Shown here in pieces: positions 1 to 64,000 of a DNA stretch of 64,000 bases. The notes under the pieces were generated by a model. The model saw only the letters and a list, made by a program, of their open reading frames with translations, made no database searches and had not been told where the DNA came from. Both the position numbers and the translations under genes were made by a program. How positions within the stretch are numbered: the first letter of the stretch is position 1; every line of letters begins with the position of its first letter. Origin of the DNA: a virus; IMG/VR virus record IMGVR_UViG_3300021373_002801, positions 12,581-76,580 of that record; one strand, written 5' to 3'.

Positions 1-260
1 TTGAAGAAGGTATCGATTTTCTAAGCGGTATAGATGAAAATCATGACAAACTTTATGATAATGTACGATATCCTCAATTTAAATGGGACAGTAGATCATT
101 AACATATTTTGTAGATCCTGTAGACGGACAGTTTATTCAAAGATTGTCACAGGCATATGTATATCCGGATGCAATAAGTAGTCCATCTTACAGCGACGGT
201 GACGATAATTCAGTTTTAACAGACCCAACAAGTTATAACCCAGACGGACAAGGATACTAA
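1..260 (+). CDS. 5'-truncated small virion-module protein, paralog of 47941..48315
   Basis: Frame from nt 3 reads EEGIDFLSGIDENHDKLYDNVRYPQFKWDSRSLTYFVDPVDGQFIQRLS...DGQGY, stop TAA 258-260. It aligns with EEGIDFLEGIDADHNIVYENLRYQQIKWDGRLLTYYIDPTDGQFIVRIS of the 124-aa ORF. Not in the ORF track. Confidence 0.9.
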   Translation, partial: EEGIDFLSGIDENHDKLYDNVRYPQFKWDSRSLTYFVDPVDGQFIQRLSQAYVYPDAISSPSYSDGDDNSVLTDPTSYNPDGQGY

Positions 261-262
261 TT

Positions 263-3200
263 ATGGCAGAGTTTTCAATTGATAGATTTAAGTATAACTG
301 GAAGGGTGATTGGACAGCTGGTGCAGACTATATAAGAGACGATGTTGTTAGAGTAAACGGTAAGTCTTATGTATGTATAGTAACACATACTGCAAGTGCT
401 GCTTTTAGAACAGATCAAGAAGCAACTGTTCCAGGATCAAGTCCACCAATTCCGCAACCTCGTTGGATTGTAATGACCAGCGGTAGATCTTTTGTAGGAA
501 ACTGGACTACTGCAACAGATTATAACACAGGTGATATTGTATTATTCCAAGGCTCGTTATATGTGTGTCAAGTAGCACATGCTTCTACAGATTTTCATAC
601 TGATGCTGAAAATGTTGATCAAAGTGTAAGTTCTACTACTGATAAATGGGTAATAATTGCAGTAGGTACAAAATATTTAATAGATTGGAGCAGTGGCACA
701 AGTTACGGATTGAACGCAATAGTAAAATATGGCGGCATAGCATACAAGAGTATCAAGGCGCATCTAAGCACAGATAATTTTGGTGATGATACGAAAAATT
801 GGGAGCAATTTTACAACGGGTACGAGTATAAAGGAGCTTGGGACACTACAACAGATTACAAAGTGAATGACCTTGTTAAGTACGGACCTTCTATTTTTAC
901 ATGTAATGAAGCACATACTTCAGGAGATACAGAATTAGACGACACAAAATTTTCAATTACATTTCCTGGAAGCCAATATGATAATGATTGGAATTCAACA
1001 ACACCTTATAACCAAGGGGATATTGTAAGATATGGCGGTAATCTCTACTATGCTGTAAATAACAACTTAGATAGTAATCCTGGTAAAGTTTTAGTAAGTG
1101 ATACTGAAGATAGCACGATTGATTGGATAGTATTAGCACACGGATATAATTTTAGAGGAACATGGGCCGGATATGACACAGGATATAAAACCGGTGATAT
1201 AGTACAACGTGGAGGACAACTGTTTATTGCTGTTAGAGATGTAAGTATAAGTGACGGTGATGGAAGTTCTTTAGATTACTTAGATGAAGAAGTTTGGACA
1301 AAACTTATGCCAGGCAAGATATTTGCTGGCCCTTGGAATCCTGGTATAATATATAGCGTAGGTGAAGTTGTAATTATTTACGGTGATAGCTATGTATGTA
1401 ACCAAGAACACCTATCAGCTGATAATAACTTTCCGGGCGATAACGGTAGTGGGTATGTTTATTGGGATTTATTGGTGCAAGCTGGCCAGCCAGGCGGATT
1501 ATTATATGCTGGAGACCTTTTAACATATGGAATAAGTAGGAATTTAGGTGTCGGTGCAGTGGGCGATGGATCAACTGTAGGTGATACTAGGTTAGCAATA
1601 GGTAAAACAGGCCAAGTTTTAAGTATAACAGACGAGTTGGAAGCCTATTGGAGGAATACAATAACTGATACAGACACTATATTTGTAGGAAGGCACGGAG
1701 TTGATACTACAGGATACGGAATTTCAAAAGAAAAGCCTTTTAGAACTGTTAGATATGCTGCACAGTATATAGAAGATAATTTTACACCACTAAAACCTAC
1801 AAAAATATCAGTGGCTACAGGTAGATTTGAAGAAGTAGGTCCTATAACTGTTCCTGCAGGTTGTGCCGTAGTAGGTGACGAACTCAGAGCTACTACTATT
1901 ATTGCATCTGGACCTAAAACAGCGTATTCAGGAACTTATATTACTGAACATTTTGCTGCAATCGACCATCTTACAACAATTATTTTTAATGTATTATCTG
2001 GAATTGCTGTAACACCGTTTGAAGGTAACACTGTGCAACAAAATTTAAAAACACCTCCAACAGATCTTGAGGCTGTAAACCTTTATGTTAATTTAATAGA
2101 TGATTATAAAAATTATATAAATTTTAGAATTGCATCTGGTGAAACTGATCCTGAAATTACAGGCAGTAACACACTTAACAGTGTAGAAAGAGTGAATGCT
2201 GGTACTGCAATTGAATTAAACAAAGATTTTTTAGCGGCAGAAGCGTATGCATTTTTGGTTGGTACTTATCCAGAAAATACATACGACGAAGTACAAGTAA
2301 AACAAGATATACTTTACTACTTACGTGGTACAAAAAGAGATGTACAATACGATGGCAATTACGCAATATGTTTTGCTGCTAGATATATAGCTAATAGTTT
2401 TACAGGATCACAAAATGACGATTTATTTTGGATGCGTGATACTACAGGATTAAGAAATTGTACAACTGATGGATTAACCGGAACGCTTAATCCTCCAGGA
2501 GTTTTTGCACAATATCAAAGACCAACAGGTGGTTCATTAGTTGCTCTAGATCCAGGATGGGGACCAGCAGACAATAGAACATGGATTGTAAACAGATCAC
2601 CATACTTACAAGGAGTTACAAATCTAGGAACAGCATGTGTAGGACAAAAAATTGACGGCGCATTGCACAATGGTGGCAATCGCTCAATGGTATCAAACGA
2701 TTTTACACAAGTGTTAAGTGATGGAATTGGTGCTTGGGTGTTAAATAACGCAAGAGCAGAGCTAGTTTCGGTATTTACATACTATTGTCAAGTAGGATAC
2801 TTAGCCGAAACAGGCGGAATTATACGTGCTACTAACGGAAATAATTCATATGGAACATTCGGCGCTGTGGCAGAAGGCAATAATCCAAATGAAGTACCAC
2901 AGTCTACAACAGTTAACAATCAACAAAACGAAGCTCAAGTAAAAAGTGCTATTGCTGGCGGAACTACAGATCAAATTTTAATATATGAATATACACACTG
3001 TGGCGAAGAATATAATACAGCTAGTTCAGACATTGTTGGTGCAGGCGCAGATGCTAAAGTTGAATTTTCAGACTTTAGAGATGGTGGACTATACGAAGCC
3101 AGGTTAATTAATACCACTGGATCTGGTAGTGAAGGCGGCTCTAATTATCTTATTAGACAAAATTCAGCACAGGTTACTATTCCAGCAACGGATAGTATAA

Positions 3201-5848
3201 TACTTAACACTAACGAAGAAACACAATTTGATACAGAAATCTTAGGAATGAGACTTCTTATTATTCAAGGCACAGGGGTTGGACAGTACGGGTATGTAGC
3301 AGCGTACGATACTAATACAAAAATTTGTACAGTCAGGAAAGAAAGCACAAACGAATTAGGATGGGATCATGTTATTCCTGGTTGGCCTATAGAAGCAAAC
3401 TTAGATAGTACAACTACTTACAGGATTGAACCAAGAGTAGCAACGACACACCCAGGTTTTTCAGCAACTTATGCAAATCTACCTCAATCAAGAGAAATTT
3501 TTGATAGTCAATTTGGCGATTTAACAGCATTTTATTTTGATATTGCCATACCAGACGGAAGTGCAGGAGTTCAAGATACTGTTGCAGTGCCGGCGGTATT
3601 TAATGTTACAAGAAACGGTGAAACATATGTTGCCAACATAACAAATCCTGGTGCAGGTTATGCTGTTGGTGATGTATTAACAGTAGCAGGTACAACCTTT
3701 GGCGGCACAACACCAGCAAACGATCTAATAATAACTGTTACAGAAACAACTCAAGATAGTTCGAATACAATAACAGATTTTACAGTAAGCGGTACAGCAA
3801 GATCGGGCAGATATGTTGCTATAGCCTCACCAAACTTTGCTATTTACAGTGATGACGGTGTAAGTTGGAACGAAAGTAATTTGTCTAGTGTTAAAACTTA
3901 TAGTAGACTAGTAGCTGGTAACAATAGATTTTTAGCATTAGCTAAAGGCGGAACAGGCTATAGCTTTAGTTATGATGGCCAAAACTGGGTTGACAGAACA
4001 TTACCAGCAAGTGCAGACTGGATAGCAGGAGTATACGGCACACCTCCAGGTGTTTCAGGTAGATTTGTTGTTATTGCAGAAAATAGTCAAACAGCAGCGT
4101 ACAGCACAGATGGTCTGAATTGGCAATCAACAACATTACCAGTAGGCGATGACAGTTCGGGAGATCAGTGGCAGGGTATTGCTTACGGACAAGATAGATA
4201 TGTGGTTATTACAGGTTCTCAAACAAAAGATGTTGCATACTCACAAGACGGTATAACTTGGTTTAGGTACGACAATGTCTTACCAGCAGGAGATTATACT
4301 TGGTTAAATTTAGTCTACGGTAATAATAGATTTTTAGCATTTGCTTCAAATGGAGAAGTGGCATATAGTGTAGATAGGGGAGCTACTTGGTACTTAGGTA
4401 CTCCAGCGCCATCATTAGATGGATCAACAACGATGGCCTGGCGTGATATAAAATATGGCCAAGGTGTATTCTTAGCAGTGTGCGACACTGGAGGTAAAGA
4501 ATTTGGAGACCCTACCGGAGCAACAGTAGGACCTACTACTTATTTGGCAACATCAGAAGATGGTATCAAATGGTATGAAAGAGAAGTACTTTGGCCGCAC
4601 TATTGGAAAACAGTTATGTTTAGCAGATTAGGAGATGAGCCTCATTTCTTAATGTTAGCCGATAATAACACAACAAACGCTGTTGCTAAAATAAAAACAG
4701 GAGCTCAAGCTAAAGTTAGAGCAGATATAACAGCAAGATCATTTACTGCTTTCAAGATATGGGATCCAGGCAGCGGATATACAGATAGCAATTTACCAGT
4801 GCTTACAATAACCGACACTGCATTTGTGACAGAAGTAGAGTATGAAAGTCGAATAGGTAATAAAGTTTTAGCACAACCTGACTTTGTTAATAGAGGTTCG
4901 GGATATAGAACTAGTACAAGTACAATTACTATTACAGGTGATGGTTATGCAGACATCGTTGAACAAGGAGCGTTCCTTGTACTAAAGGGTGTTGATCCTA
5001 CTCTACCTGGACCAGGAGTACAAATTAGAATTACAGGTATTTTAGACGAAACAACAGCAGATCCTGAAGACTTAAAGTTATTTGTAGGAGTTTCCGCAAC
5101 TGATTTAGGCGATGATGGTACAGGAAATAATACACGCAATGTAAGATTTCAAATAACACCAACATTAAAAAATGAATACAATCTTGCACACGGCACAACT
5201 GCTACATTGTCGCAAGAATATAGTCAGTGTAGAATTTCAGGACACGATTTCTTAGACATAGGTACAGGAAATTTCCTACAAACAAACTATCCTGAATTAT
5301 ATGCAGGTGGAGCATACTTTACAAGTGCTCCGGAAAATGAAGTTTTAGAAGTTTCAGGAGGTAGAGTGTTCTATGTATCAACTGACCAAGATGGTAACTT
5401 TAGAGCAGGTGAATTATTTGGAGTAAACCAAGCAACAGGTGTTGTAACTATCAGTGCTGAATTTTTTGATTTAGACGGTCTTAGTGAATTATCATTAGGT
5501 GGAGTTAGACTTGGTGGTACTGGTGCAGTAGTAAACGAATTTAGTACCGATCCAACTTTTAGTGCAGACAGTAATAATATTATTCCTACACAAAAAGCCA
5601 TTGCTACATTCTTAGCTGCACAGTTATCAGTTGGCGGTTCAGATTTAGAAACTAACAATATTGTTGCTGGTCAAGTTTCAGTAGGATCATCAGAAAATAT
5701 TATTACAATGACAGGCGGCAGTTATTTAAACATAAACAGGCCTGTGGTGTTAGCTGGTGCTGACAGCAATGGCAATGCATCAGCATTGCAAGGAACTATA
5801 TTAAGTCAAATGTTATTTTTAAGGAATTTCAATGACACAGTACAATAA
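263..5848 (+). CDS. Giant virion structural/tail-appendage protein (N-terminal W-x-G-x-W...Y...D-x-V repeats resembling CBM5/12, pectin-lyase-like beta-helix, Asp-box/BNR propeller-like region); paralog of 48326..54238
   Basis: 1861-aa ORF. Repeated WKGDW...Y..DDVV..GG..Y.C...H.S units; VPAGCAVVGDELRAT beta-helix start; S-x-D-G-x-x-W Asp-boxes. Colinear with the 1970-aa ORF. Confidence 0.8.
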   Translation: MAEFSIDRFKYNWKGDWTAGADYIRDDVVRVNGKSYVCIVTHTASAAFRTDQEATVPGSSPPIPQPRWIVMTSGRSFVGNWTTATDYNTGDIVLFQGSLYVCQVAHASTDFHTDAENVDQSVSSTTDKWVIIAVGTKYLIDWSSGTSYGLNAIVKYGGIAYKSIKAHLSTDNFGDDTKNWEQFYNGYEYKGAWDTTTDYKVNDLVKYGPSIFTCNEAHTSGDTELDDTKFSITFPGSQYDNDWNSTTPYNQGDIVRYGGNLYYAVNNNLDSNPGKVLVSDTEDSTIDWIVLAHGYNFRGTWAGYDTGYKTGDIVQRGGQLFIAVRDVSISDGDGSSLDYLDEEVWTKLMPGKIFAGPWNPGIIYSVGEVVIIYGDSYVCNQEHLSADNNFPGDNGSGYVYWDLLVQAGQPGGLLYAGDLLTYGISRNLGVGAVGDGSTVGDTRLAIGKTGQVLSITDELEAYWRNTITDTDTIFVGRHGVDTTGYGISKEKPFRTVRYAAQYIEDNFTPLKPTKISVATGRFEEVGPITVPAGCAVVGDELRATTIIASGPKTAYSGTYITEHFAAIDHLTTIIFNVLSGIAVTPFEGNTVQQNLKTPPTDLEAVNLYVNLIDDYKNYINFRIASGETDPEITGSNTLNSVERVNAGTAIELNKDFLAAEAYAFLVGTYPENTYDEVQVKQDILYYLRGTKRDVQYDGNYAICFAARYIANSFTGSQNDDLFWMRDTTGLRNCTTDGLTGTLNPPGVFAQYQRPTGGSLVALDPGWGPADNRTWIVNRSPYLQGVTNLGTACVGQKIDGALHNGGNRSMVSNDFTQVLSDGIGAWVLNNARAELVSVFTYYCQVGYLAETGGIIRATNGNNSYGTFGAVAEGNNPNEVPQSTTVNNQQNEAQVKSAIAGGTTDQILIYEYTHCGEEYNTASSDIVGAGADAKVEFSDFRDGGLYEARLINTTGSGSEGGSNYLIRQNSAQVTIPATDSIILNTNEETQFDTEILGMRLLIIQGTGVGQYGYVAAYDTNTKICTVRKESTNELGWDHVIPGWPIEANLDSTTTYRIEPRVATTHPGFSATYANLPQSREIFDSQFGDLTAFYFDIAIPDGSAGVQDTVAVPAVFNVTRNGETYVANITNPGAGYAVGDVLTVAGTTFGGTTPANDLIITVTETTQDSSNTITDFTVSGTARSGRYVAIASPNFAIYSDDGVSWNESNLSSVKTYSRLVAGNNRFLALAKGGTGYSFSYDGQNWVDRTLPASADWIAGVYGTPPGVSGRFVVIAENSQTAAYSTDGLNWQSTTLPVGDDSSGDQWQGIAYGQDRYVVITGSQTKDVAYSQDGITWFRYDNVLPAGDYTWLNLVYGNNRFLAFASNGEVAYSVDRGATWYLGTPAPSLDGSTTMAWRDIKYGQGVFLAVCDTGGKEFGDPTGATVGPTTYLATSEDGIKWYEREVLWPHYWKTVMFSRLGDEPHFLMLADNNTTNAVAKIKTGAQAKVRADITARSFTAFKIWDPGSGYTDSNLPVLTITDTAFVTEVEYESRIGNKVLAQPDFVNRGSGYRTSTSTITITGDGYADIVEQGAFLVLKGVDPTLPGPGVQIRITGILDETTADPEDLKLFVGVSATDLGDDGTGNNTRNVRFQITPTLKNEYNLAHGTTATLSQEYSQCRISGHDFLDIGTGNFLQTNYPELYAGGAYFTSAPENEVLEVSGGRVFYVSTDQDGNFRAGELFGVNQATGVVTISAEFFDLDGLSELSLGGVRLGGTGAVVNEFSTDPTFSADSNNIIPTQKAIATFLAAQLSVGGSDLETNNIVAGQVSVGSSENIITMTGGSYLNINRPVVLAGADSNGNASALQGTILSQMLFLRNFNDTVQ

Positions 5849-5856
5849 GATAAATA
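5849..5856 (+). promoter_or_regulatory. T4-type late promoter-like box GATAAATA
   Basis: Intergenic, upstream of 5875. The same box lies at the paralogous position 54260. Confidence 0.65.
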
Positions 5857-5874
5857 ACATAGCGGAGCAGATTA

Positions 5875-7866
5875 ATGGCAGAATTTAAACTAGGTAGAAT
5901 TAGATTTGTATGGAAAAATACTTGGACTACAACTACTCAATATTTTCAAGATGACGTAGTTGCCTACGGCGGAAAAATATATATTTGTGTTATAGGACAT
6001 ATTGCTTCTGCTGATTTCTTTACAGATTTTGATATTAGTCCTCCCAAATGGAATTTAGTAAGTGACGGCCAGGCTTGGAAAGGTGAATGGCAACCTCAAG
6101 TAGATTATATTGTTGATAATATTGTAAGGTACGGTGGAAGATTATACATTTGCCAAACTAAGCATACATCAGCAGCAGATTCAACAACCGGATTAGAAGC
6201 AGACATTGCTAATTGGCAAATTTATGCAGAAAGTGTTGACTGGAAAGGTGATTGGTCAACAAGTTTTGACTATAAAGCCAACGACTTAGTAAAATACGGA
6301 GGCACAACTTATGTTTGTAATCAAAATCATATTTCTTCATCTACAGTATCAGCAGGATTAGAAGCAGATCTAAGTAAATGGGATATTTTTAATCAAGGAT
6401 TTGATTATAAAGGAACATGGACTGCATCTGTAAGATATAAAGTTAATGACGTTGTAAAATTTGGTGCAAACACTTGGATTGCAACAGCATATCACACATC
6501 TTCAGCAGCATTTGCAACAGATAGTAGCAATTGGACAAAATTTGTAGAAGGTTTCCAATACGAAGCACGATGGAGCGGACCAGCTTCATATCAACCTGGC
6601 GATATTGTATCATACGGCGGTAACCAATATATTGCAAAAACAGAAAATAGTGGACAGCGACCACCTACAAACAGCAGTGACTGGGATTTATTTTCTGAAG
6701 GTATTAGATTTATTGGACAGTGGGGAGATGACAGTACAAACTTTGAATATGAAATTGGAGATGTAGTTAGACACGGTGGATACACATATAAGGCAGTACA
6801 AGATCATACAGGACAACAACCACCTAATACAACATACTGGCAACTTTTTAACACTGGTATAGATTGGCGAGGCGCCTGGCTAGACGACCAGGAATATTTC
6901 TTAGGTGATGTTGTACGATACGGTGATAACTCATATATTTGTGTTTTAGGACATATATCAGAAGGTGACGACTTTTCAACAGTTGGTGATGCACCAGGCG
7001 GGTTTGACGGCGGTAATGAAAATTCAAGACCAGATCTAGATGCAACAGGTACATATTGGAACTTATTCAGTATTGGTAGCGAACAAAGTGTTCTTACAAC
7101 AGCAGGTGATTTATTATACTACGGTGGAGCAGGACCAACTAGATTACCTATCGGAACCGACGGACAAATATTACAAGTAGGTGATACTGGATATCCGGAA
7201 TGGGCAACAATAAGTGATGCTGATGACGTCTATTACGTAGCAGAACATGGTTCAGACAAGCCAGCACCTGTGTATGGCAAAACAGTTGATCGTCCTTGGA
7301 GATCAATTAGATACGCCGCACAGCAAGTAGAAAGAGGAACAAAAGCTTCTTCGGCTTGTAGGTTATTAGAATTAAATAGAAGATTTATTCAAAGAGAAAT
7401 AGTTGAATGGACTGACTATCAAATTGCAAATGGCACATCACCGTTTACTACATCGTTTGTATACGATAGTGCAAAATGCGAAAGAGATATGGGATTAATT
7501 ATCGATGCATTTATTTGGGACTTGGCACACGGTGGTAATGTGAGATCTAGAGAAGCTGCATTGAAATATGTCAACGAACCAGGAAGTTTTTACGTATTAG
7601 GGCAAAAGGAAGAAACTGTGGCGGCAATAAATTACGGACTAACATTGATTGAAAAAGTGCTTGCACAAACAGCACCAGCAGTTAATTATCAAACTACAAA
7701 CGGAGACAATTCTACAGCAATAGTTGCACAGTATTTTGAATCTGCATTAGGAAGTGAAGATAATGTAGAATATGAAAGTACAGTGACTGGGGGCAGTTCG
7801 ATTGTCGCAGTAAGCTCCGGCGGCGGCGGTGGATCCGGCGGTGGTGGTGGCGGAGGAGGCTACTAA
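5875..7866 (+). CDS. Virion structural protein; N-terminal half of a split homolog of 54295..61395
   Basis: 663 aa. First 41 nt identical to 54295..54335. CBM-like W/Y repeats. Ends in a Gly-rich tail ...GGGY with a TAATG stop/start overlap. Confidence 0.85.
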   Translation: MAEFKLGRIRFVWKNTWTTTTQYFQDDVVAYGGKIYICVIGHIASADFFTDFDISPPKWNLVSDGQAWKGEWQPQVDYIVDNIVRYGGRLYICQTKHTSAADSTTGLEADIANWQIYAESVDWKGDWSTSFDYKANDLVKYGGTTYVCNQNHISSSTVSAGLEADLSKWDIFNQGFDYKGTWTASVRYKVNDVVKFGANTWIATAYHTSSAAFATDSSNWTKFVEGFQYEARWSGPASYQPGDIVSYGGNQYIAKTENSGQRPPTNSSDWDLFSEGIRFIGQWGDDSTNFEYEIGDVVRHGGYTYKAVQDHTGQQPPNTTYWQLFNTGIDWRGAWLDDQEYFLGDVVRYGDNSYICVLGHISEGDDFSTVGDAPGGFDGGNENSRPDLDATGTYWNLFSIGSEQSVLTTAGDLLYYGGAGPTRLPIGTDGQILQVGDTGYPEWATISDADDVYYVAEHGSDKPAPVYGKTVDRPWRSIRYAAQQVERGTKASSACRLLELNRRFIQREIVEWTDYQIANGTSPFTTSFVYDSAKCERDMGLIIDAFIWDLAHGGNVRSREAALKYVNEPGSFYVLGQKEETVAAINYGLTLIEKVLAQTAPAVNYQTTNGDNSTAIVAQYFESALGSEDNVEYESTVTGGSSIVAVSSGGGGGSGGGGGGGGY

Positions 7867-10800
7867 TGGCAACAATATTTGAAACAATTACAAGTTTAAA
7901 CAAAATTATCACAGACGCTGTTACAGCTGGTGTAGCAACCGATATTCCATCAAGGATAATAAGAAATACATTAATAAAAGTAAGTACAGGAAAATACTAC
8001 GAAGTACTTCCTATAATTGTGCCTGCAGAATGTTGTATCATTGGTGACGAATTACGTTCAACAAATGTACAACCTCGTAAAGCAAGTAATTCTAGTTTGA
8101 CACCTACAACAGATTTTAATTATACCTATCATAGTCTTTCTCGCATAGAAGCTGTTATAGGCGATATTGTAAGCGGTGTATCAGTGACTCCGACAACTGG
8201 TAACACTCGAACACAAGTCAGAAGCTGGCCGTATGCAGAAACAGAAGGACCTAAAAAAGCTGCAAAGCAACTTGCAAGAACAATTAGAAGAAGAGTAGAT
8301 ATTGGTTTAGCAGATAAGTTTGAAGCAAATTTAACACCTTCTTATGATATGGATGATCCTAATTACGGTTATGCAAGAGAAGCATTAAAATTAAATAAAA
8401 AGTTTTTACAAGAAGAAGTAATTGCATACATTAAAGCTAACTATCCAAATTTAAATTATAGCAGAACCAAATGTAAACAAGATACAGGTTTTGTAATTGA
8501 TGCGATAGGATATGATTTAACTTATGGTGGAAATTGGCAAACTGTTAGAGCCGGCGAAGCATATTACGAAGGAACTAATTTACAAATTAATTCAAGTGAA
8601 AAAACTGCAACTGTTGCAGCCTACGGATATCTAAAAAGTATAGCACAAAGTGTGAGTAGAAATACTCCAGTGACTCCTGTATTAAATACTGTGACAACAC
8701 AACTAACTCCTCCAAAAGTAGGATCTGTAGCAGCCGCAACTACTATTGCTGGGTTGTTTGATGACTTTATTAATATTGTTAATACTGGATCAGGAGCTGA
8801 AACTATTGTTTATCCTCCATTAACTAATGTAAGTCAATCATTACAAGATGCAAGTTTAACATTAGTTAACGCCAAAGCATCTGTACAAAAAACAACAATA
8901 GATTTTATTAACGGACATTTTGGAAATTTCCAATATAATAGTGCAAAGTGTCGTAGAGATTTAGATAATATTATCACAGATACATCTTATGATGTTGCAT
9001 TAGGCACAAATTATAATGCAGTATTTAATGGCAGAGCATACAATAGACCTAATAATAATTATAATTTACAAACACAAAGAATAGAAACAGTTGGTGCAAT
9101 TAGAAATGCAAGAGATGAGTTGAAAATTAGTGTTACTACTGACGGTTCATCAGCAGTAGGTTCAAGCAATGCAAGTACAAGAATACAAACAGCTTATGAT
9201 GAAATTGTTGACATGATAAACAATGGCCTTGATGCAGAAAATGCATTAAGTTTTCCAAGCCCTACTGGCGTAGATCAAAATAGAGTTGATGCAAAAGATA
9301 ATCTTATTGCAAACAGAACTTTTATACAAGAAGATACAGTAGCATATGTTAATAATACCTACGGATCATTAGTATACAATGAAGGCAAGTGTAAACGTGA
9401 TGTTGGTTACATTGTTGATGCTTTGTGTTATGATATATTATATGGCGGAACACAAGCCACTACAAGAATTGCAGAAAGTTATTTTGTTGACGGTAATACT
9501 CAAGTTTACGGTCAAGAAACAGAAACTGTTGCTGCATACAACCATGCAAAAAGTATTATCGGAGACATTGTAAAAGAAGTAAGTGTAACAGCTCAAAGCG
9601 GACATACAGAGCTTCAAACAACACCCGGTACTCCTGCAACTGCAACAGAAGAAACAGAACTGGATGCAAAAATTGATATTATTACTGCGGCAATCACTGC
9701 TGGTAATTTAAACAGTTTGCCTGCTCCTGTCTATCCTAGTATTACATGGGCAGATGCAGAATACGAAGTGGCACATTCAAATATTTTAAGCGATAAACAA
9801 GATGTAATTACAAGTACAATACAGTTTATTAATACAACTTATAATACAACATTTAATTATAATCAAGCTAAGTGTTCAAGAGATATCGGTTTGCTTATAG
9901 ATGCAGCACGATATGATTTTATGCTAGGAACAAATTTTGCTAGTATTAATGCTGGTTTAAGTTATTTGAGAGCTCCTAGCAAAAAAGTATTAGGATTACA
10001 AAAAGATGCGACACTAGCGGCTAACGAATATGTTCGTACACAATTAGTCGCAGCAGTAGCAGGAAATGCAACAGCAGTAGCCGGAATAAACGATGGATGG
10101 GATTGGATACAAGACATTATCTTTAGTGGTAGTAACGAAGGAAGCATAAACCAGACAACTGACATAGAGGCTTATAATGCCATAAGGCAATTAGAGCTAA
10201 ACAAAGAATTTATAGTAGATGAAGCACTAGCATTTGTAGATAACAAGTTTAAAGATACTGTACTAGGTATGGTAATGACCGAAGAGCTTGGACCTCCGGT
10301 TGTAGACGGACAATTTATTATCAGCGACACAAGTTGGATGTTTGAAGGCATGCCAATTAAATTTACAGCAGGAGATGACAGTTCTGATTCTGTAGAAAAT
10401 GCTAATTTAGTTGAAGATCAAACATACTACGTAAAGCATATTTATAGTTCTACAAACTTTAGTATAAGCGAAACACAGTACGGCACACTATACTCAACTA
10501 CAAATTGGGGTCAAGGATTCCAGGTTGAGAAAGTTTATAATTATAATCGTGCTTTATGTCAACGTGATGTAAGAGAACATATTGATGCAATCAAATGGGA
10601 TATGACTTGGCCACAAGAACAATTTAGGACTTATAATAAATTTGGCTTTGACGTATCACTTTACTTACCAGGCATGTATAGAACAAATCTTGGAGCAAGG
10701 TATTATGTTAATAGTGTAATCGGATCACAAGAAGAAGATTTCTATTACCTACGTAACGGAACTGGTTTGAGATTGCAAACATTGGAAGGCCTACAGGGAG

Positions 10801-13800
10801 ATCTTGGACCTGCAAATACTTATGGCACAAGCCGACCAACAGCGGGTGCTTATGCATCGTTGGATCCAGGTTGGGGACCAGACGATACAAGAGTCTGGAT
10901 TACAGCACGTTCACCGTATGTACAAAACTGTACAACATTTGGTTATGCAGCAGTTGGTCAAAAAATTGATGGCGCATTACATAACGGCGGCAACGATTCG
11001 ATTGTTAGCAACGACTTTACACAAGTTATATCAGATGGTATAGGTGCATGGATTACAAACAACGGTAGAGGCGAACTTGTTTCGGTGTTTACATATTACT
11101 CACATGTAGGTTATTTGTGTGAGGCAGGCGGACGTATGAGAGCTACAAACGGAAACAACTCATATGGTAAATTTGGATCAGTTGCAGAAGGAGTAGATGC
11201 TGAAGAAACTCCAGTTACAGCAATAGTTGACAACGAGAAACAATATAGAGCAGTCATTGCTAATGTGTTTACAGATGCTGCAAATGAAATACTACAATTA
11301 GAATATTCACATGCAGGAAATGATTATACCGAAGCACAAATAGATATATTTGGTGTAGGTGACAGTGAAACTCTAGTACAAGATGAATTTAGAGATCAAG
11401 GTGTCAATCAAGTAAGAATTATTGAAGTAGATGATTCTACAGGAAATCCAGATGCAACAGCAGGTGGTAGTGGGTATTTACAAGTTACAAACACTGCACA
11501 GACTGGTGATTCAACTAGCTTAACAATAGCAGCTACTGACGGTAGTGCAAGTAGTGCATACATAGGCATGAAACTTTATATTACTTCAGGTGCAGGAGTT
11601 GGATTGTTTGGTATTGTAGATACATACAATTCAGGATCTAAAGTTGCAACTGTTGTAAAAGAATCAGATGGTACAGCAGGTTGGGATCACGTTGTTCCAG
11701 GAACAACATTTGTATCTCCTAATAGTTCATCAATTTACTTGATTGAACCTAGATTGTCATTTACTGGGCCATCTAGAACAGACACTACACACACTATTAC
11801 TAGTGATGTTTGGAACGATGTAAAATTTGTTGAAACATCTGCACAATATAATAATCAAAGTGTTACAACACAAAGTGACGGGGTAAATGCTACATTTGAT
11901 GTTGTTAGAAATGGTTCAAAATATTACGTATCATTAAATTCAGGCGGAACAGGCTACACTAGATTAGATACTGTTACAATACCTGGAACTAGTGTAGGCG
12001 GAGCAACTACAACTAACGATATAACAATAACAATTACAACAGTGAATAGTTCGACCGGTGCTATTGAAGAATTTGACATTGATGGAACAGGACAAAAAGG
12101 TGTATATGTTGCACTACCAGATGGCGGAACAGGAGCACAAACATCAATAGACGGTGCTACTTGGACAAGTTCAACATTGGCAACTAGTGCAGATTATAAA
12201 CGTGTAAGCAACGGTTTGATAGATGATGGTTCAACTACATTCAAACAAAGTTATGCAATAGCAGTTGGGATTACAGGCGGAGCAACAGTTGTAAACTATA
12301 GTTTAAATGGTACAAGTTGGACTGCACCTGGATCACAACCTTCGCTTACAGCGGCAACATATGCTGATACAGCATTTGGACAGATTAATTCAAATACTGG
12401 TAGATTCATAATTATTGGTGATGGCGACAGAGATGTTTCATACTCAGATGATGGTGGCGCTTCCTGGACAACAACTTCAAACGCTTTACCTAGCACAGGA
12501 TTTAGTTCCGTAGCTTACGGGCAAGGAAAGTTCGTTGCTGTAAAACGTGCAGCACAAAATGTTGCATACTCAACAGACGGTGTTACTTGGACTGAAGTTG
12601 CATCAGGTCTCCCTGCAGCAGATGATTGGGAAGATATAACATACGGTAAAGGTAGATTCTTTGCTATTGCAACTGACACAAGAAATGGTGCATTTAGTTT
12701 AGATGCAGGAGCAACTTGGACACAACAAGCCATTACAACAGGCGGCTCTAACACAGCAACACCAAAACGTATTGCTTACGGACAAGGTGTATTTGTTGTT
12801 ACAACAACTGACACTAACGAGCTATCATATAGCGAAGATGGTGTATACTGGCCTACTCCTTATGCAATTACAGGTGCAACATATACAGGTGGACTAAATG
12901 CAGTTGGATTTGGAAATAATAATAGTGATCCAAAATTTGTAGCTATACAAACAGGAACAACTACAGCAGTTGGTAACTTTAACATAGGCTGTACTACAAA
13001 AGCTAGAGCTAGTGTTGCAAACCAAAAAATATTCGCAGCAAGAATTACAGAGCCAGGATCAGGTTATGGAAGCACTGCACCTACAATGACTATAACTGAT
13101 CCAAACAATATTAACGAGGCATTATTTACTGTTAGATTAAACAACGGTATATTAGGACAGCCAACATTTATTGCTAGAGGTAATGGTTTCATATCAGCTA
13201 GTGGTGAAATAAACACAGACAACAGCAATGGTTTTGCTGATTTCCTACAAGACGGACAATTTGTTGCAGTTAGACAACTATCAGCTGTTCCTGTAAATGG
13301 TTCAAACGTTGTGTTTGATAGCTTACCGGGGACTGTATTTAAACTTGTTAACGTAGTTAGTAGAGTTGGTACAAAAGACGGTTCTTATACTGCATTCTTA
13401 CAATTATCACCTAATATGGAAATTGAAGATGCTGTACCTAACGGTGACGGTGTTACTATGCGTATTAGATTTAGTCAGGTACGTCTAACAGGACACGACT
13501 TCTTAGATATTGGTACAGGAAACTTTGACGATACAAATTATCCGAATAATGTTTACGGAGATCCAGTTAATACTCCATCGCAGTTAAATGAAACAGTAGC
13601 ATCGAACGGTGGTAGGGTATTCTTTACAAGTACTGACCAAGATGGTAACTTTAGAGTGGGCGATTTGTTTAGTATTGAACAGGCAACAGGTGTTGCGACA
13701 TTGAATGCAGATGCATTTAACATTGCAGGACTTCAAGAATTATCACTAGGTGAAGTTACACTAGGCGGAAACTCTGCAAGTGTTACAGAATTTAGTACAG

Positions 13801-14048
13801 ATCCTTTCTTTACTGCAAACAGTGATAATATTGTACCTACGCAACGTGCAATTAAATCATATATTGAGGCACAAATTGGTGGTGGTGGTGCATCACTAGT
13901 AGTTAACAGTGTAACAGCTGGCGACATCTTTATTAATAGTACACAAATTACTACGGTAAGTGGCGCAACGATAAATATAAAAGCAAATGTAAACTTTACA
14001 AAAAGTGTATTAGGTTTACCACTGGCTTATAATTACTTTTTAAGATAG
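7866..14048 (+). CDS. Giant virion structural protein; C-terminal half of the split homolog of 54295..61395 (beta-helix with inserted helical KCxRD repeats, Asp-box propeller region)
   Basis: 2060 aa. GGAGG at 7855-7859 precedes the ATG. Ends VLGLPLAYNYFLR, identical to the end of the 2366-aa ORF. Confidence 0.85.
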   Translation: MATIFETITSLNKIITDAVTAGVATDIPSRIIRNTLIKVSTGKYYEVLPIIVPAECCIIGDELRSTNVQPRKASNSSLTPTTDFNYTYHSLSRIEAVIGDIVSGVSVTPTTGNTRTQVRSWPYAETEGPKKAAKQLARTIRRRVDIGLADKFEANLTPSYDMDDPNYGYAREALKLNKKFLQEEVIAYIKANYPNLNYSRTKCKQDTGFVIDAIGYDLTYGGNWQTVRAGEAYYEGTNLQINSSEKTATVAAYGYLKSIAQSVSRNTPVTPVLNTVTTQLTPPKVGSVAAATTIAGLFDDFINIVNTGSGAETIVYPPLTNVSQSLQDASLTLVNAKASVQKTTIDFINGHFGNFQYNSAKCRRDLDNIITDTSYDVALGTNYNAVFNGRAYNRPNNNYNLQTQRIETVGAIRNARDELKISVTTDGSSAVGSSNASTRIQTAYDEIVDMINNGLDAENALSFPSPTGVDQNRVDAKDNLIANRTFIQEDTVAYVNNTYGSLVYNEGKCKRDVGYIVDALCYDILYGGTQATTRIAESYFVDGNTQVYGQETETVAAYNHAKSIIGDIVKEVSVTAQSGHTELQTTPGTPATATEETELDAKIDIITAAITAGNLNSLPAPVYPSITWADAEYEVAHSNILSDKQDVITSTIQFINTTYNTTFNYNQAKCSRDIGLLIDAARYDFMLGTNFASINAGLSYLRAPSKKVLGLQKDATLAANEYVRTQLVAAVAGNATAVAGINDGWDWIQDIIFSGSNEGSINQTTDIEAYNAIRQLELNKEFIVDEALAFVDNKFKDTVLGMVMTEELGPPVVDGQFIISDTSWMFEGMPIKFTAGDDSSDSVENANLVEDQTYYVKHIYSSTNFSISETQYGTLYSTTNWGQGFQVEKVYNYNRALCQRDVREHIDAIKWDMTWPQEQFRTYNKFGFDVSLYLPGMYRTNLGARYYVNSVIGSQEEDFYYLRNGTGLRLQTLEGLQGDLGPANTYGTSRPTAGAYASLDPGWGPDDTRVWITARSPYVQNCTTFGYAAVGQKIDGALHNGGNDSIVSNDFTQVISDGIGAWITNNGRGELVSVFTYYSHVGYLCEAGGRMRATNGNNSYGKFGSVAEGVDAEETPVTAIVDNEKQYRAVIANVFTDAANEILQLEYSHAGNDYTEAQIDIFGVGDSETLVQDEFRDQGVNQVRIIEVDDSTGNPDATAGGSGYLQVTNTAQTGDSTSLTIAATDGSASSAYIGMKLYITSGAGVGLFGIVDTYNSGSKVATVVKESDGTAGWDHVVPGTTFVSPNSSSIYLIEPRLSFTGPSRTDTTHTITSDVWNDVKFVETSAQYNNQSVTTQSDGVNATFDVVRNGSKYYVSLNSGGTGYTRLDTVTIPGTSVGGATTTNDITITITTVNSSTGAIEEFDIDGTGQKGVYVALPDGGTGAQTSIDGATWTSSTLATSADYKRVSNGLIDDGSTTFKQSYAIAVGITGGATVVNYSLNGTSWTAPGSQPSLTAATYADTAFGQINSNTGRFIIIGDGDRDVSYSDDGGASWTTTSNALPSTGFSSVAYGQGKFVAVKRAAQNVAYSTDGVTWTEVASGLPAADDWEDITYGKGRFFAIATDTRNGAFSLDAGATWTQQAITTGGSNTATPKRIAYGQGVFVVTTTDTNELSYSEDGVYWPTPYAITGATYTGGLNAVGFGNNNSDPKFVAIQTGTTTAVGNFNIGCTTKARASVANQKIFAARITEPGSGYGSTAPTMTITDPNNINEALFTVRLNNGILGQPTFIARGNGFISASGEINTDNSNGFADFLQDGQFVAVRQLSAVPVNGSNVVFDSLPGTVFKLVNVVSRVGTKDGSYTAFLQLSPNMEIEDAVPNGDGVTMRIRFSQVRLTGHDFLDIGTGNFDDTNYPNNVYGDPVNTPSQLNETVASNGGRVFFTSTDQDGNFRVGDLFSIEQATGVATLNADAFNIAGLQELSLGEVTLGGNSASVTEFSTDPFFTANSDNIVPTQRAIKSYIEAQIGGGGASLVVNSVTAGDIFINSTQITTVSGATINIKANVNFTKSVLGLPLAYNYFLR
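13970..13977 (+). promoter_or_regulatory. Late promoter-like box GATAAATA embedded in the 3' end of the CDS
   Basis: About 85 nt upstream of 14061. Conserved at the equivalent position of the paralog (61317). Confidence 0.55.
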
Positions 14049-14060
14049 GAGAAAAAAGAA

Positions 14061-14384
14061 ATGGCAACAGGAATATTAGGTACACCGGCAGATATGCCGG
14101 CAACCACAAACACCACAATCTATACTGTACCAGCTGACAATTTTGCTATTGTATCTATTAATGTTACAAATAGAGCAGGAAGTACACGTGATGTACGTAT
14201 TGCACTAGCAGCAAGTGATACACCAACTGATGCTGAATGGATAGAATACGATACAGAAATAGTTGCAAACGGTACACTTGAGCGTAGCGGTATTGTTTTA
14301 GATGCAACAAAAAAAGTTGTAGCATACGTAAACAGTACAGATGTAACTGTCATGGTGTATGGTATAGAAACAGCGACAGCGTAA
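14061..14384 (+). CDS. Small (107 aa) virion-module protein, paralog of 61417..61752
   Basis: AGGAG RBS; MATGILG...VMVYGIETAT shared with the 111-aa ORF. Confidence 0.85.
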   Translation: MATGILGTPADMPATTNTTIYTVPADNFAIVSINVTNRAGSTRDVRIALAASDTPTDAEWIEYDTEIVANGTLERSGIVLDATKKVVAYVNSTDVTVMVYGIETATA

Positions 14385-14394
14385 GGAGCAAATA

Positions 14395-15201
14395 ATGCGT
14401 AGAATAACAACAGGTATAGTAGGCGGACCAATATTAGGACAGTTATCAGCTTTCCAAAATAACGTTTCTGGTGTTGTTACTAACCAAGATATTACTTTGT
14501 CTCCAAGCGGAACTGGTATAGTAAAAGTGAATTCACATTTACAGTTGCAAGGCCAAGCGGATTTAAGACTAGGTGATGCAGATAGTACACATTATGTAGG
14601 CTTTCAGGCAGAATCATCTATATCTACAAGTGTAGTTTATACAATGCCAGCAACAGGCCAATCAGCTGGTTACGTACTACAAACTGACGGTAGTGGTGTA
14701 CTAAGTTGGACAAGCCCGGCTCTAGACATTACTGATCAAGTAGCTGCTACAGCAACATACTATCCTGCTATACTAAGTGCTACTAGCGGCGAAACAACTG
14801 TTTTAAACACATCAAGTTCTAAGCTAACATTCCAACCAAGTACAGGTAATTTTACAGTTTCAGGACAGGTAAGTGGCGGCAGTGCATCGTTTACAAACAA
14901 TATGAGTGCAGGATCAATTACTGAAACATCAAGTATTGTGTTAAAAGAAAATATAACTCCTATCGAAGACGCACTTGATGCAATATTAAAACTTACTGGA
15001 AAAGTATACGATCGTAAAGACGGAAGTTCATACAACGAAGTTGGGTTAATTGCAGAAGAAGTTAACGAAGTAATACCAAATGTTGTAAAGAAAGACGCAA
15101 AAGGAAACACAGAATCTATATACTATTCTAGGTTAAGTGCATATTTAATTGAAGCAGTGAAGGCACTAAAGACTGAAGTAGATAGCTTAAAAGGAAAATA
15201 A
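14395..15201 (+). CDS. Tail fibre/spike protein with C-terminal peptidase S74-type intramolecular chaperone
   Basis: ETSSIVLKENI...GLIAEEV...YSRLSAYLIEAVKALKTEVDSLK is a typical S74 chaperone with coiled-coil end. AAGGAG RBS. Paralog of 61763..62620. Confidence 0.8.
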   Translation: MRRITTGIVGGPILGQLSAFQNNVSGVVTNQDITLSPSGTGIVKVNSHLQLQGQADLRLGDADSTHYVGFQAESSISTSVVYTMPATGQSAGYVLQTDGSGVLSWTSPALDITDQVAATATYYPAILSATSGETTVLNTSSSKLTFQPSTGNFTVSGQVSGGSASFTNNMSAGSITETSSIVLKENITPIEDALDAILKLTGKVYDRKDGSSYNEVGLIAEEVNEVIPNVVKKDAKGNTESIYYSRLSAYLIEAVKALKTEVDSLKGK

Positions 15202-16266
15202 ATGGCACAGTTTAATCTCCAAACATCGTTTGATGAACTTACACTAGCAACAGGAACAACTGCCCAAAGACCAGGCGCTCCAGTAAATGGTATGATAAGA
15301 TACAATACCACTATAAGTTTGTTAGAGTTTTATGATGGATCAAATTGGAGACCTGTAACAGGATTTTCACAAGGTAATATTGGCTCAGGTGGACAAAGTA
15401 TACTAAAAAAAGGAAATAGTATTGTTCATATGTTTACCACCACAGGCAACCACACATTTACTCCTGCTCACTCAGGATACGTACAAGTATTAGTAGTAGG
15501 TGGCGGTGGCGGAACTGGCGGCGGCTGGACTGGTGGCGGCGGCGGTGGCGGAATGATTTTTAACAGATCATTCCCTGTAAGCGCAGGTTCAGGATATGGC
15601 ATAACTGTAGGCGGCGGCGCAGGCCGTGGTTCACGTAGTAATGGTGGCAATAGTGTATTTTCAACCATCACAGCAAATGGTGGCGGCTACGGCGGCTGGT
15701 GGTCCGGCGGTGATGCTGCTCCCGGCGGATCCGGCGGAGGTGGAGGAAACTCTAGTGCAGACGGAAGTAGACGCAGAGAGCCAGGCGGCTTAGGAGTTAC
15801 AGGACAAGGCTTTCCAGGAGGAAGCGGTGTAAGATTCCATGATGACGGAACAAATACTCACAATGGCGGAGGTGGTGGAGGTGCTGGCGGACCAGGACTA
15901 GACAGCCAAGACGAAGCACAAGGTCAACCGACACACGGGGGTCCAGGTGCAGCATCAGACATATTAGGCGATACCCTTTATTGGGGTGGCGGTGGCGCAA
16001 GCGGACCACACATCTGTGATGGTGGCGGTGGCAACGGCGGCGTTGGCGGCGGAGGAGGAGGAGCTGCACACTATGTTCCTAGATATCCAACTGTTGGTAA
16101 CGGACGTGGTGGCGGACAAAGTTTAAACAAAGGGCAAAATGCAACTAACAATGACGGTCATGCAAGATATGGAGGCGATGGAGCAGCTAATACTGGCGGT
16201 GGTGGCGCACATGGCGGATCAGGTCATGGCGGTGGTGGCTCTGGTATAGTTGTAGTGAGGTACTAA
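15202..16266 (+). CDS. Glycine-rich (polyglycine-II type) adhesin/tail-tip-like protein 1
   Basis: N-terminal GTTAQRP...GMIRYNT module, VLVVGGGGG, Gly runs, C-terminal GSGIVVVRY. Confidence 0.75.
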   Translation: MAQFNLQTSFDELTLATGTTAQRPGAPVNGMIRYNTTISLLEFYDGSNWRPVTGFSQGNIGSGGQSILKKGNSIVHMFTTTGNHTFTPAHSGYVQVLVVGGGGGTGGGWTGGGGGGGMIFNRSFPVSAGSGYGITVGGGAGRGSRSNGGNSVFSTITANGGGYGGWWSGGDAAPGGSGGGGGNSSADGSRRREPGGLGVTGQGFPGGSGVRFHDDGTNTHNGGGGGGAGGPGLDSQDEAQGQPTHGGPGAASDILGDTLYWGGGGASGPHICDGGGGNGGVGGGGGGAAHYVPRYPTVGNGRGGGQSLNKGQNATNNDGHARYGGDGAANTGGGGAHGGSGHGGGGSGIVVVRY

Positions 16267-16267
16267 T

Positions 16268-17404
16268 ATGGCAGATTTAAAAAATACAATAATTAATGAC
16301 ACAGGATTTTTAACACTTCCAGTGGGTAATACAGCTCAAAGACCGTCGCCTGCATCTGGAATGATACGTTTAAACAATTCTAATAACTTAATGGAATTTT
16401 ACGATAGCGGTGGCTGGCGACCAATCACTGGAGTTTCAAAAGGAAGTATTGGCTCAGGTGGACAAAGTATACTATACAACGCAAGTCATTCCGGAAAACA
16501 CGGTGGCGTTTTACACATATTTACAACCACAGGAAACCATACATTTACACCTGCATTTAGTGGAACAGTAGAAGTTCTAGTAGTAGGTGGAGGCGCATCT
16601 GGCGGCGGACACTTAGGTGGTGGCGGAGGTGCTGGCGGAATGATTTTCAACAGAGCATATCCGGTATCAAACGGAAGCGGAATAAACGTCACTGTTGGTA
16701 CTGGAGGACCTGCTAATAACTACGGAAGATCACCTCCAGGTTTCCAAGGTGGAAACAGTGTATTTGGATCACTTACTGCTGATGGCGGTGGAGGAGGAGG
16801 ATCATGGGACGGCAACGCAGCTCGAGCAGGTGGCTCAGGAGGCGGAGGTTGTACTGGTTCTAACGGAAACGGATCAAACGGACACACTGGACCAAACAAT
16901 AGTCGTAACACCAACATGGGCGGTCGTGGAGTAACTGGCGAAGGCTTTCCTGGAGGCTCAGGCATAAGATTTAACAGACAAGGTGAAGATTCACACAAAG
17001 CCGGCGGCGGAGGTGGCGCTGGTGGACCTGGATGGAGTTCAGAAGATGATTGTCACGAAGGACGTAATGGATCAGGTGGCCCAGGCGCAGCAAATGATAT
17101 ACTAGGATACACGCTTTATTGGGCAGGTGGTGGTGGCGGAGCATGCCATGTAGGAAATGAAACACACGGTTCGTCGGGTGGTATTGGTGGAGGCGGAGGT
17201 GGTACTATGAACCACGGACAGCCAAGAAGACCTCCAGGAGGTAAAAGCAGTACTGGCGGCGGCTATGCTTACAACAACGGTGGTGGAGTTAATTCAAGCG
17301 GTTATGAAGGTGGCACAGCAGGTGCAAACACAGGTAGCGGATCAGGCGGAGCATATGGCTCAGCTAAAATTGGAGGCACTGGAATAGTGATAGTAAGGTA
17401 CTAA
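16268..17404 (+). CDS. Glycine-rich adhesin/tail-tip-like protein 2
   Basis: Same architecture as protein 1; ends GTGIVIVRY. Confidence 0.75.
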   Translation: MADLKNTIINDTGFLTLPVGNTAQRPSPASGMIRLNNSNNLMEFYDSGGWRPITGVSKGSIGSGGQSILYNASHSGKHGGVLHIFTTTGNHTFTPAFSGTVEVLVVGGGASGGGHLGGGGGAGGMIFNRAYPVSNGSGINVTVGTGGPANNYGRSPPGFQGGNSVFGSLTADGGGGGGSWDGNAARAGGSGGGGCTGSNGNGSNGHTGPNNSRNTNMGGRGVTGEGFPGGSGIRFNRQGEDSHKAGGGGGAGGPGWSSEDDCHEGRNGSGGPGAANDILGYTLYWAGGGGGACHVGNETHGSSGGIGGGGGGTMNHGQPRRPPGGKSSTGGGYAYNNGGGVNSSGYEGGTAGANTGSGSGGAYGSAKIGGTGIVIVRY

Positions 17405-17405
17405 T

Positions 17406-18542
17406 ATGGCAGATTTAAAAAATACAACAATAGGTACAACAAATGCAGTTGAACTTCCGGATCAAAATTTATCAGCTACAACAGGTTCTGCAAAACTTAG
17501 ATTTAACACTACTGGTAGTTTAAATGCATTAGAGTTTTATGATGGATCAAATTGGAGACCTGTGACAGGATACAGTCAAGGTATTGTAGGTACAGGCGGA
17601 CAAACTATTAACTATACTGATCACGGTATTGTGCATATATTTACTACCACAGGAAACCATACATTTACACCATCTTTTACAGGTAATGTACAAGTAATGG
17701 TAGTAGGTGGCGGTGGTGCTAGTGGTTATGATTGGTCCGGCGGTGGCGGCGGTGGTGGAGTTATCTTTAACAGATCATTTCCAGTAAGCGCAGGCAGTGG
17801 TTATAATGTTACAGTAGGTGCAGAAGGCCGTGGAGGAAACGGCGCAGGAGGATCACCTACGATTGCAGGCCAAAACGGAGGTAATAGTGTATTTTCAACT
17901 ATAACTGCTCAAGGCGGTGGCGGAGGTGGCTCTTGGCGTAACGGTTCGCCACAGGGTTATGATAATGGACACTCGTCTGGACGTACAGGTGGATCAGGCG
18001 GTGGCGGCAGTAATTCTAGAGACGATGGAAGTAGGCGTAGACACTTAGGTGGCAGGGATACAGACGGTCAAGGTTATCCAGGTGGATCTGGTGTTAGATT
18101 TAATGCTAATAGTGAAAACGCTCACTTAGGTGGCGGTGGTGGTGGAGCCGGCGGCGGCGGCGCAAGTGCACCTGACGGTCGTCAAAACTATAGAGGAAGT
18201 TTTCGTGGAAATCAAATTTCGGGCGGAGCAGGCCGTGCTACAGACTTGCTTGGTGGAACATTATATTTTGGTGCTGGCGGAGCAGGTGGTGGACACCTAG
18301 GTTGGAATGTTAATGGCAATGCTGGAGGCATTGGCGGTGGAGGTGGAGGTAGTTTCCATCACAGCGGACCTTATGGTGGACCAAGAAAGATTGGCCAAGG
18401 TGGCGGACAAAGTCTTAATAACGGCCAAGATGGATTTCCAACAGCACGTGGCGGCTCAGGCGGATCACACACCGGCAGCGGTGGCGGTGGCGGACAATGG
18501 GGATATCCAGGCGGTAACGGTGTTGTTATAGTTAGATATTAA
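17406..18542 (+). CDS. Glycine-rich adhesin/tail-tip-like protein 3
   Basis: Same architecture as protein 1; ends GNGVVIVRY. Confidence 0.75.
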   Translation: MADLKNTTIGTTNAVELPDQNLSATTGSAKLRFNTTGSLNALEFYDGSNWRPVTGYSQGIVGTGGQTINYTDHGIVHIFTTTGNHTFTPSFTGNVQVMVVGGGGASGYDWSGGGGGGGVIFNRSFPVSAGSGYNVTVGAEGRGGNGAGGSPTIAGQNGGNSVFSTITAQGGGGGGSWRNGSPQGYDNGHSSGRTGGSGGGGSNSRDDGSRRRHLGGRDTDGQGYPGGSGVRFNANSENAHLGGGGGGAGGGGASAPDGRQNYRGSFRGNQISGGAGRATDLLGGTLYFGAGGAGGGHLGWNVNGNAGGIGGGGGGSFHHSGPYGGPRKIGQGGGQSLNNGQDGFPTARGGSGGSHTGSGGGGGQWGYPGGNGVVIVRY

Positions 18543-20107
18543 TCGTTATAAAAGTTTTCTTTTAAGAACGCATACAAAGATGGAACATGTTTAATTGCAT
18601 TGTTCCATTTTTCTTTGCGTTGATCTAAGTTGTCTATCATATCTTTAAACTCGGATTTTTTATCTATGTGTTTAGGGAATATTTTGTTCAACACAGTAAC
18701 ATCGTTTGCATTCCAATTCATACCTGCCGCCAAACAGTTTACTCCGTCATCGTCTTGTAGGAAATCAACAAAGTTTTTTTGGTAAATGCTTTGATAATAT
18801 AGTCCTTGTGTTTGTAAATTATTTAACGCTGGCATAAGATTGGTATAGCTCTTTTGTGTAATATCTTTCCAATATTTACTGTCATTTCTATGACTTAATG
18901 CATAGTGCATACTTACGAAATTTGCCCAATAGTTAAATGTATCGTCGCATACAAGATTAAATTCGTCTCTATCCCATTGACTAATGCTGTTAGATCTTAC
19001 TAACATTCTTACTAAATTTGTTGCAAAATCGTGGGTAGTAAGTAAGCCTGTACTTTCTAAAGGCTCAATAAATCCTGCACTTAATCCTATAGCTACAACA
19101 TTCTTAACCCAAAGTTTTTCATGTATGCCTACTCTCATCTCAATATCTTTAAAAGTGCAATTAGATGTATCATATCCTTTACTGTTAAGATGTGTTATAA
19201 AATCAATTTTTGCTTGTTTGGGATTTATATAATTATCGCTATAAACATACCCAGTACCAATCCTTGACCATAAAGGAATATTCCAGACCCAACCATTTTC
19301 TAATGCACTACAGTCTGTTACACTATCTAGTTGTTTTTCCTTATCAGTGTAATCTACTCTTGTTGCCCATGCTCTATTATTTGGTAAAATATGTTCATAA
19401 CTTTTAAAAGGAACTTTCATCGCTTTACCTAGTAATAAACTATTGAAGCCTGTACAGTCTATAAATAAATCTCCAAATATTTTATCGCCATTGTCTAATA
19501 CTATGCTATCAATGCCTATATCTGATTTATTACAAGTAACAACTTCCCCATTTACATATTTTACTCCTAAGTTTTTACAAAATTTATCTCTAAGCCATAT
19601 ACCTAATTTAGCAGCATCAAAATGAAAAGCAGTATCATTATAAAAATCAAATCCTTTTAAATCAGGATGATCAACAAGCATTTTATTTTCTTTTACTAAT
19701 GACATTTGAGGATAGTAACAATCTACGTAATCATCTGAAGGCGTTTCTGGATATAAAGTTTTTTTAATAAACCAATCATCTCTTTGGTGCATACAATTAT
19801 CAAATAACGGCTGTCCAAAGGGATAATACCAAGACCCGCTGTCATGTTTATGAAAGTTATTAAATTTTATAGCAAGTTTGTAACTTGCATCTGTTTCTTT
19901 TACAAAATCTTTATCGTGTATTCCTACCATCCTTAACCAAGCACGTATTCCTCCTACTGTACTTTCGCCAACTCCCACTGTAGGTATATTAGGACTTTCT
20001 ACTACAGTAATATTAACATTGTTAATCTGAGATGCTATTGTAGCGGCAGTCATCCATCCGGCACTACCTCCTCCCACTATAATAATATCTTGTATATCAC
20101 TGCTCAT
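18539..20107 (-). CDS. Flavin-dependent halogenase (tryptophan halogenase/PrnA family)
   Basis: GGGSAGW FAD motif, VGVGEST, ASYKLAI (catalytic Lys position), GWVWNIP, GFIEPLESTG. Confidence 0.9.
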   Translation of the reverse strand: MSSDIQDIIIVGGGSAGWMTAATIASQINNVNITVVESPNIPTVGVGESTVGGIRAWLRMVGIHDKDFVKETDASYKLAIKFNNFHKHDSGSWYYPFGQPLFDNCMHQRDDWFIKKTLYPETPSDDYVDCYYPQMSLVKENKMLVDHPDLKGFDFYNDTAFHFDAAKLGIWLRDKFCKNLGVKYVNGEVVTCNKSDIGIDSIVLDNGDKIFGDLFIDCTGFNSLLLGKAMKVPFKSYEHILPNNRAWATRVDYTDKEKQLDSVTDCSALENGWVWNIPLWSRIGTGYVYSDNYINPKQAKIDFITHLNSKGYDTSNCTFKDIEMRVGIHEKLWVKNVVAIGLSAGFIEPLESTGLLTTHDFATNLVRMLVRSNSISQWDRDEFNLVCDDTFNYWANFVSMHYALSHRNDSKYWKDITQKSYTNLMPALNNLQTQGLYYQSIYQKNFVDFLQDDDGVNCLAAGMNWNANDVTVLNKIFPKHIDKKSEFKDMIDNLDQRKEKWNNAIKHVPSLYAFLKENFYND

Positions 20108-20825
20108 AGGGACATCCTTTTAATTTTGCTAGACTTTTATATCTTTCGTTTAATGGTCTAAATGTATGTTCGTTACGTATATTATTGCATAATTTTATAT
20201 CTTCCCATGGACACTTTTGTTGTTGTAGTTTTACAATATTATCACTGTAAAATTTAAAATATGCAATAGCATCGCCTTTTTTGATTTTAATTTTATCTTT
20301 TATTTTTTTACATTCAAATACAATTTCAGCAGGTCTTGTCCATTTTGCAATGTCAAACTCGCCAGGATATAATGTTGTTTTGTCTGTAAAATCGTTGTAG
20401 TGCAAAAATGCAGGTAGCATTTGCATTTGCATACTGTCTGATGTTTGGAAAATATTTAACCAATCAATACCTATCATAGGATATACATTCTTTCCACGTT
20501 GACTATCAAACAAAAATCTGGTGTCAATTAAACAATTAAATTGTTCTTGATTAAGATTAGGACATGTAATTTTTACATCACCAGTTTTTTCATTTACATC
20601 TATTTCAATAGTAAGATCGTATGGAGCATGAAACACAAACATATTCTTTATGAAGTCTGTATGTGCTGGACACTTTAAAACAATATTTCCTTTACGTTCG
20701 CTAATATAAGTTTTTTGTAGAGGAACTAAAACATCTTGCGAATTATCTAACAAATCAATTAAACACGCAGGATGGTCTATATCCCATTCACTGCTGGTTA
20801 TAAACGACCAATTAATTAATGCCAT
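20097..20825 (-). CDS. Hypothetical protein (KCPA...KKGDAIA motifs), co-transcribed with halogenases
   Basis: 242-aa ORF overlapping both neighbouring halogenase genes on the same strand. Confidence 0.7.
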   Translation of the reverse strand: MALINWSFITSSEWDIDHPACLIDLLDNSQDVLVPLQKTYISERKGNIVLKCPAHTDFIKNMFVFHAPYDLTIEIDVNEKTGDVKITCPNLNQEQFNCLIDTRFLFDSQRGKNVYPMIGIDWLNIFQTSDSMQMQMLPAFLHYNDFTDKTTLYPGEFDIAKWTRPAEIVFECKKIKDKIKIKKGDAIAYFKFYSDNIVKLQQQKCPWEDIKLCNNIRNEHTFRPLNERYKSLAKLKGCPYEQ

Positions 20826-22287
20826 GTTTTTTTATTTCTCTTAATCTATCTAATTCTGTGCTATGATGATGTCCGTCTAAATATCTAAATTTTTCAAATT
20901 CAACATAATTCTTTATTATTATGTTTTTTGCTGTTTCCTTATCTATACCAATATTTTTTTCTGTTAACTTATATCCTAGTTGAATAAGGAATATTGTCCA
21001 ATTAGGGCCACCAAACATTGTGTTATATTTAACTGTAGTAGGTAGTTGTATATTGGGATTTTTAAAGTCTTCGATATAACTTAACATCTCATCACTGGGG
21101 ACAAAAAGGTCGTTTACATAATTCCAAAAAGGTGTAGTCCTAATATTATCTGCATAATGCATTGCAACGAAGTTAACACAATTTTCAAATACAATTTTCA
21201 TTTGTATGTTAAAATAATCAACTTCGTTTTTTGTATAGTGATTTTCGTTTAATATTCCGTTTAACTGACCAACTGCATAGGTCATTAGTGCTACACCTGA
21301 ACTTTCTAAAGGTTCAATAAACCCTGCGCTAAGTCCTATACTTACAATGTTATCGTGCCACTGATCTTCGTTATAATAAGGATCCCAATTTATTACTTTT
21401 AAATTATCTTTATCTATTCTATTATCCCAATAATCTACAAAATAATTTTTAGCATCATCTATATCAGTTATGTTCCTGTTGAATAGCATACCAGTACCAA
21501 TTCTATCTTGTACAGGTATTTTCCAAACCCATCCATGATCTACAGCATCGCATTTGACATACGGGGTTAGTTCATTTTCCCTATCATTGTACGGAACATG
21601 CCCTGCAATAGCAGTGTTAACAAATAAACGTTTGTCCAAATTTACACGTTTACAATTTTTTCGTAAAACTTGTTTAAACCCAGTGCAGTCGATATACAAA
21701 TCGCTTTTAATTATGTCGCTGTTTTGTAAATGTAAACAGTCTATACCTTCATTTTGATTATAATCAATATCGATTACATCACTGTTTATAATAGTAACTT
21801 TGTTTTCTAATTTTTTCCTTACATAAGACACAAGTTTACCACAATCAATGTGTACAGCATAGCGTTCTAATTCTGTCATGTCTACACTATTTTTCATGCT
21901 ATTTTCATAAAACGCTGTACAATATTTTTTAAAATCTAAATCCTGCACATTTGTATATAGATCATAAAGATTCCAGTTTTTTAAAATTCTATCATTGCCT
22001 TTATAAAAAGGGTGCCAAATATCTTCACCAGGTTTTTGCCAATTCGTAAAAAGTATACCTGACTTATAAGCACTTTTTATTTCTAAAAACCAATCTTCTA
22101 TAGGAAATCCTGCTTCCTCAAGAAACGGTCTAAAAGTTAAAAGCGTAGCCTCTCCAACACCAATAGGTTCTGGTACTTCTTTGTCAACTACAGTAATGTT
22201 AATATGTGGTTGTCTATGGCTAAGATATGCAGCTGTAAGCCATCCAGCAGTACCGCCGCCTACAATAGTAAGTGTGTTGACTTTCAT
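20812..22287 (-). CDS. Flavin-dependent halogenase (tryptophan halogenase family)
   Basis: GGGTAGW, IGVGEAT, SAYKSGI, GWVWKIP, GFIEPLESSG; AAAGGA RBS. Confidence 0.9.
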   Translation of the reverse strand: MKVNTLTIVGGGTAGWLTAAYLSHRQPHINITVVDKEVPEPIGVGEATLLTFRPFLEEAGFPIEDWFLEIKSAYKSGILFTNWQKPGEDIWHPFYKGNDRILKNWNLYDLYTNVQDLDFKKYCTAFYENSMKNSVDMTELERYAVHIDCGKLVSYVRKKLENKVTIINSDVIDIDYNQNEGIDCLHLQNSDIIKSDLYIDCTGFKQVLRKNCKRVNLDKRLFVNTAIAGHVPYNDRENELTPYVKCDAVDHGWVWKIPVQDRIGTGMLFNRNITDIDDAKNYFVDYWDNRIDKDNLKVINWDPYYNEDQWHDNIVSIGLSAGFIEPLESSGVALMTYAVGQLNGILNENHYTKNEVDYFNIQMKIVFENCVNFVAMHYADNIRTTPFWNYVNDLFVPSDEMLSYIEDFKNPNIQLPTTVKYNTMFGGPNWTIFLIQLGYKLTEKNIGIDKETAKNIIIKNYVEFEKFRYLDGHHHSTELDRLREIKKHGIN

Positions 22288-22309
22288 ATATTGTATCCTT
22301 TGTTTAATG

Positions 22310-22317
22310 TACTTATA
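22310..22317 (-). promoter_or_regulatory. Late promoter-like variant TATAAGTA (minus strand), overlapping the plus-strand box
   Basis: Reverse complement of tacttata, upstream of the RBS of the 22287 gene. Confidence 0.45.
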
Positions 22318-22321
22318 AATA
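22314..22321 (+). promoter_or_regulatory. T4-type late promoter TATAAATA
   Basis: Exact T4 late consensus, 5 nt before ATG 22327. Confidence 0.7.
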
Positions 22322-22326
22322 TTGCT

Positions 22327-22902
22327 ATGCTTATAGTTGACGATCTGATATCAAAACCGTATCAAGAAGAAATAAAAGAAAATTTCTTAGATATTGAAAA
22401 TAAAAATTCTTATAAGTTTCCTTGGTCTTTTGTGCCGGATGTAACATCGGCAGATGTTGGCATTGTTGCTCCAGCAATGATGCATAATTTTTGTTGGGAG
22501 CGGGGAAATTATTCTCAATATTTTGATTTAGTTGAGCCAATTGCAATAGCAGGAGCAAATGCAGTAAACTATCCTGCAACCACAGTAATACAAGCTAGAA
22601 GTTTTTTACAATATCCTCTAAGCAAAACATTTCACGATAAACAAGTTGATCGCTTGCATATAGATTTAGATTATAAACATTTGGTTGTGCTATATTATGT
22701 TTTAGATTCTGATGGCGATACTATTATAACAAATAAAACATATGACGAACATAATGAACATTATTTAGATAAAATTGATGATGTTGTAATGCGAGTCACA
22801 CCAAAACAAGGTAGAGCTGTAATTTTTGATGGTAAGTACTATCATACAGCAGAACAGCCTAAAGATAATTTGAGATGCATTATAAATTTTAATGTAGAGT
22901 AA
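22327..22902 (+). CDS. 2OG-Fe(II) oxygenase-family protein
   Basis: HID...YYH...R-C-I-I-N-F-N. Start moved from 22204, which overlaps the divergent gene, to ATG 22327 (MLIVDD). Confidence 0.8.
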   Translation: MLIVDDLISKPYQEEIKENFLDIENKNSYKFPWSFVPDVTSADVGIVAPAMMHNFCWERGNYSQYFDLVEPIAIAGANAVNYPATTVIQARSFLQYPLSKTFHDKQVDRLHIDLDYKHLVVLYYVLDSDGDTIITNKTYDEHNEHYLDKIDDVVMRVTPKQGRAVIFDGKYYHTAEQPKDNLRCIINFNVE

Positions 22903-22905
22903 AAA

Positions 22906-23517
22906 ATGATAGAATTTGAAGTTATAGATAATTTTTTACCTAATGATCAGTTTACGAAACTGTCTAGCTATCTACTGTCTCAAGATTTTCCTTGGTTTTA
23001 CACAGAGCATGTTTCATTAGATCCTATAGATAACAATATTAAAAATCCTGAAGCAATAGAAACAGACGGATATGCACATTTGTTTTATGATAGAGATAAC
23101 GGATTAGAAGCTGTTACGCACAAAGTAATGGAAGACTTTAATAAACAAATACAAATTAAATTTGGTGTAACCTACAATGATATAATCCGATCAAGAGCTA
23201 GTATAAAGCATCCAAAAATAGGATACACTGAAGAAAATTATAACTTACCCCATGTTGATTATTTTATACCTCATCTTAGTTTAATTTATTATCTTAATGA
23301 TTGTGACGGCGATACAAGAATATTTGAAGAAAAATTTACTCCAGTACCCTCTGGCCCTAATTTAGGGATAAGTTATGATACGTTTACGGTTAAAGATAGA
23401 GTATCACCAAAAGCAAATCGACTTCTTGTTATTAACGGACTGCGATATCATACAGCAAGTAACCCTATAAAAAGTAAAAGACGTGTAATTATTAATATTA
23501 ATACGGAGGCAAAATGA
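22906..23517 (+). CDS. 2OG-Fe(II) oxygenase-family protein
   Basis: PHVD...YHTAS...RRVIININ. Confidence 0.85.
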   Translation: MIEFEVIDNFLPNDQFTKLSSYLLSQDFPWFYTEHVSLDPIDNNIKNPEAIETDGYAHLFYDRDNGLEAVTHKVMEDFNKQIQIKFGVTYNDIIRSRASIKHPKIGYTEENYNLPHVDYFIPHLSLIYYLNDCDGDTRIFEEKFTPVPSGPNLGISYDTFTVKDRVSPKANRLLVINGLRYHTASNPIKSKRRVIININTEAK

Positions 23518-24164
23518 GAATAGATCATGCATTTCCAATTCCTATAGTTACACTAGATTTAGATAAATCTGCATTAGATGATGCACACAAAAAAGTATGT
23601 ACTTACATTAAAGAAAAAATGCCAGAAAGCACACAAGAAAAAAATAAATTGCTTACTACATACTACCATGATAATAAAAACTTTTTAGGCACAATAAATG
23701 CTATTCCTATATTAGAGGAAATTAATAAACATGTGAGGGGATTTTTAGAATTAAGGGGATTTAGACCTGATTGTTATGTTGAAATTACTAGTTGGTTACA
23801 AATAAACCAGCCTGGTTCTTTGTTTAACAGACACGATCATTATGGAGCAATAGTTAGCGGAGTGTTTTATTTAGAAGTTCCTGAAAATTCTGGAAACTTA
23901 AAATTTCATAATCCTTTAGAACCAAGACGTGCATCTGATGTCTTTTTTGATAGGATAAGAAAAGAAGAAAATCAGTATAATTATGATTATATTGAATATG
24001 TCCCCAAAGTAGGCGAAATGATAATGTTTGAATCTTGGCTACAACATAGCGTAGAGATTAATAAAGCAGATAAAGATAGGTTATCTGTTTCGTATAATGT
24101 TTGGGCAGACGTAGACGATACAGTAAAAAAATTACGTAATGAAAGAGGCGATAATGGATCCTAG
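23514..24164 (+). CDS. 2OG-Fe(II) oxygenase-like protein (TIGR02466-type, HxH)
   Basis: HDH..AIVSGVFYL...FESWLQHSV...RLSVSYN. Confidence 0.85.
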   Translation: MRIDHAFPIPIVTLDLDKSALDDAHKKVCTYIKEKMPESTQEKNKLLTTYYHDNKNFLGTINAIPILEEINKHVRGFLELRGFRPDCYVEITSWLQINQPGSLFNRHDHYGAIVSGVFYLEVPENSGNLKFHNPLEPRRASDVFFDRIRKEENQYNYDYIEYVPKVGEMIMFESWLQHSVEINKADKDRLSVSYNVWADVDDTVKKLRNERGDNGS

Positions 24165-24738
24165 TGTTGAAATGTGGTTTCCAGTAGCAATATACAAAGA
24201 CACTGGAATTATATCTATACAAGAAAATACAAAAATTTACAATCGTGGTTTAGAACTACAAAAGACTGTTGCTAATGGAGGTAAAGAGTGGTACGGTGAC
24301 ACATACAATACTCATGACACTTTCGATTTAACCAACGATGAAATATTTCATCCATTATTAGATCAAATCACAGCCCATGCACACAATTTTGCTGAAATGC
24401 ACGGATCAAGCTCTGAACTAAAACTGTCGGGCGCCTGGCTTAATATTAATTCTGAAGGCACATTTCAAGAGTTTCATACTCATAATAATGCAATTTTTAG
24501 TTGTGTGTATTGGGTAGCAGCACCACCAGGATCAGGTAAATTAATTTTCGAAGACCCTAAAGAACCAGATATGTTACAAATTAGAGACATAAAATCTAGA
24601 AATAGTTTAAGTTTTACACGAATAGGATACGAAGCAGAGGAACGCAAATTACTAATTTTTAGATCTTATCTTCGTCATATGGTAGAACCTTGTAAAAATA
24701 AAACTCCAAGAATGAGTATTGCTGTAAACTATAGTTAA
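24154..24738 (+). CDS. 2OG-Fe(II) oxygenase-like protein (TIGR02466-type)
   Basis: HTH..AIFSCVYWV...FRSYLRHMV...RMSIAVN. Likely start is ATG 24154 after GAGG (track start 24139). Confidence 0.8.
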   Translation: MDPSVEMWFPVAIYKDTGIISIQENTKIYNRGLELQKTVANGGKEWYGDTYNTHDTFDLTNDEIFHPLLDQITAHAHNFAEMHGSSSELKLSGAWLNINSEGTFQEFHTHNNAIFSCVYWVAAPPGSGKLIFEDPKEPDMLQIRDIKSRNSLSFTRIGYEAEERKLLIFRSYLRHMVEPCKNKTPRMSIAVNYS

Positions 24739-24742
24739 ATGA

Positions 24743-25381
24743 ATGCTTAATAAATTAGAAATAAACCCCAATTTTAAAGTTACCGAAGAAGTTTTTAAAG
24801 ATAGTAAGATTTACTATGTTGATGAAATTTATAAAAATCCTGACGAGCTAGTTTCTTATTTGCTGACTATAGAAAAACCAGATCTACACAAAGCAAACGA
24901 TATTCCTAGTTACAACGGTGTACATTTTTTAGATTACAGACACAATTTTATTGATTATGATGTAGAAAAGGTCGCAGATGAATTAGCAAAAGTTTGTGGA
25001 CAAAGGTGTCTACCTCCACATAGGAGTGTTGTAGCAACAAATTGTACAAAATTTATTGACAAAAACTTTAATAATTACAAAGAAAATTATTGGTGTCCTC
25101 ATGTTGACTTTGAAGGATATATTGGAATAATTTATCTAAATCCTACTACAAGTCAAGGAACTAATTTGTACGAACAACTAGAAGACGATGTTTATGATGG
25201 ACCTGAACATTATCAACCATGGCGTCCTGCAGGCAAATACAAAATAATTAAAACACTTGAGGGTAAGTTTAACAGAGCAATTCTTTTTGATGCTGAATAT
25301 TTTTTACACGGAATGAGTGTTACTAATGATGATTTTTTTAAAATATTTAGACTAAATCAAGTACTATTCTTTAGCCCGTAG
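24743..25381 (+). CDS. 2OG-Fe(II) oxygenase-like protein (DUF6445-like)
   Basis: PHVD..YIGIIYL...GTNLY...FNRAILFD..LHG...RLNQVLF. Confidence 0.75.
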   Translation: MLNKLEINPNFKVTEEVFKDSKIYYVDEIYKNPDELVSYLLTIEKPDLHKANDIPSYNGVHFLDYRHNFIDYDVEKVADELAKVCGQRCLPPHRSVVATNCTKFIDKNFNNYKENYWCPHVDFEGYIGIIYLNPTTSQGTNLYEQLEDDVYDGPEHYQPWRPAGKYKIIKTLEGKFNRAILFDAEYFLHGMSVTNDDFFKIFRLNQVLFFSP

Positions 25382-26824
25382 TCTTTGTAAAAAGTCTTTA
25401 TGTCCTATCATTACTTTATTCATACCTAATACATTACGTTCTTCACGAATGCCGTCAGCAAGTTTTCTATTTGCATCACTCAACATATTGTATTCAGAGA
25501 GAAGACCGTCTCGATTAAATAATTCTAATCCTGCTAAAATTTGTATGAAATGAGGATCTTTAAATAATGCATAGCTACCAGTATGTATAAAATCTTCTAG
25601 TATAGGCAAATTGTTTTTCCAATGAGCTAACCAATCAGATAAATCTCCCGGTAATGGTACATTTTTTATATCTTTCCAAAATTCATTATGACCTTTATTT
25701 GTAACATAATGCAACGCAACAAAATCTCTTATATTATGCAACACAATTTCTATTTGTTTGTTGTATTCGTCTATTGACTTTTTGGTATAGTTGGGAAGTC
25801 GGTGCATAAGCAAAAATGTTTGATTAATACTAGTGCCAATACTAGTCGCCTCTAAAGGTTCTACAAAACTTGCACTTAGCCCTATTGCACAACAGTTGTT
25901 TATCCATACACGATCTAATGCACCCGGATCAAACTTCAAATGTTTACCAACATTTATTTTCTTACCAAGCAATTCTTCTACTTCTTGCTGTGCTTGATCA
26001 GCAGTTATATAATCACTGTCGAAAATATATCCATTGCCGCAACGATCCCAAACCGGAATAGTAAACATCCATCCATAATCCATTGCTCGCGCTGTAGTCC
26101 AAAGATCAATTTCTTGCTTTTGTTCTGTAGGAAATACAATAGCAGATTTCATTTTTAAATATTTGCTGTAACTATTCCACTTTGCTCCTAATTTATTAAT
26201 TAACAACCGTTTAAATCCAGTGCAATCAATAAAAAAATCACTAGCATAGTTTGTTTTTTCACCTACAATATAACTGATATCGCCTTGATCAGATAAAACA
26301 ACATCTTTTATTTCGTCATCTAATATGTTTATACCTTTTTGTTCTGCAATTATATGCAAATAATCATTAAGTTTTTGTGTATTAAAATGAAACTGATTGT
26401 AGGGACTGTCGTTATCTAAATGCCATTCGTCGACTGTATTTTCCCAAGTTCCTAAAGGATTTAGTTCTTTGTTTGACCAATCATGTGAAATTACTTTACC
26501 GTAGTATGTTCTATACTGGCCGTTTATAATTTCATGTTCAGGACCTATGCTGTGTAAATAATCTTTGTCGTGCCAATTTTTGAACATGATGCCGCTTTTA
26601 AATGTTGCATCACAGTTTTTTATTATGTCTTGAAAAGTCAATCCTATATAATTCATAAATTCGTTCCAGTGTTCGGTGCTACCCTCACCCACACCAATAA
26701 TTCCTATTTTTTCAGAACGAATTATTTGTATTTTTTTACTAGGAAAACGAGTTTTTAAAATTAAGGCGGCAACAAGTCCTGCTGTACCGCCCCCTACAAC
26801 TGAAATTTTCTCTAACTTATTCAA
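25364..26824 (-). CDS. Flavin-dependent halogenase-family protein
   Basis: GGGTAG, IGVGEGS, ATFKSGI, GWMFTIP (variant), FVEPLEATS. TTG start after AAAGGA. Confidence 0.85.
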   Translation of the reverse strand: MNKLEKISVVGGGTAGLVAALILKTRFPSKKIQIIRSEKIGIIGVGEGSTEHWNEFMNYIGLTFQDIIKNCDATFKSGIMFKNWHDKDYLHSIGPEHEIINGQYRTYYGKVISHDWSNKELNPLGTWENTVDEWHLDNDSPYNQFHFNTQKLNDYLHIIAEQKGINILDDEIKDVVLSDQGDISYIVGEKTNYASDFFIDCTGFKRLLINKLGAKWNSYSKYLKMKSAIVFPTEQKQEIDLWTTARAMDYGWMFTIPVWDRCGNGYIFDSDYITADQAQQEVEELLGKKINVGKHLKFDPGALDRVWINNCCAIGLSASFVEPLEATSIGTSINQTFLLMHRLPNYTKKSIDEYNKQIEIVLHNIRDFVALHYVTNKGHNEFWKDIKNVPLPGDLSDWLAHWKNNLPILEDFIHTGSYALFKDPHFIQILAGLELFNRDGLLSEYNMLSDANRKLADGIREERNVLGMNKVMIGHKDFLQRLRAKE

Positions 26825-26850
26825 TTTAGTATTTTCCTTTTAATGTTAAC

Positions 26851-26858
26851 AATAAATA
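26851..26858 (+). promoter_or_regulatory. Late promoter-like box AATAAATA
   Basis: 5 nt before ATG 26864, the same spacing as at 22314. Confidence 0.6.
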
Positions 26859-26863
26859 TCTGT

Positions 26864-27490
26864 ATGAACAATATACATCTAGAACACCATCCAATGTTTG
26901 TTACATCTGCTTATGTTACTTATGTCGAAGATATAGACAACACCAAGATAAGTGAACATGTATATCACTTAGATAAAAATGTTCCTAATGTTAGACGACA
27001 GCGTAGCAATGCCGGAGGCTTTCAAACTAATGATATTTACCCAATGCCCTATGATTTTGACGAAACAGGTAAATTATTTGATAATTTTATTAAACCGTCG
27101 GTTGGTACTATATTAAATGGTTGGCAAGTTCCGCATGATATTGATAGTTTTAGTTATTGGTATAATTTAAATCCAAAATACACATACAACAGAGAACATA
27201 TACATGCAAATGCTCTTGTTAGCGGAGTGTATTATGTTAAAGTTCCTAAAGATAGTGGTAGGATAGTTTTTAATCGTAGTACCAACGAATACGATCGTAT
27301 GCATAATATTCAAACTATTTACGCATCTAACGATTCTATAGTAGATAATCCACAAACAAATAATTCACATTGGTTTATTCCAGTAGAAGGAATGCTTGTG
27401 CTTTTTCCTAGTCATGTCAGTCATTATGTAGAACAGAATGTTACAGATGACGAAAGTGATGGTCGAATATCACTAAGTTTTAATTTTTAA
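26864..27490 (+). CDS. 2OG-Fe(II) oxygenase-like protein (TIGR02466-type)
   Basis: RSNAGGFQ, HIH..ALVSGVYYV, FPSHVSHYV, RISLSFNF. Start set at ATG 26864 (track 26843). Confidence 0.8.
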   Translation: MNNIHLEHHPMFVTSAYVTYVEDIDNTKISEHVYHLDKNVPNVRRQRSNAGGFQTNDIYPMPYDFDETGKLFDNFIKPSVGTILNGWQVPHDIDSFSYWYNLNPKYTYNREHIHANALVSGVYYVKVPKDSGRIVFNRSTNEYDRMHNIQTIYASNDSIVDNPQTNNSHWFIPVEGMLVLFPSHVSHYVEQNVTDDESDGRISLSFNF

Positions 27491-28979
27491 ATCTATACTG
27501 GTGAAACTCTTCGCTAGTCATACAATAAGACATAGTATTATACCATTCATCTTGCATGTCTAACAATGCATGTTCAATATCATCTTGGGTGTGTATTCTA
27601 CTTAAATCATTTACTGCAATTTCTGGATTAATTAAGCCTATTTGATACATAACATGACTATATAACGGACCGCCTCCACTGCCGTAATATGTAGGGAAAT
27701 CGTATCTACTTGGAATTCTTGACTTAGAACTTTCAATTAGTGTTTTATTATATTCTGTTGCCGAATTATTAGTAACATATTTCCAAAATTCAGTATCTGT
27801 TCTTCCCCCCATATAATGCATGTTTAAAAAATGCATATAATCATCTACAGATTTAGCATTTGTTTCATTATATATTTTTTGAGAAGATTCATTACATGTA
27901 TCTTCAATTGTATTTTTTAAAAACTGTTTACTAAAGATCTGTGTTTGCACTACAGTATGATGTATTGCTGTAGCTTCCATGGGTTCTAAAAATTGCGAAC
28001 TTAATCCGTTAGCAAAACAATTTTTGATCCAAGATTGTTTTAGCCTTCCTGCATCAAACTTTACAACTTTTATAGGATCAATACTATGTCCGTATACTGT
28101 TTCTACTTCTTTTATAGCATCGTCTATACTTATAAAATTGTCACTGAATACATATCCGTTGCCTCTTCGGTGTGCAAGAGGACCGCGCCACACCCATCCG
28201 TTGTTTTGTGCCCAGGCAGTTGTATATAATTCGGGATATTCATGTTCGTTATATTGTGTAAAAAACGGTATTGCAGTGTTAACTGGTAAATGATCTTTAT
28301 AACTTATCCAATTATTTTCTTTTAACTCATTTATTAAGATTTTTTTAAATCCACTACAATCTATAAAAAAATCTGCGCCAATATCTGTTTGATTAGACAA
28401 ATTTAGAGATTTTATAAAACCTTTATCGTCAAAATTAACATTAATAACTTCTGTATCTATTAATTTTACATTTTTTAATTGTAAACAGTGATTTTTTAAA
28501 TATTCACTAGTTTTCATACCGTCTATATGTAATGCAAAATTGTAATCTATAAAATCTTGATCTGTTTTATGAAATAATGTAAACTTTTTATCAATAAAAT
28601 TACCAAGTCGACTAATTTTTCCAAGATCTTTTCGAGGCAAGTTGTTCATACCCCAATAGAAAAACAGATCTTGGTCTAATCCGCTAGTATAACTACCGTC
28701 AATGGGCGCAGTATAGTAATCTGTAACATCAGGAGCCCAATTTATGTGCCGAATGGCATATTTTGGAGTAGCATTTGTCTTTAACATGAAATCTTTTAAA
28801 GACAGTCCGTACCTTCCGTCTAATAAGTTTGTAAAATACCCTGTAGTACTTTCACCTACACCTATAATACCAAATTTTGATGATTCAATTACTGTAAATG
28901 TGTGGTTAGGGTGTTCGTGTGCTAAAATTAGTGCAGTCGTCCAGCCACTTGTACCCCCACCAACAATGACTATGTTCAT
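27480..28979 (-). CDS. Flavin-dependent halogenase-family protein
   Basis: GGGTSGW, IGVGEST, ATPKYAI, GWVWRGP (variant), FLEPMEATA. Confidence 0.85.
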   Translation of the reverse strand: MNIVIVGGGTSGWTTALILAHEHPNHTFTVIESSKFGIIGVGESTTGYFTNLLDGRYGLSLKDFMLKTNATPKYAIRHINWAPDVTDYYTAPIDGSYTSGLDQDLFFYWGMNNLPRKDLGKISRLGNFIDKKFTLFHKTDQDFIDYNFALHIDGMKTSEYLKNHCLQLKNVKLIDTEVINVNFDDKGFIKSLNLSNQTDIGADFFIDCSGFKKILINELKENNWISYKDHLPVNTAIPFFTQYNEHEYPELYTTAWAQNNGWVWRGPLAHRRGNGYVFSDNFISIDDAIKEVETVYGHSIDPIKVVKFDAGRLKQSWIKNCFANGLSSQFLEPMEATAIHHTVVQTQIFSKQFLKNTIEDTCNESSQKIYNETNAKSVDDYMHFLNMHYMGGRTDTEFWKYVTNNSATEYNKTLIESSKSRIPSRYDFPTYYGSGGGPLYSHVMYQIGLINPEIAVNDLSRIHTQDDIEHALLDMQDEWYNTMSYCMTSEEFHQYRFKN

Positions 28980-30505
28980 AAATTTCGTAATCCTCTAAAA
29001 TATTCAATAAACTCTTTATAAGAGTAACAATATTGTGTCTCATTTGCCCAATGATTTTTAAGTTCATAATGACTATGTTGTGTTAGCTCATATAAATTAC
29101 CTTCTGGCAAGCTAAAATCTATTTCTGAACTAGCAATATCTTTGTTAAGAACATTTATACCTTCCATAACATAACTGTACAACGGCCAACCAGCACTACC
29201 TTGGTAATGAGGGAAATCGTTAAATGTCGGTGTCCTATATTTTGCCATTTCTAATAATTCTTTTACAAACTCAGTTTGAGTTACTCCGGTTTTAATATAT
29301 TTCCAAAATTCGCTGTCGTCTCGGCCACCCATGTAGTGCAATACTAGAAAATCTTTAATGTCATCGTATAATTTTCTTGTTCGTTTGTTATATATTGCCA
29401 TACTTCCTTCATTTATAGTTTGTTCGATAGTAGGTTTTACATATTCAAAGAATAAATTATTAGCTTGTACAATAGTTGAATGAATACTAGTTGCTTCCAA
29501 CGGTTCTAAAAAGGCACTACTAAGTCCGATAGTAACACAATTTTTAATCCAAGCACTTTCTTGCCGCCCTGAATCAAATTTTATTACTCTGATAGGATCT
29601 ATTTCTTGTCCTAGTATTGTTTCTATTTCTTCTTGGGCTTTGTCAGGAGTTGTATAAGCATCGCAATAAACATATCCGCATCCTTTTCGATCCATTAGAG
29701 GTATCTGCCACATCCAACCTGCTTTTTGTGCCCAGGCAGTTGTATATGGTTCTGGAACTTCGCCTTCTTTGTATTTTAAATGAAACGGCAACCCTGTGTT
29801 TAGAGGCAAGTTGTCTTGGAAACTTACCCATTTACTAGGAAGATGTTTCATTACCACACGATTAAATCCTGAACAATCAATAAAAAAATCACCGTCTAAT
29901 ATTTGTTGGTTAGATAACACCAAACTTTTCACAAATCCCTTATCATTGAGTTTTACATCTAGTACTTCGGTATCAATGTGTTTAGTGTTAAGTCGACGAA
30001 GTGCAACTTTTTTAAAATATTGCCCTGCAAGGTGTGCGTCTATGTGATATGCATGATGATTGTCTATAAATTCTTTTTTAAATTTATTAAAATTACTTAA
30101 TTCGTTGTAAATCCAATAACCACAACGAGAAAGATTTAACATTTCTTTTCTTTGTAGTTTGTCTAAACCATAATTAAACATACAATCGGGTACAGCACTA
30201 GCAGTAGTGGTACCATCAATAGGGCCTATATAATAATCATCAACGTCATTAGTCCACCCCTTGTGTTTAATAGCGTATTTTAAAGTTGCACCAGTTTCTT
30301 TAATAAATTCGTTTTGATCACATCCGTAATTTGTAGCCCAGTTAACTAGTACATCGGTAAAGTGTCCAGTAGTGCTTTCACCAACACCAACTACCCCTAT
30401 TTTACTACTTTCAATAACAGTAATTTCGTGATCAGGATGCCTTGCACTAGCAATCAATGCCGTGATCCATCCTGCTGTGCCGCCTCCTACAATTACAATC
30501 TTCAT
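28976..30505 (-). CDS. Flavin-dependent halogenase-family protein
   Basis: GGGTAGW, VGVGEST, ATLKYAI, GWMWQIP, FLEPLEATS. Close paralog of 27480..28979. Confidence 0.9.
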   Translation of the reverse strand: MKIVIVGGGTAGWITALIASARHPDHEITVIESSKIGVVGVGESTTGHFTDVLVNWATNYGCDQNEFIKETGATLKYAIKHKGWTNDVDDYYIGPIDGTTTASAVPDCMFNYGLDKLQRKEMLNLSRCGYWIYNELSNFNKFKKEFIDNHHAYHIDAHLAGQYFKKVALRRLNTKHIDTEVLDVKLNDKGFVKSLVLSNQQILDGDFFIDCSGFNRVVMKHLPSKWVSFQDNLPLNTGLPFHLKYKEGEVPEPYTTAWAQKAGWMWQIPLMDRKGCGYVYCDAYTTPDKAQEEIETILGQEIDPIRVIKFDSGRQESAWIKNCVTIGLSSAFLEPLEATSIHSTIVQANNLFFEYVKPTIEQTINEGSMAIYNKRTRKLYDDIKDFLVLHYMGGRDDSEFWKYIKTGVTQTEFVKELLEMAKYRTPTFNDFPHYQGSAGWPLYSYVMEGINVLNKDIASSEIDFSLPEGNLYELTQHSHYELKNHWANETQYCYSYKEFIEYFRGLRNL

Positions 30506-31137
30506 TAAAAATCCTCTGTCGCTAATCCGGAGTTAAAAGCCATGTTAATCCTTTTCCGATCAATAGGGTTATTATGTACTTTGTGTATTAAATAACTTGG
30601 AAATAATAGTATATCTCCATCCTTAGGTTCATAATATGAAGTTCCATGATAAGGCCAAGAAACATGTGTTGTTCTATGCATATAATGTTGTGGTATAAAT
30701 TCAATCGCTCCAGTTCCTGTGCCTTGAAAGTAAAAAACTCCACTTACTAAGTTTGCACTAGATGTGTGAGCATGTTCTCGATTTTCTGCACCCTTTTCAT
30801 TCATATTGAACCAAGCATCTACATTCCACTGAGTTGATATTTCTACATCTTGTATATTTAAGTTATTAGGTTTAGGTAAAGCAGACATGTATTGGTTTGA
30901 AACTTCTAAAATTTTATTTACAAGGTACTGTTGTGTTTGCTCATCAAATCCATTGTGTAAATGCGGCTTCCCCCTCCAGCATCCAAAATGACTATTTTTT
31001 AACATTTTTATATCTGCATTCAGTGTTTGATCTTTATATATTTTAATTTGATTACTAATTTTGTCACACATTGCTTGTGGAATTTCATTTTCCATGTGTA
31101 ATATAATTGTTTGATCAATAATATTTAAATTATGCAT
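30505..31137 (-). CDS. 2OG-Fe(II) oxygenase-like protein (TIGR02466-type)
   Basis: HAH...LVSGVFY...FPSYLIHKV...RINMAFN. Confidence 0.85.
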   Translation of the reverse strand: MHNLNIIDQTIILHMENEIPQAMCDKISNQIKIYKDQTLNADIKMLKNSHFGCWRGKPHLHNGFDEQTQQYLVNKILEVSNQYMSALPKPNNLNIQDVEISTQWNVDAWFNMNEKGAENREHAHTSSANLVSGVFYFQGTGTGAIEFIPQHYMHRTTHVSWPYHGTSYYEPKDGDILLFPSYLIHKVHNNPIDRKRINMAFNSGLATEDF

Positions 31138-31735
31138 ATGTAAATACTACTACTACTCGTCTTTCGTGTAATGACGGATATTTATGGGCATGATAACAAC
31201 CTTTAAATTGTGATACTTGCCATTTTTGTGCAGGTAATTCGTTCCAATCATTTATTTCCTCGTTCCATACTAGCGTAGGAGCTGTTGGATTATCTGTTAG
31301 ATATAGTAACCAATTATAGTGATGCCAAGTATGATCTTCATGCGGCACGGTTATAGCATTTTCGCCATTATACCAATTACAATTTACATTTGCTCTAAAA
31401 ATATTATGATAAGATTTGTTATTTTGGCTCATCCAATTATGAAAAATTTCAAAAAAGAATTCTGCATACCCTTCACTAAAATGATCAGTTGGTCTATCAG
31501 TGTGTTTAACATGTTCTTCTTCAGTTCTGCGTAGAAGTGCATGACTTAAGAAAGGACCATTTACATATGATCCCTGTTTTATTTTTTCGGGAGTATTTTC
31601 AGGTGGAATATAAGTTGTTTGTTTAGATACATAGTACCAAGGAAAATGATAACCTAAAACATCATTTTCAATAATTGCTTTGTGCTGGTCCGACAGTAGT
31701 CCATCTGAATATGTTGTATCTTTTGGTAAAATCAT
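31130..31735 (-). CDS. 2OG-Fe(II) oxygenase-family protein
   Basis: FPWYY, PHEDH, YHAH, RRVVVVFT. Start set at ATG 31735 (MILPKD), 5 nt after GTTAAATA (track 31762). Confidence 0.75.
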   Translation of the reverse strand: MILPKDTTYSDGLLSDQHKAIIENDVLGYHFPWYYVSKQTTYIPPENTPEKIKQGSYVNGPFLSHALLRRTEEEHVKHTDRPTDHFSEGYAEFFFEIFHNWMSQNNKSYHNIFRANVNCNWYNGENAITVPHEDHTWHHYNWLLYLTDNPTAPTLVWNEEINDWNELPAQKWQVSQFKGCYHAHKYPSLHERRVVVVFTYA

Positions 31736-31740
31736 ATACA

Positions 31741-31748
31741 TATTTAAC
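31741..31748 (-). promoter_or_regulatory. Late promoter-like box GTTAAATA (minus strand)
   Basis: 5 nt before the minus-strand ATG at 31735. Confidence 0.55.
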
Positions 31749-31809
31749 GATAAATGACACATAGCTTATGAAATACGAATCAAAAAAATATTAAATAATA
31801 ATGTGCGTA

Positions 31810-31817
31810 GATAAGTA
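31810..31817 (+). promoter_or_regulatory. Late promoter-like variant GATAAGTA
   Basis: Lies in the divergent intergenic region, upstream of the GGAGG RBS (31834-31838) and ATG 31845. Confidence 0.4.
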
Positions 31818-31844
31818 AATGTGTATGCTACCTGGAGGAAAGAA

Positions 31845-32462
31845 ATGAACACAGAAAATTCAAGCGGATTTACACAGCCAGCTATGGAACGCACCGAATC
31901 GGATAAGCCAGACCAAGAAGCAAGTTTACAGATTACTTCAATAAACTTTAATCCACTGTTTGACAACGAGGAAGTCAAAACCATATGTGAAAATACTATT
32001 GACGAACTTTGGATGCCTATCAAAGTTATGGGTAACGAAGATTTACATAAAGGGTTTAGGCAAAAGCTAAGAGGAGATGTTGCAGATTTTCCTTTTACTA
32101 AGATTAGAGATATAACAAAATCTGCAAACGATCAAATCTACAATTTTGATCTATTAGGGATTATTGATCAAGATTTCCCCCAAGTCTATAAATATACTGA
32201 AGAATGTTATTATAAAACCCATATAGATTTGAATGTTCTTGCACCTACAAGAAAAATTACTTGGATAATAAATTTATCAGATGAAGACGAATACGAAGGT
32301 GGAAATATTTCTTTTTTAAATATTGACACTACCGAAGTAAATACTAACACAAAGGGATCAATTTTAATTTTTCCTTCTTTTATACCTTATAGTATTGATA
32401 AAATTACTAAAGGAGAAAAGAAATTTATTGTTGGTCATGTGCATGGAGCTGTTTTCCGTTGA
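31845..32462 (+). CDS. Prolyl-4-hydroxylase-like 2OG-Fe(II) oxygenase homolog with a degenerate active site
   Basis: HID...RKITWIINLS..EYEGG...FPSFIPYSI..TKGEKK. Start ATG 31845 after GGAGG (track 31821). Confidence 0.75.
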   Translation: MNTENSSGFTQPAMERTESDKPDQEASLQITSINFNPLFDNEEVKTICENTIDELWMPIKVMGNEDLHKGFRQKLRGDVADFPFTKIRDITKSANDQIYNFDLLGIIDQDFPQVYKYTEECYYKTHIDLNVLAPTRKITWIINLSDEDEYEGGNISFLNIDTTEVNTNTKGSILIFPSFIPYSIDKITKGEKKFIVGHVHGAVFR

Positions 32463-33247
32463 TTTTAGATTATGATTATTGGTATTTTGAAAAAGCAATA
32501 GATCCATCCCTCTGTGATCATATAATTCAACAGGGTCTTGCAAAAATGAAAGCACAAGAAGATCAATTTGGTAAAGAAGTATCTATTGCCACTACAGGTG
32601 GTTGGCAACACAAAGGGTCTGAAGGCTACAAAAAAGCAGTAAATGATAAATCTATAGAAGAATTAAAACAAGAAGGATTAGATCCTTCTGAAGCATATGT
32701 AAGAGACTCAAACATTACATGGCTAAACGACGAACCTTTGTTTGAAATGGTTCAGGCTTTTGTTAAAGAAGCTAACATACAAGCAGGTTGGAATTTTGAT
32801 TGGGATTATACCGAAGAATTTCAATTTACAAAATATGGACCAGGCCAATTTTACGGATGGCATGTTGATATGGGCTCAAAACCCTATCGTGAATTTAAAC
32901 CTGAAGAAGATAATTGGAAACTTAATCCTAACGGAACTCCCATGTTAGATACATTTGGTAATCCTTTGACTGAAGATAATTTAGCAACTTCAAATCCTAA
33001 TTTAATTGGTAAGATAAGAAAACTAAGTGTGACAATTAGTTTAAATAAACCTGAAGAATACGAAGGAGGAAATTTAAAATTTGACTTTGGACCGCATGCC
33101 GATGAAAGATTCCATGAATGTACAGAAATTAGACCACAAGGCAGTGTTATAGTATTTCCATCACATGTCTACCACCAAGTAACACCAGTCACAAAAGGTA
33201 CAAGATATAGTTTAGTGGGTTGGAATTTAGGATATCCATTTAGATGA
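32459..33247 (+). CDS. Prolyl-4-hydroxylase-like 2OG-Fe(II) oxygenase (cyanophage-type)
   Basis: FQFTKY..GQFYGWHVD...RKLSVTISL..EYEGG...FPSHVYHQVTPVTKGTRYSLVGW. Confidence 0.9.
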   Translation: MILDYDYWYFEKAIDPSLCDHIIQQGLAKMKAQEDQFGKEVSIATTGGWQHKGSEGYKKAVNDKSIEELKQEGLDPSEAYVRDSNITWLNDEPLFEMVQAFVKEANIQAGWNFDWDYTEEFQFTKYGPGQFYGWHVDMGSKPYREFKPEEDNWKLNPNGTPMLDTFGNPLTEDNLATSNPNLIGKIRKLSVTISLNKPEEYEGGNLKFDFGPHADERFHECTEIRPQGSVIVFPSHVYHQVTPVTKGTRYSLVGWNLGYPFR

Positions 33248-33888
33248 CAAATCCAGAGCTTTTTAAACAAAATTTATATGTTGACTGTAAATCAATCGTA
33301 CCAAAAGATATATGCAATCTAGTATCTAAATACTGTTTGATGAGAGAAGAAAATAAATTAGATGCACCTGAAGAAGCAGACGGCCAAGTACCATTTTCTC
33401 ATAGCGTGTACGGTGATACACTAATGGAAACATTAGAATTTTTCTTGCTACCCTATATGGAATCAAATACTGGACTGAGACTAGCTCCTACTTACAGTTA
33501 TTATAGAGTATATAGGCCCGGAATGGAACTTGAAAGGCATAAAGATAGAGAAAGTTGCGAAATAAGCACATCGGTGTGTTTTGATTTTAAATATAACGAT
33601 ACATCAGAAGATTATCATTGGAGTATGTATGTAGATAAAGAATCTGTAAATACACCTGTACTGGGAGATTTTGTAAGTGCGGGTAATCCAGGAATTCCAG
33701 TACAACAGTCACCAGGTGATATTTTAATATATAGAGGTGTTGATATCGAACATTGGAGAGATCCTTTTGTAGCAGGAATAAATAGTTATCATATACAAGG
33801 ATTTTTCCATTATATAGACAAAGACGGACCTTTTTATCCTGAATGGGTATATGACAAGCGTCCTAGATTAGGCTATAAAGAATTTTAG
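33244..33888 (+). CDS. 2OG-Fe(II) oxygenase-like protein
   Basis: PTYSYYRVY..G.EL.RHKDRESCEIS...GD..IYRG..IEHWR. Confidence 0.8.
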   Translation: MTNPELFKQNLYVDCKSIVPKDICNLVSKYCLMREENKLDAPEEADGQVPFSHSVYGDTLMETLEFFLLPYMESNTGLRLAPTYSYYRVYRPGMELERHKDRESCEISTSVCFDFKYNDTSEDYHWSMYVDKESVNTPVLGDFVSAGNPGIPVQQSPGDILIYRGVDIEHWRDPFVAGINSYHIQGFFHYIDKDGPFYPEWVYDKRPRLGYKEF

Positions 33889-33894
33889 ATTTTG

Positions 33895-33902
33895 TATAAA
33901 TA
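33895..33902 (+). promoter_or_regulatory. T4-type late promoter TATAAATA
   Basis: Exact consensus, intergenic, followed by AAGGAG and ATG 33926. Confidence 0.75.
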
Positions 33903-33925
33903 CTATTGTAATTTAAGGAGTTGGA

Positions 33926-34366
33926 ATGGCTATTAAAAATGTCCCCGCAAGCGATGTAGTTGCTGTTCAAGATGCATGTTATGTGATGGGTGTAGAAGAA
34001 GTTTGGTGCAGAATCAAATTTAAAGACTGTGAAAACTTTTGTGAATACCTTGCAATGCCTGATTCAGATGAACCACTTTCAAGAGAGCTTTACACAAAAT
34101 TAAATAATGGTGACTACGGTGAATTATCACACGGAACTGATAGCTATCGTACACAGCCAAAAACTCAAGCTGAGCTAGAAGCAGACGTAAAAGCAACTAG
34201 AAACCAGCTACTACTAGAATCAGATTTTTCTGGGTTACCTGATGTATCTGCTTCAATGACTGCTAGTAAAAGAGCAGAATGGTCTGCATATAGAACAGCG
34301 TTACGTGATCTTACTACACAAACTAGATTTCCTTGGGATCCAGATTGGCCAACTAAGCCGTCATAA
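33926..34366 (+). CDS. Phage tail-fibre assembly chaperone (Tfa/tail assembly chaperone-like)
   Basis: C-terminal RNQLLLESD...WSAYRTALRDL..Q..FP...WPTKP signature. Confidence 0.8.
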   Translation: MAIKNVPASDVVAVQDACYVMGVEEVWCRIKFKDCENFCEYLAMPDSDEPLSRELYTKLNNGDYGELSHGTDSYRTQPKTQAELEADVKATRNQLLLESDFSGLPDVSASMTASKRAEWSAYRTALRDLTTQTRFPWDPDWPTKPS

Positions 34367-34398
34367 GCCACAATTTAGCATTCGTAAAAAACTACTAC

Positions 34399-34406
34399 TA
34401 TAAATA
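34399..34406 (+). promoter_or_regulatory. T4-type late promoter TATAAATA upstream of groES
   Basis: Exact consensus, followed by AAGGAG 34425-34430. Confidence 0.75.
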
Positions 34407-34433
34407 CCATGCAATGTCGTTACTAAGGAGAAG

Positions 34434-34742
34434 ATGATGCAGGTATTTGAACCTATACGAGATAGACTTCTTGTAAAAAAAGTCGAAGACGAAAATAAAA
34501 CAAAGTCAGGTCTTGTTCTTTCTGATGACACTAAAGAACGCCCCACTAAAGGCGAAGTTATTAGTGTAGGACCAGGTAAGATCAATGATGATGGTAAGTT
34601 ATTAGATATGGTTGTACAAGCAGGAGACATGATTGTTTACCCGCGCTACGCAGGACACCAAATTAAAATTAACAAAGAAGAATTTTTAATTTTAGAAGAA
34701 CACGAAGTTCTTGGAAAATTAAAAGGAGAAGATAATGTCTAA
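34434..34742 (+). CDS. groES: Co-chaperonin GroES (Cpn10)
   Basis: PIRDRLLVK...TKSGLVL...GEVISVGPG...V.AGD.IVY.RYAG. Confidence 0.95.
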   Translation: MMQVFEPIRDRLLVKKVEDENKTKSGLVLSDDTKERPTKGEVISVGPGKINDDGKLLDMVVQAGDMIVYPRYAGHQIKINKEEFLILEEHEVLGKLKGEDNV

Positions 34743-36429
34743 AATTATTCATAGAGTAGTTGTTCAGGGTGCACCAGGACGTAAAAAGATAATCGACGGT
34801 GTTAACATACTTGCAAATGCAGTTAAGGTAACACTTGGACCTAAAGGTAGAAACGTAATTTGTCAAAGAACGTTTGGTCCGCCTCATGTAACAAAGGATG
34901 GAGTTACTGTTGCGAAAGAAATTTGGTTAAAAGACAAACTTGAAGATACTGGTGTTCGTATGATTAAGCAGGCGGCTACACAAACATTCCAAGATATTGG
35001 TGATGGAACAACTACAGCAACACTGTTAGCCCAAAAAATGATCAACGAGGGCAATAAATTTTTAACAGCAGGTATCAGTGGCATTAATTTAAAAAGAGGT
35101 ATGGATATAGCTGTAGAAGCAGTGATGAAAGAACTTAAAGCTGATGCAAAAGTTTGTAAAGATAGAGCATCAACTGAAGCTGTTGCAACCATTGCAACCA
35201 ACAATGATCCTAAGTTAGGTAAACTAATTACAGATGCTCTTGGCGGCGACAACGCAACACACGAAGCACTGGTATCAGTTGAGCCAGGTATGAATTATTA
35301 TGATGAGCTTGTTAATGTTAACGGATTTCAATACGAACACGGATACCTATCTCCACAATTTGTTAATGCAGATAAACAAAAATGTATTTTAGAAAATCCG
35401 CTAATTTTAATTTGTGACAGACCAATTTTAAATATGAATGATGTTTTACCTATACTAGAAAAACTAGTAGAAACTAAACGTCCATTTTTAATTATGGCCG
35501 AAGAAGTAGAGCAAGACGTGCTTGCTACATTGGTAATAAACAACTTAAACGGATCTATACAATGTTGTGCGGTTAAACCACCAGATTGGAAAGGCAAGAT
35601 GCGTACAAAATACTGCGAAGATATTGCTGTACTGACAGGCGGAACTGTAATTTCTGATCAAACAGGTAGAAAAGTAGAAAGTGCCGAATTAGAAGATTGC
35701 GGAGTAGCAAATAGAATAGAGATTACCGATAGTCAGGTAACTATTATTGGCGGCCACGGCGACAAAGACACTATTGCAAAATATATAGATGAAAAAATTA
35801 AACACTATATTGGTGCTCCTAGAGGAGATGACGTTTTTACTGACAAAGGCCAAGAAAAACGTATTAGTAACCTAACCGGTGCTGTGAGTATTATTAGAGT
35901 TGGATCAGCAACAAAAATTGAACTGCGCGAAAAAGAAGACAGAATTGATGATGCTCTTCATGCTACAAAAGCGGCTCTAAAAGATGGTATTGTACCAGGT
36001 GGCGGAGTTGCATTAATACGTGCGATGAACAAAGTGAAAGATCTTAAAGGTGCAAATTCAGAACAGGATGCAGGTATACAAGTTGTTCTCAAAGCGTTAC
36101 AAGAGCCGTTAAGGCAAATTGTTATAAATGCAGGTGATAGTCCCGATGTTGTTGCAAATGAAGTAAACAAAGGTGATGCTGAATTTGGTTACGATGCATC
36201 TACAGGCGAATACGGAAATATGTTTAATATCGGTATTATTGATCCTATTACTGTTGTACAAAAAGCTCTTATGAATGCTGCAAGTATTGCAGGATTACTG
36301 CTAATGACAGATTGCGCTATATACGAAGACAACGATGAAGATGATATAACTGTCCTTGGCCCTTCGCCTAGTGCAGGTGAAAAAGTATTGCCGCCCCAAT
36401 ACGACCAAGGTAACGGTGATACATACTAA
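34735..36429 (+). CDS. groEL: Chaperonin GroEL (Cpn60), phage-encoded, divergent
   Basis: AVKVTLGPKGRNV, TKDGVTVAKEI, GDGTTTAT, GIVPGGG, GIIDP. Lacks the GGM tail. Confidence 0.95.
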   Translation: MSKIIHRVVVQGAPGRKKIIDGVNILANAVKVTLGPKGRNVICQRTFGPPHVTKDGVTVAKEIWLKDKLEDTGVRMIKQAATQTFQDIGDGTTTATLLAQKMINEGNKFLTAGISGINLKRGMDIAVEAVMKELKADAKVCKDRASTEAVATIATNNDPKLGKLITDALGGDNATHEALVSVEPGMNYYDELVNVNGFQYEHGYLSPQFVNADKQKCILENPLILICDRPILNMNDVLPILEKLVETKRPFLIMAEEVEQDVLATLVINNLNGSIQCCAVKPPDWKGKMRTKYCEDIAVLTGGTVISDQTGRKVESAELEDCGVANRIEITDSQVTIIGGHGDKDTIAKYIDEKIKHYIGAPRGDDVFTDKGQEKRISNLTGAVSIIRVGSATKIELREKEDRIDDALHATKAALKDGIVPGGGVALIRAMNKVKDLKGANSEQDAGIQVVLKALQEPLRQIVINAGDSPDVVANEVNKGDAEFGYDASTGEYGNMFNIGIIDPITVVQKALMNAASIAGLLLMTDCAIYEDNDEDDITVLGPSPSAGEKVLPPQYDQGNGDTY

Positions 36430-36437
36430 AGAACTTT

Positions 36438-36474
36438 GTCCTTCACAATATCGATAAATAGTATTGTGAAGGAC
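36438..36474 (+). promoter_or_regulatory. Perfect 13-bp hairpin with late promoter box GATAAATA (36453-36460) in the loop and the RBS in the right arm
   Basis: GTCCTTCACAATA (36438-36450) pairs with TATTGTGAAGGAC (36462-36474); ATG at 36482. Confidence 0.8.
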
Positions 36475-36481
36475 TTATAAT

Positions 36482-37768
36482 ATGGCATCAAACCAAGCAC
36501 CAATAGTAGACAGAATTAGAATTATACCACGTCCCGACGACTTTCTTGATAGAAACGTTGGAAATAGTGGCGAAGTATTTTTTGATAAACAGTCTAATAC
36601 ATTAAGATTATATTCTGGTAATTTAGCAGGTGGATATAGTGTACTAACTGATAAAAATATTAGTGAACACATACTTTCTTCTGGTGTAGGTGTAGTTGAA
36701 TATGTTGTTACTGTTCAATCAGGTGATCACGGAGAAGGCGATCACGGAAATGTTTATAACATTGATGGCCAATATAAACCCCAACTAAATTTAGTCACAG
36801 GTTTTACATATGTCTTTAATCAAAACGATCAAACAAACGAATTTTGGCCTAATGCACAAGGTGGTGTTGCAAATCCGCATCCTTTAAGTTTTTCAGCAGA
36901 TGATGTAAACGGAGAACTGGGAGTTGGTACAACTTATCTAACAAATGTAATTTACAAATTAGAAAATGATATTGTTACAAAAGCACAATATGTAGCAGGA
37001 TTTGCAAAAAGTACCCAACGCAGCGTACAAATAACAATTACAAGTGCTACACCTGCCACTTTACATTATTATTGTACGAACCATGCGGGTATGGGTAACA
37101 CTTTAAATAGTGCTGATCCAGGCGCAGGTGGTTCAGCTGCAAGTATTAGTGTAAGTGATACATCACCTGATAATCCTGCTAGTGGTGCAATTTGGTATAA
37201 TAGTACAAATGGTATACTTTATGTCTATGTAGCAGATGGCGATAGCAATCAATGGGTACAACCCACAGCACCTTTCCAAAATATTACTGCAATAACAGAT
37301 TTAGGAATTGCAGATGGAACTAATGGTCAAGTATTGACTACAGACGGAAGCGGAGCATTTACATTTCAGGATCCTGCTACAGGTGATTCTAACGGCAATT
37401 TTACAATAGGTAATAGTATTATTGATACAGACGATAGTAGTGGAATAACAATAACTCCTCCAGTAACTACATCATCAGACTTAACTGTAGAGAATGATTT
37501 AAGTGTACGTAACACTGCATATGCAAATAATTTTGTATCTACATCAAATGGTACGCCTACAATAGATAGTGCTACTGTAATAAATTTATCTAGTCAAGAT
37601 GGAACTGTTGTTAGTGGAGGTCCATTTAGGTTACCTAGTTATACAAACTCTCAGAGAGATGCGTTATCGGCTGTCAACGGCGATATGATATACAACACCC
37701 AAGACAATAAAATCCAAGCATATATAAATGGAACATGGCGTAGATTAGACGATTCAGGAATAGTCTAA
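36482..37768 (+). CDS. Virion structural/fibre-associated protein with a cupredoxin-like (H...CxxHxxM) domain
   Basis: PHPLSFS...LHYYCTNHAGMG; fibre motifs GTNGQVLTTDGSG; C-terminal LPSYT..QRD...GDMIYNT module. Confidence 0.7.
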   Translation: MASNQAPIVDRIRIIPRPDDFLDRNVGNSGEVFFDKQSNTLRLYSGNLAGGYSVLTDKNISEHILSSGVGVVEYVVTVQSGDHGEGDHGNVYNIDGQYKPQLNLVTGFTYVFNQNDQTNEFWPNAQGGVANPHPLSFSADDVNGELGVGTTYLTNVIYKLENDIVTKAQYVAGFAKSTQRSVQITITSATPATLHYYCTNHAGMGNTLNSADPGAGGSAASISVSDTSPDNPASGAIWYNSTNGILYVYVADGDSNQWVQPTAPFQNITAITDLGIADGTNGQVLTTDGSGAFTFQDPATGDSNGNFTIGNSIIDTDDSSGITITPPVTTSSDLTVENDLSVRNTAYANNFVSTSNGTPTIDSATVINLSSQDGTVVSGGPFRLPSYTNSQRDALSAVNGDMIYNTQDNKIQAYINGTWRRLDDSGIV

Positions 37769-37769
37769 C

Positions 37770-40700
37770 ATGGAAAAAGAATACACAGTAGTTGTACATA
37801 AAGGTGTAAATTTAGTAGAATTAGAATCTGAAATTACAGCAAGTTCAGGTGCCGGACCTATTCCAAATAGGAGTGTCGATATAGCTAATCCAAGACCTGG
37901 ATCAAAAAGACAAACACATTTTATGCTTACAGACGAAGAAGCAACTGCTCTTGAAGCGGATAGTAGGGTGCTTGCTGTTGAAATTCCTCCCGACCAACGA
38001 ACAGATATCCAAATAGGATTAAATTCAACACAATTAGGTAATTTTACAAAACCTGTAACATTTGATAATAACACTTATATTAATTGGGGGTTGCGTAGAA
38101 GTATAATGGAACTTAATAGTTACGGAAGCGGAATAACAGCAGATAATACATTTCCTTATGCACTCACAGGTAAGGGCGTAGACATAGTTATTCAAGATAG
38201 CGGTATACAACCAGACCATCCTGATTTTATAGATAGCAATGGCATTAGCAGAGTCAAACCAATAGACTGGTATACAGCACAATCAGTTGTAAGTGGGACA
38301 CAGAGTTCAAATTATAATAGAGATTTTGACGGACACGGAACTTTGTGTGCAAGTATTACAGCAGGAAATATATACGGATTTGCTAAAGATGCACATCTAT
38401 ACTCTATGAAAATTGCAGGTTTAGAAGGTCCTGGAGATGCAGGATCAGGAACTCCTGTAGCCGATTGTTTTGATGTTATAAAAGAATGGCATAATGCTAA
38501 AACAAATGGCCGTCCAACTGTTGTTAATATGAGTTGGGGATATTCTAGCTCAGTAACTGGTGACCCAACAAGCGGAACATACCAAGGATCACCTTGGGTA
38601 TGGGGAGTTGACTACACAACTGATCTTTCTTTATGGCAAAATACTGGTATTGTTATTCCTGTAGCAGGAGATACTCGTAGAATACCTGTAAGAATAGCAT
38701 CAGTAGATGCAGATGTCGACGAATTGATTGCAGCCGGAGTACATGTTGCGATTGCTGCCGGAAATGATTATTACAAAGGCGATGTATCGGGCGGTGATGA
38801 TTATGATAACACTGTAATATTTGGTGCTAGTACTTTATTTTATGCTAGAGGTTCTAGTCCACACAGTGATGATTGTTTTATGGTTGGAAATATAGATACT
38901 ACTGTGTTTGATGAAAACGGAGTATACAAAGACAGAACTAGAGGTAGTAGTTCTAAAGGTCCTAGAGTAAATATTTGGGCACCTGGAACCAACATTGTAG
39001 GAGCAACAAGCACTACAAATATTTACACAACCCTAGATAGTCCAATAGATGATACATTTAAAATTGTTAGCAATTCAGGTACAAGTTTTGCTGCACCACA
39101 AGTAGCAGGAGTAGCTGCACTTCATTTACAAGTAAATGCAAACAGCACACCAGCACAACTAAAAACAAAATTATTAGCCGAAGCTAAACCAGTAATGTAC
39201 GATACTGCATCAGACACAGATTATGCTGCTTTTACTACAAGTTTATTAGGGGCATCAAACAAAGTGTTATTCGACAAGTACGGTAGACAGCCTGTAGAAG
39301 TAAACGGAGCAAATCTTAAATTAGAGGGAATTTTTCCTAACTATACTTCAGCTGCACCTGCAATAGATCCAGAATATAACAACGGTGCAATTATTGATCT
39401 TACTGGCGATGGTAGCGATTTCTTTAGTAGAGAAGTTACAGTTAATGGTGTAAGAATTGTGGCGGCAGGAACTGTCGGCGGCCAAACAGCAGTGCCTGAT
39501 GCCTTTGTTGAAAAGGTAGCACGTATGTTTGAATTGTTTACAGATCCAAATGGTGCAGGCATTAACGAAACATCACAGCGTACATTTATTAAAACGCTAA
39601 GTGGTGACGCAGGAACTTATCACGCAGCAGTTGGCCCAACGTTACAACGAGTAGCAAGAGGTGCTGGTGCTGATTACACACCAAACTTCTTAACTGATGC
39701 AGGTATTGCTTCTTATAACTTGTCACCACTATTTGATAGTCACGTTGCCAACGATATGGTTTGGTATCTAAACTCAACTGGTGATGCCCCTGGAGACGGC
39801 GACAATGATGCACAAGAAGTAATTGAACACGTATTTCATACATTACATATGCACGGTCTTGACGCAGTATCATTAAAGATGTATCCATATATTAGTGCAG
39901 ACTGGGCAAGTGGTCCATTATATGCGGCTATGGAAGAAGCATACGATGCAGGCAAATGGGATTCATCAGGATATGGCGGAAACGCTTGGAAGACTGATGG
40001 AGATGCATTTGAAGTAGCAGCTAAAGAATATTTGTTTTTGTTAAACTTTGGTATGTTTGAATACTCAAGTCTATGGGATGGTGGAAGTCTTAGTCCTGAA
40101 TGGACAGACGATATGCGTACACAATCCGGCATACAAGCAAATAACCCATTAGGCTATGCATTACACAATACATATATTGCTCCTGTTATTAGTAAGCCTT
40201 CGTTGACAACAATTAGAACTATATTCCAAGACGGTGACGTAGGCGATCCTACACTAGCAGGTGCATCAGGATATGTAGTAGACACAGGTGCAAGTAATGT
40301 TGTTGTTCAAGAAAATACAACATTAGAACAAAATCTAACAGTAAACGGTAATACTAATTTACAAGGTACTACAATTAATGGTACACTAACGCACAGTGGC
40401 AATCGTGTACAAACAGGCAATGTTGCACTAACAGGTTCACTAACAGCAGGACTACTAACGCTTTCAAGACCTCTACAGGTTGGTGATATTAAAATTAGTG
40501 GAAATGTAGTTGAAACTGTGGTTTCTAATTCTAATTTAGATTTACGTGCAAGCGGCACTGGATTAGTTAAATTACAAGAAGCAGTAGATATACAAAATGA
40601 TCTAAGTGTGCGTAATTTTAATGTTGACAGTATATCTGTTGCCAACAGTGTTGACTTAGAAATAATTGAACTTAGTACTGATGTACAATTTGAAGATAAC

Positions 40701-41681
40701 ACTATTACTACTACAAATTCTAACAGTAATCTAGAACTTAGGGCTGCTGGTACTGGAAGCGTTTACTTACAAAATATAGAAATAACACAAGACAGTATTA
40801 GCACTAGGACACCAATTGACAGTACAGCATCTAGTATTACACTAGCACCAACAGAAAATTTAATAGTTAATTCAACTGCGTCACTACAAGTTCCAAGAGG
40901 CACTACACTACAACGAGTTGTTTCTCAAGATACATTCTTAGATGGCGGGGCAGCAATAAACAGCGCAAGTATACTAGACGGTGGTAATGCTTCTACAGTA
41001 TTTGGTGCAAGTGATACCATTTACAATTCAGGTGGCGCAGTACTAACTACATCTGGAAACATAGGCGATATTAGATTTAATACCAGCGATAGCGTATTTG
41101 AAGCTACTGGAGCAACTAGTACAATCTCACTAGGCGGAGTTTACTCAGCAGATAGACAAACTAGTATTACTGCTGATCCTACATCAAATACTATTAGATT
41201 TATTGTTAACGGTTCGTCAAATCCACTAGATAGTTCAAGTTTAGTAGGGGAAGTTACAGGCGAAGGTCTTACAATACACGGGTTACAAACTGATGATATA
41301 CTATTAGATAACAATGTTATTAGCACAACAGTTTCTAATTCAAATTTAGATTTAGCAGCAAACGGTACTGGAAAATTAGTATTAGACGATTTGTCATTTA
41401 ACAGTAACTTTATACAAGATAATGGCAATAATCTTATAGTTAAACATACTAATTTTGGTCACGCAAAAATATCAGGAACTTATGGTGTTGTAGTTCCAAA
41501 CGGAACTACTGTAGTGCCGTCACCTGCGCCACAGCTCGGTGATACTAGATGGAACACTACTTCTAACTTGTTAGAGACTTGGGACGGTGCAACTTATGTA
41601 ACTTCCGCAGGTGTTGCCGCAGCAATTACGGCTGAAGAATTTGATGATCTCCTCTTAGAATTCACTCTAATATTTGGGTAA
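37770..41681 (+). CDS. Subtilisin-family (S8) serine protease fused to an uncharacterised His/Glu-motif domain and tail-fibre-type repeats
   Basis: VDIVIQDSG (Asp), DGHGT (His), AAGN (oxyanion Asn), SGTSFAAPQVAG (Ser). C-terminal SNLELRAxGTG repeats shared with 41843..47608. Confidence 0.85.
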   Translation: MEKEYTVVVHKGVNLVELESEITASSGAGPIPNRSVDIANPRPGSKRQTHFMLTDEEATALEADSRVLAVEIPPDQRTDIQIGLNSTQLGNFTKPVTFDNNTYINWGLRRSIMELNSYGSGITADNTFPYALTGKGVDIVIQDSGIQPDHPDFIDSNGISRVKPIDWYTAQSVVSGTQSSNYNRDFDGHGTLCASITAGNIYGFAKDAHLYSMKIAGLEGPGDAGSGTPVADCFDVIKEWHNAKTNGRPTVVNMSWGYSSSVTGDPTSGTYQGSPWVWGVDYTTDLSLWQNTGIVIPVAGDTRRIPVRIASVDADVDELIAAGVHVAIAAGNDYYKGDVSGGDDYDNTVIFGASTLFYARGSSPHSDDCFMVGNIDTTVFDENGVYKDRTRGSSSKGPRVNIWAPGTNIVGATSTTNIYTTLDSPIDDTFKIVSNSGTSFAAPQVAGVAALHLQVNANSTPAQLKTKLLAEAKPVMYDTASDTDYAAFTTSLLGASNKVLFDKYGRQPVEVNGANLKLEGIFPNYTSAAPAIDPEYNNGAIIDLTGDGSDFFSREVTVNGVRIVAAGTVGGQTAVPDAFVEKVARMFELFTDPNGAGINETSQRTFIKTLSGDAGTYHAAVGPTLQRVARGAGADYTPNFLTDAGIASYNLSPLFDSHVANDMVWYLNSTGDAPGDGDNDAQEVIEHVFHTLHMHGLDAVSLKMYPYISADWASGPLYAAMEEAYDAGKWDSSGYGGNAWKTDGDAFEVAAKEYLFLLNFGMFEYSSLWDGGSLSPEWTDDMRTQSGIQANNPLGYALHNTYIAPVISKPSLTTIRTIFQDGDVGDPTLAGASGYVVDTGASNVVVQENTTLEQNLTVNGNTNLQGTTINGTLTHSGNRVQTGNVALTGSLTAGLLTLSRPLQVGDIKISGNVVETVVSNSNLDLRASGTGLVKLQEAVDIQNDLSVRNFNVDSISVANSVDLEIIELSTDVQFEDNTITTTNSNSNLELRAAGTGSVYLQNIEITQDSISTRTPIDSTASSITLAPTENLIVNSTASLQVPRGTTLQRVVSQDTFLDGGAAINSASILDGGNASTVFGASDTIYNSGGAVLTTSGNIGDIRFNTSDSVFEATGATSTISLGGVYSADRQTSITADPTSNTIRFIVNGSSNPLDSSSLVGEVTGEGLTIHGLQTDDILLDNNVISTTVSNSNLDLAANGTGKLVLDDLSFNSNFIQDNGNNLIVKHTNFGHAKISGTYGVVVPNGTTVVPSPAPQLGDTRWNTTSNLLETWDGATYVTSAGVAAAITAEEFDDLLLEFTLIFG

Positions 41682-41694
41682 TATACCCCTTTTT
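41676..41694 (+). terminator. Weak intrinsic terminator-like hairpin
   Basis: GGGTA-ATA-TACCC followed by CTTTTT, overlapping the stop codon of the protease gene. Confidence 0.35.
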
Positions 41695-41703
41695 CACATA
41701 ATC

Positions 41704-41711
41704 GATAAATA
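41704..41711 (+). promoter_or_regulatory. Late promoter-like box GATAAATA
   Basis: Intergenic, about 130 nt upstream of ATG 41843. Confidence 0.65.
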
Positions 41712-41716
41712 CTATT

Positions 41717-41842
41717 AATGCAACGCAGACCAGTATCATTCTATGTTTGATATGCTGAGCAGGACGAACTGTGGTTATCCGGCAAAGAGCGCAAGCTGAA
41801 AATTTGGGTAGAGGGACAGGATCCCCGTATTGAGGAGTACAG
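41717..41842 (+). ncRNA. Candidate structured 5' leader RNA
   Basis: Longest intergenic stretch in the window and GC-richer than other spacers. Stems: TATCA/TGATA, TATCCGG/TTGGGTA enclosing an AGC-GCAA-GCT GNRA hairpin, and GGGA-CAGGA-TCCC, then a GAGGAG RBS. Confidence 0.4.
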
Positions 41843-44800
41843 ATGAGCGCACTTGGTCGTATTAGCGGTCCGCTCTTAAAGTCAAATCTTATCCGTAATG
41901 GAATAGATCTGGCGTTTGAGACAGATCTGCTGTATTTAGATGTAAACAACCAGCGAATTGGTGTTAAAACCACGAATCCTCAATACGAGTTAGATGTCAC
42001 AGGTACAACACGTACAACAAATTTAATAGTAACTAATAGAGCAGATATTGGAGATGTAAATATCCAAAATAACACCATCTGGAGTGATGGTCAATATCTT
42101 AACTTAGGTACTTTGGATAACGTTATATACCAAAATAAATTACGTGTAGATGATATTGATATTGAAGGCAATGTTATCAGCACAAACACTTCTAATAGCA
42201 ATTTAGAACTTCGTCCTAACGGCACTGGTACTGTAGAAGTACTATCAGATATGAATGTGTCCGGAAACATCCACGCAACTGGAAATATAAGTGCGGACGG
42301 CAATATTACACTAGGTGATGCCGATACTGATAACGTAACTTTTAATGCTGAAATTGCTAGTAATATTATTCCAGATCAAGATAGAACATATTCACTTGGT
42401 ACAGCTGGAACAGAATATGCATCAGGAACCGATTATACAATTGGCGATGCTACAATAGTAATATCAAGTGGAACTGGAACACTAAGTGTTCCGGCTGCTG
42501 GCGTTGCTTGGATTGACGATGTTACGTCTGAAACAACAGGATATTATTATCTAATAACAATAGAAGCACAAATTGGTACTAGGTATGCTGCAACTACTAC
42601 AGCAAATTGGACAGGGTCAAACCCGCAAACAGTTACAGTTAATATTCCCGGCGCACCAGACGGAACATACAATGTAGTACAAATAAACAAAGATGCTAAA
42701 CGTTGGGATGATATTTGGGTTAAGAACATTAGAACTGACGGTATTAATACTGGAACTATTGTTGTTGACGGAATCAACTTAACACTGCGTCAAGGAAATA
42801 TTTATTACGTTAGTGAAAATGGTGACGACACTAACTACGGTGATCACCCCCAAGACCCATTTGCATCATTATCATATGCACTAAGTGTTGCAGCAATAGA
42901 TATAGGAAACGGAGAACTTCCTCCTACTATTCATATTACTCCGGGTGTGTACACAGAAACATTTCCATTAACAGTTCCAGCAGGAGTTACAGTTAAAGGT
43001 GAAAATTTAAGAAGTGTAAAAATTGTACCTACAACTGAAACACGATACAACGATGCATTTTTGTTAAATGGTGAAACTACTGTAGAAGATGTCACAGTTG
43101 CAGATTTTTATAGTGGCGGAGTATTTACTAACGCACTTAGCGGCGGAATAGGCGACACACTAGTTAATGTTGGAACAGCACCATTTGCTCACACATATGT
43201 AAGCGGTGGAACAATTGAAATTGCCGGCACAGAATATAATATTTCTAATGCAATATACATACACCAAAACGGAATACTAGAAATATTCCACTCAGGACCT
43301 GGTGCAACTATTGGCGATCCAGTTTTTATTAAAGGTCTCGTATTTAGTTGCAACGGCGGCACAAGAACATTCCCTGACAACGGATATGCTTTCCGCTTTG
43401 CAACAGATTTTCAAGTAACAAGTCGTAGTCCATACATTAAAAATGTATCTGTAATTACAAAAGGTAGTACTGTTACAGCAGATGATCCTAGAGGATTTTT
43501 ATCAGGAGACGCTGGTAAAGGGGCATATGTTGATGGAGCATATGCAACAGCAGCATCACGAGAAGCAGCAATGCTATTCCATAGTGCAACATTTATTACA
43601 CCAGGTGTCGATGCATTAACAGCAACCAACGGTGCTAGAATAGAATGGTTAAACTCGTTTACATATTTTGCTAATAGAGGACTATATGCATTTGATAGTA
43701 ACGATGGGTTAAAAGGCGCTGGTAAGACACGTATTAGATTAAGTGGACTTTCAGGAACTGCACCAGCAGCAAGTCAAACAGTAACATTTACATCAACCGA
43801 CAGTTCAACTGTAGTTGGACCTTTAACAATTGAAAGTGTTGAAGGTGGTGACATTCTTATAGTTGATGGTAAAGATACAGACCTAATAGGCTTTGATACA
43901 ACGCCGGCTAGTATTACATTTAGTGGCGGCGGAACTGCTACAAAAATCGAAAATGTTGACGTAAAAGACTTCGGTGCTGAAATACGTATGATCGGTAGTG
44001 CCAGTGTTTACGGTAACTTTGGACTAGTAGGCGACGGAGAAGGTGTACTAGTATATGCTATTGGACATAACCTAGCATACATTGGTAATGGTAAAGAAGT
44101 TACTAACGAACCTAGTTCAGTTATACAAGCAAATGAAGTTGTAGAAACAAATGGAGCTCAAATACGTTTTAACTCAGTTGACCACAAAGGCGATTTTAGA
44201 GTTGGTGACTTATTTTATGTTAACCAAGAAACTGGTAGTGCAGCATTTAGTGTAAGTGACTTTATTATTAATACTAGTAACGGAGTCTCATTTAATACCG
44301 GAAGCGATACTACATTTGTTGACGGTACAAAAGTCGAAACAGGCGATTGGAGATTCAGTGGCAACACTGTTGAAACACTAACACAAGATGCTAATTTTGC
44401 AGCGGCAAGCGGTACAATTAATTTACAAGATAATACAAATATTACAGGTGACTTAGATGTTACAGGTAATGTAACTATCGGCGGCAACATTACTATAGGT
44501 GATGAAGCAACTGATACTATACAATTTGTAGCAGGAATAGATAGTGACATTGTTCCAAGATTAGATAGCACATACAGTTTGGGTACTGCATCAAAAACTT
44601 GGAGTAACTTATATGCTAATCAAGTTAACGTAGATGACATACAAATTCGTGACAACTATATCACAACTACTGTTTCAAACAGTGATTTAGAATTACGTGC
44701 AAGCGGAACTGGCGAAGTACGTGTACCCAGCAACGATGTACAAATTGACAACGATCTAACTGTTGACGGAACTGTAACCCTTGCTAATACAAGTATCACA

Positions 44801-47608
44801 GGTACACTAACACTAACTGGTGATTTTAATCAAACAGGAAATTACACACTTACAGAAGATTTAACAGTTGGACAAAATCTAACTGTTGGTGCAGCAGCGC
44901 AATTTGAAGAAATATTAATCGATGATAACTTTATTACTACAACTACCTCAAACACAGACTTAGAGTTACGTGCTAATGGAACAGGTGAAATACTTGTACC
45001 AAACAACGATGTAAACATTACCAACGACTTAGCAGTCACAGGCGATATTAGTGCTAACAACCTAACAGTCACAGCAAACATAACCAGCACAGATGCAAAC
45101 ATCGGCGATGTGCAAATTAGCGGAACAACCGTTGAAGCAACTGCTACAAACGCAGACCTAGAACTACGTGCAAACGGTACAGGTATTATTAGCATACCGT
45201 CAAATGATGTTACTCTAGGACAAGCACTTACAGTAAGTGGTGCTACAGACTTACAAGATCTAACTGTTACTGGTACACTAACACACACCGGTGATACAAC
45301 ACAGACTGGTAATTATACAATTACTGGACAGTTTAGTAATGGCGATATCCAAATAGATGCTAATACAATTGAAACTACACTTTCAAATAGTAACCTAGAA
45401 CTACGTGCAAATGGCAGCGGCGTTATCAGCGTACCAACCAACAATGTTACAATTACAAACAACTTAGATGTAGATGGTATTACTAACCTAGACGATACAA
45501 ATATCGACGGCACACTAACACACGTTGGTGACACTACACAAACTGGCAACTACACAATTACTGGACAGTTTAGCAATGGCGATATTCAAATAGATGCCAA
45601 CACAATTGAAACTACTGTTTCGGATAGTGATTTAGAGTTACGTGCTAATGGCAGTGGTACAATAAATGTACCTAGCAACGATGTTACATTCAGCCAAGCA
45701 CTTACAGTAAGTGGTGCTACAGATTTACAGGATACAAATATTACTGGTACAGTTACACACGTTGGTGATACTGTTCAGACTGGTAACTTTACTATTGGCG
45801 GCGAAATATCAAATGGTAATATACTGATTGAAGATAATTTTATTGCTACCACTGCTTCAAACGCAGACCTAGAACTACGTGCAGCAGGAACAGGTGAAGT
45901 ATTAATACCAAACAATGATGTTAGAATTACTAATAACTTGTTTGTTAACGGTGATGCTACACTAGGTGATACAACACTTACAGGTAATGTTAATATCACA
46001 GGTGATATCACACAAACTGGTGATTACTCAATCACTAGCGATTTATCAGTAGGCGGCAACTTAACTGTAACACGTTCTGCACAGTTTGAAGAAATACTAA
46101 TTGATGATAATTTTATCACAACAACTACGTCAAACACAGATTTAGAATTACGTGCTAATGGAACTGGCGATGTTCTTATTCCAAATAATGATTTACATAT
46201 TACTAATGATTTAGCAGTAGACGGAACAATTACTGTAGGTGATATTAATAGTGCAGGTACTATTACTGCTAATAGATTTAGTACCGGCGATATACTAATT
46301 GATGATAATTTTATTACAACAACCACAAGCAACAGTGACTTAGAACTACGTGCTAATGGCACAGGTGATGTTGTAGTTCCAAGTAACGATGTTACACTAG
46401 AACAGGATCTAACAGTTAACGGAGATACTGATTTAGAAGATACTTCTGTTACTGGAACAATCACACACGTTGGCGACACTACACAAACTGGTGATTATGA
46501 TCTAACTGGAAATCTAACTGTTTCAGGAGATGTAAACAGCAATGGCGTACAACTTGAAAATATACAACTTGTTGGAAATGTACTAACTACTACACTTTCA
46601 AACTCGGATTTAGAACTACGTGCTAACGGAACTGGCAGTATTGTTATTCCAAACAATAATGTTGAAATCACAGGCGATCTAACAGTTAATGGCACACTAA
46701 CTGTAACAGACATTGACAGCATTGGACAAATTGCTGCTAATACTTTTCATACCGGCGATATACTTGTAGATGACAATTTTATTACTACAACAAACTCAAA
46801 CAGTGACTTAGAGTTACGTACATCTGGTACCGGAAGCATTGTAATCGATGACTTTACTTTCCAAAGCAGCACAATTAGTTCAACTGGTGATATAACACTT
46901 AGCCCAAGTAGCGAAGCAGTTATTATTGATGCTACAGGATCACTCAAATTACCGTCCGGTAACACAAGCCAACGTCCAACAGGAGTAGCGGGTCAAATTA
47001 GATATAACTCAGAGCTTGCTAGATTTGAAGGATATAACAGTTCTAATTGGATTAATCTAAAAGGTGTAGAAGACTTAGACGGTGATACTAAGGTTACAGC
47101 TGAATTAACTGAAGGTGCAAATGACGATAAAATTAGATTTTATAATGCAGGAGTACTAACTGTAGACATTGATGCAAATAGATTAAATGCACCAAAAGTA
47201 GTCGTAGATGACATTACCATTGACGGTAATTTGATAAGTACAACTACAAATAATACTGATTTAGAATTAACTGCAAATGGTAGTGGTTCTGTTAAGTTTG
47301 ATAACTTTGCATTTAAAGATAACACTATTACTAACACTGTTTCTGATAGTGTAACAACTTTTGAAGCAACTGACAATGGTTATGTAAAGTTTGATGGAAC
47401 ATATGGTTTAGTTATACCAGCAGGTGGAAACGCACAACGTCCACCGTTAGCAAATACTGAATTAGGACAGCTACGTTGGAATACAGATGCAGCAAGAACA
47501 GAAATATATGATGGAACAAACTGGGTAAGTGTAGCAGGTTCAAGTGCAGGTATATCAAGAGCAGACGCAGAAAACATTGCATTTGAGATTGTATTGAGTT
47601 TAGGATAA
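41843..47608 (+). CDS. Long tail-fibre-like structural protein (beta-helix domain plus tandem DLELRANGTG repeats)
   Basis: 1921 aa. GAGGAG RBS. VPAGVTVKGENLRS beta-helix start; repeat array; C-terminal PxGxxxQRP modules. Confidence 0.8.
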   Translation: MSALGRISGPLLKSNLIRNGIDLAFETDLLYLDVNNQRIGVKTTNPQYELDVTGTTRTTNLIVTNRADIGDVNIQNNTIWSDGQYLNLGTLDNVIYQNKLRVDDIDIEGNVISTNTSNSNLELRPNGTGTVEVLSDMNVSGNIHATGNISADGNITLGDADTDNVTFNAEIASNIIPDQDRTYSLGTAGTEYASGTDYTIGDATIVISSGTGTLSVPAAGVAWIDDVTSETTGYYYLITIEAQIGTRYAATTTANWTGSNPQTVTVNIPGAPDGTYNVVQINKDAKRWDDIWVKNIRTDGINTGTIVVDGINLTLRQGNIYYVSENGDDTNYGDHPQDPFASLSYALSVAAIDIGNGELPPTIHITPGVYTETFPLTVPAGVTVKGENLRSVKIVPTTETRYNDAFLLNGETTVEDVTVADFYSGGVFTNALSGGIGDTLVNVGTAPFAHTYVSGGTIEIAGTEYNISNAIYIHQNGILEIFHSGPGATIGDPVFIKGLVFSCNGGTRTFPDNGYAFRFATDFQVTSRSPYIKNVSVITKGSTVTADDPRGFLSGDAGKGAYVDGAYATAASREAAMLFHSATFITPGVDALTATNGARIEWLNSFTYFANRGLYAFDSNDGLKGAGKTRIRLSGLSGTAPAASQTVTFTSTDSSTVVGPLTIESVEGGDILIVDGKDTDLIGFDTTPASITFSGGGTATKIENVDVKDFGAEIRMIGSASVYGNFGLVGDGEGVLVYAIGHNLAYIGNGKEVTNEPSSVIQANEVVETNGAQIRFNSVDHKGDFRVGDLFYVNQETGSAAFSVSDFIINTSNGVSFNTGSDTTFVDGTKVETGDWRFSGNTVETLTQDANFAAASGTINLQDNTNITGDLDVTGNVTIGGNITIGDEATDTIQFVAGIDSDIVPRLDSTYSLGTASKTWSNLYANQVNVDDIQIRDNYITTTVSNSDLELRASGTGEVRVPSNDVQIDNDLTVDGTVTLANTSITGTLTLTGDFNQTGNYTLTEDLTVGQNLTVGAAAQFEEILIDDNFITTTTSNTDLELRANGTGEILVPNNDVNITNDLAVTGDISANNLTVTANITSTDANIGDVQISGTTVEATATNADLELRANGTGIISIPSNDVTLGQALTVSGATDLQDLTVTGTLTHTGDTTQTGNYTITGQFSNGDIQIDANTIETTLSNSNLELRANGSGVISVPTNNVTITNNLDVDGITNLDDTNIDGTLTHVGDTTQTGNYTITGQFSNGDIQIDANTIETTVSDSDLELRANGSGTINVPSNDVTFSQALTVSGATDLQDTNITGTVTHVGDTVQTGNFTIGGEISNGNILIEDNFIATTASNADLELRAAGTGEVLIPNNDVRITNNLFVNGDATLGDTTLTGNVNITGDITQTGDYSITSDLSVGGNLTVTRSAQFEEILIDDNFITTTTSNTDLELRANGTGDVLIPNNDLHITNDLAVDGTITVGDINSAGTITANRFSTGDILIDDNFITTTTSNSDLELRANGTGDVVVPSNDVTLEQDLTVNGDTDLEDTSVTGTITHVGDTTQTGDYDLTGNLTVSGDVNSNGVQLENIQLVGNVLTTTLSNSDLELRANGTGSIVIPNNNVEITGDLTVNGTLTVTDIDSIGQIAANTFHTGDILVDDNFITTTNSNSDLELRTSGTGSIVIDDFTFQSSTISSTGDITLSPSSEAVIIDATGSLKLPSGNTSQRPTGVAGQIRYNSELARFEGYNSSNWINLKGVEDLDGDTKVTAELTEGANDDKIRFYNAGVLTVDIDANRLNAPKVVVDDITIDGNLISTTTNNTDLELTANGSGSVKFDNFAFKDNTITNTVSDSVTTFEATDNGYVKFDGTYGLVIPAGGNAQRPPLANTELGQLRWNTDAARTEIYDGTNWVSVAGSSAGISRADAENIAFEIVLSLG
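44630..46850 (+). repeat. Intragenic tandem repeat array, 10 copies of a (D/N)LELR-anchored unit
   Basis: Anchors at 44684, 44957, 45155, 45392, 45629, 45866, 46139, 46337, 46607 and 46805. Confidence 0.9.
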
Positions 47609-47611
47609 GAT

Positions 47612-47941
47612 ATGGCAACATTATTTAAAAATAAAGTAGTAAACAACATAGGAGTAGTACCTGTTGATGTATACGAAACTGATGCGAGCACTCGTGCAAC
47701 AGTAATTGGTATGAGTTTAACAAATCTAACACAAAGTTTTGTATACGTAGATGTACTAATGCAAGACGATACTAGTGTAACAGGGTATTACTTAAAAGAA
47801 ACATTGCTTCCGGCAAATACTAGTTTGCGAGTTGTAGCTACAGGTGAAAAATTAATTATAGCACCAAGTAATAAATTACAAGTGCGTTCGAGCATTGACG
47901 ACAGTGTTGATGTTGTGTTAAGTTTTGTGGAGATTGTATAA
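47612..47941 (+). CDS. Small (109 aa) virion-module protein, probably a distant relative of the 107/111-aa proteins
   Basis: Similar size and pattern (VY...ATVIGMSLTN...LPAN.SL...DVVLSFVEI). Confidence 0.75.
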   Translation: MATLFKNKVVNNIGVVPVDVYETDASTRATVIGMSLTNLTQSFVYVDVLMQDDTSVTGYYLKETLLPANTSLRVVATGEKLIIAPSNKLQVRSSIDDSVDVVLSFVEIV

Positions 47942-48315
47942 TGAGTCATTATATAGGTAATAGTCCAGAATCAATTGTTCAAGGATTTATTAAACAATAT
48001 TTTTATGGTATGCGTAGAAACGACGATGGTGAATTGTTCTTAGTTAGACAAGATCAGTTAAGCGGTCAAGGTACTGTAACTGTAAATGATATCGGAATTG
48101 GCGCAAACAACTATCCTGACTTTGAAGAAGGCATTGACTTTCTTGAAGGTATAGATGCAGATCATAACATAGTCTATGAAAATTTACGTTACCAACAAAT
48201 TAAATGGGATGGTAGATTGTTAACATATTACATCGATCCAACTGACGGACAATTTATTGTAAGAATATCAGAAGATTATCAATACCCTGAGAATATCTCA
48301 GGACCGGGGTACTAA
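47941..48315 (+). CDS. Small virion-module protein (124 aa), paralog of 1..260
   Basis: TAATG-coupled to the upstream gene; aligns with the truncated first ORF. Confidence 0.85.
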   Translation: MSHYIGNSPESIVQGFIKQYFYGMRRNDDGELFLVRQDQLSGQGTVTVNDIGIGANNYPDFEEGIDFLEGIDADHNIVYENLRYQQIKWDGRLLTYYIDPTDGQFIVRISEDYQYPENISGPGY

Positions 48316-48325
48316 GGAATAGAAA

Positions 48326-51300
48326 ATGGCAGAATTTAAACTAGAAAGATTTAAGTACAATTGGAGAGGTGACTGGGTAACAGGAACAGCATACAAACGT
48401 GACGACATAGTAAGAGTCAGCGGCAAGAGTTATGTTTGTATAATTACTCACGCAGCAAGTGCAAACTTTAGAGATGACTTAGATGCTATCCTTCCAGGTT
48501 CAGTGCCTCCCCAAGCATTACCTCGATGGACAGTAATGACAAACGGTTTTAGTTTTGTCGGAGATTGGCAGGAAAATACAGTATATGATTTAGGCGATAT
48601 AGTAAAGTTTCAAGGTTCTCTATGGAGATGTACTATAAATCATACAGGATCGTCATTTGCAGGTGATATAGCTAATTGGACAGCATTTAGTCAAACAACG
48701 AGTTTTGTTGGTCCTTGGGCTTCGTCTACCTCGTACGCAGCAGGCGCAGTTGTAAGTTATAACGGAAATGCTTATAAATGTCTAACTGCTCACGCATCGT
48801 CGTCAACACTAGAAGATAATATAGACGATTGGGAATTATATCGAGCAGGCACAGCTTGGGTTGGCGAGTTTGCCCCAAGCACAGTATATAGAATAAATGA
48901 TCTTGTTAAATATGGCGGGACTATATTTCGTTGTATAGAAACACATACATCAGATACAACACTAGACGATACTAAATTTACTGTAGAAATATTTGGTAGT
49001 GAATATAACGGAGTTTGGAATAGTACTACAGTTTATAACATAGGAGATATTGTAAGACACGAAGGATTCTCATATTACGCAGTTAATAATAACACAGACT
49101 CTAAACCATATATTAGTTCCGACGGCGGAAGCACTGATTGGATAGTACTATCTAAGAATATAAATTTTGTAGGCTCCTGGACAGTTGACGGTGTTTATAA
49201 AACAGGTGATGTAGTATTGAGAGGCGGCAACTTGTATCTTGCATTGAGAGATATCGGTGGAGTATACGAAGAATCAGGTGGCGGTGATGGCATTGAAATT
49301 AATAGAACACTAATATCAGGAGAATTGCTAGACGGTAGTACACTTGATTATTTAGAAGCCGATACGTGGGAACTCTTAATACCAGGCAAAAGTTTTAAAA
49401 ATTATTGGAGTAGTGGAACAACATACAGTGTTGGCGATGTAGTATTATTTAAAGGAACAGCATATACTTGTAATACAGAACACGCAGCTAGTTTTGTAAA
49501 TTTTCCAGGTGATAACGGCAGCGGATATGAATATTGGACTATTTTAATCCAAGCTGGCCAACCTGCTGCACTCGAAGTTAAAGGTGACTTATTAACCTTT
49601 GGTCCTAATAGACAAATTGACAGTGCTGGTGACAGATTACAAGATGGAAGTACTGTTTTTGACGACAGTAGTTTAGGTGATACTAGATTAGGTATCGGAA
49701 ATAATGGACAACTATTATCAGTGTCGTCTGATCTAGAAGCGTTTTGGAGAAATATACAAGAAGATGCCGATTCAATATGGGTTGCAACTAACGGTATAGA
49801 TGACGAAGATAGAGGAACGTTTCAAAAACCATTCCGTACAATTAGATACGCAGCAGAATATGTAGAAGATACCTTTGCTGCAGGCACACCAGTAATTATT
49901 AGAGTAAGTACAGGGAAATTTGAAGAAGTATCGCCAATCGTTGTTCCGGCAGGCTGTGCAATTAACGGAGACGAACTACGTTCTACTACAGTATTAGCAA
50001 ATAGCCCTATCACAAAATATTTAGATAACTATCAGTATGCAACTGCATATTTTACACATTTTACATCTATAATAGCTGATATTGTAACAGCACAAGAGAT
50101 AGTCCCTCAAACCGGAAATGAAGAACCTCAAGTGCGACAAATATTAACACCTATCATAGATGAATCTACAGGAGAACAAGCAGTAGATCAGATTACCGGT
50201 GAACTTCGATTTAATGATTCATTTCCGGCATCAAATATAGCAGGAGCTAACTTAGTACTTGATTTAATAACTGATTGGAAAAACTATGTAGAATTTAATA
50301 CAGCCGACGGCGAAGTATCGCCTACTTTAGTAGGTTCTAATACTTTAAATAGTGACTTTACAATTAGTAATGCTGGTGAAGCATTACATCTTAATAAGAA
50401 ATTTATAGCGCAGGAACTATTGTCATATTTACAAAATACTTACCCTGCTGTTACATTTGATGAATTACAAATTAAAAACGATGTAAAACATTTTTTACGT
50501 GCAGCTAGAAGAGATACAAAGTATTCAGGAAATTATGCTACACTACTTTCAGCACAACGATATGCTAACTCAATTAAAGGCAGCCAAACAACAAACTTAT
50601 TTTATATGCGAGACACTACTGGCTTAAGAGATATAACCACTGGCGGCTTACAAGGCGTATTAAATCCACCGGGTGTATTTGAATTGTATCAAAAGCCAAC
50701 AGGCGGAGCACTTGTAAGTCTTGATCCAGGTTGGGGGCCAACGGACGAACGAACTTGGATTACTACACGTTCGCCATACATACAAGGTGTTACAAACACC
50801 GGGTTTGGATGTGTAGGGATGAAAGTAGACGGTGCGCTACACAATGGCGGTAATCGTTCAATGACAGCTAATGACTTTACACAAGTATTAAGTGACGGCA
50901 TTGGTGCGTGGATTACAAATAATGCTAGAGCAGAACTTGTATCTGTATTTACTTACTACTGTCAAATTGGTTATTTTGCAGAAGACGGCGGAATTATTCG
51001 AGCAGCAAACGGCAACAACTCGTACGGACGTTATGGGTCAATTGCAGATGGCATTGATGATACTGAAGTACCACAGATTACAGAAGCATTTAACAGGAAT
51101 AATCAAGCAACAGTATCAGAAGCGTTTGCAGGTGGCGCAACTGACGAAATTAAAATATTTGAATACTCAAATGCAGGCGAAGAATATACAACTGCTAGTG
51201 CAACTATAACAGGTGCAGGTGCAAATGCTAGTGTAGAATATACTGATTTTAGAGATGGCGGCCTATTTGAAGAAAGATTAATTAGTGCAGACGGATCTAG

Positions 51301-54238
51301 TAAAGCTGGCGGCGCAGGATATCTAAGACGTCAAGGAAATGCACAAGAAACTGCTGATGCAAGTAGTAGTATCATACTTGCTGCTACAGACGCAACACAA
51401 TTTTTATCAGAAATTGACGGTATGAGAATTACTATCACAGCCGGTGTCGGCGTTGGACAATACGGATACATAACTGGTTTTAATTTTGCTACTAGAACTG
51501 TTACAGTTGCTAGAGATAGCGATGATGTAGCAGGTTGGGAACATTTAATACCAGGAACACCGTTAGTAACATCATTTGATTTAACTACTCGCTATAGAAT
51601 AGAACCAAGACTAACAGTCCCGTTACCAGCATATAGTACAACTAGTGCTAACTTGTTTACAAACAGAACATACGTAGATATGGAGTTTGGACCATTTACG
51701 GATTCGTACACCGGCGTTACAGGCGGAGGCAATGTAATATGGAGAGACGACACTGAAACTAGAATTACAGTTAGTTCTGTAGTTAGTGATGTAGCAATAC
51801 AATTTAATGCAAATTTATCAGCAAATCCGTTAACACCTTTTAATATAAAAGGCAGAACATCTGGAGCAACAGCAACAGTTGTAACAATTAGTGCAAATAC
51901 TGAAACTCTTATAGAAGTTGATGTAGAATCAGGAGGATCTAATTTTGTTGTAGGCGAAGAAATAGATCTAATACTTACATCAGGTACAGGCGATACATTT
52001 GACGGTGCCCCTATAAATGCTATTTTTAATGTAACTAGAACCGGAACAACATATAATGTAAATTTAAGTAGTGGAGGCGCAGGATATCAACCTAATGACA
52101 AAATCACAATACTAGGAACTGCACTAGGAGGAACGACCCCAGCAAATGATTTAACAATTACAGTTAATACAGTTTCGGATGACAGTACAAGTAGTATACT
52201 AACATATTCAAGTGTTGGTACTGGCAGAGGCGGCAGATTTGTTTCTCTAACTAGTATACAAAATGCAAGATGGAGCGATGACGGGTCTGATTGGACCGAA
52301 GTTAGTCTACCATTTAATGCTACAATGACAAGTTTGTCAACAGGTAATAATAGATTTATTGCAACTGCTGCAAATGAATCTCGAATAGCACTTTCATTTA
52401 CAGGTATTGCCTGGTTAGAAAGAACGCTGCCGTTGTCGTTATATTGGTCAGATAGTACATATGGTAATGGTAAATTTGTAATAATTGCTAATGACGATGA
52501 TAGGGTTTTATCTAGTGCAGACGGAACAACCTGGACTGAAGGTAGTATTCCAAATGACACTGACGGCGGCGTAGACAGTACCACAAGCGTGTGGACTAGT
52601 GTAACTTACGGTGCAGGCAAATATGTTGCAATATCGTCGAGCGACGGAGCAACAGCAACAAGTACAGACGGTATAACTTGGACAAGGCACGATAGCGCCA
52701 TAGATTTTAATCCAAATCGTATCGAATACGGTAATAATAGATTTGTTGTAGCATCAGCTGCTGACGGCGAGACAGCTTATAGTTTTGATGGTATAACTTG
52801 GTATACCAATGCAGATACCTTTAGTGATGTATCTGCTATAACATACCAAGTTACTGGCCTCAAATACGCAAATGGTGTATTTGTTGCAATTGGAACAGAT
52901 ACCGGAGCAGCAACTAATATTATATTTGTTAGCGAAGACGGTTTACAATGGACACAAAGAACTGTTTCAGATAATCATATTTGGGGTGCATTAACATATG
53001 GAAATGCGCAATGGTTTATAAAAGCAAATGCAGGAACTACAAATGCAGTTGCTATAGTAAACACAGGAGCAAGAGCTAAATTAAGAGCAGATCTTAATGT
53101 AGGATCTATGTCTGAAATTAGAGTTATTGATCCAGGTAGTGGTTATAATATATTAAGCCCTCCTACAATAACTATTACAGATCCTAATGTAACATTTAGT
53201 GCAGCTACAGAAAGTAGAATAGGTAATAAAGTTCTTTCACAACCAGACTTTATAAATCGTGGTGCAGGATATAGAAATACTACAAGTACGATTACAATTA
53301 CTGGAGACGGATTTGCTGATGATATCCCCGTTGGTAATATTCTTACAGTTTCTGGTATACAAAGCATACCGGGTCCTGGCGTACAGATTTCAATTGCAGG
53401 TGTAGTAGATCCTAATGCATTAGAGCCGGGCACACTTGCTACATTTAGTGGAGTTAGTGTAACAGATCTGGGCGACGACGGGTTAGGAAATGAAACTAAA
53501 CTAGTACAATTTCAAATATCGCCAAGGCTTGATGTGGAATATGTTGTGCCGCACGGAACACAAGTAACATTACGAGAAAAATATGCTCAATGTAGAATTA
53601 GTGGTCACGATTTCTTAGACATTGGTACAGGAAACTTTGTACAAACAAATTATCCAACTGTTTATTCAGGAGGTGCATTTTTTAGTGCGGCGCCTGAAAA
53701 CGAAGTTTACGAATCAAACGGCGGAAGAGTGTATTACGTAAGTACAGACCAAGATGGTAACTTTAGAACTGGTGAGTTATTCAGTGTTCAACAGGCAACA
53801 GGTGTTGTTACAATTAGTGCTGAATTCTTTGACTTGGATGGGTTGAGCGAACTGGCACTAGGCGGTGTGCGTTTAGGTGGTTCTGGTACTGTTGTTAATG
53901 AATTTAGTACAGATGGTACATTTAGTGCAGATTCAAACAATGTTATTCCAACACAAAGAGCTATTGTAACATTTCTTTCAGACAGATTAAGTGTTGGTGG
54001 AGAAAGCCTTGAAGTAAACAAACTGCAAGCTGGTAGAGTATTATTAGGCGGACTTGATGAAAACGAAATTAATACAAACACTGGACAGTATGTTATTATA
54101 CCTGCAGATGTTGTGTTTGACGGAACATTTGAATCTAATGACGGAGCAGGAAATATTACAACAAATCAAACAGCAGTATCAGGAACCATTGTAAGTCAAA
54201 TGCTAATGTTAAAACCGTTTGATGAAACAATGCAATAA
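48326..54238 (+). CDS. Giant virion structural/tail-appendage protein, paralog of 263..5848
   Basis: 1970 aa, colinear with the 1861-aa ORF from MAEF...RFKYNW to SQML. Confidence 0.8.
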   Translation: MAEFKLERFKYNWRGDWVTGTAYKRDDIVRVSGKSYVCIITHAASANFRDDLDAILPGSVPPQALPRWTVMTNGFSFVGDWQENTVYDLGDIVKFQGSLWRCTINHTGSSFAGDIANWTAFSQTTSFVGPWASSTSYAAGAVVSYNGNAYKCLTAHASSSTLEDNIDDWELYRAGTAWVGEFAPSTVYRINDLVKYGGTIFRCIETHTSDTTLDDTKFTVEIFGSEYNGVWNSTTVYNIGDIVRHEGFSYYAVNNNTDSKPYISSDGGSTDWIVLSKNINFVGSWTVDGVYKTGDVVLRGGNLYLALRDIGGVYEESGGGDGIEINRTLISGELLDGSTLDYLEADTWELLIPGKSFKNYWSSGTTYSVGDVVLFKGTAYTCNTEHAASFVNFPGDNGSGYEYWTILIQAGQPAALEVKGDLLTFGPNRQIDSAGDRLQDGSTVFDDSSLGDTRLGIGNNGQLLSVSSDLEAFWRNIQEDADSIWVATNGIDDEDRGTFQKPFRTIRYAAEYVEDTFAAGTPVIIRVSTGKFEEVSPIVVPAGCAINGDELRSTTVLANSPITKYLDNYQYATAYFTHFTSIIADIVTAQEIVPQTGNEEPQVRQILTPIIDESTGEQAVDQITGELRFNDSFPASNIAGANLVLDLITDWKNYVEFNTADGEVSPTLVGSNTLNSDFTISNAGEALHLNKKFIAQELLSYLQNTYPAVTFDELQIKNDVKHFLRAARRDTKYSGNYATLLSAQRYANSIKGSQTTNLFYMRDTTGLRDITTGGLQGVLNPPGVFELYQKPTGGALVSLDPGWGPTDERTWITTRSPYIQGVTNTGFGCVGMKVDGALHNGGNRSMTANDFTQVLSDGIGAWITNNARAELVSVFTYYCQIGYFAEDGGIIRAANGNNSYGRYGSIADGIDDTEVPQITEAFNRNNQATVSEAFAGGATDEIKIFEYSNAGEEYTTASATITGAGANASVEYTDFRDGGLFEERLISADGSSKAGGAGYLRRQGNAQETADASSSIILAATDATQFLSEIDGMRITITAGVGVGQYGYITGFNFATRTVTVARDSDDVAGWEHLIPGTPLVTSFDLTTRYRIEPRLTVPLPAYSTTSANLFTNRTYVDMEFGPFTDSYTGVTGGGNVIWRDDTETRITVSSVVSDVAIQFNANLSANPLTPFNIKGRTSGATATVVTISANTETLIEVDVESGGSNFVVGEEIDLILTSGTGDTFDGAPINAIFNVTRTGTTYNVNLSSGGAGYQPNDKITILGTALGGTTPANDLTITVNTVSDDSTSSILTYSSVGTGRGGRFVSLTSIQNARWSDDGSDWTEVSLPFNATMTSLSTGNNRFIATAANESRIALSFTGIAWLERTLPLSLYWSDSTYGNGKFVIIANDDDRVLSSADGTTWTEGSIPNDTDGGVDSTTSVWTSVTYGAGKYVAISSSDGATATSTDGITWTRHDSAIDFNPNRIEYGNNRFVVASAADGETAYSFDGITWYTNADTFSDVSAITYQVTGLKYANGVFVAIGTDTGAATNIIFVSEDGLQWTQRTVSDNHIWGALTYGNAQWFIKANAGTTNAVAIVNTGARAKLRADLNVGSMSEIRVIDPGSGYNILSPPTITITDPNVTFSAATESRIGNKVLSQPDFINRGAGYRNTTSTITITGDGFADDIPVGNILTVSGIQSIPGPGVQISIAGVVDPNALEPGTLATFSGVSVTDLGDDGLGNETKLVQFQISPRLDVEYVVPHGTQVTLREKYAQCRISGHDFLDIGTGNFVQTNYPTVYSGGAFFSAAPENEVYESNGGRVYYVSTDQDGNFRTGELFSVQQATGVVTISAEFFDLDGLSELALGGVRLGGSGTVVNEFSTDGTFSADSNNVIPTQRAIVTFLSDRLSVGGESLEVNKLQAGRVLLGGLDENEINTNTGQYVIIPADVVFDGTFESNDGAGNITTNQTAVSGTIVSQMLMLKPFDETMQ

Positions 54239-54259
54239 AAAACAAAGAGATTATATTAT

Positions 54260-54267
54260 GATAAATA
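54260..54267 (+). promoter_or_regulatory. Late promoter-like box GATAAATA
   Basis: Intergenic, upstream of 54295; paralogous to 5849. Confidence 0.65.
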
Positions 54268-54294
54268 TATACAACGTGCAAGTAGGAATATAAA

Positions 54295-57200
54295 ATGGCA
54301 GAATTTAAACTAGGTAGAATTAGATTTGTATGGAAGGGTGACTGGACAGCAGCAAATGTCTATTATCAAGATGATGTAGTTGCATTCGGCGGAAAAACTT
54401 ACATATGTACAATTGGACATACAAGTCAAGCAGGATTCTTTTCAGACTTTAATATTGTTCCCCCAAAATGGAATTTAGTATCAGATGGTCAAACTTGGAA
54501 GGGAGCGTGGTCAACTGAAACAGATTACGTAGTAGATGATATCGTTAGCTACGGTGCAAGACTCTATATTGCAAATACTGCGCATACTAGTGCTGCTACT
54601 GCTATAGACGCTACAGATGGACTAGAAGCAGACCTTAGTAAATGGGACGCTTATGCCGAAGGACTAGACTGGCAAGGTGATTGGTCTACGTCTACTAGAT
54701 ATAGAATCAATGATTTTGTAAAATACGGTGGCTCAACTTATGTTTGTAAAACACTACACGTTTCAACTGCAACTGCCGCAGATGGATTGGAAGCTGATAT
54801 TTCAAACTGGGATACGTTTAATCAAGGTTTAGAATATAAAGGCGAGTGGACAAAAACTACAAGATACAAATATAATGATTTAGTACGTTACGGAGCAGGC
54901 GTCTGGATTTGTACTACTGCACATACTAGTACATCTGATTTAGGAACAGATTCTGCAAACTGGAGTCAATTTGTAGAAGGTTTCCAATACGAAAACGATT
55001 GGAGCCCTTACAGAAGCTATCAACCAGGTGATGTTGTTCGTTACGGTGGCAACCAATATATTTCAAGAACTAATCATTCAGTAATTACTCCAGGACCGCA
55101 GAGTGGAGTAATTACCGGTATAACACAAGATACAACAGCAACAGTAACAAGTACAGCTCACGGATTACAAGATACTAGACAGATTGTAATTAATGATGTA
55201 GTAGGTATGACCGAAATTAACGGACTAACTTTATACATAGATGTAATTAGTGTAAACACGTTTGATTTATACACAGATGCAGAATTAACAACACCATTAA
55301 ATACAACAACATTTACAACATATACTTCAGGCGGCAAATACACTTCGGAATCACCAACTGACTGGGATCTATTTTCAGAAGGTTTTAGATTTATAGGAGA
55401 CTGGAATGAAGATAGTGCTAATCAACATTATAAAGTAGGCGAAGTTGTACGCTTAGGCGGATTTACTTACTTATGTATTTTAGATCACGAAGAAGGACAG
55501 CAACCGCCAAACGCAACTTATTGGAAATTACTCAACGAAGGTTTCCGTTGGAGAGGCGAGTGGTTAGACGACCAAGAATATTATGAAGGTGATGTTGTTC
55601 GTTACGGTGACAACAGTTACTACTGTACTTTATATCATATTTCAGAAGGTGACGACTATTCAACAGAAACTCCACTAGGCGCTGGTGGCGGAGCAGAAGG
55701 CTCGCGTCCAGATCTAGCAGATAGTGGATCATATTGGAGTGTACTCGCAGTTGGTTCGGAAGCTAGTGTTCTTACTACAGCAGGCGACTTAGTTTACTAT
55801 AGTGGAAGTGCTCCTACAAGACTGCCAGTTGGATTAGAAGGACAAGTACTAACAGTAGATTCAACTGGAATTCCTAACTGGGAGTTTTTACAAACTATTG
55901 AAGACATTTATTATGTATCAGAACACGGTATTGATAGACCATTTCCAGAATCAGGAGGAAGTGTTGATAGACCATTCAAATCAATAAGATATGCTTGCGA
56001 ACAAATCGAACAAGGACCTAAAAATCCTAATGCACAATACCTATTAGAATTAAACAGAATTTTCATACAAGAAGAAGTTGGATCTTGGATTAATTATCAA
56101 ATTGCAAACGCTGGTGGATCGGGTATCTGGAATAACTTTGTATACGGTGAAGATAAATGTAAGCGTGACGTTGGAAATATTGTTGATAGGCTTATATGGG
56201 ATATTGGCCACGGCGGCAACTTAAAATCAAGAGCAGCAGCACTTTCGTTCGTAAACGGATTTAGTGCAGATGGTGAATTTTCGGCAGCATCAGAAGATAA
56301 GCCGTACGGCGGCGCTGGACTAGCAGCAGAGTCTGCACAATCAGTTGCAGCATATAATTATATGCTAACTGTGATTGATGCAATTCTTAAAAACCAAGCT
56401 CCAACATTAATTTATCAAAATGTATCAGATGACAGTACAGCTATTGTTACACAGTTTACAAGTGCAACACTTACATCAGAAACAGGTGTTTATACCAAAA
56501 TACAAAGTTTAGTTAAAATTATTACTGACACAATTACAGCAGGTGATACTAGCGCAATTCCAGCTCGTGATGTTCCTCAAACACTAGTTAAAATATCTAC
56601 AGGAGAACATTATGAAGTTCTACCAATTAGAGTACCAGCATACTGTGCTATACTAGGGGACGAACTACGTTCAACGAAAATTATTGCTGCTGGAGCAACA
56701 ACACCAGCAACAGACACACCAAATACTGTAGCAACATTTGATAGAATTGCTGAAGTTGTAGGTGATGTAGTTGTAGGAACAACGGTAACTGCTTCTGTTG
56801 GTAATGTTGAGCCACAAGATCAAAACTGGCCATATGCTATAACTGCACAAGAAAATGCTGTAGAAAGTCTAGTTGATATGATGAAATATCAAATTGACTA
56901 TGGACTAAAAACTATGAGCGCAGGCTACTATACAGATCCTACGGGATATAGCTCAAGTTTAGAAAATGCTAGAGAAAATCTTATAGCAAACAAAGACTTC
57001 TTAAAAGCAGAAGTAATTGCGTTCTTAGATACAGAATATCCAACACTAAAATATGGAAAAACTGATAGTCGACGTGATACTGGATTTATTATCGATTCGT
57101 TAATTTATGACTTAACATACGGCGGCAATTCAATGGCTGTAATAGCTGGGCTATCATATTGGGACGGAGACGACGAAACATATGATCAACTTCCAGCTTC

Positions 57201-60200
57201 TTTGAAGACAGAATGTGTTGCATCGATTAACTACTTAAAAACTACAGCACAAAGTGTTGCAGGTAATACAAATGTTACAAATCCTAAACAAACAGCAATA
57301 CTACAAGTAGAAACAGGTAACGTAGGTAGCATTACTGAAATTGCAAACAATATAGAAGATATTGTTGATATTATTAACAACGGTCCAGACGCAGTTGGCG
57401 ATACAACTACATTAGTTAATCCTACACTTGCAGACGGTGTTAACTCAACTACAGCATTAATTGCTGCTAAAGGTGCATTAGACACTGCTACAGCTGGAAT
57501 TAAAACAGATACAACTAGTTGGATTACTGCTAACTTCCCTGCACTTGTGTACAATAGTGCTAAGTGTGAAAGAGATATTGGCAAGATATTAGAAGCAGTA
57601 GGATTTGACTTTGCACTAAACAGTAACTACAGAACACTTAAAGCAGCACACGCATACTTACGTAAAACTGCTTTAGAAGTATATACTGGTGGACAAAAAA
57701 CTGCAACTAGACAAGCAATTCAATATGCACTCTTAGATGCAACAGACGGCGCTATTGCAAACGTTGCAAGTGATGCAACTGCTATTGCAAGAATTACTGC
57801 AAGTGCTAGAATAATTGATGCAGTTATATTTGGTGCTACTGACGAAGGTGCTGTATGTGCATCTGAAGATCAAAATAGATATTATGCAAAACTACAGTTA
57901 GAACGTAACAGAGACTTTATTAAAGCTGAGATTGCAGCTTGGATTGATGTTCAAATTGCTGGTGCTGCAAGTGGAAGCATTTGGGATGGATATACATACA
58001 ACGAAACTCTTTGTCAAAGAGATATTGATTATTATATCGATGCGTTAAAATATGATCTAATGTGGACAGGAAATTATGCTTCAAGATACGTTGCACGTTT
58101 TTACAATAATAGTGTAACAGGATCTCAAGAAGAAGATATGTTCTATCTAAGAGATGCTACAGGAGTAAGAAACTGTACTCTCAACGGATTAAATGGACAA
58201 CTTCTTCCAGAAAACGCATATAACTATAGTAAAGTAAGTGCAGGCGCATATTGTTCATTAGATCCAGGTTGGGGACCAGACGATTTCCGTACTTGGATTA
58301 TTACACGTTCGCCATACATACAAGGTGTTACAACATTTGGTAATGCTGCAACTGGTCAAAGAATTGATGGTGCGTTGCATAATGGCGGTAATGACTCAAT
58401 GGTGTCAAATGACTTTACCCAGGTCATAAGTGATGGTATTGGCGCACACATTCTTAACAATGGTAGAGCAGAACTTGTGTCAGTGTTTACATATTACTCA
58501 CACATTGGTTATCTTGCAGAAACAGGTGGTAGAGTACGTGCTACTAACGGTAACAACTCTTATGGTGACTTTGGTTCAGTAGCAACAGGTGTTGACCCAG
58601 ACGAAACACCTGTAACAGCGATAGTTGATAACCGTACACAGTATAATGCAACTATTTCAAAAGTTAACACAGACAATGCACAACTATTAACTGTTGAATA
58701 TACACACGCAGGTAATGATTATACTGAAGCTAATCTTAGTATATTTGGGCCAGGTTCTAATGAAGTAGTAGTTGTAGACGAATTCCGTGACGGCGGGTTT
58801 AACTATGCTTATGTTGACCAAGATGCAAATCCAGATATTGCATTAGGCGGCAGCGGATATGTAATATCAAGTAACGTTGCACAAAGTGGTAGTTTAACTG
58901 GAATATTCCTTAGTGCTACTGACGGTTCATTAAGTTCAGCTTATCCTGGTATGAAAATTTATATCATAGGTGCAGCAGGAATTGGACAATATGCAATTAT
59001 TAACACATACAACGCAGGTACAAAAGAAGCAACAGTTATAAGAGAATCAGACGGAGTTGCAGGCTGGGATCACATAGTTCCAGGTACACCTATTGTTGCT
59101 CCAAATAGTAGTTCAACATATCAAATTGAACCAAGAGTTACAATTACTGCTCCTACAAACTCAAGCGGCAATATTACAATGCCAACATCAACTACTTGGT
59201 ACGATGTTGAATGGATTCAAACAGCAGCACTGCAACCAGGAAGAAGTCCTTCAGGTGGCGACGGATCAGGAGCACAATTTGATGTTACCCGTAACGGAAG
59301 TAAATATTATGTAAGTGTTGATGTAGCAGGTACAGAATATTCAAGACTTGACACATTAACTATTCCAGGTACAGACATTGGCGGAGCAAGTCCAGCTAAC
59401 GATATTACAATAACTGTAACAACAGTAAACAGCGTAACAGGTGCTATTGTAGATTTTGACTTTACAGGAACTGCGCAGGCAGGTAAATTCCTTGCAGTTG
59501 GAGCCGGCACTAACGGTGCAGTGAGTATCGATGGCGAAACTTGGACAGCAGAAGTATTACCTACTTTACCAAGCGGAAATTGGGCAAGTATTGCAGACGG
59601 TTTACAAGATGATGGTTCAAGTACATTCCAACCAAGTGCAGTTGTAGTAATTGCAGACGGTGACAGTACAGTGGCGTACAGTAATGATGCTAATACTTGG
59701 TCAACTAGTTCACTACCAGGATCGTTTAATGCAACAGGTGAAAATACCATAGCATTTGGTCAAATTGCTGCTGCTACAGCAAGATTTGTTGTTATTAGTG
59801 ACGCAGATCAAGATGTTGCATATTCAGATAACGGCGGACAAACTTGGAGCATAACTGGCACAGCACTTCCAGCAAATGGTTTTGGTGAAATGGTATACGG
59901 CGCAGGTAAGTTTGTTGCTATTAACAGCGGAACAACAAGTGCAGCATATAGTACAGATGGTATTACTTGGACAGGTGTAACGGCACCGGCAGCATTTGCA
60001 GCAGTAACAGATATTGTATGGGGTAATGGTAAGTTTGTGGCACTTGGTGGTACAAATGGTATTATGTACTCATTAGATGGTATAACTTGGTATGAAAATG
60101 CACTTACACTTCCACTAACTGCTACAGAACGCAAACTAGCGTACGGACAGGGTACATTTGTTATCTCAAGTGATGACACTGATCAAGTTCAATACAGTCA

Positions 60201-61395
60201 CGATGGACTATACTGGCAAGCATACACATTAACTGGAGTAGCTACTACAGGCGGATTTAATGCAATAGCATTTGGTAATCCTGCTAAAGAAGGTAAATTT
60301 GTAATGATACTACCGGGTGCAGGAACAGCAGGAAAATACGCTAAGATTAATACTCCTGCAAAAGGTAGAGCAAGTGTATCAAATGAACAAGTTTTTGCTA
60401 TTAGAATTACAGAACCTGGCAGCGGATACACAAGCGCACCAACAGTAACTATAACAGATCCTAACAATGTTGATGATGTTGTTCTAGTACCGCAAATTGG
60501 TAACGGAGTATTAGCAAATCCAACATTTAACAATAGAGGAACAGGATTTACAAGTGCAACAGCAGAAGTTGATGCAGCAAATTCAAATGGTAATGCAAAC
60601 TTCCCACAAGCAGGAGCATTTATTGCTGTACGTAGATTAACTAGTCGTCCAGTAAACGGTTCTAACGTAGAATTTGCGAGCTTACCAGGAGAGTTCTACA
60701 AACTAGTTAACACTGTAAGTTTCTTAGGATCAAACGACGGAAGTTACACTGCTTTCTTACAGATATCGCCTAGCATAACAGTAGATGATGATTTACCAGA
60801 CGGCGATGCAGTAGATTTGAGAATTAGGTTCTCGCAAGTACGACTAACAGGACACGACTTCTTAGATATTGGCACTGGAGGTTTTGCTGAAACAAACTAC
60901 CCAGGTGTACCAGTTAATGCACCAAGTCAAGTAAAAGAAACTAATGACTTTAACGGTGGTAGAGTGTTCTACACTGCTACTGACCAAGACGGTAACTTTA
61001 GAGTTGGTGATTTGTTTACAATTGAGCAATCAACTGGTGTTGCAACACTTAACGCTGACGCATTTAATATTGCAGGACTACAAGAACTATCACTGGGTGA
61101 AGTTACACTAGGTGGTAACTCAGCAAGTATTACTGAATTTAGTACAGATCCATTCTTTACTGCAAACAGTGATACAGTAGTACCGACACAACGTGCAGTT
61201 AAAGCATATATTGAGTCACAAATTGGCGGCGGCGGCGCAACATTAAATGTTAACAGTGTAACAGCAGGTGACATATTTATTGGAGCCGACACCATAACAA
61301 CACTAAGCGGAAGTCCGATAAATATAAATGCTAATGTGGTGTTTAACGGAACAGTATTAGGATTACCACTAGCATACAACTACTTCTTGAGATAA
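54295..61395 (+). CDS. Giant virion structural protein; unsplit paralog of 5875..7866 plus 7866..14048
   Basis: 2366 aa. CBM-like repeats, beta-helix with helical KCxRD repeats, Asp-box region, C-terminal LPLAYNYFLR. Confidence 0.85.
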   Translation: MAEFKLGRIRFVWKGDWTAANVYYQDDVVAFGGKTYICTIGHTSQAGFFSDFNIVPPKWNLVSDGQTWKGAWSTETDYVVDDIVSYGARLYIANTAHTSAATAIDATDGLEADLSKWDAYAEGLDWQGDWSTSTRYRINDFVKYGGSTYVCKTLHVSTATAADGLEADISNWDTFNQGLEYKGEWTKTTRYKYNDLVRYGAGVWICTTAHTSTSDLGTDSANWSQFVEGFQYENDWSPYRSYQPGDVVRYGGNQYISRTNHSVITPGPQSGVITGITQDTTATVTSTAHGLQDTRQIVINDVVGMTEINGLTLYIDVISVNTFDLYTDAELTTPLNTTTFTTYTSGGKYTSESPTDWDLFSEGFRFIGDWNEDSANQHYKVGEVVRLGGFTYLCILDHEEGQQPPNATYWKLLNEGFRWRGEWLDDQEYYEGDVVRYGDNSYYCTLYHISEGDDYSTETPLGAGGGAEGSRPDLADSGSYWSVLAVGSEASVLTTAGDLVYYSGSAPTRLPVGLEGQVLTVDSTGIPNWEFLQTIEDIYYVSEHGIDRPFPESGGSVDRPFKSIRYACEQIEQGPKNPNAQYLLELNRIFIQEEVGSWINYQIANAGGSGIWNNFVYGEDKCKRDVGNIVDRLIWDIGHGGNLKSRAAALSFVNGFSADGEFSAASEDKPYGGAGLAAESAQSVAAYNYMLTVIDAILKNQAPTLIYQNVSDDSTAIVTQFTSATLTSETGVYTKIQSLVKIITDTITAGDTSAIPARDVPQTLVKISTGEHYEVLPIRVPAYCAILGDELRSTKIIAAGATTPATDTPNTVATFDRIAEVVGDVVVGTTVTASVGNVEPQDQNWPYAITAQENAVESLVDMMKYQIDYGLKTMSAGYYTDPTGYSSSLENARENLIANKDFLKAEVIAFLDTEYPTLKYGKTDSRRDTGFIIDSLIYDLTYGGNSMAVIAGLSYWDGDDETYDQLPASLKTECVASINYLKTTAQSVAGNTNVTNPKQTAILQVETGNVGSITEIANNIEDIVDIINNGPDAVGDTTTLVNPTLADGVNSTTALIAAKGALDTATAGIKTDTTSWITANFPALVYNSAKCERDIGKILEAVGFDFALNSNYRTLKAAHAYLRKTALEVYTGGQKTATRQAIQYALLDATDGAIANVASDATAIARITASARIIDAVIFGATDEGAVCASEDQNRYYAKLQLERNRDFIKAEIAAWIDVQIAGAASGSIWDGYTYNETLCQRDIDYYIDALKYDLMWTGNYASRYVARFYNNSVTGSQEEDMFYLRDATGVRNCTLNGLNGQLLPENAYNYSKVSAGAYCSLDPGWGPDDFRTWIITRSPYIQGVTTFGNAATGQRIDGALHNGGNDSMVSNDFTQVISDGIGAHILNNGRAELVSVFTYYSHIGYLAETGGRVRATNGNNSYGDFGSVATGVDPDETPVTAIVDNRTQYNATISKVNTDNAQLLTVEYTHAGNDYTEANLSIFGPGSNEVVVVDEFRDGGFNYAYVDQDANPDIALGGSGYVISSNVAQSGSLTGIFLSATDGSLSSAYPGMKIYIIGAAGIGQYAIINTYNAGTKEATVIRESDGVAGWDHIVPGTPIVAPNSSSTYQIEPRVTITAPTNSSGNITMPTSTTWYDVEWIQTAALQPGRSPSGGDGSGAQFDVTRNGSKYYVSVDVAGTEYSRLDTLTIPGTDIGGASPANDITITVTTVNSVTGAIVDFDFTGTAQAGKFLAVGAGTNGAVSIDGETWTAEVLPTLPSGNWASIADGLQDDGSSTFQPSAVVVIADGDSTVAYSNDANTWSTSSLPGSFNATGENTIAFGQIAAATARFVVISDADQDVAYSDNGGQTWSITGTALPANGFGEMVYGAGKFVAINSGTTSAAYSTDGITWTGVTAPAAFAAVTDIVWGNGKFVALGGTNGIMYSLDGITWYENALTLPLTATERKLAYGQGTFVISSDDTDQVQYSHDGLYWQAYTLTGVATTGGFNAIAFGNPAKEGKFVMILPGAGTAGKYAKINTPAKGRASVSNEQVFAIRITEPGSGYTSAPTVTITDPNNVDDVVLVPQIGNGVLANPTFNNRGTGFTSATAEVDAANSNGNANFPQAGAFIAVRRLTSRPVNGSNVEFASLPGEFYKLVNTVSFLGSNDGSYTAFLQISPSITVDDDLPDGDAVDLRIRFSQVRLTGHDFLDIGTGGFAETNYPGVPVNAPSQVKETNDFNGGRVFYTATDQDGNFRVGDLFTIEQSTGVATLNADAFNIAGLQELSLGEVTLGGNSASITEFSTDPFFTANSDTVVPTQRAVKAYIESQIGGGGATLNVNSVTAGDIFIGADTITTLSGSPININANVVFNGTVLGLPLAYNYFLR
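61317..61324 (+). promoter_or_regulatory. Late promoter-like box GATAAATA embedded in the 3' end of the CDS
   Basis: Equivalent to 13970; upstream of 61417. Confidence 0.55.
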
Positions 61396-61416
61396 TTTAA
61401 ATTGGAGATTTAAAAA

Positions 61417-61752
61417 ATGGCAAACGGAATATTAGGATCAGCAGACTTAGCTGCTACAACATATACAGCAATTTACCTTGTACCAACTAATACATTTAGT
61501 GTGGCAACAGTAAGTATCTGTAATAAAAACTCATCTAGCATTACAGTTAGATTAGCTGTAGCTAAAACAGACCCAACAGGGGCAACATTACCAGTAGCAG
61601 ATGACTATTTGGAATATGAAACAGAAATACTACCAAACGGTGTACTAGAAAGAACTGGTATAGTAATTGATGCTAGTAGACAAATTTATGCACGTTCATC
61701 GGCAGCTAATACAGCAGTAATGGTTTACGGTATAGAAACAGCGACTACATAA
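61417..61752 (+). CDS. Small (111 aa) virion-module protein, paralog of 14061..14384
   Basis: GGAG RBS; NGVLERTGIVID...VMVYGIETAT. Confidence 0.85.
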   Translation: MANGILGSADLAATTYTAIYLVPTNTFSVATVSICNKNSSSITVRLAVAKTDPTGATLPVADDYLEYETEILPNGVLERTGIVIDASRQIYARSSAANTAVMVYGIETATT

Positions 61753-61762
61753 GGAAAAGACA

Positions 61763-62620
61763 ATGCCAAGAAAAATTACATCAGGAGTAGTAGGTGGACA
61801 GGTTTTAGGAAACCTTTCTACAACAACAAACACATTTACGTCGCGAGAAGCTAATACAAATATAGTACTAGATCCAAACGGAACAGGTGTTACAGAATTT
61901 ACTAAAGATATATACACTAGTTCTAATGCTGGTATTAGATTAGGCGACAGCGATACTAATTATGCGCTTCTTAAAGCCCCAGCAGCACTTGGCGGAAATT
62001 ATACATTAACACTACCTGCAGACGACGGTGCCGCAAACAATGTTTTACAAACAGATGGCAGCGGAGTCTTAAGTTGGGTAGCACCTGCACTAACAGTTAC
62101 AAATAGAACAGCAGCTGATAACAATACTTATTATATTACTATGAGTGACGGTACTAGTGGAACAGAAGATACATTAAGTGTAGCAGACGGTAGTAGACTA
62201 AACTTTGTACCAAACCCAGGTAGGCTTACTACTGCCGAGTTAAGAGCTTCTGCAAGTACTGCTTCTAGTTCAACGACATCTGGAGCATTAGTAGTAACCG
62301 GCGGAGCTGGCTTTGGTGGCCAAGTAACTGCGGTAAGCATTGTTGAAACATCAAGTATTGCACTTAAAGAAAATATTAATCCAATTGAAAATGCATTAGC
62401 AAGTATATTAAACTTACGCGGTGTAACATACGATCGACTAGATAACAATGAACACGAGTCAGGTTTAATTGCTGAATGGACTGAAGAAGTATTACCAGAG
62501 TTAGTTACTCGTGATACAAATAATGACGTTGTTGGAATTAAGTATACAAAACTAACTGCTTATTTAATCGAAGCAATTAAAAGTTTGAAAACAGAGATAG
62601 ATGAGTTGAAGAATAAGTAA
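61763..62620 (+). CDS. Tail fibre/spike protein with C-terminal S74-type intramolecular chaperone
   Basis: ETSSIALKENI...GLIAE...YTKLTAYLIEAIKSLKTEIDELK. Confidence 0.8.
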   Translation: MPRKITSGVVGGQVLGNLSTTTNTFTSREANTNIVLDPNGTGVTEFTKDIYTSSNAGIRLGDSDTNYALLKAPAALGGNYTLTLPADDGAANNVLQTDGSGVLSWVAPALTVTNRTAADNNTYYITMSDGTSGTEDTLSVADGSRLNFVPNPGRLTTAELRASASTASSSTTSGALVVTGGAGFGGQVTAVSIVETSSIALKENINPIENALASILNLRGVTYDRLDNNEHESGLIAEWTEEVLPELVTRDTNNDVVGIKYTKLTAYLIEAIKSLKTEIDELKNK

Positions 62621-64000
62621 ATGGCTACGTTAAAAAATACTAACATTGATGATACTGGGTTTATAACGATCCCTTCAGGAACAACAGCACAACGTCCTGG
62701 AAGTCCTGTAGAAGGATATGTGAGATACAACACAACTTTAAATCAACTAGAGTATTATAATAACGGCCAATGGCGAGAAACAGACGGTCGTATACAAGCA
62801 TCGGCATCTGGAGCAGAAAAAACTTACAATATAGTAGAAAACGGAGTTCCGTATACTGTACACGTATTTACAAATGAGCAAGGCGCCGGAACTTTAAACG
62901 TAACACAAGCCGGAGAAGTTGAATATTTGATTGTTGCCGGAGGCGGCGGCGGTGGCGCCTGGGTTGGAGGCGGTGGCGGTGGTGGCGGCTTCTTATCAGG
63001 AAAAATGAATTTGACTCCAGGAGCATATCCTATATCAGTAGGAGCCGGAGGTACAAGAGAACGTAATCCCGGTAGCTACAGCGGAATGCCTAGAGCAACA
63101 AGAGGCGGAAACTCAACTGCACTTGGATTAACTGCTATAGGCGGCGGAAAAGGCGGATCTTGGAGTACTTATGATGCAGGAACTGGAGGGTCAGGCGGCG
63201 GAGAAGGACACAGTCCGGCAGGTGCTGCAGGCACACCAGGACAAGGATTTAATGGCGGCCGAGGTAGAGGCTCAAGCACAAATGGATATCCAACAGGCGG
63301 AGGCGGTGGCGCAGGTGGTCCAGGAGAAGATTGGACCGCAACTAAGTCAGGCGATGGCGGCGTAGGTAAACCTAGCGCAATAACTGGTGCCCAATGTTGG
63401 TATTCAGGCGGTGGTGGTGGCGGCGTTCACGGAAGTTCAAGCAATGCACAACCTGGCAATGGCGGCAAAGGCGGTGGCGGCTATGGTGATAGACCTAATA
63501 ACGGTGCTAGTACAGGCGCGAGTGATATATACGATGGCGCAGTAGAGCCTACAGGAAAAGATGGCCAACCAAGAACAGGTGGAGGCGGTGGCGGAAGTGG
63601 AAGAAGTGGTGGATCAGCATCGTCAGGTGGCGCAGGCGGAAGTGGCATTGTAGTTATAAGATACAAAAGAGACTATGGACAAGTTGGTGTACTAGATGGC
63701 GGACAAATAGAACTTGATAATTTCTACGGTGCTTCTAAGGAAGGACTAGTGTATGCATATGATATGAGCAAACATATTTGCTTAGATGACGAAAAATGGA
63801 AAAACAGAACAATTAGAGATATAAGTGGCAACAGCAATCACGCTACTTTCTCAAACGGATATTTGAAAAAAGACGGTAAAAATAACGGTGGATTGTATTT
63901 TGACGGTAGTTCAAATCTTACAGTTCCTTATAATGCAAGAACTATGGACTTTTCAAGAGCTCAAACTATTATGATGTGGGTGACACCTACAACTTTGAGT
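62621..64000 (+). CDS. 3'-truncated glycine-rich adhesin-like protein with a following LamG/concanavalin-like domain
   Basis: My translation: MATLKNTNIDDTGFITIPSGTTAQRP...YLIVAGGGGG...GSGIVVIRY, then GLVYAYD...IRDISGNSNHATF...LYFDGS...TIMMWV, open to the window end. Not in the ORF track. Confidence 0.8.
   Translation, partial: MATLKNTNIDDTGFITIPSGTTAQRPGSPVEGYVRYNTTLNQLEYYNNGQWRETDGRIQASASGAEKTYNIVENGVPYTVHVFTNEQGAGTLNVTQAGEVEYLIVAGGGGGGAWVGGGGGGGGFLSGKMNLTPGAYPISVGAGGTRERNPGSYSGMPRATRGGNSTALGLTAIGGGKGGSWSTYDAGTGGSGGGEGHSPAGAAGTPGQGFNGGRGRGSSTNGYPTGGGGGAGGPGEDWTATKSGDGGVGKPSAITGAQCWYSGGGGGGVHGSSSNAQPGNGGKGGGGYGDRPNNGASTGASDIYDGAVEPTGKDGQPRTGGGGGGSGRSGGSASSGGAGGSGIVVIRYKRDYGQVGVLDGGQIELDNFYGASKEGLVYAYDMSKHICLDDEKWKNRTIRDISGNSNHATFSNGYLKKDGKNNGGLYFDGSSNLTVPYNARTMDFSRAQTIMMWVTPTTLS

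Follow-up and report, generated by a model that had tools for sequence, protein, structure and literature searches.

Cyanobacteria, red algae and cryptophytes use phycobiliproteins as antenna subunits, and the N-terminal X-Y helix pair of these proteins builds the alpha-beta monomer. Lyases of the CpeS type (PF09367) are the class that serves Cys-84. ApcE contains a single phycobiliprotein-type domain, in which a loop is inserted and the Cys is at another position, and attaches its own bilin without a separate lyase. The globin-like fold is used for signal perception in sensor globins, RsbR and photocobilins, and the photocobilins bind a bilin.

For T-type lyases the known target is the Cys-153-type site of beta subunits (PMC10452541). 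The role of the T-type homologue encoded by phages, cpeT, was described as 'unresolved' (Sullivan et al., 2010). Adsorption of the cyanophages P-HM1, P-HM2 and S-PM2 does not take place in the dark, independently of photosynthesis, while P-SSM2 and P-SSP7 do adsorb in the dark (Liu et al., 2019; PMC6628666). A literature search for phycobiliprotein-, phycocyanin- or globin-like domains in cyanophage found no description of any.

The window, i.e., the whole stretch of 64,000 nucleotides analyzed here, belongs to a 76.6-kb record (21% complete) of an uncultured marine T4-like phage. The initial annotation described a split giant tail protein carrying repeats with a bilin-site motif, for which it considered bilin binding, mimicry of host phycobiliproteins or structural reuse of the fold. 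The split was borne out: both ORFs are present, together they are colinear with the unsplit ORF G, and the stop/start overlap with its upstream GGAGG is kept in five related contigs (Table 1). ORF B consists of N-terminal CBM5/12-like repeats (PF02839, seven stretches, E 2e-40), the first phycobiliprotein-like domain and a Gly-rich tail. ORF C continues with five phycobiliprotein-like domains; a conserved core comes next, then BNR-like repeats, and a fibre region at the C-terminus. The beta-helix into which the initial annotation placed the repeats is putative: the conserved region following the last repeat was modelled by AlphaFold with a pLDDT of only 32.9 and had no match in Pfam or in a PDB profile search. 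NCBIfam holds no family for the repeat domain or for the giant proteins carrying it, and megablast of the repeat region against phage records gave no match. The giant proteins of this phage had tail-fibre matches in PHROG, and their homologues in S-PM2 and P-HM1 are annotated as tail fibre and gp7 baseplate proteins. From these matches and annotations we infer that they are putative virion components; there is no direct virion evidence.

Table 1. Fibre ORFs and phycobiliprotein-like domain copies in the window.
Feature	Position	Strand	Remarks
Cys-less, Arg-less copy in ORF A (263-5848)	2177-2626	+	
ORF B, 663 aa	5875-7866	+	First half of split fibre gene
Copy B	7333-7809	+	K-C-E-R-D; Cys codon 7477
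TAATG stop/start overlap of ORF B/ORF C	7862-7868	+	GGAGG ahead; conserved in L001-L005
ORF C, 2060 aa	7866-14048	+	Second half of split fibre gene
Copy C1	8352-8801	+	K-C-K-Q-D; Cys codon 8472; Gln in place of Arg
Copy C2	8826-9254	+	K-C-R-R-D; Cys codon 8949
Copy C3	9261-9725	+	K-C-K-R-D; Cys codon 9390; modelled copy, six helices, pLDDT 95.4
Copy C4	9744-10145	+	K-C-S-R-D; Cys codon 9873
Copy C5	10152-10760	+	L-C-Q-R-D; Cys codon 10557; ~90-aa insertion (about 10257-10535)
Cys-less, Arg-less copy in ORF F (48326-54238)	50360-50794	+	
ORF G, 2366 aa	54295-61395	+	Unsplit paralogue of ORF B + ORF C
ORF G four-copy block	56014-58338	+	
ORF G copy	56014-56577	+	Cys 56158
ORF G partial domain match	56707-56904	+	
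ORF G copy	56944-57414	+	Ser replacing Cys (57067)
ORF G copy	57445-57837	+	Cys 57565
ORF G copy	57859-58338	+	Cys 58012

The six Cys codons of the split protein given in the initial annotation were found at exactly those positions, each within a C-x-[RQ]-D motif. The repeat quoted there corresponds to residues ~477-600 of the 2060-aa protein. The spacing of 147-161 aa assigned to the repeats holds for three intervals in this protein (159, 147, and 161 aa) but not for the last, which measures 228 aa because in the fifth copy ~90 aa are inserted after helix 2, ahead of the Cys helix. The copies in the window are 26-33% identical pairwise. A profile built from them recovers each copy with E-values of 1e-46 to 1e-61, far beyond chance, and the repeats form a real domain family. 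In addition to the copies in the split protein, four were found in ORF G and one each in ORF A and ORF F. This brings the window to 12 copies, ten of Cys type and two Cys-less, the Ser copy of ORF G being one of the 12.

Single-sequence comparisons detect phycobiliproteins only weakly. The scores against Pfam PF00502 were 12.8 bits for the whole 2060-aa protein, 13.6 bits for a single copy and 12.6 bits in a six-frame search; the gathering score of 22.2 bits was not reached and only two of nine copies gave any match. A phmmer search with a single sequence gave an E-value of 0.19. The significance grew with profile depth. When a nine-copy profile was searched against the PDB, 30 of 31 matches were phycocyanin alpha (best E 0.0026), and for a 55-copy profile 36 of 37 matches were phycobiliproteins (best E 3.6e-5). 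Comparison with an alignment of 32 phycobiliproteins by hhalign resulted in a probability of 94% and an E-value of 1.4e-7 over 100 columns, so that the profile-profile similarity expected of true relatives was found. In this alignment C44, R46, and D47 of the phage domain correspond to C84, R86, and D87 of phycobiliproteins, and the HMMER alignments of both profiles have the same register. The hhalign match is limited to the first ~100 columns; the C-terminal half is divergent. In the reciprocal direction, the phage profile matched only ORFs of ~170 aa in 61 cyanobacterial genomes. Six of these were checked, and one in genome G001 by overlap, and all were phycocyanin-alpha genes. CpcA scored 18-25 bits compared to 0.7-11 bits for other phycobiliprotein classes, and judged from these sequence comparisons phycocyanin alpha subunits are the closest class. 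A back-translated motif search found no genuine cpcA-type genes in viral contigs, which argues against phages bearing ordinary phycobiliprotein genes.

Between a globin-like fold of phycobiliprotein type, with helices A-H as in solved members, and some other helical bundle, the structure predictions point to the former. The AlphaFold model of copy C3 had a pTM of 0.90, and the top ~50 PDB matches found by Foldseek were all phycobiliproteins (TM 0.65-0.71). VIA-align placed phycobiliproteins and the ApcE PB domain in its first eight ranks (Z 12.3-15.1) and sensor globins next (Z ~11). The best was 5aqd_M (Z 15.1, 139 residues, rmsd 2.7). It should be kept in mind that a Z of ~14 is possible for helical models without relatedness. 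The X-Y helix pair is absent from the model, which has no N-terminal hairpin in addition to its six helices. The structural alignments begin at residues 25-30 of the phycobiliprotein chains and the hhalign alignment at residue 37. The C-terminal half of the model holds an ordered loop of 23 residues.

The domain was found in ~1,500 distinct metagenomic proteins with up to 34-36 copies per protein. One relative, P0049, is encoded on a 377-kb contig. Conservation was assessed in ~1,600 copies, drawn from a set of 150 metagenomic proteins with no pair above 50% identity. The Cys is conserved in 94% of the copies, the Arg in 94% and the Asp in 98%, and no part of the family is more conserved than the helix-E bilin-site residues Lys-Cys-x-Arg-Asp. 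The motif is also retained in the copies from S-PM2 and P-HM1. D58 (99%) and Y74 (98%) are likewise near-invariant and are located on or near the helix face of C44 and D47. The family profile contains Gln at position 86 (Q 54%, E 39%) and at position 120 (Q 85%). Profile comparison, predicted fold and Cys conservation, all named as checks in the initial annotation, together support its proposal of phycobiliprotein-related globin-fold domains: the repeats constitute a family of domains of ~155 residues, carried by phages and homologous to phycobiliproteins.

Among cultured phages the domain is confined to cyanophages. When the repeat block was compared to 50,697 phage records by tblastn, 112 matched, all of them cyanophages or marine records, whereas the whole giant protein also matched Pelagibacter, Pseudomonas, and Gordonia phages. 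The fold matches in BFVD were only from cyanophage or uncultured phage. In a table of 28 genomes, taken partly from Table 3 of Sullivan et al. (2010) and not randomly sampled, 16 had both the domain and CpeT, three had the domain only, none had CpeT only and nine had neither. This co-occurrence has a Fisher p of 3.2e-5 without correction for phylogeny and of ~0.015 when collapsed by clade. The deep nodes of the gp59 tree used for counting independent events were unresolved, and the gp59 search had missed eight genomes. In 20 of 20 informative loci of S-PM2 type the cpeT gene precedes the giant gene by 1-2 kb, and it also adjoins the giant gene in S-PM2, S-RSM4, Syn1, S-WAM2, and genome G006. 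The phages that require light for adsorption carry the domain (four copies in P-HM1, five in P-HM2 and nine in S-PM2), and P-SSM2 and P-SSP7 have none. Both the co-occurrence and the adsorption correlation depend on few independent lineages. Bilin reductase (PF05996) was considered as a further correlate of the domain and rejected.

We tentatively propose, with a probability of about 45%, that each domain binds a linear tetrapyrrole, assisted by CpeT where present. Bilin binding is inferred and no chromophore has been shown. The bilin would come from the infected cyanobacterium or from phage enzymes, become thioether-linked to the conserved Cys and be held by the Arg/Asp pair; in phages with the lyase, CpeT would deliver or attach it. 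This would equip the mature fibre or baseplate with a chromophore array. Light absorbed by these might alter the conformation of the fibre or baseplate, which would, speculatively, explain the light-only adsorption of some cyanomyoviruses. We consider it unlikely on present evidence that the domains, bearing host or phage bilins attached by CpeT where present, constitute a photoreceptor array in the baseplate and fibres of the virion that gates adsorption by light. That such an array is the still unidentified 'light-sensitive tail fibre' responsible for light-dependent adsorption of S-PM2 and P-HM1/2 is speculation.

Several observations speak against bilin binding. The site of T-type lyases, beta Cys-153, differs from the Cys-84 site with which the phage Cys aligns. 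Neither CpeT nor a CpeS-type lyase was found in S-BM3, DSL-LC03, and B23, although they carry the domain, and the search for PF09367 was also negative in S-PM2 and P-HM1. The lyase-free attachment in ApcE provides a precedent for domain-bearing phages without CpeT. No cpeT (PF06206) was seen in the record of the window or in 15 related fragments, but all of these are at most 21% complete, and the gene could still lie elsewhere in the genome. The distribution of phage bilin reductase genes does not follow that of the domain, and some copies in the window have been retained despite loss of Cys and/or Arg.

Alternatively, the captured fold could have a purely structural role in fibre and baseplate proteins, as a rigid helical spacer or a decoration that binds no chromophore, with Cys, Arg, Asp, Asp58, and Tyr74 joined in a polar network inside the domain. 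This structural reuse remains a real possibility, although we do not favor it. It fits with the high copy numbers per protein, which resemble arrays of spacer domains, with the persistence of Cys-less copies in the window and with the three domain-bearing genomes lacking a phage lyase. D58 and Y74, which have no counterpart in phycobiliproteins, could pair with the Arg/Asp and so have only a structural part. In phycobiliproteins the C-terminal helices contribute the other wall of the bilin cleft, but here that half has diverged from them, and its 23-residue loop could fill the cleft. On the other hand, with copies that are otherwise ~25% identical, a spacer in an extracellular protein would not usually keep an unpaired Cys at 94%, and the conserved residues are exactly those that contact the chromophore in the parent family. 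Further points against structural reuse are the restriction of the domain to phages of bilin-making hosts, and cpeT never occurring without the domain (0 of 16) and adjoining it in several lineages.

It is rather improbable that the Cys performs other chemistry, such as an internal Cys-Gln thioester for covalent attachment to the host, metal or redox sensing or cross-links between subunits, or that the pocket binds a ligand other than bilin. The conserved Gln residues would suit a thioester and globin-fold relatives do bind other ligands (heme sensors and photocobilins, Z 9-11). However, Pfam and PDB searches revealed no similarity to thioester domains, Q120 is missing from several copies that keep the Cys, and the retention of Arg-Asp, the restriction to cyanophages and the link to CpeT would be left unexplained. 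An absence of common ancestry, with convergence or chance behind the likeness in motif and helical fold, is strongly disfavoured, since the weak single-sequence scores and the frequency of high Z for helical models are outweighed by the gain in significance with profile depth, matches in register across 60-100 columns, the reciprocal search and two structure searches that agree over the whole domain.

A diverged phycobiliprotein branch built into phage particles is a new context for the fold. Were no pigment bound, the domain would still be a plain example of a photosynthesis protein of the host that has become a structural part of the virion. The domains are true relatives of the antenna proteins and keep the pigment-attachment site, and bilin pigment on phage particles can now be tested for, as can the reason why most T4-like cyanophages carry cpeT without the remaining host operon and why adsorption of some cyanomyoviruses is light-only, independent of host photosynthesis. 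Cultured and sequenced carriers of the domain are S-PM2, P-HM1/2, S-RSM4, Syn1, and S-WAM2. A photoreceptor array, if present, would be the first example of a virion with its own light sensor, and cyanophage cpeT would gain a function. The domain may also help to flag uncultured cyanophages.

Compared to known systems, the phage domain is most similar to phycobiliprotein alpha subunits (C-/R-phycocyanin, CpcA/RpcA), with which it shares the whole-domain fold, a length of ~155-160 aa, and in helix E the sequence K-C-x-R-D-x-G-[YF] followed by G-G-[TN], in the register of Cys84/Arg86/Asp87. Unlike these it lacks the X-Y helices, scores below the Pfam gathering threshold, has a divergent C-terminal half with a long ordered loop and has invariants of its own (D58 and Y74), and no chromophore has been demonstrated. 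It also occurs in tandem in fibre or baseplate proteins of 2,000-7,000 aa and not as free antenna subunits. The sensor globins, the RsbR N-domain and photocobilin domains belong to the same globin-like fold class but score lower (Z 8.8-11.4) and have neither detectable sequence similarity nor the C-x-R-D site. ApcE is similar in carrying a phycobiliprotein-type domain within a large multidomain polypeptide (Z 13.7 for 4xxi_A and 12.6-12.9 for full-length chains), whereas its domain precedes linker REP domains and resides in the phycobilisome core and not in a virion. Cyanophage CpeT (PF06206), in turn, is a possible partner of the domain rather than a relative, the domain being present in 16 of 16 CpeT-bearing genomes.

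The window, the final 64 kb of a 76.6-kb record estimated to be 21% complete (CheckV), covers a region of tail-appendage genes from a large marine phage of the T4-like type. The initial annotation described one of its proteins as split and as carrying six phycobiliprotein-like repeats. The split was found as two ORFs of 663 and 2060 aa, colinear with the unsplit 2366-aa paralogue and meeting in a TAATG stop/start overlap with GGAGG 7-8 nt upstream. The same TAATG/GGAGG split is common to five related viral contigs; it therefore represents a real gene fission, and a sequencing error is excluded. The two ORFs are translationally coupled. A Gly-rich tail, variable in length, closes the 663-aa ORF.

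All six Cys codons that had been named match C-x-[RQ]-D motifs exactly. The repeat spacing, given earlier as 147-161 aa, holds for three Cys-to-Cys intervals of the 2060-aa protein (159, 147, and 161 aa); the fourth is 228 aa because the fifth copy holds an insertion of ~90 aa, located after helix 2 and before the Cys helix. The 2366-aa paralogue carries four more copies, one with Ser for Cys, while the 1861-aa and 1970-aa paralogues carry one copy each, both without the Cys and the Arg. Pairwise identity among copies was 26-33%. Two partial matches to the C-terminal half only of the domain profile were found directly after a G-D-E-L-R-S-T motif; these could be vestiges of an additional copy or a shared helical element. 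Other genes located among the fibre genes are listed in the table.

Positions of the features discussed (window coordinates unless a record is named)
Feature	Position	Remark
ORF A, 1861 aa	263-5848	paralogue
Fibre ORF, 663 aa	5875-7866	first half of split gene
Fibre ORF, 2060 aa	7866-14048	second half of split gene
Split point	7862-7868	
Cys codons of the six repeats	7477, 8472, 8949, 9390, 9873, 10557	
Copy used for structure prediction	9261-9725	
Insertion in fifth copy	10257-10535	
ORF F, 1970 aa	48326-54238	paralogue
ORF G, 2366 aa	54295-61395	unsplit paralogue
Partial match, ORF A	1940-2122	
Partial match, ORF G	56707-56904	
Five tryptophan-halogenase-like genes	18539-30505, minus strand	between fibre genes; PHROG 2928, E 1e-102 to 1e-145
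GroEL-like chaperonin gene	34735-36429	directly upstream of second fibre-gene set; PHROG 5725, E 2e-134
1303-aa protein	37770-41681	N-terminal subtilisin-type protease-like domain by eye (Asp/His/Ser blocks), then fibre-like repeats
2OG-Fe(II) oxygenase gene, S-PM2	NC_006820.1, 165307-165888	between cpeT and giant gene
16 tRNA features, S-PM2	NC_006820.1, 168556-173383	
Bilin reductase match, Pelagibacter phage Mosig	MT647606.1, 39713-40231	ferredoxin-dependent; PF05996, E 1.5e-18

We consider the domain to be homologous to the phycobiliproteins, with a probability of about 0.9 or higher. Single sequences scored 12.8-13.6 bits against PF00502, below the Pfam cut-off of 22.2 bits, and phmmer matched a phycocyanin alpha chain at E 0.19; such scores are no more than hints. 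A profile of the nine window copies gave 31 matches among all PDB sequences, of which 30 were phycocyanin alpha (best E 0.0026), and a wider profile, its 55 copies drawn from eight related viral contigs as well as the window, gave 37 matches, of which 36 were phycobiliproteins (best E 3.6e-5). The significance grows with profile depth, and the relationship thus behaves as true remote homology. When the phage profile was compared by hhalign to an alignment of 32 phycobiliprotein genes from cyanobacterial genomes (CpcA, CpcB, Apc, and CpeB types), the match spanned 100 columns with a probability of 94% (E 1.4e-7). It aligned phage positions 8-109 to phycobiliprotein positions 37-145, pairing phage Cys44, Arg46, and Asp47 with Cys84, Arg86, and Asp87. 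A reciprocal six-frame search of 61 cyanobacterial genomes with the phage profile returned only ORFs of ~170 aa, and the six loci checked carry a phycobiliprotein beta-alpha gene pair in which the ORF is the alpha member. Phycocyanin alpha was nearest by sequence (18-25 bits vs. 0.7-11 for all other classes).

The AlphaFold2 model of one copy, made with a 55-sequence alignment, had six helices (mean pLDDT 95.4, pTM 0.90). In a Foldseek search of the PDB phycobiliproteins filled all of the approximately 50 top places, with TM scores of 0.65-0.71 over ~155 columns. VIA-align, run independently of Foldseek against 48,161 representative chains, placed phycoerythrin, allophycocyanin, and the ApcE phycobiliprotein-like domain in the top eight (Z 15.1-12.3; 139 residues of 5aqd_M aligned at an rmsd of 2.7), followed by globin-coupled sensors, photocobilins, and RsbR (Z 9-11). 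Since helical models can reach a Z of ~14 without being related, this score counts only alongside the sequence evidence. Altogether, the PDB profile searches, hhalign, the reciprocal genome search, and the structure searches agree, and the earlier proposal of phycobiliprotein-related domains is supported.

Among cultured phages, carriers were limited to phages of cyanobacteria. A tblastn search with a four-copy block matched 112 of 50,697 phage records (Synechococcus phages, 80; "Cyanophage", 23; Prochlorococcus phages, 8; "Marine virus", 1). When the whole 2366-aa protein was used instead of the repeat block, phages of Pelagibacter, Pseudomonas, and Gordonia were matched as well. A fold search of BFVD gave 21 matches with E of 0.001 or less, all to cyanophage, uncultured-phage, or unnamed entries and none to a named phage from a host outside the cyanobacteria. 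Cyanophage entries continued to about rank 35, and the list beyond that was noise. Carriers from cultured phages are annotated as virion proteins, as in S-PM2p091 ("tail fiber protein," 3,338 aa), the S-PM2 "short tail fiber protein" adjoining gp12 (3,779 aa), and the P-HM1 baseplate protein gp7 (4,446 aa). In RefSeq, the S-PM2 record places 16 tRNA features inside the CDS of the 3,779-aa protein under its locus tag, apparently through a mistake in annotation or coordinates. Searching 1.84 billion representative proteins with the profile gave 1,519 with E no higher than 0.001. Many of these are giants (2,000-6,400 aa), in which as many as 36 stretches match; the entries looked up were metagenomic. 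The domain has no name of its own in Pfam, NCBIfam, or PHROGs, and, as the initial annotation had supposed, a full-text literature search turned up no account of domains resembling phycobiliproteins, phycocyanin, or globins in phage proteins.

Covalent bilin binding, left open earlier beside mimicry and structural reuse, is an inference only; no chromophore has been shown, and we place it slightly below an even chance. In ~1,600 copies from the best 150 of the 1,519 proteins, Cys44 was conserved in 94%, Arg46 in 94%, and Asp47 in 98%, so conservation centres on the residues that contact the bilin in the parent family. Asp58 (99%), Tyr74 (98%), Thr90 (86%), Gln120 (85%), and Tyr39 (83%) were conserved as well. 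However, Asp58 and Tyr74 could provide internal partners for Arg46 and Asp47, the window keeps Cys-less copies, and the C-terminal half, the would-be other side of the cleft, cannot be aligned to phycobiliproteins and contains an ordered loop of 23 residues.

The domain profile and Pfam CpeT were also run against 28 genomes. Both were found in 16 (S-PM2, S-RSM4, Syn1, S-WAM2, G006, Syn9, Syn19, Syn33, S-SM1, S-SSM5, S-ShM2, P-SSM4, P-SSM7, P-RSM4, P-HM1, and P-HM2) and the domain alone in three (S-BM3, DSL-LC03, and B23). None had CpeT without the domain, and nine had neither (P-SSM2, P-SSM5, S-SM2, S-SSM7, Sf-FS3, S-CRM01, S-TIM5, P-SSP7, and Pelagibacter phage Mosig). In S-ShM2 and P-SSM7, both listed as CpeT-like (Sullivan et al., 2010), the match exceeded the cut-off only with its pieces summed. 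An exact test by our own arithmetic, ignoring kinship, gave p = 3.2e-5. This overstates the evidence because the genomes are related and not randomly drawn, and a gp59 tree did not resolve independent events. With supported clades collapsed the counts were roughly 4/2/0/8 (both/domain only/CpeT only/neither; p about 0.015).

All 20 informative viral loci found with the S-PM2 CpeT query (56-100% identity) had a giant ORF with 4-5 domains starting 1-2 kb downstream of cpeT on the same strand. S-RSM4, Syn1, S-WAM2, and G006 (one of the 28 genomes) have this arrangement too, and in these and S-PM2 the CpeT adjoining the giant gene is of a long form (~183 aa) that matches Pfam once over its full length. 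A short form of 135-160 aa, matched by Pfam in two separate parts, is present in Syn9, P-SSM4, P-HM1, and others; its gene lies around the 14-20 kb position, distant from the giant domain-bearing gene. The oxygenase gene of the S-PM2 locus recalls the oxygenase array beside the fibre genes of the window.

Against bilin binding, T-type lyases are known for a beta-153-type site (PMC10452541) and are not known to serve Cys-84. Neither CpeT nor a CpeS-type lyase was found in the domain-bearing S-BM3, DSL-LC03, and B23, and no cpeT was seen in the record of the window or in 15 related fragments, none of them more than 21% complete. According to Sullivan et al. (2010), what cpeT does in phages "remains unresolved".

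The distribution of bilin reductase genes did not follow the domain. A bilin reductase match was found in Mosig despite the absence of both domain and CpeT from this phage, the host of which makes no phycobiliproteins.

A role of the domains in light-gating is speculative, and we rate it as unlikely. According to Liu et al. (2019, PMC6628666), P-HM1 and P-HM2 fail to adsorb in darkness, P-SSM2 and the podovirus P-SSP7 adsorb without light, and the light dependence of S-PM2 adsorption is independent of photosynthesis. In our searches P-HM1 and P-HM2 had four and five copies of the domain, S-PM2 nine, and P-SSM2 and P-SSP7 none. This correlation across five phages of about four lineages is a lead, not a test.

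Compared to phycobiliproteins, the phage domain has family-specific polar invariants that are without counterpart there. The structural alignments begin at phycobiliprotein residues 25-30, so the phage domain corresponds to the globin core alone and lacks the X-Y helices, the pair that builds the alpha-beta monomers of phycobiliproteins. The repeats represent a domain family derived from phycobiliproteins and set in a new molecular context.

Follow-up and report, generated by a model that had tools for sequence, protein, structure and literature searches.

A halogenase and Fe(II)/2OG-oxygenase array in the distal tail-fibre cassette of an uncultured T4-like phage

What a series of predicted halogenases and oxygenases does among the tail genes of a phage, and on which substrates these enzymes would act, is the question raised by a locus of IMG/VR record IMGVR_UViG_3300021373_002801. 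The window, i.e., the whole stretch of 64,000 nucleotides analysed (positions 12,581 to 76,580 of the record), derives from an uncultured T4-like phage of salt-marsh and coastal water with a gp23-type capsid and a genome estimated at ~360 kb. Seventeen back-to-back genes at 18539-33888 encode five flavin-dependent halogenases, 11 Fe(II)/2OG-oxygenase-type proteins of at least five distant families, and one conserved unknown protein (X242); the first-pass annotation, made from the sequence alone, had counted 16 oxidative tailoring enzymes here, and this count is confirmed with uneven evidence for the oxygenases. Three Gly_rich_2 proteins border the island on one side, and a tail-fibre assembly chaperone, with GroES/GroEL behind it, on the other; three PF21722 matches and one PF16778 match bear out the flanks proposed earlier. 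GroES/GroEL is a constant neighbour of the island within the window's clade. The features are collected in the table.

Table. Features of the island and its borders (window positions; E, E-value)
Feature	Position	Strand	Evidence or remark
Small fibre-associated protein, 107 aa	14061..14384	+	phrog_11338 tail fiber; same position filled in relatives
Short fibre protein, C-terminal intramolecular chaperone (Peptidase_S74) domain	14395..15201	+	PF13884 E 8.5e-12; many tail-fibre PHROGs
Three tandem Gly_rich_2 proteins	15202..18542 (15202-16266, 16268-17404, 17406-18542)	+	PF21722 above cut-off, 3/3
HAL1, clade A flavin-dependent halogenase	18539..20107	-	PF04820 E 1e-101; motifs; tree
X242, conserved protein	20097..20825	-	Invariant Cys residues; start/stop overlap HAL2 and HAL1
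HAL2, clade A flavin-dependent halogenase	20812..22287	-	PF04820 E 1e-79; motifs; tree
TATAAATA box	22314..22321	+	5 bases before ATG 22327; complement overlaps HAL2 upstream box
Five-gene oxygenase unit	22327..25381	+	Pfam, PHROG, motif and profile evidence
phrog_274-type oxygenases	22327-22902, 22906-23517	+	HxD..H..R
Oxy_5/TIGR02466 oxygenases	23514-24164, 24139-24738	+	HxH..H..R
phrog_1644-type oxygenase	24743-25381	+	HxD..H
HAL3, clade B flavin-dependent halogenase	25364..26824	-	PF04820 E 1e-92; WMFTIP variant; motifs; tree
AATAAATA box	26851..26858	+	5 bases before ATG 26864
O5_c, Oxy_5 oxygenase	26864..27490	+	PF13759 E 1.4e-19
HAL4 and HAL5, clade C	27480..30505 (27480-28979, 28976-30505)	-	PF04820 E 1e-87, 3e-96
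O5_d (Oxy_5) and phrog_274-type oxygenase	30505..31735 (30505-31137, 31130-31735)	-	
P4H/PKHD-type oxygenases	31845-32462, 32459-33247	+	PF13640 E 5e-8, 2e-14
2OG-oxygenase-fold protein, PHROG-labelled 'ferrochelatase'	33244-33888	+	AlphaFold model pLDDT 86
TATAAATA box before fibre chaperone	33895-33902		Conserved
Tail-fibre assembly chaperone	33926..34366	+	PF16778 Phage_tail_APC E 1.7e-12; PHROG tail fiber assembly
TATAAATA box before GroES	34399-34406		
Phage GroES and GroEL	34434..36429 (34434-34742, 34735-36429)	+	PF00166, PF00118
Start corrections	22327, 26864, 31735, 31845		Likelier than 22204, 26843, 31762, 31821, respectively

All five halogenases match the Pfam family Trp_halogenase (PF04820, E ~1e-80 to 1e-102) and keep the GxGxxG motif, the catalytic-Lys column, EP(L/M)E(S/A), and a WxWxIP-type motif, the last varying to WMFTIP in HAL3 and WVWRGP in HAL4. 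In the halogenase tree, HAL1 groups with the fibre-linked halogenases of S-RIM44, and clade A as a whole (the HAL1/HAL2 type) is so far seen only in fibre-linked islands, while HAL5 nests among singleton halogenases of other phages. HAL4 and HAL5, 49% identical to each other, share 97-99% nucleotide identity with one relative (L004) versus 66-87% with the other six relatives compared; O5_c likewise shares 91-92% with the L004 type versus 79-85% with others. Judged by these identities, HAL4/HAL5 were swapped in recently, and O5_c belongs to a recently exchanged sub-cassette.

Eleven of the 12 small island genes are 2OG-oxygenase-like, with evidence of varying strength. Six pass Pfam cut-offs (four 2OG-FeII_Oxy_5, two 2OG-FeII_Oxy_3), the gene at 22204 (likely start 22327) has a weak Oxy_3 match, and those at 22906, 31130 and 24743, with no solid Pfam match, carry an HxD...H...R pattern invariant across orthologues and are joined to one another by profile comparison. 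The 'ferrochelatase' label of 33244-33888 is a mislabel, the predicted structure having a 2OG-oxygenase fold; the top Foldseek matches of the model are prolyl-4-hydroxylases and other 2OG enzymes (4J25, 3NNF, 3OBZ, 5C5T). The Oxy_3 profile matches PiuC/YbiX, the PBCV-1 prolyl hydroxylase, and the P. putida P4H. O5_d and the 31130 gene open a minus-strand unit that continues into HAL5 and HAL4. X242 has no metal triad, no match in Pfam or PDB, and no BLAST-level match among cultured phages; its homologues number >200, of which the best 120 have 47-88% identity, some of its ESM Atlas neighbours carry DUF6065, and its AlphaFold model is poor (pLDDT 55).

The Gly_rich_2 trio (30-32% Gly; phrog_2295, phrog_863) comprises candidate fibre-tip or adhesin-like proteins. 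The variable loops rich in W, Y and H that had been ascribed to them are an overstatement: the main Trp (GGxGGxW) belongs to the conserved framework in the window's clade and is missing from the S-RIM44 counterparts. Of the three Gly-rich proteins next to the S-RIM44 halogenases, one lacks Trp and the other two contain one or two.

TATAA(A/G)TA-type boxes precede the island units and likewise the fibre genes, the chaperone and GroES, stand just upstream of the unit starts, and are kept in relatives. The box at 22314..22321, a putative late-type promoter with a near-leaderless start, is kept as TATAAATA or CATAAATA, N5-6 before the ATG, in L004, L006-L009, L039, L040 and L028, and a conserved TATAAGTA box and a Shine-Dalgarno sequence lie upstream of HAL2. 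At the 26864 gene, TATAAATA or AATAAATA with N5 before the ATG is conserved in 12 related loci, and TTAAATA-N5-ATG is conserved where the minus-strand unit of the 31130-31735 gene begins. The proposal that late-promoter-like boxes drive the island stands as to placement at unit starts and conservation in relatives, but TATAAATA is not enriched over the whole window (6 found versus 10.6 expected). From the boxes, late-type promoters appear to drive transcription of the array along with the fibre genes, an outcome that favours the first-pass annotation over early expression. Salt-marsh RNA libraries contain exact-match contigs of the Gly-rich, island and chaperone genes, with DNA carry-over possible.

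The island is kept in >25 related viral contigs at 45-99% protein identity, and Gly_rich_2 orthologues adjoin it in every relative long enough to show this. In all 13 X242-anchored loci that reach the border, the island directly adjoins a series of big fibre, small protein, S74 fibre and a trio of Gly-rich genes, and a 152.8-kb contig has all four halogenases and all three Gly_rich_2 matches side by side. The small fibre-associated protein heads this recurring unit of small protein, S74-tipped fibre and Gly-rich genes; a paralogue of it lies at 61417-61752. Two cultured cyanophages, Syn9 and S-RIM44, have the same architecture, and the pelagiphage HTVC008M has a reduced version of it, with a Gly-rich gene two genes from five oxygenases. 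In Syn9, fibres and Gly-rich proteins (gp32-39) are followed by gp40, the gp41/42 halogenases, and dioxygenases up to gp54. The 197-kb isolates of S-RIM44 combine their fibre with two halogenases, three Gly-rich genes and seven genes of oxygenase-like type. The 193-kb isolates, and Syn1 too, show 98% identity at gp13, yet have a different fibre with a single oxygenase, and the fibre, Gly-rich and enzyme block was evidently exchanged as one cassette between near-identical isolates. As suggested, halogenase/2OG islands are linked to Gly-rich tail genes in the window's clade, Syn9, S-RIM44 and HTVC008M. The synteny is largely inherited and therefore counts as few independent events, and since the region between fibre and neck genes is plastic in cyanomyoviruses, the linkage could be hitch-hiking.

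The region belongs, in expanded form, to a type of tryptophan-halogenase-family and Fe(II)/2OG-dioxygenase array known since 2010 from cyanophage Syn9, in which Iyer, Abhiman, de Souza and Aravind (2010) described gp40-gp54 and proposed secondary-metabolite synthesis (PMC2938197). Both arrays are tandem and combine numerous Fe/2OG dioxygenases, only distantly related to one another, with tryptophan-halogenase-family genes and a conserved protein that is not an enzyme; both adjoin fibre/Gly-rich genes, with a late-type box at the head (GATAAATA in Syn9); and by HMM search both hold the Oxy_5, phrog_274 and 'ferrochelatase'-labelled types. However, the window has five halogenases versus two, its units are divided between the two strands and have divergent promoters whereas the Syn9 array is co-directional, the array is followed by the fibre chaperone and GroES/GroEL instead of small genes, and its uncultured, large-genome lineage and its host differ from those of Syn9. 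In the case of S-RIM44 (197-kb isolates; KX349294, 91348-112321), the block shares with the window a giant fibre, three Gly_rich_2 genes, two clade A halogenases, and downstream oxygenases of the Oxy_5, phrog_274, phrog_1644 and 'ferrochelatase' types, but is smaller, co-directional, and stops at the neck gene gp13, and its Gly-rich proteins, at ~253 aa, are shorter and contain hardly any Trp. JmjC enzymes were not detected in the window, whereas a JmjC_2 (MINA/NO66-type) enzyme occurs in the S-RIM44 and Syn9 arrays (PMC2938197 for Syn9).

Tailoring of virion proteins by the island enzymes is a plausible reading, put somewhat short of an even chance. The enzymes would work on phage-made polypeptides late in infection, P4H/PKHD-type, PhyH-like and Oxy_5 enzymes hydroxylating side chains and flavin-dependent halogenases, with host-reduced flavin, halogenating aromatic ones. 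Fibre, adhesin or Gly-rich proteins would be modified in this way, either ahead of their GroEL- and chaperone-assisted assembly or in the course of it. Enzyme identities and motifs, synteny, the layout in cultured phages, cassette co-transfer, conserved boxes, the restriction of clade A, and the RNA-library contigs count for this reading. So do the leanings of the P4H/PKHD-type and JmjC_2 families, whose characterised members are mostly protein hydroxylases. Among viral and bacterial prolyl and lysyl hydroxylases of structural proteins there is a precedent for viral hydroxylation of virus-encoded structural (collagen-like) proteins; PBCV-1 vCPH (5C5T), mimivirus L230 (6AX6) and the B. anthracis P4H are matched by the Oxy_3 profile and the 33244 model, but the similarity is remote (E 3e-7 at best) and, as a point against the reading, no window protein has collagen-like Gly-X-Y repeats. 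A P4H/Ofd1-like phage oxygenase detected in CsCl-purified S-SCSM2R virions (PMC12801897) also counts in favour, as do SrpI, MibH and ChlH, flavin halogenases that act on peptide/protein Trp (PMC10858898, PMC10286304, PMC12518702) and set a precedent within the window's enzyme family; MibH (5UAO) is among the PDB matches of HAL5. Those systems, however, include further RiPP enzymes and a precursor peptide with a leader, all of which the window lacks, and its intergenic gaps inside the island are 18-58 bp, so a precursor-peptide gene would not fit.

It is rather unlikely that halogenases and dioxygenases work one after the other on free amino acids or other small molecules of the host, or draw down 2-oxoglutarate, and adjoin the fibre only because accessory genes accumulate there. 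Besides the Syn9 proposal of 2010, Sullivan et al. 2010 link cyanophage 2OG oxygenases to 2OG/nitrogen status (PMC3037559), and VirX1 of cyanophage Syn10 (PDB 6QGM), of the HAL5 enzyme family (HAL5 match E 1.7e-45), halogenates many small molecules in vitro (Gkotsi 2019, as cited in PMC10452541). VirX1 is a single enzyme characterised in small-molecule assays; the window's predicted halogenases score better against bacterial Trp halogenases than against VirX1, and HAL5 has its best PDB relatives among the free-tryptophan halogenases. HAL5 orthologues (75-77% identity), each with an adjoining Oxy_5 gene, stand beside a dehydrogenase and gp46/47-like recombination genes in a T4-like phage of 134.5 kb (100% complete) without a Gly_rich_2 gene, and the Oxy_5/TIGR02466 and PhyH-like families are not known to act on proteins. 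The 2010 reading of the Syn9 array, the VirX1 assays, these HAL5 orthologues and these two families cut against virion tailoring, as do the location of the HTVC008M halogenase, flanked by the terminase genes terS and terL, and that of the third S-RIM44 halogenase in a metabolic setting with talC, hli and tRNA genes, the Trp-less S-RIM44 protein, the possible hitch-hiking, and further Gly-rich genes elsewhere in the window genome without enzymes beside them; in another contig, the halogenase is >29 kb away from its 11 Gly-rich genes. Against small-molecule chemistry stand the co-transfer of fibre and enzymes as one cassette, the confinement of clade A, and the late-type boxes, as in structural genes, cyanophage metabolic genes being usually early or middle class. 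Moreover, the scanned proteins of the 76.6-kb contig include no scaffold-forming enzyme, carrier protein, ligase or exporter, nor was any detected in relatives, and a Pfam scan of the window proteins (three small fibre-side ORFs aside) found no NRPS, PKS or transporter, in agreement with the first-pass annotation; this counts for virion tailoring, and so do the gaps too small for a precursor-peptide gene.

Modification of host translation factors, ribosomal proteins or non-structural phage proteins, tuning late protein synthesis or folding, is improbable. The P. putida prolyl hydroxylase modifies EF-Tu, YcfD modifies L16, and the former is the closest match of the 33244 model; the P4H/PKHD matches of Oxy_3, the adjoining phage GroES/GroEL, and the MINA/NO66-type JmjC of the Syn9 and S-RIM44 arrays point the same way. 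Yet such targets leave the fibre/Gly-rich adjacency and co-transfer unexplained and give the halogenases no role, and 16 divergent enzymes are many for few conserved host targets. Action of an AlkB- or TET/JBP-like kind on the bases of DNA or RNA is very improbable: a repair role has been suggested for Syn9 2OG (P4H-domain) genes adjoining uvsX and uvsY (PMC2984593), and phrog_274 bears the label 'DNA endonuclease V', but this label sits on proteins with the HxD..H..R oxygenase pattern, an apparent annotation drift, Pfam, NCBIfam and PDB searches gave no AlkB or TET/JBP match, and the island sits in the fibre module rather than the replication module.

If virion proteins are tailored, HAL1, X242 and HAL2 would be the best candidates for a fibre-specific role. 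HAL4/HAL5 are a mobile type working also in phages without such proteins, and may act on another substrate. The array is part of a distal tail-fibre cassette in the window lineage and in cultured marine T4-like phages, in the order fibre, small protein, S74-tipped fibre, Gly_rich_2 proteins, enzymes, and then fibre chaperone or neck genes. Because the array is constantly coupled to fibre genes, fibre proteins are a testable candidate substrate.

Between positions 18539 and 33888, 17 genes are tightly packed into an island whose upstream side consists of a small fibre-associated protein, a fibre with a terminal Peptidase_S74 chaperone domain and three PF21722 Gly_rich_2 proteins, and whose downstream side consists of a PF16778 fibre-assembly chaperone followed by a phage GroES/GroEL pair. 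The first-pass annotation had placed five halogenases and 11 oxygenases between the Gly-rich proteins and the fibre chaperone, and this was confirmed by Pfam, by motifs and by one structural model, with corrections of start codons. The feature is real: an array of a type already described, unusually large at 5 + 11 enzymes, in a new uncultured phage lineage. The type was described in Syn9, where ten tandem dioxygenases, among them a JmjC of the MINA/NO66 type, represent at least five families and are accompanied by a pair of tryptophan halogenases and by a protein of dUTPase fold in which a cysteine is conserved; the array was termed unprecedented, and synthesis of halogenated, hydroxylated secondary metabolites was proposed (Iyer et al. 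2010, PMC2938197). The window shares with it the tandem, mutually distant dioxygenase families and the presence of at least two Trp-halogenase genes, of which the window has five.

Positions of window features and promoter-like boxes
Feature	Position	Strand	Description
Giant fibre-type proteins	263-7866; 48326-61395		3-6 CBM_5_12 carbohydrate-binding repeats each (aromatic-rich modules)
Gly1-3	15202-18542		Gly_rich_2 proteins
HAL1	18539-20107	-	halogenase
X242	20097-20825	-	seventeenth island gene
HAL2	20812-22287	-	halogenase; TATAAGTA box and Shine-Dalgarno sequence before gene, conserved in relatives
Box of 22327 unit	22314-22329		TATAAATA box, N5-6 before ATG, conserved in relatives
HAL3	25364-26824	-	halogenase; TATAAGTA box and Shine-Dalgarno sequence before gene, conserved in relatives
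Box of 26864 unit	26851-26866		TATAAATA box, N5-6 before ATG, conserved in relatives
O5_c	26864-27490	+	Oxy_5 oxygenase
HAL4	27480-28979	-	halogenase
HAL5	28976-30505	-	halogenase
Box of 31735 unit	31733-31748		TTAAATA box, N5 before ATG, conserved in relatives
Box before 31845			GATAAGTAA box, conserved in relatives
Fibre chaperone	33926-34366		PF16778 tail-fibre assembly protein
GroES/GroEL	34434-36429		complete pair under conserved TATAAATA box
Fibre-region protein	37770-41681		1303 aa; subtilase (Peptidase_S8) domain at N-terminus
Fibre-type protein	41843-47608		1921 aa; bactofilin-like stretch at residues 1494-1573
Second fibre unit	61417-64000		second copy of small protein, S74 fibre and Gly-rich protein, at window end

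The five flavin-dependent halogenases (PF04820, E 1e-80 to 1e-102) share a pairwise identity of only 27-49%. In all five, the GxGxxG FAD-binding motif is situated near the N-terminus (GGGSAG, GGGTAG or GGGTSG, residues 7-17), the column of the catalytic lysine, equivalent to K79 of PrnA, is kept as Y/F/P/L-K, and the EP(L/M)E(S/A) motif is present; the lysine of HAL5 aligns with that of PDB 6NSD. The WxWxIP motif of flavin-dependent halogenases blocks mono-oxygenase chemistry. It is canonical in HAL1, HAL2 and HAL5 and takes the variant forms WMFTIP in HAL3 and WVWRGP in HAL4, these two being less certain. No partner flavin reductase was seen in the window, whose contig represents only about 21% of the genome.

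Among the 12 small island genes, 11 encode members of the Fe(II)/2OG oxygenase superfamily. They represent at least five families, and pairwise BLAST matches between them are mostly insignificant. Four Oxy_5/TIGR02466 proteins carry an HxH...H...R pattern, with HxH...H as in their family (PF13759/TIGR02466), and are related by sequence to 3BVC and 2RG4, two PDB entries that are themselves uncharacterised; two are Oxy_3 proteins of the P4H/PKHD type; three phrog_274 proteins and one phrog_1644 protein have an invariant HxD...H...R; and the last is the 33244 product, labelled 'ferrochelatase' in PHROG. HxD...H is invariant across the orthologue sets of six products (22204, 22906, 24743, 31130, 32459 and 33244). 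In the 31821 product only the first histidine of the metal triad is flagged, and its assignment as an oxygenase rests on the Pfam match. An invariant arginine, expected to bind the 2OG C5-carboxylate, follows 10-14 residues past the distal histidine in 9 of the 11 oxygenases, and is unflagged in the 31821 and 33244 products. A double-stranded beta-helix was modelled for the 33244 product only (AlphaFold pLDDT 86; Foldseek probability 1.0 to 4J25, 3NNF, 3OBZ and 5C5T), the fold of the other oxygenases being presumed; the nearest structural neighbours of this model are prolyl hydroxylases, the CurA halogenase domain and PHYHD1. The fold came from modelling only: hhalign of the 33244 family against the Oxy_3 profile gave no match, and profile searches of the PDB with this family and with the phrog_274 family returned nothing meaningful. 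Three functional names given by PHROG, 'DNA endonuclease V', 'minor coat protein' and 'ferrochelatase', were rejected as annotation drift. These labels sit on PHROG families 274, 1644 and 2954, which resemble Fe/2OG oxygenases, and have been carried into the RefSeq annotations of Syn9 and S-RIM44. No island protein matched JmjC or Cupin_8; the window is thus a variant of the Syn9-type array without the JmjC member, which is present in both Syn9 and S-RIM44.

X242 lacks the metal triad and is unrecognisable as to family. Homologues number more than 200, the best 120 at 47-88% identity, and Cys52, Cys213 and Cys238 are invariant. The Syn9-type array has the dUTPase-fold protein with its conserved cysteine; X242 has the three invariant cysteines and a beta-rich model of too low a quality to be usable (AlphaFold pLDDT 55). 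Profile searches of the PDB and Pfam were empty even from an alignment of 38 sequences, as were hhalign against the Oxy_3 profile and tblastn against cultured phages.

All three Gly_rich_2 proteins exceed the gathering score of PF21722 (37-43 bits against a cut-off of 24.3), and tail-fibre-type genes fill nearly the whole window. One of the giant CBM_5_12-bearing proteins also contains an E1_FCCH-like domain. In the contig part upstream of the window (L003, contig 1-12700), three further ORFs match the Gly-rich profile, two of them long and fibre-like. Throughout the clade, the GroES/GroEL pair accompanies the island and the fibre chaperone; in the phage collection it is matched best, at below 50% identity, by Acinetobacter phage and Bacteroides phage records and by two Salmonella records filed there. 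The source contig (76.6 kb, the window being its positions 12581-76580) is 21% complete according to CheckV, and a T4-type gp23 capsid gene is present on a relative's contig, itself 23% complete; hence, the window phage is taken to be T4-like, with a genome estimated at about 360 kb. Megablast searches with the island, and with phage L015 (IMGVR_UViG_3300006841_000093; 134.5 kb, 100% complete, T4-like), gave zero matches among cultured phages; the window phage is far removed from every isolate. DNA nearly identical to it has been recovered from salt-marsh and coastal seawater metagenomes of many studies.

Searches for related loci, anchored on HAL5, Gly2 and X242, together brought the viral contigs that carry the island to more than 25, at protein identities of 45-99%. 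The content varies among relatives, with 3-5 halogenases and additional Oxy_5 genes. The border is constant in all 13 far-reaching X242-anchored loci, running from a big fibre through a small protein, the S74 fibre and three Gly-rich genes to the island; on a 152.8-kb contig, 4/4 halogenases and 3/3 Gly_rich_2 matches are adjacent. Cultured phages share this architecture. In Syn9, fibres gp32-34 are followed by Gly-rich gp35/36/38/39, gp40, halogenases gp41/42 and dioxygenases through gp54. In the 197-kb S-RIM44 isolates, a 3496-aa fibre precedes three Gly-rich genes and two halogenases; seven oxygenase-like genes come next, and then the neck gene gp13. One of the seven, a JmjC_2 gene of ribosomal-oxygenase type (KX349294, 111034-111759), is annotated only as hypothetical. 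In HTVC008M, five oxygenases and gp13 are found two genes away from an S74 fibre and a Gly-rich gene. S-RIM44 isolates with 98% identical gp13 hold either the whole fibre/Gly-rich/enzyme block or an alternative block, as in Syn1, in which a different giant fibre is joined by just one oxygenase and by two other small genes. Because isolates near-identical at gp13 differ by the whole block, the fibre, accessory proteins and enzymes move as one cassette. Pfam domains to correlate with enzyme load were sought on the giant fibres of S-RIM44 and Syn1, and none were found.

Exchange also occurs within the island. The window is 85-98% identical in DNA to three related loci (L009-L011) over most of the island and 73% identical at the first oxygenase gene. 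The stretch of O5_c, HAL4 and HAL5 (26864-30505) is 91-99% identical to IMGVR_UViG_3300040806_002483 and only 69-84% to those three loci; it is a recently exchanged sub-cassette, and the window island is a mosaic. The halogenase tree separates three types. Clade A, comprising HAL1, HAL2, two fibre-linked S-RIM44 enzymes and enzymes from another fibre-adjacent island, is seen only in fibre-linked islands. Clade B unites HAL3 with the HTVC008M halogenase sited between terS and terL, and clade C unites HAL4 and HAL5 with singletons from unrelated contexts. Orthologues of HAL5 within clade C (75-77% identity), each beside an Oxy_5 gene, adjoin gp46/47-like recombination genes and a dehydrogenase; L015 has such a pair (75%) between these genes, and no Gly_rich_2 gene. 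The third S-RIM44 halogenase sits amid talC, hli and tRNA genes. The linkage of halogenase and 2OG islands to Gly-rich tail genes holds for the clade relatives, Syn9, S-RIM44 and the HTVC008M array, but not for clade C in L015, the terS/terL halogenase of HTVC008M or the third S-RIM44 halogenase.

Late-promoter-like boxes had also been claimed, and they stand by position before the gene units and by conservation in relatives, but not by number, as TATAAATA is not enriched over the window as a whole. ATAAATA occurs at 17 sites, 8 of them sense-oriented within 60 nt upstream of a gene start; two oxygenase units, GroES, the chaperone and the fibre genes 5875, 36482 and 54295 are among those so headed. 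The boxes are kept in relatives although the adjoining spacer sequence drifts. Three oxygenase units start 5-6 nt past (T)ATAAATA or TTAAATA, a spacing conserved in relatives, which would imply leaderless or near-leaderless late mRNAs. A GATAAATA box stands at the head of the co-directional gp40-54 array of Syn9 and likewise before its fibre and Gly-rich genes. From the conserved boxes and the Syn9 box, it can reasonably be inferred that the island is expressed late together with the fibre genes. Exact matches to the Gly-rich genes, to several island genes and to the chaperone turn up in salt-marsh RNA libraries as contigs, which show presence only, and bins left uncovered carry no weight; the matches are compatible with transcription in nature, with DNA carry-over possible.

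As for the substrates, the suggestion that Trp-rich variable loops of the Gly-rich proteins are halogenated is unsupported as stated, because Gly-rich genes occur without adjacent enzymes (from 62621 onward and upstream of the window), one S-RIM44 Gly-rich protein has no tryptophan, a HAL5 orthologue with its Oxy_5 gene occurs in a phage without Gly_rich_2, and collagen-like Gly-X-Y repeats, possible P4H substrates, are absent from all window proteins. The main tryptophan here is a conserved framework residue, missing in S-RIM44. The reading tentatively preferred, possible though short of probable, is a late-expressed tailoring module of the fibre cassette that would act on phage-made polypeptides. 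The flavin halogenases SrpI, MibH and ChlH act on peptide or protein tryptophan (PMC10858898, PMC10286304, PMC12518702), viral prolyl and lysyl hydroxylases among the PDB matches act on viral structural proteins, and a phage P4H/Ofd1-like oxygenase was detected in purified S-SCSM2R virions (PMC12801897). Should fibre proteins be the substrates, HAL1, X242 and HAL2 would fit the role best, and the modification may fall on other residues or on the large fibres.

Small-molecule chemistry, the reading given to the Syn9 array, is slightly less likely; clade C singletons lie in unrelated contexts, and the array itself travels with the fibre. RiPP-type peptide halogenation systems have a leader-bearing precursor peptide gene in the cluster, whereas this island has none: the absence noted at first pass was borne out by intergenic gaps of 18-58 bp and by the lack of any free-standing small ORF. 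Modification of non-virion proteins is quite improbable beside the constant fibre border. Cyanophage 2OG oxygenases have been treated as metabolic or repair genes, their functions noted as untested (PMC3037559, PMC2984593, PMC9602691); action of the array enzymes on nucleic acids is very improbable. Mixtures of these readings, or something else, account for what is left. The literature search found no published proposal of fibre tailoring and no report of virion hydroxylation or halogenation in cyanophages.

The substrates of phage halogenases and of the many cyanophage 2OG oxygenases have been a question since the first cyanomyovirus genomes. The window alone adds little new chemistry; together with its relatives, it sharpens the proposal to an enzyme array that belongs to the tail-fibre cassette, has late-type promoters and is exchanged with the fibre. 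As Syn9 and both S-RIM44 cassette types exist in culture, what viral halogenases act on is directly approachable. If the fibres are unmodified, the older secondary-metabolite reading gains weight. Marine T4-like phages may conceivably, although this is unlikely, decorate their own host-recognition apparatus, with dedicated late halogenases and hydroxylases acting on tail-fibre or Gly-rich tip proteins and enzyme sets swapped with the fibre tips as host-range cassettes. If true, no virus before would have had halogenated structural proteins, and viral halogenases such as VirX1 would gain the natural substrate that they lack so far; with modified fibres, prediction of host range from sequence alone would overlook a layer, and protein halogenases of a new class would be to hand.
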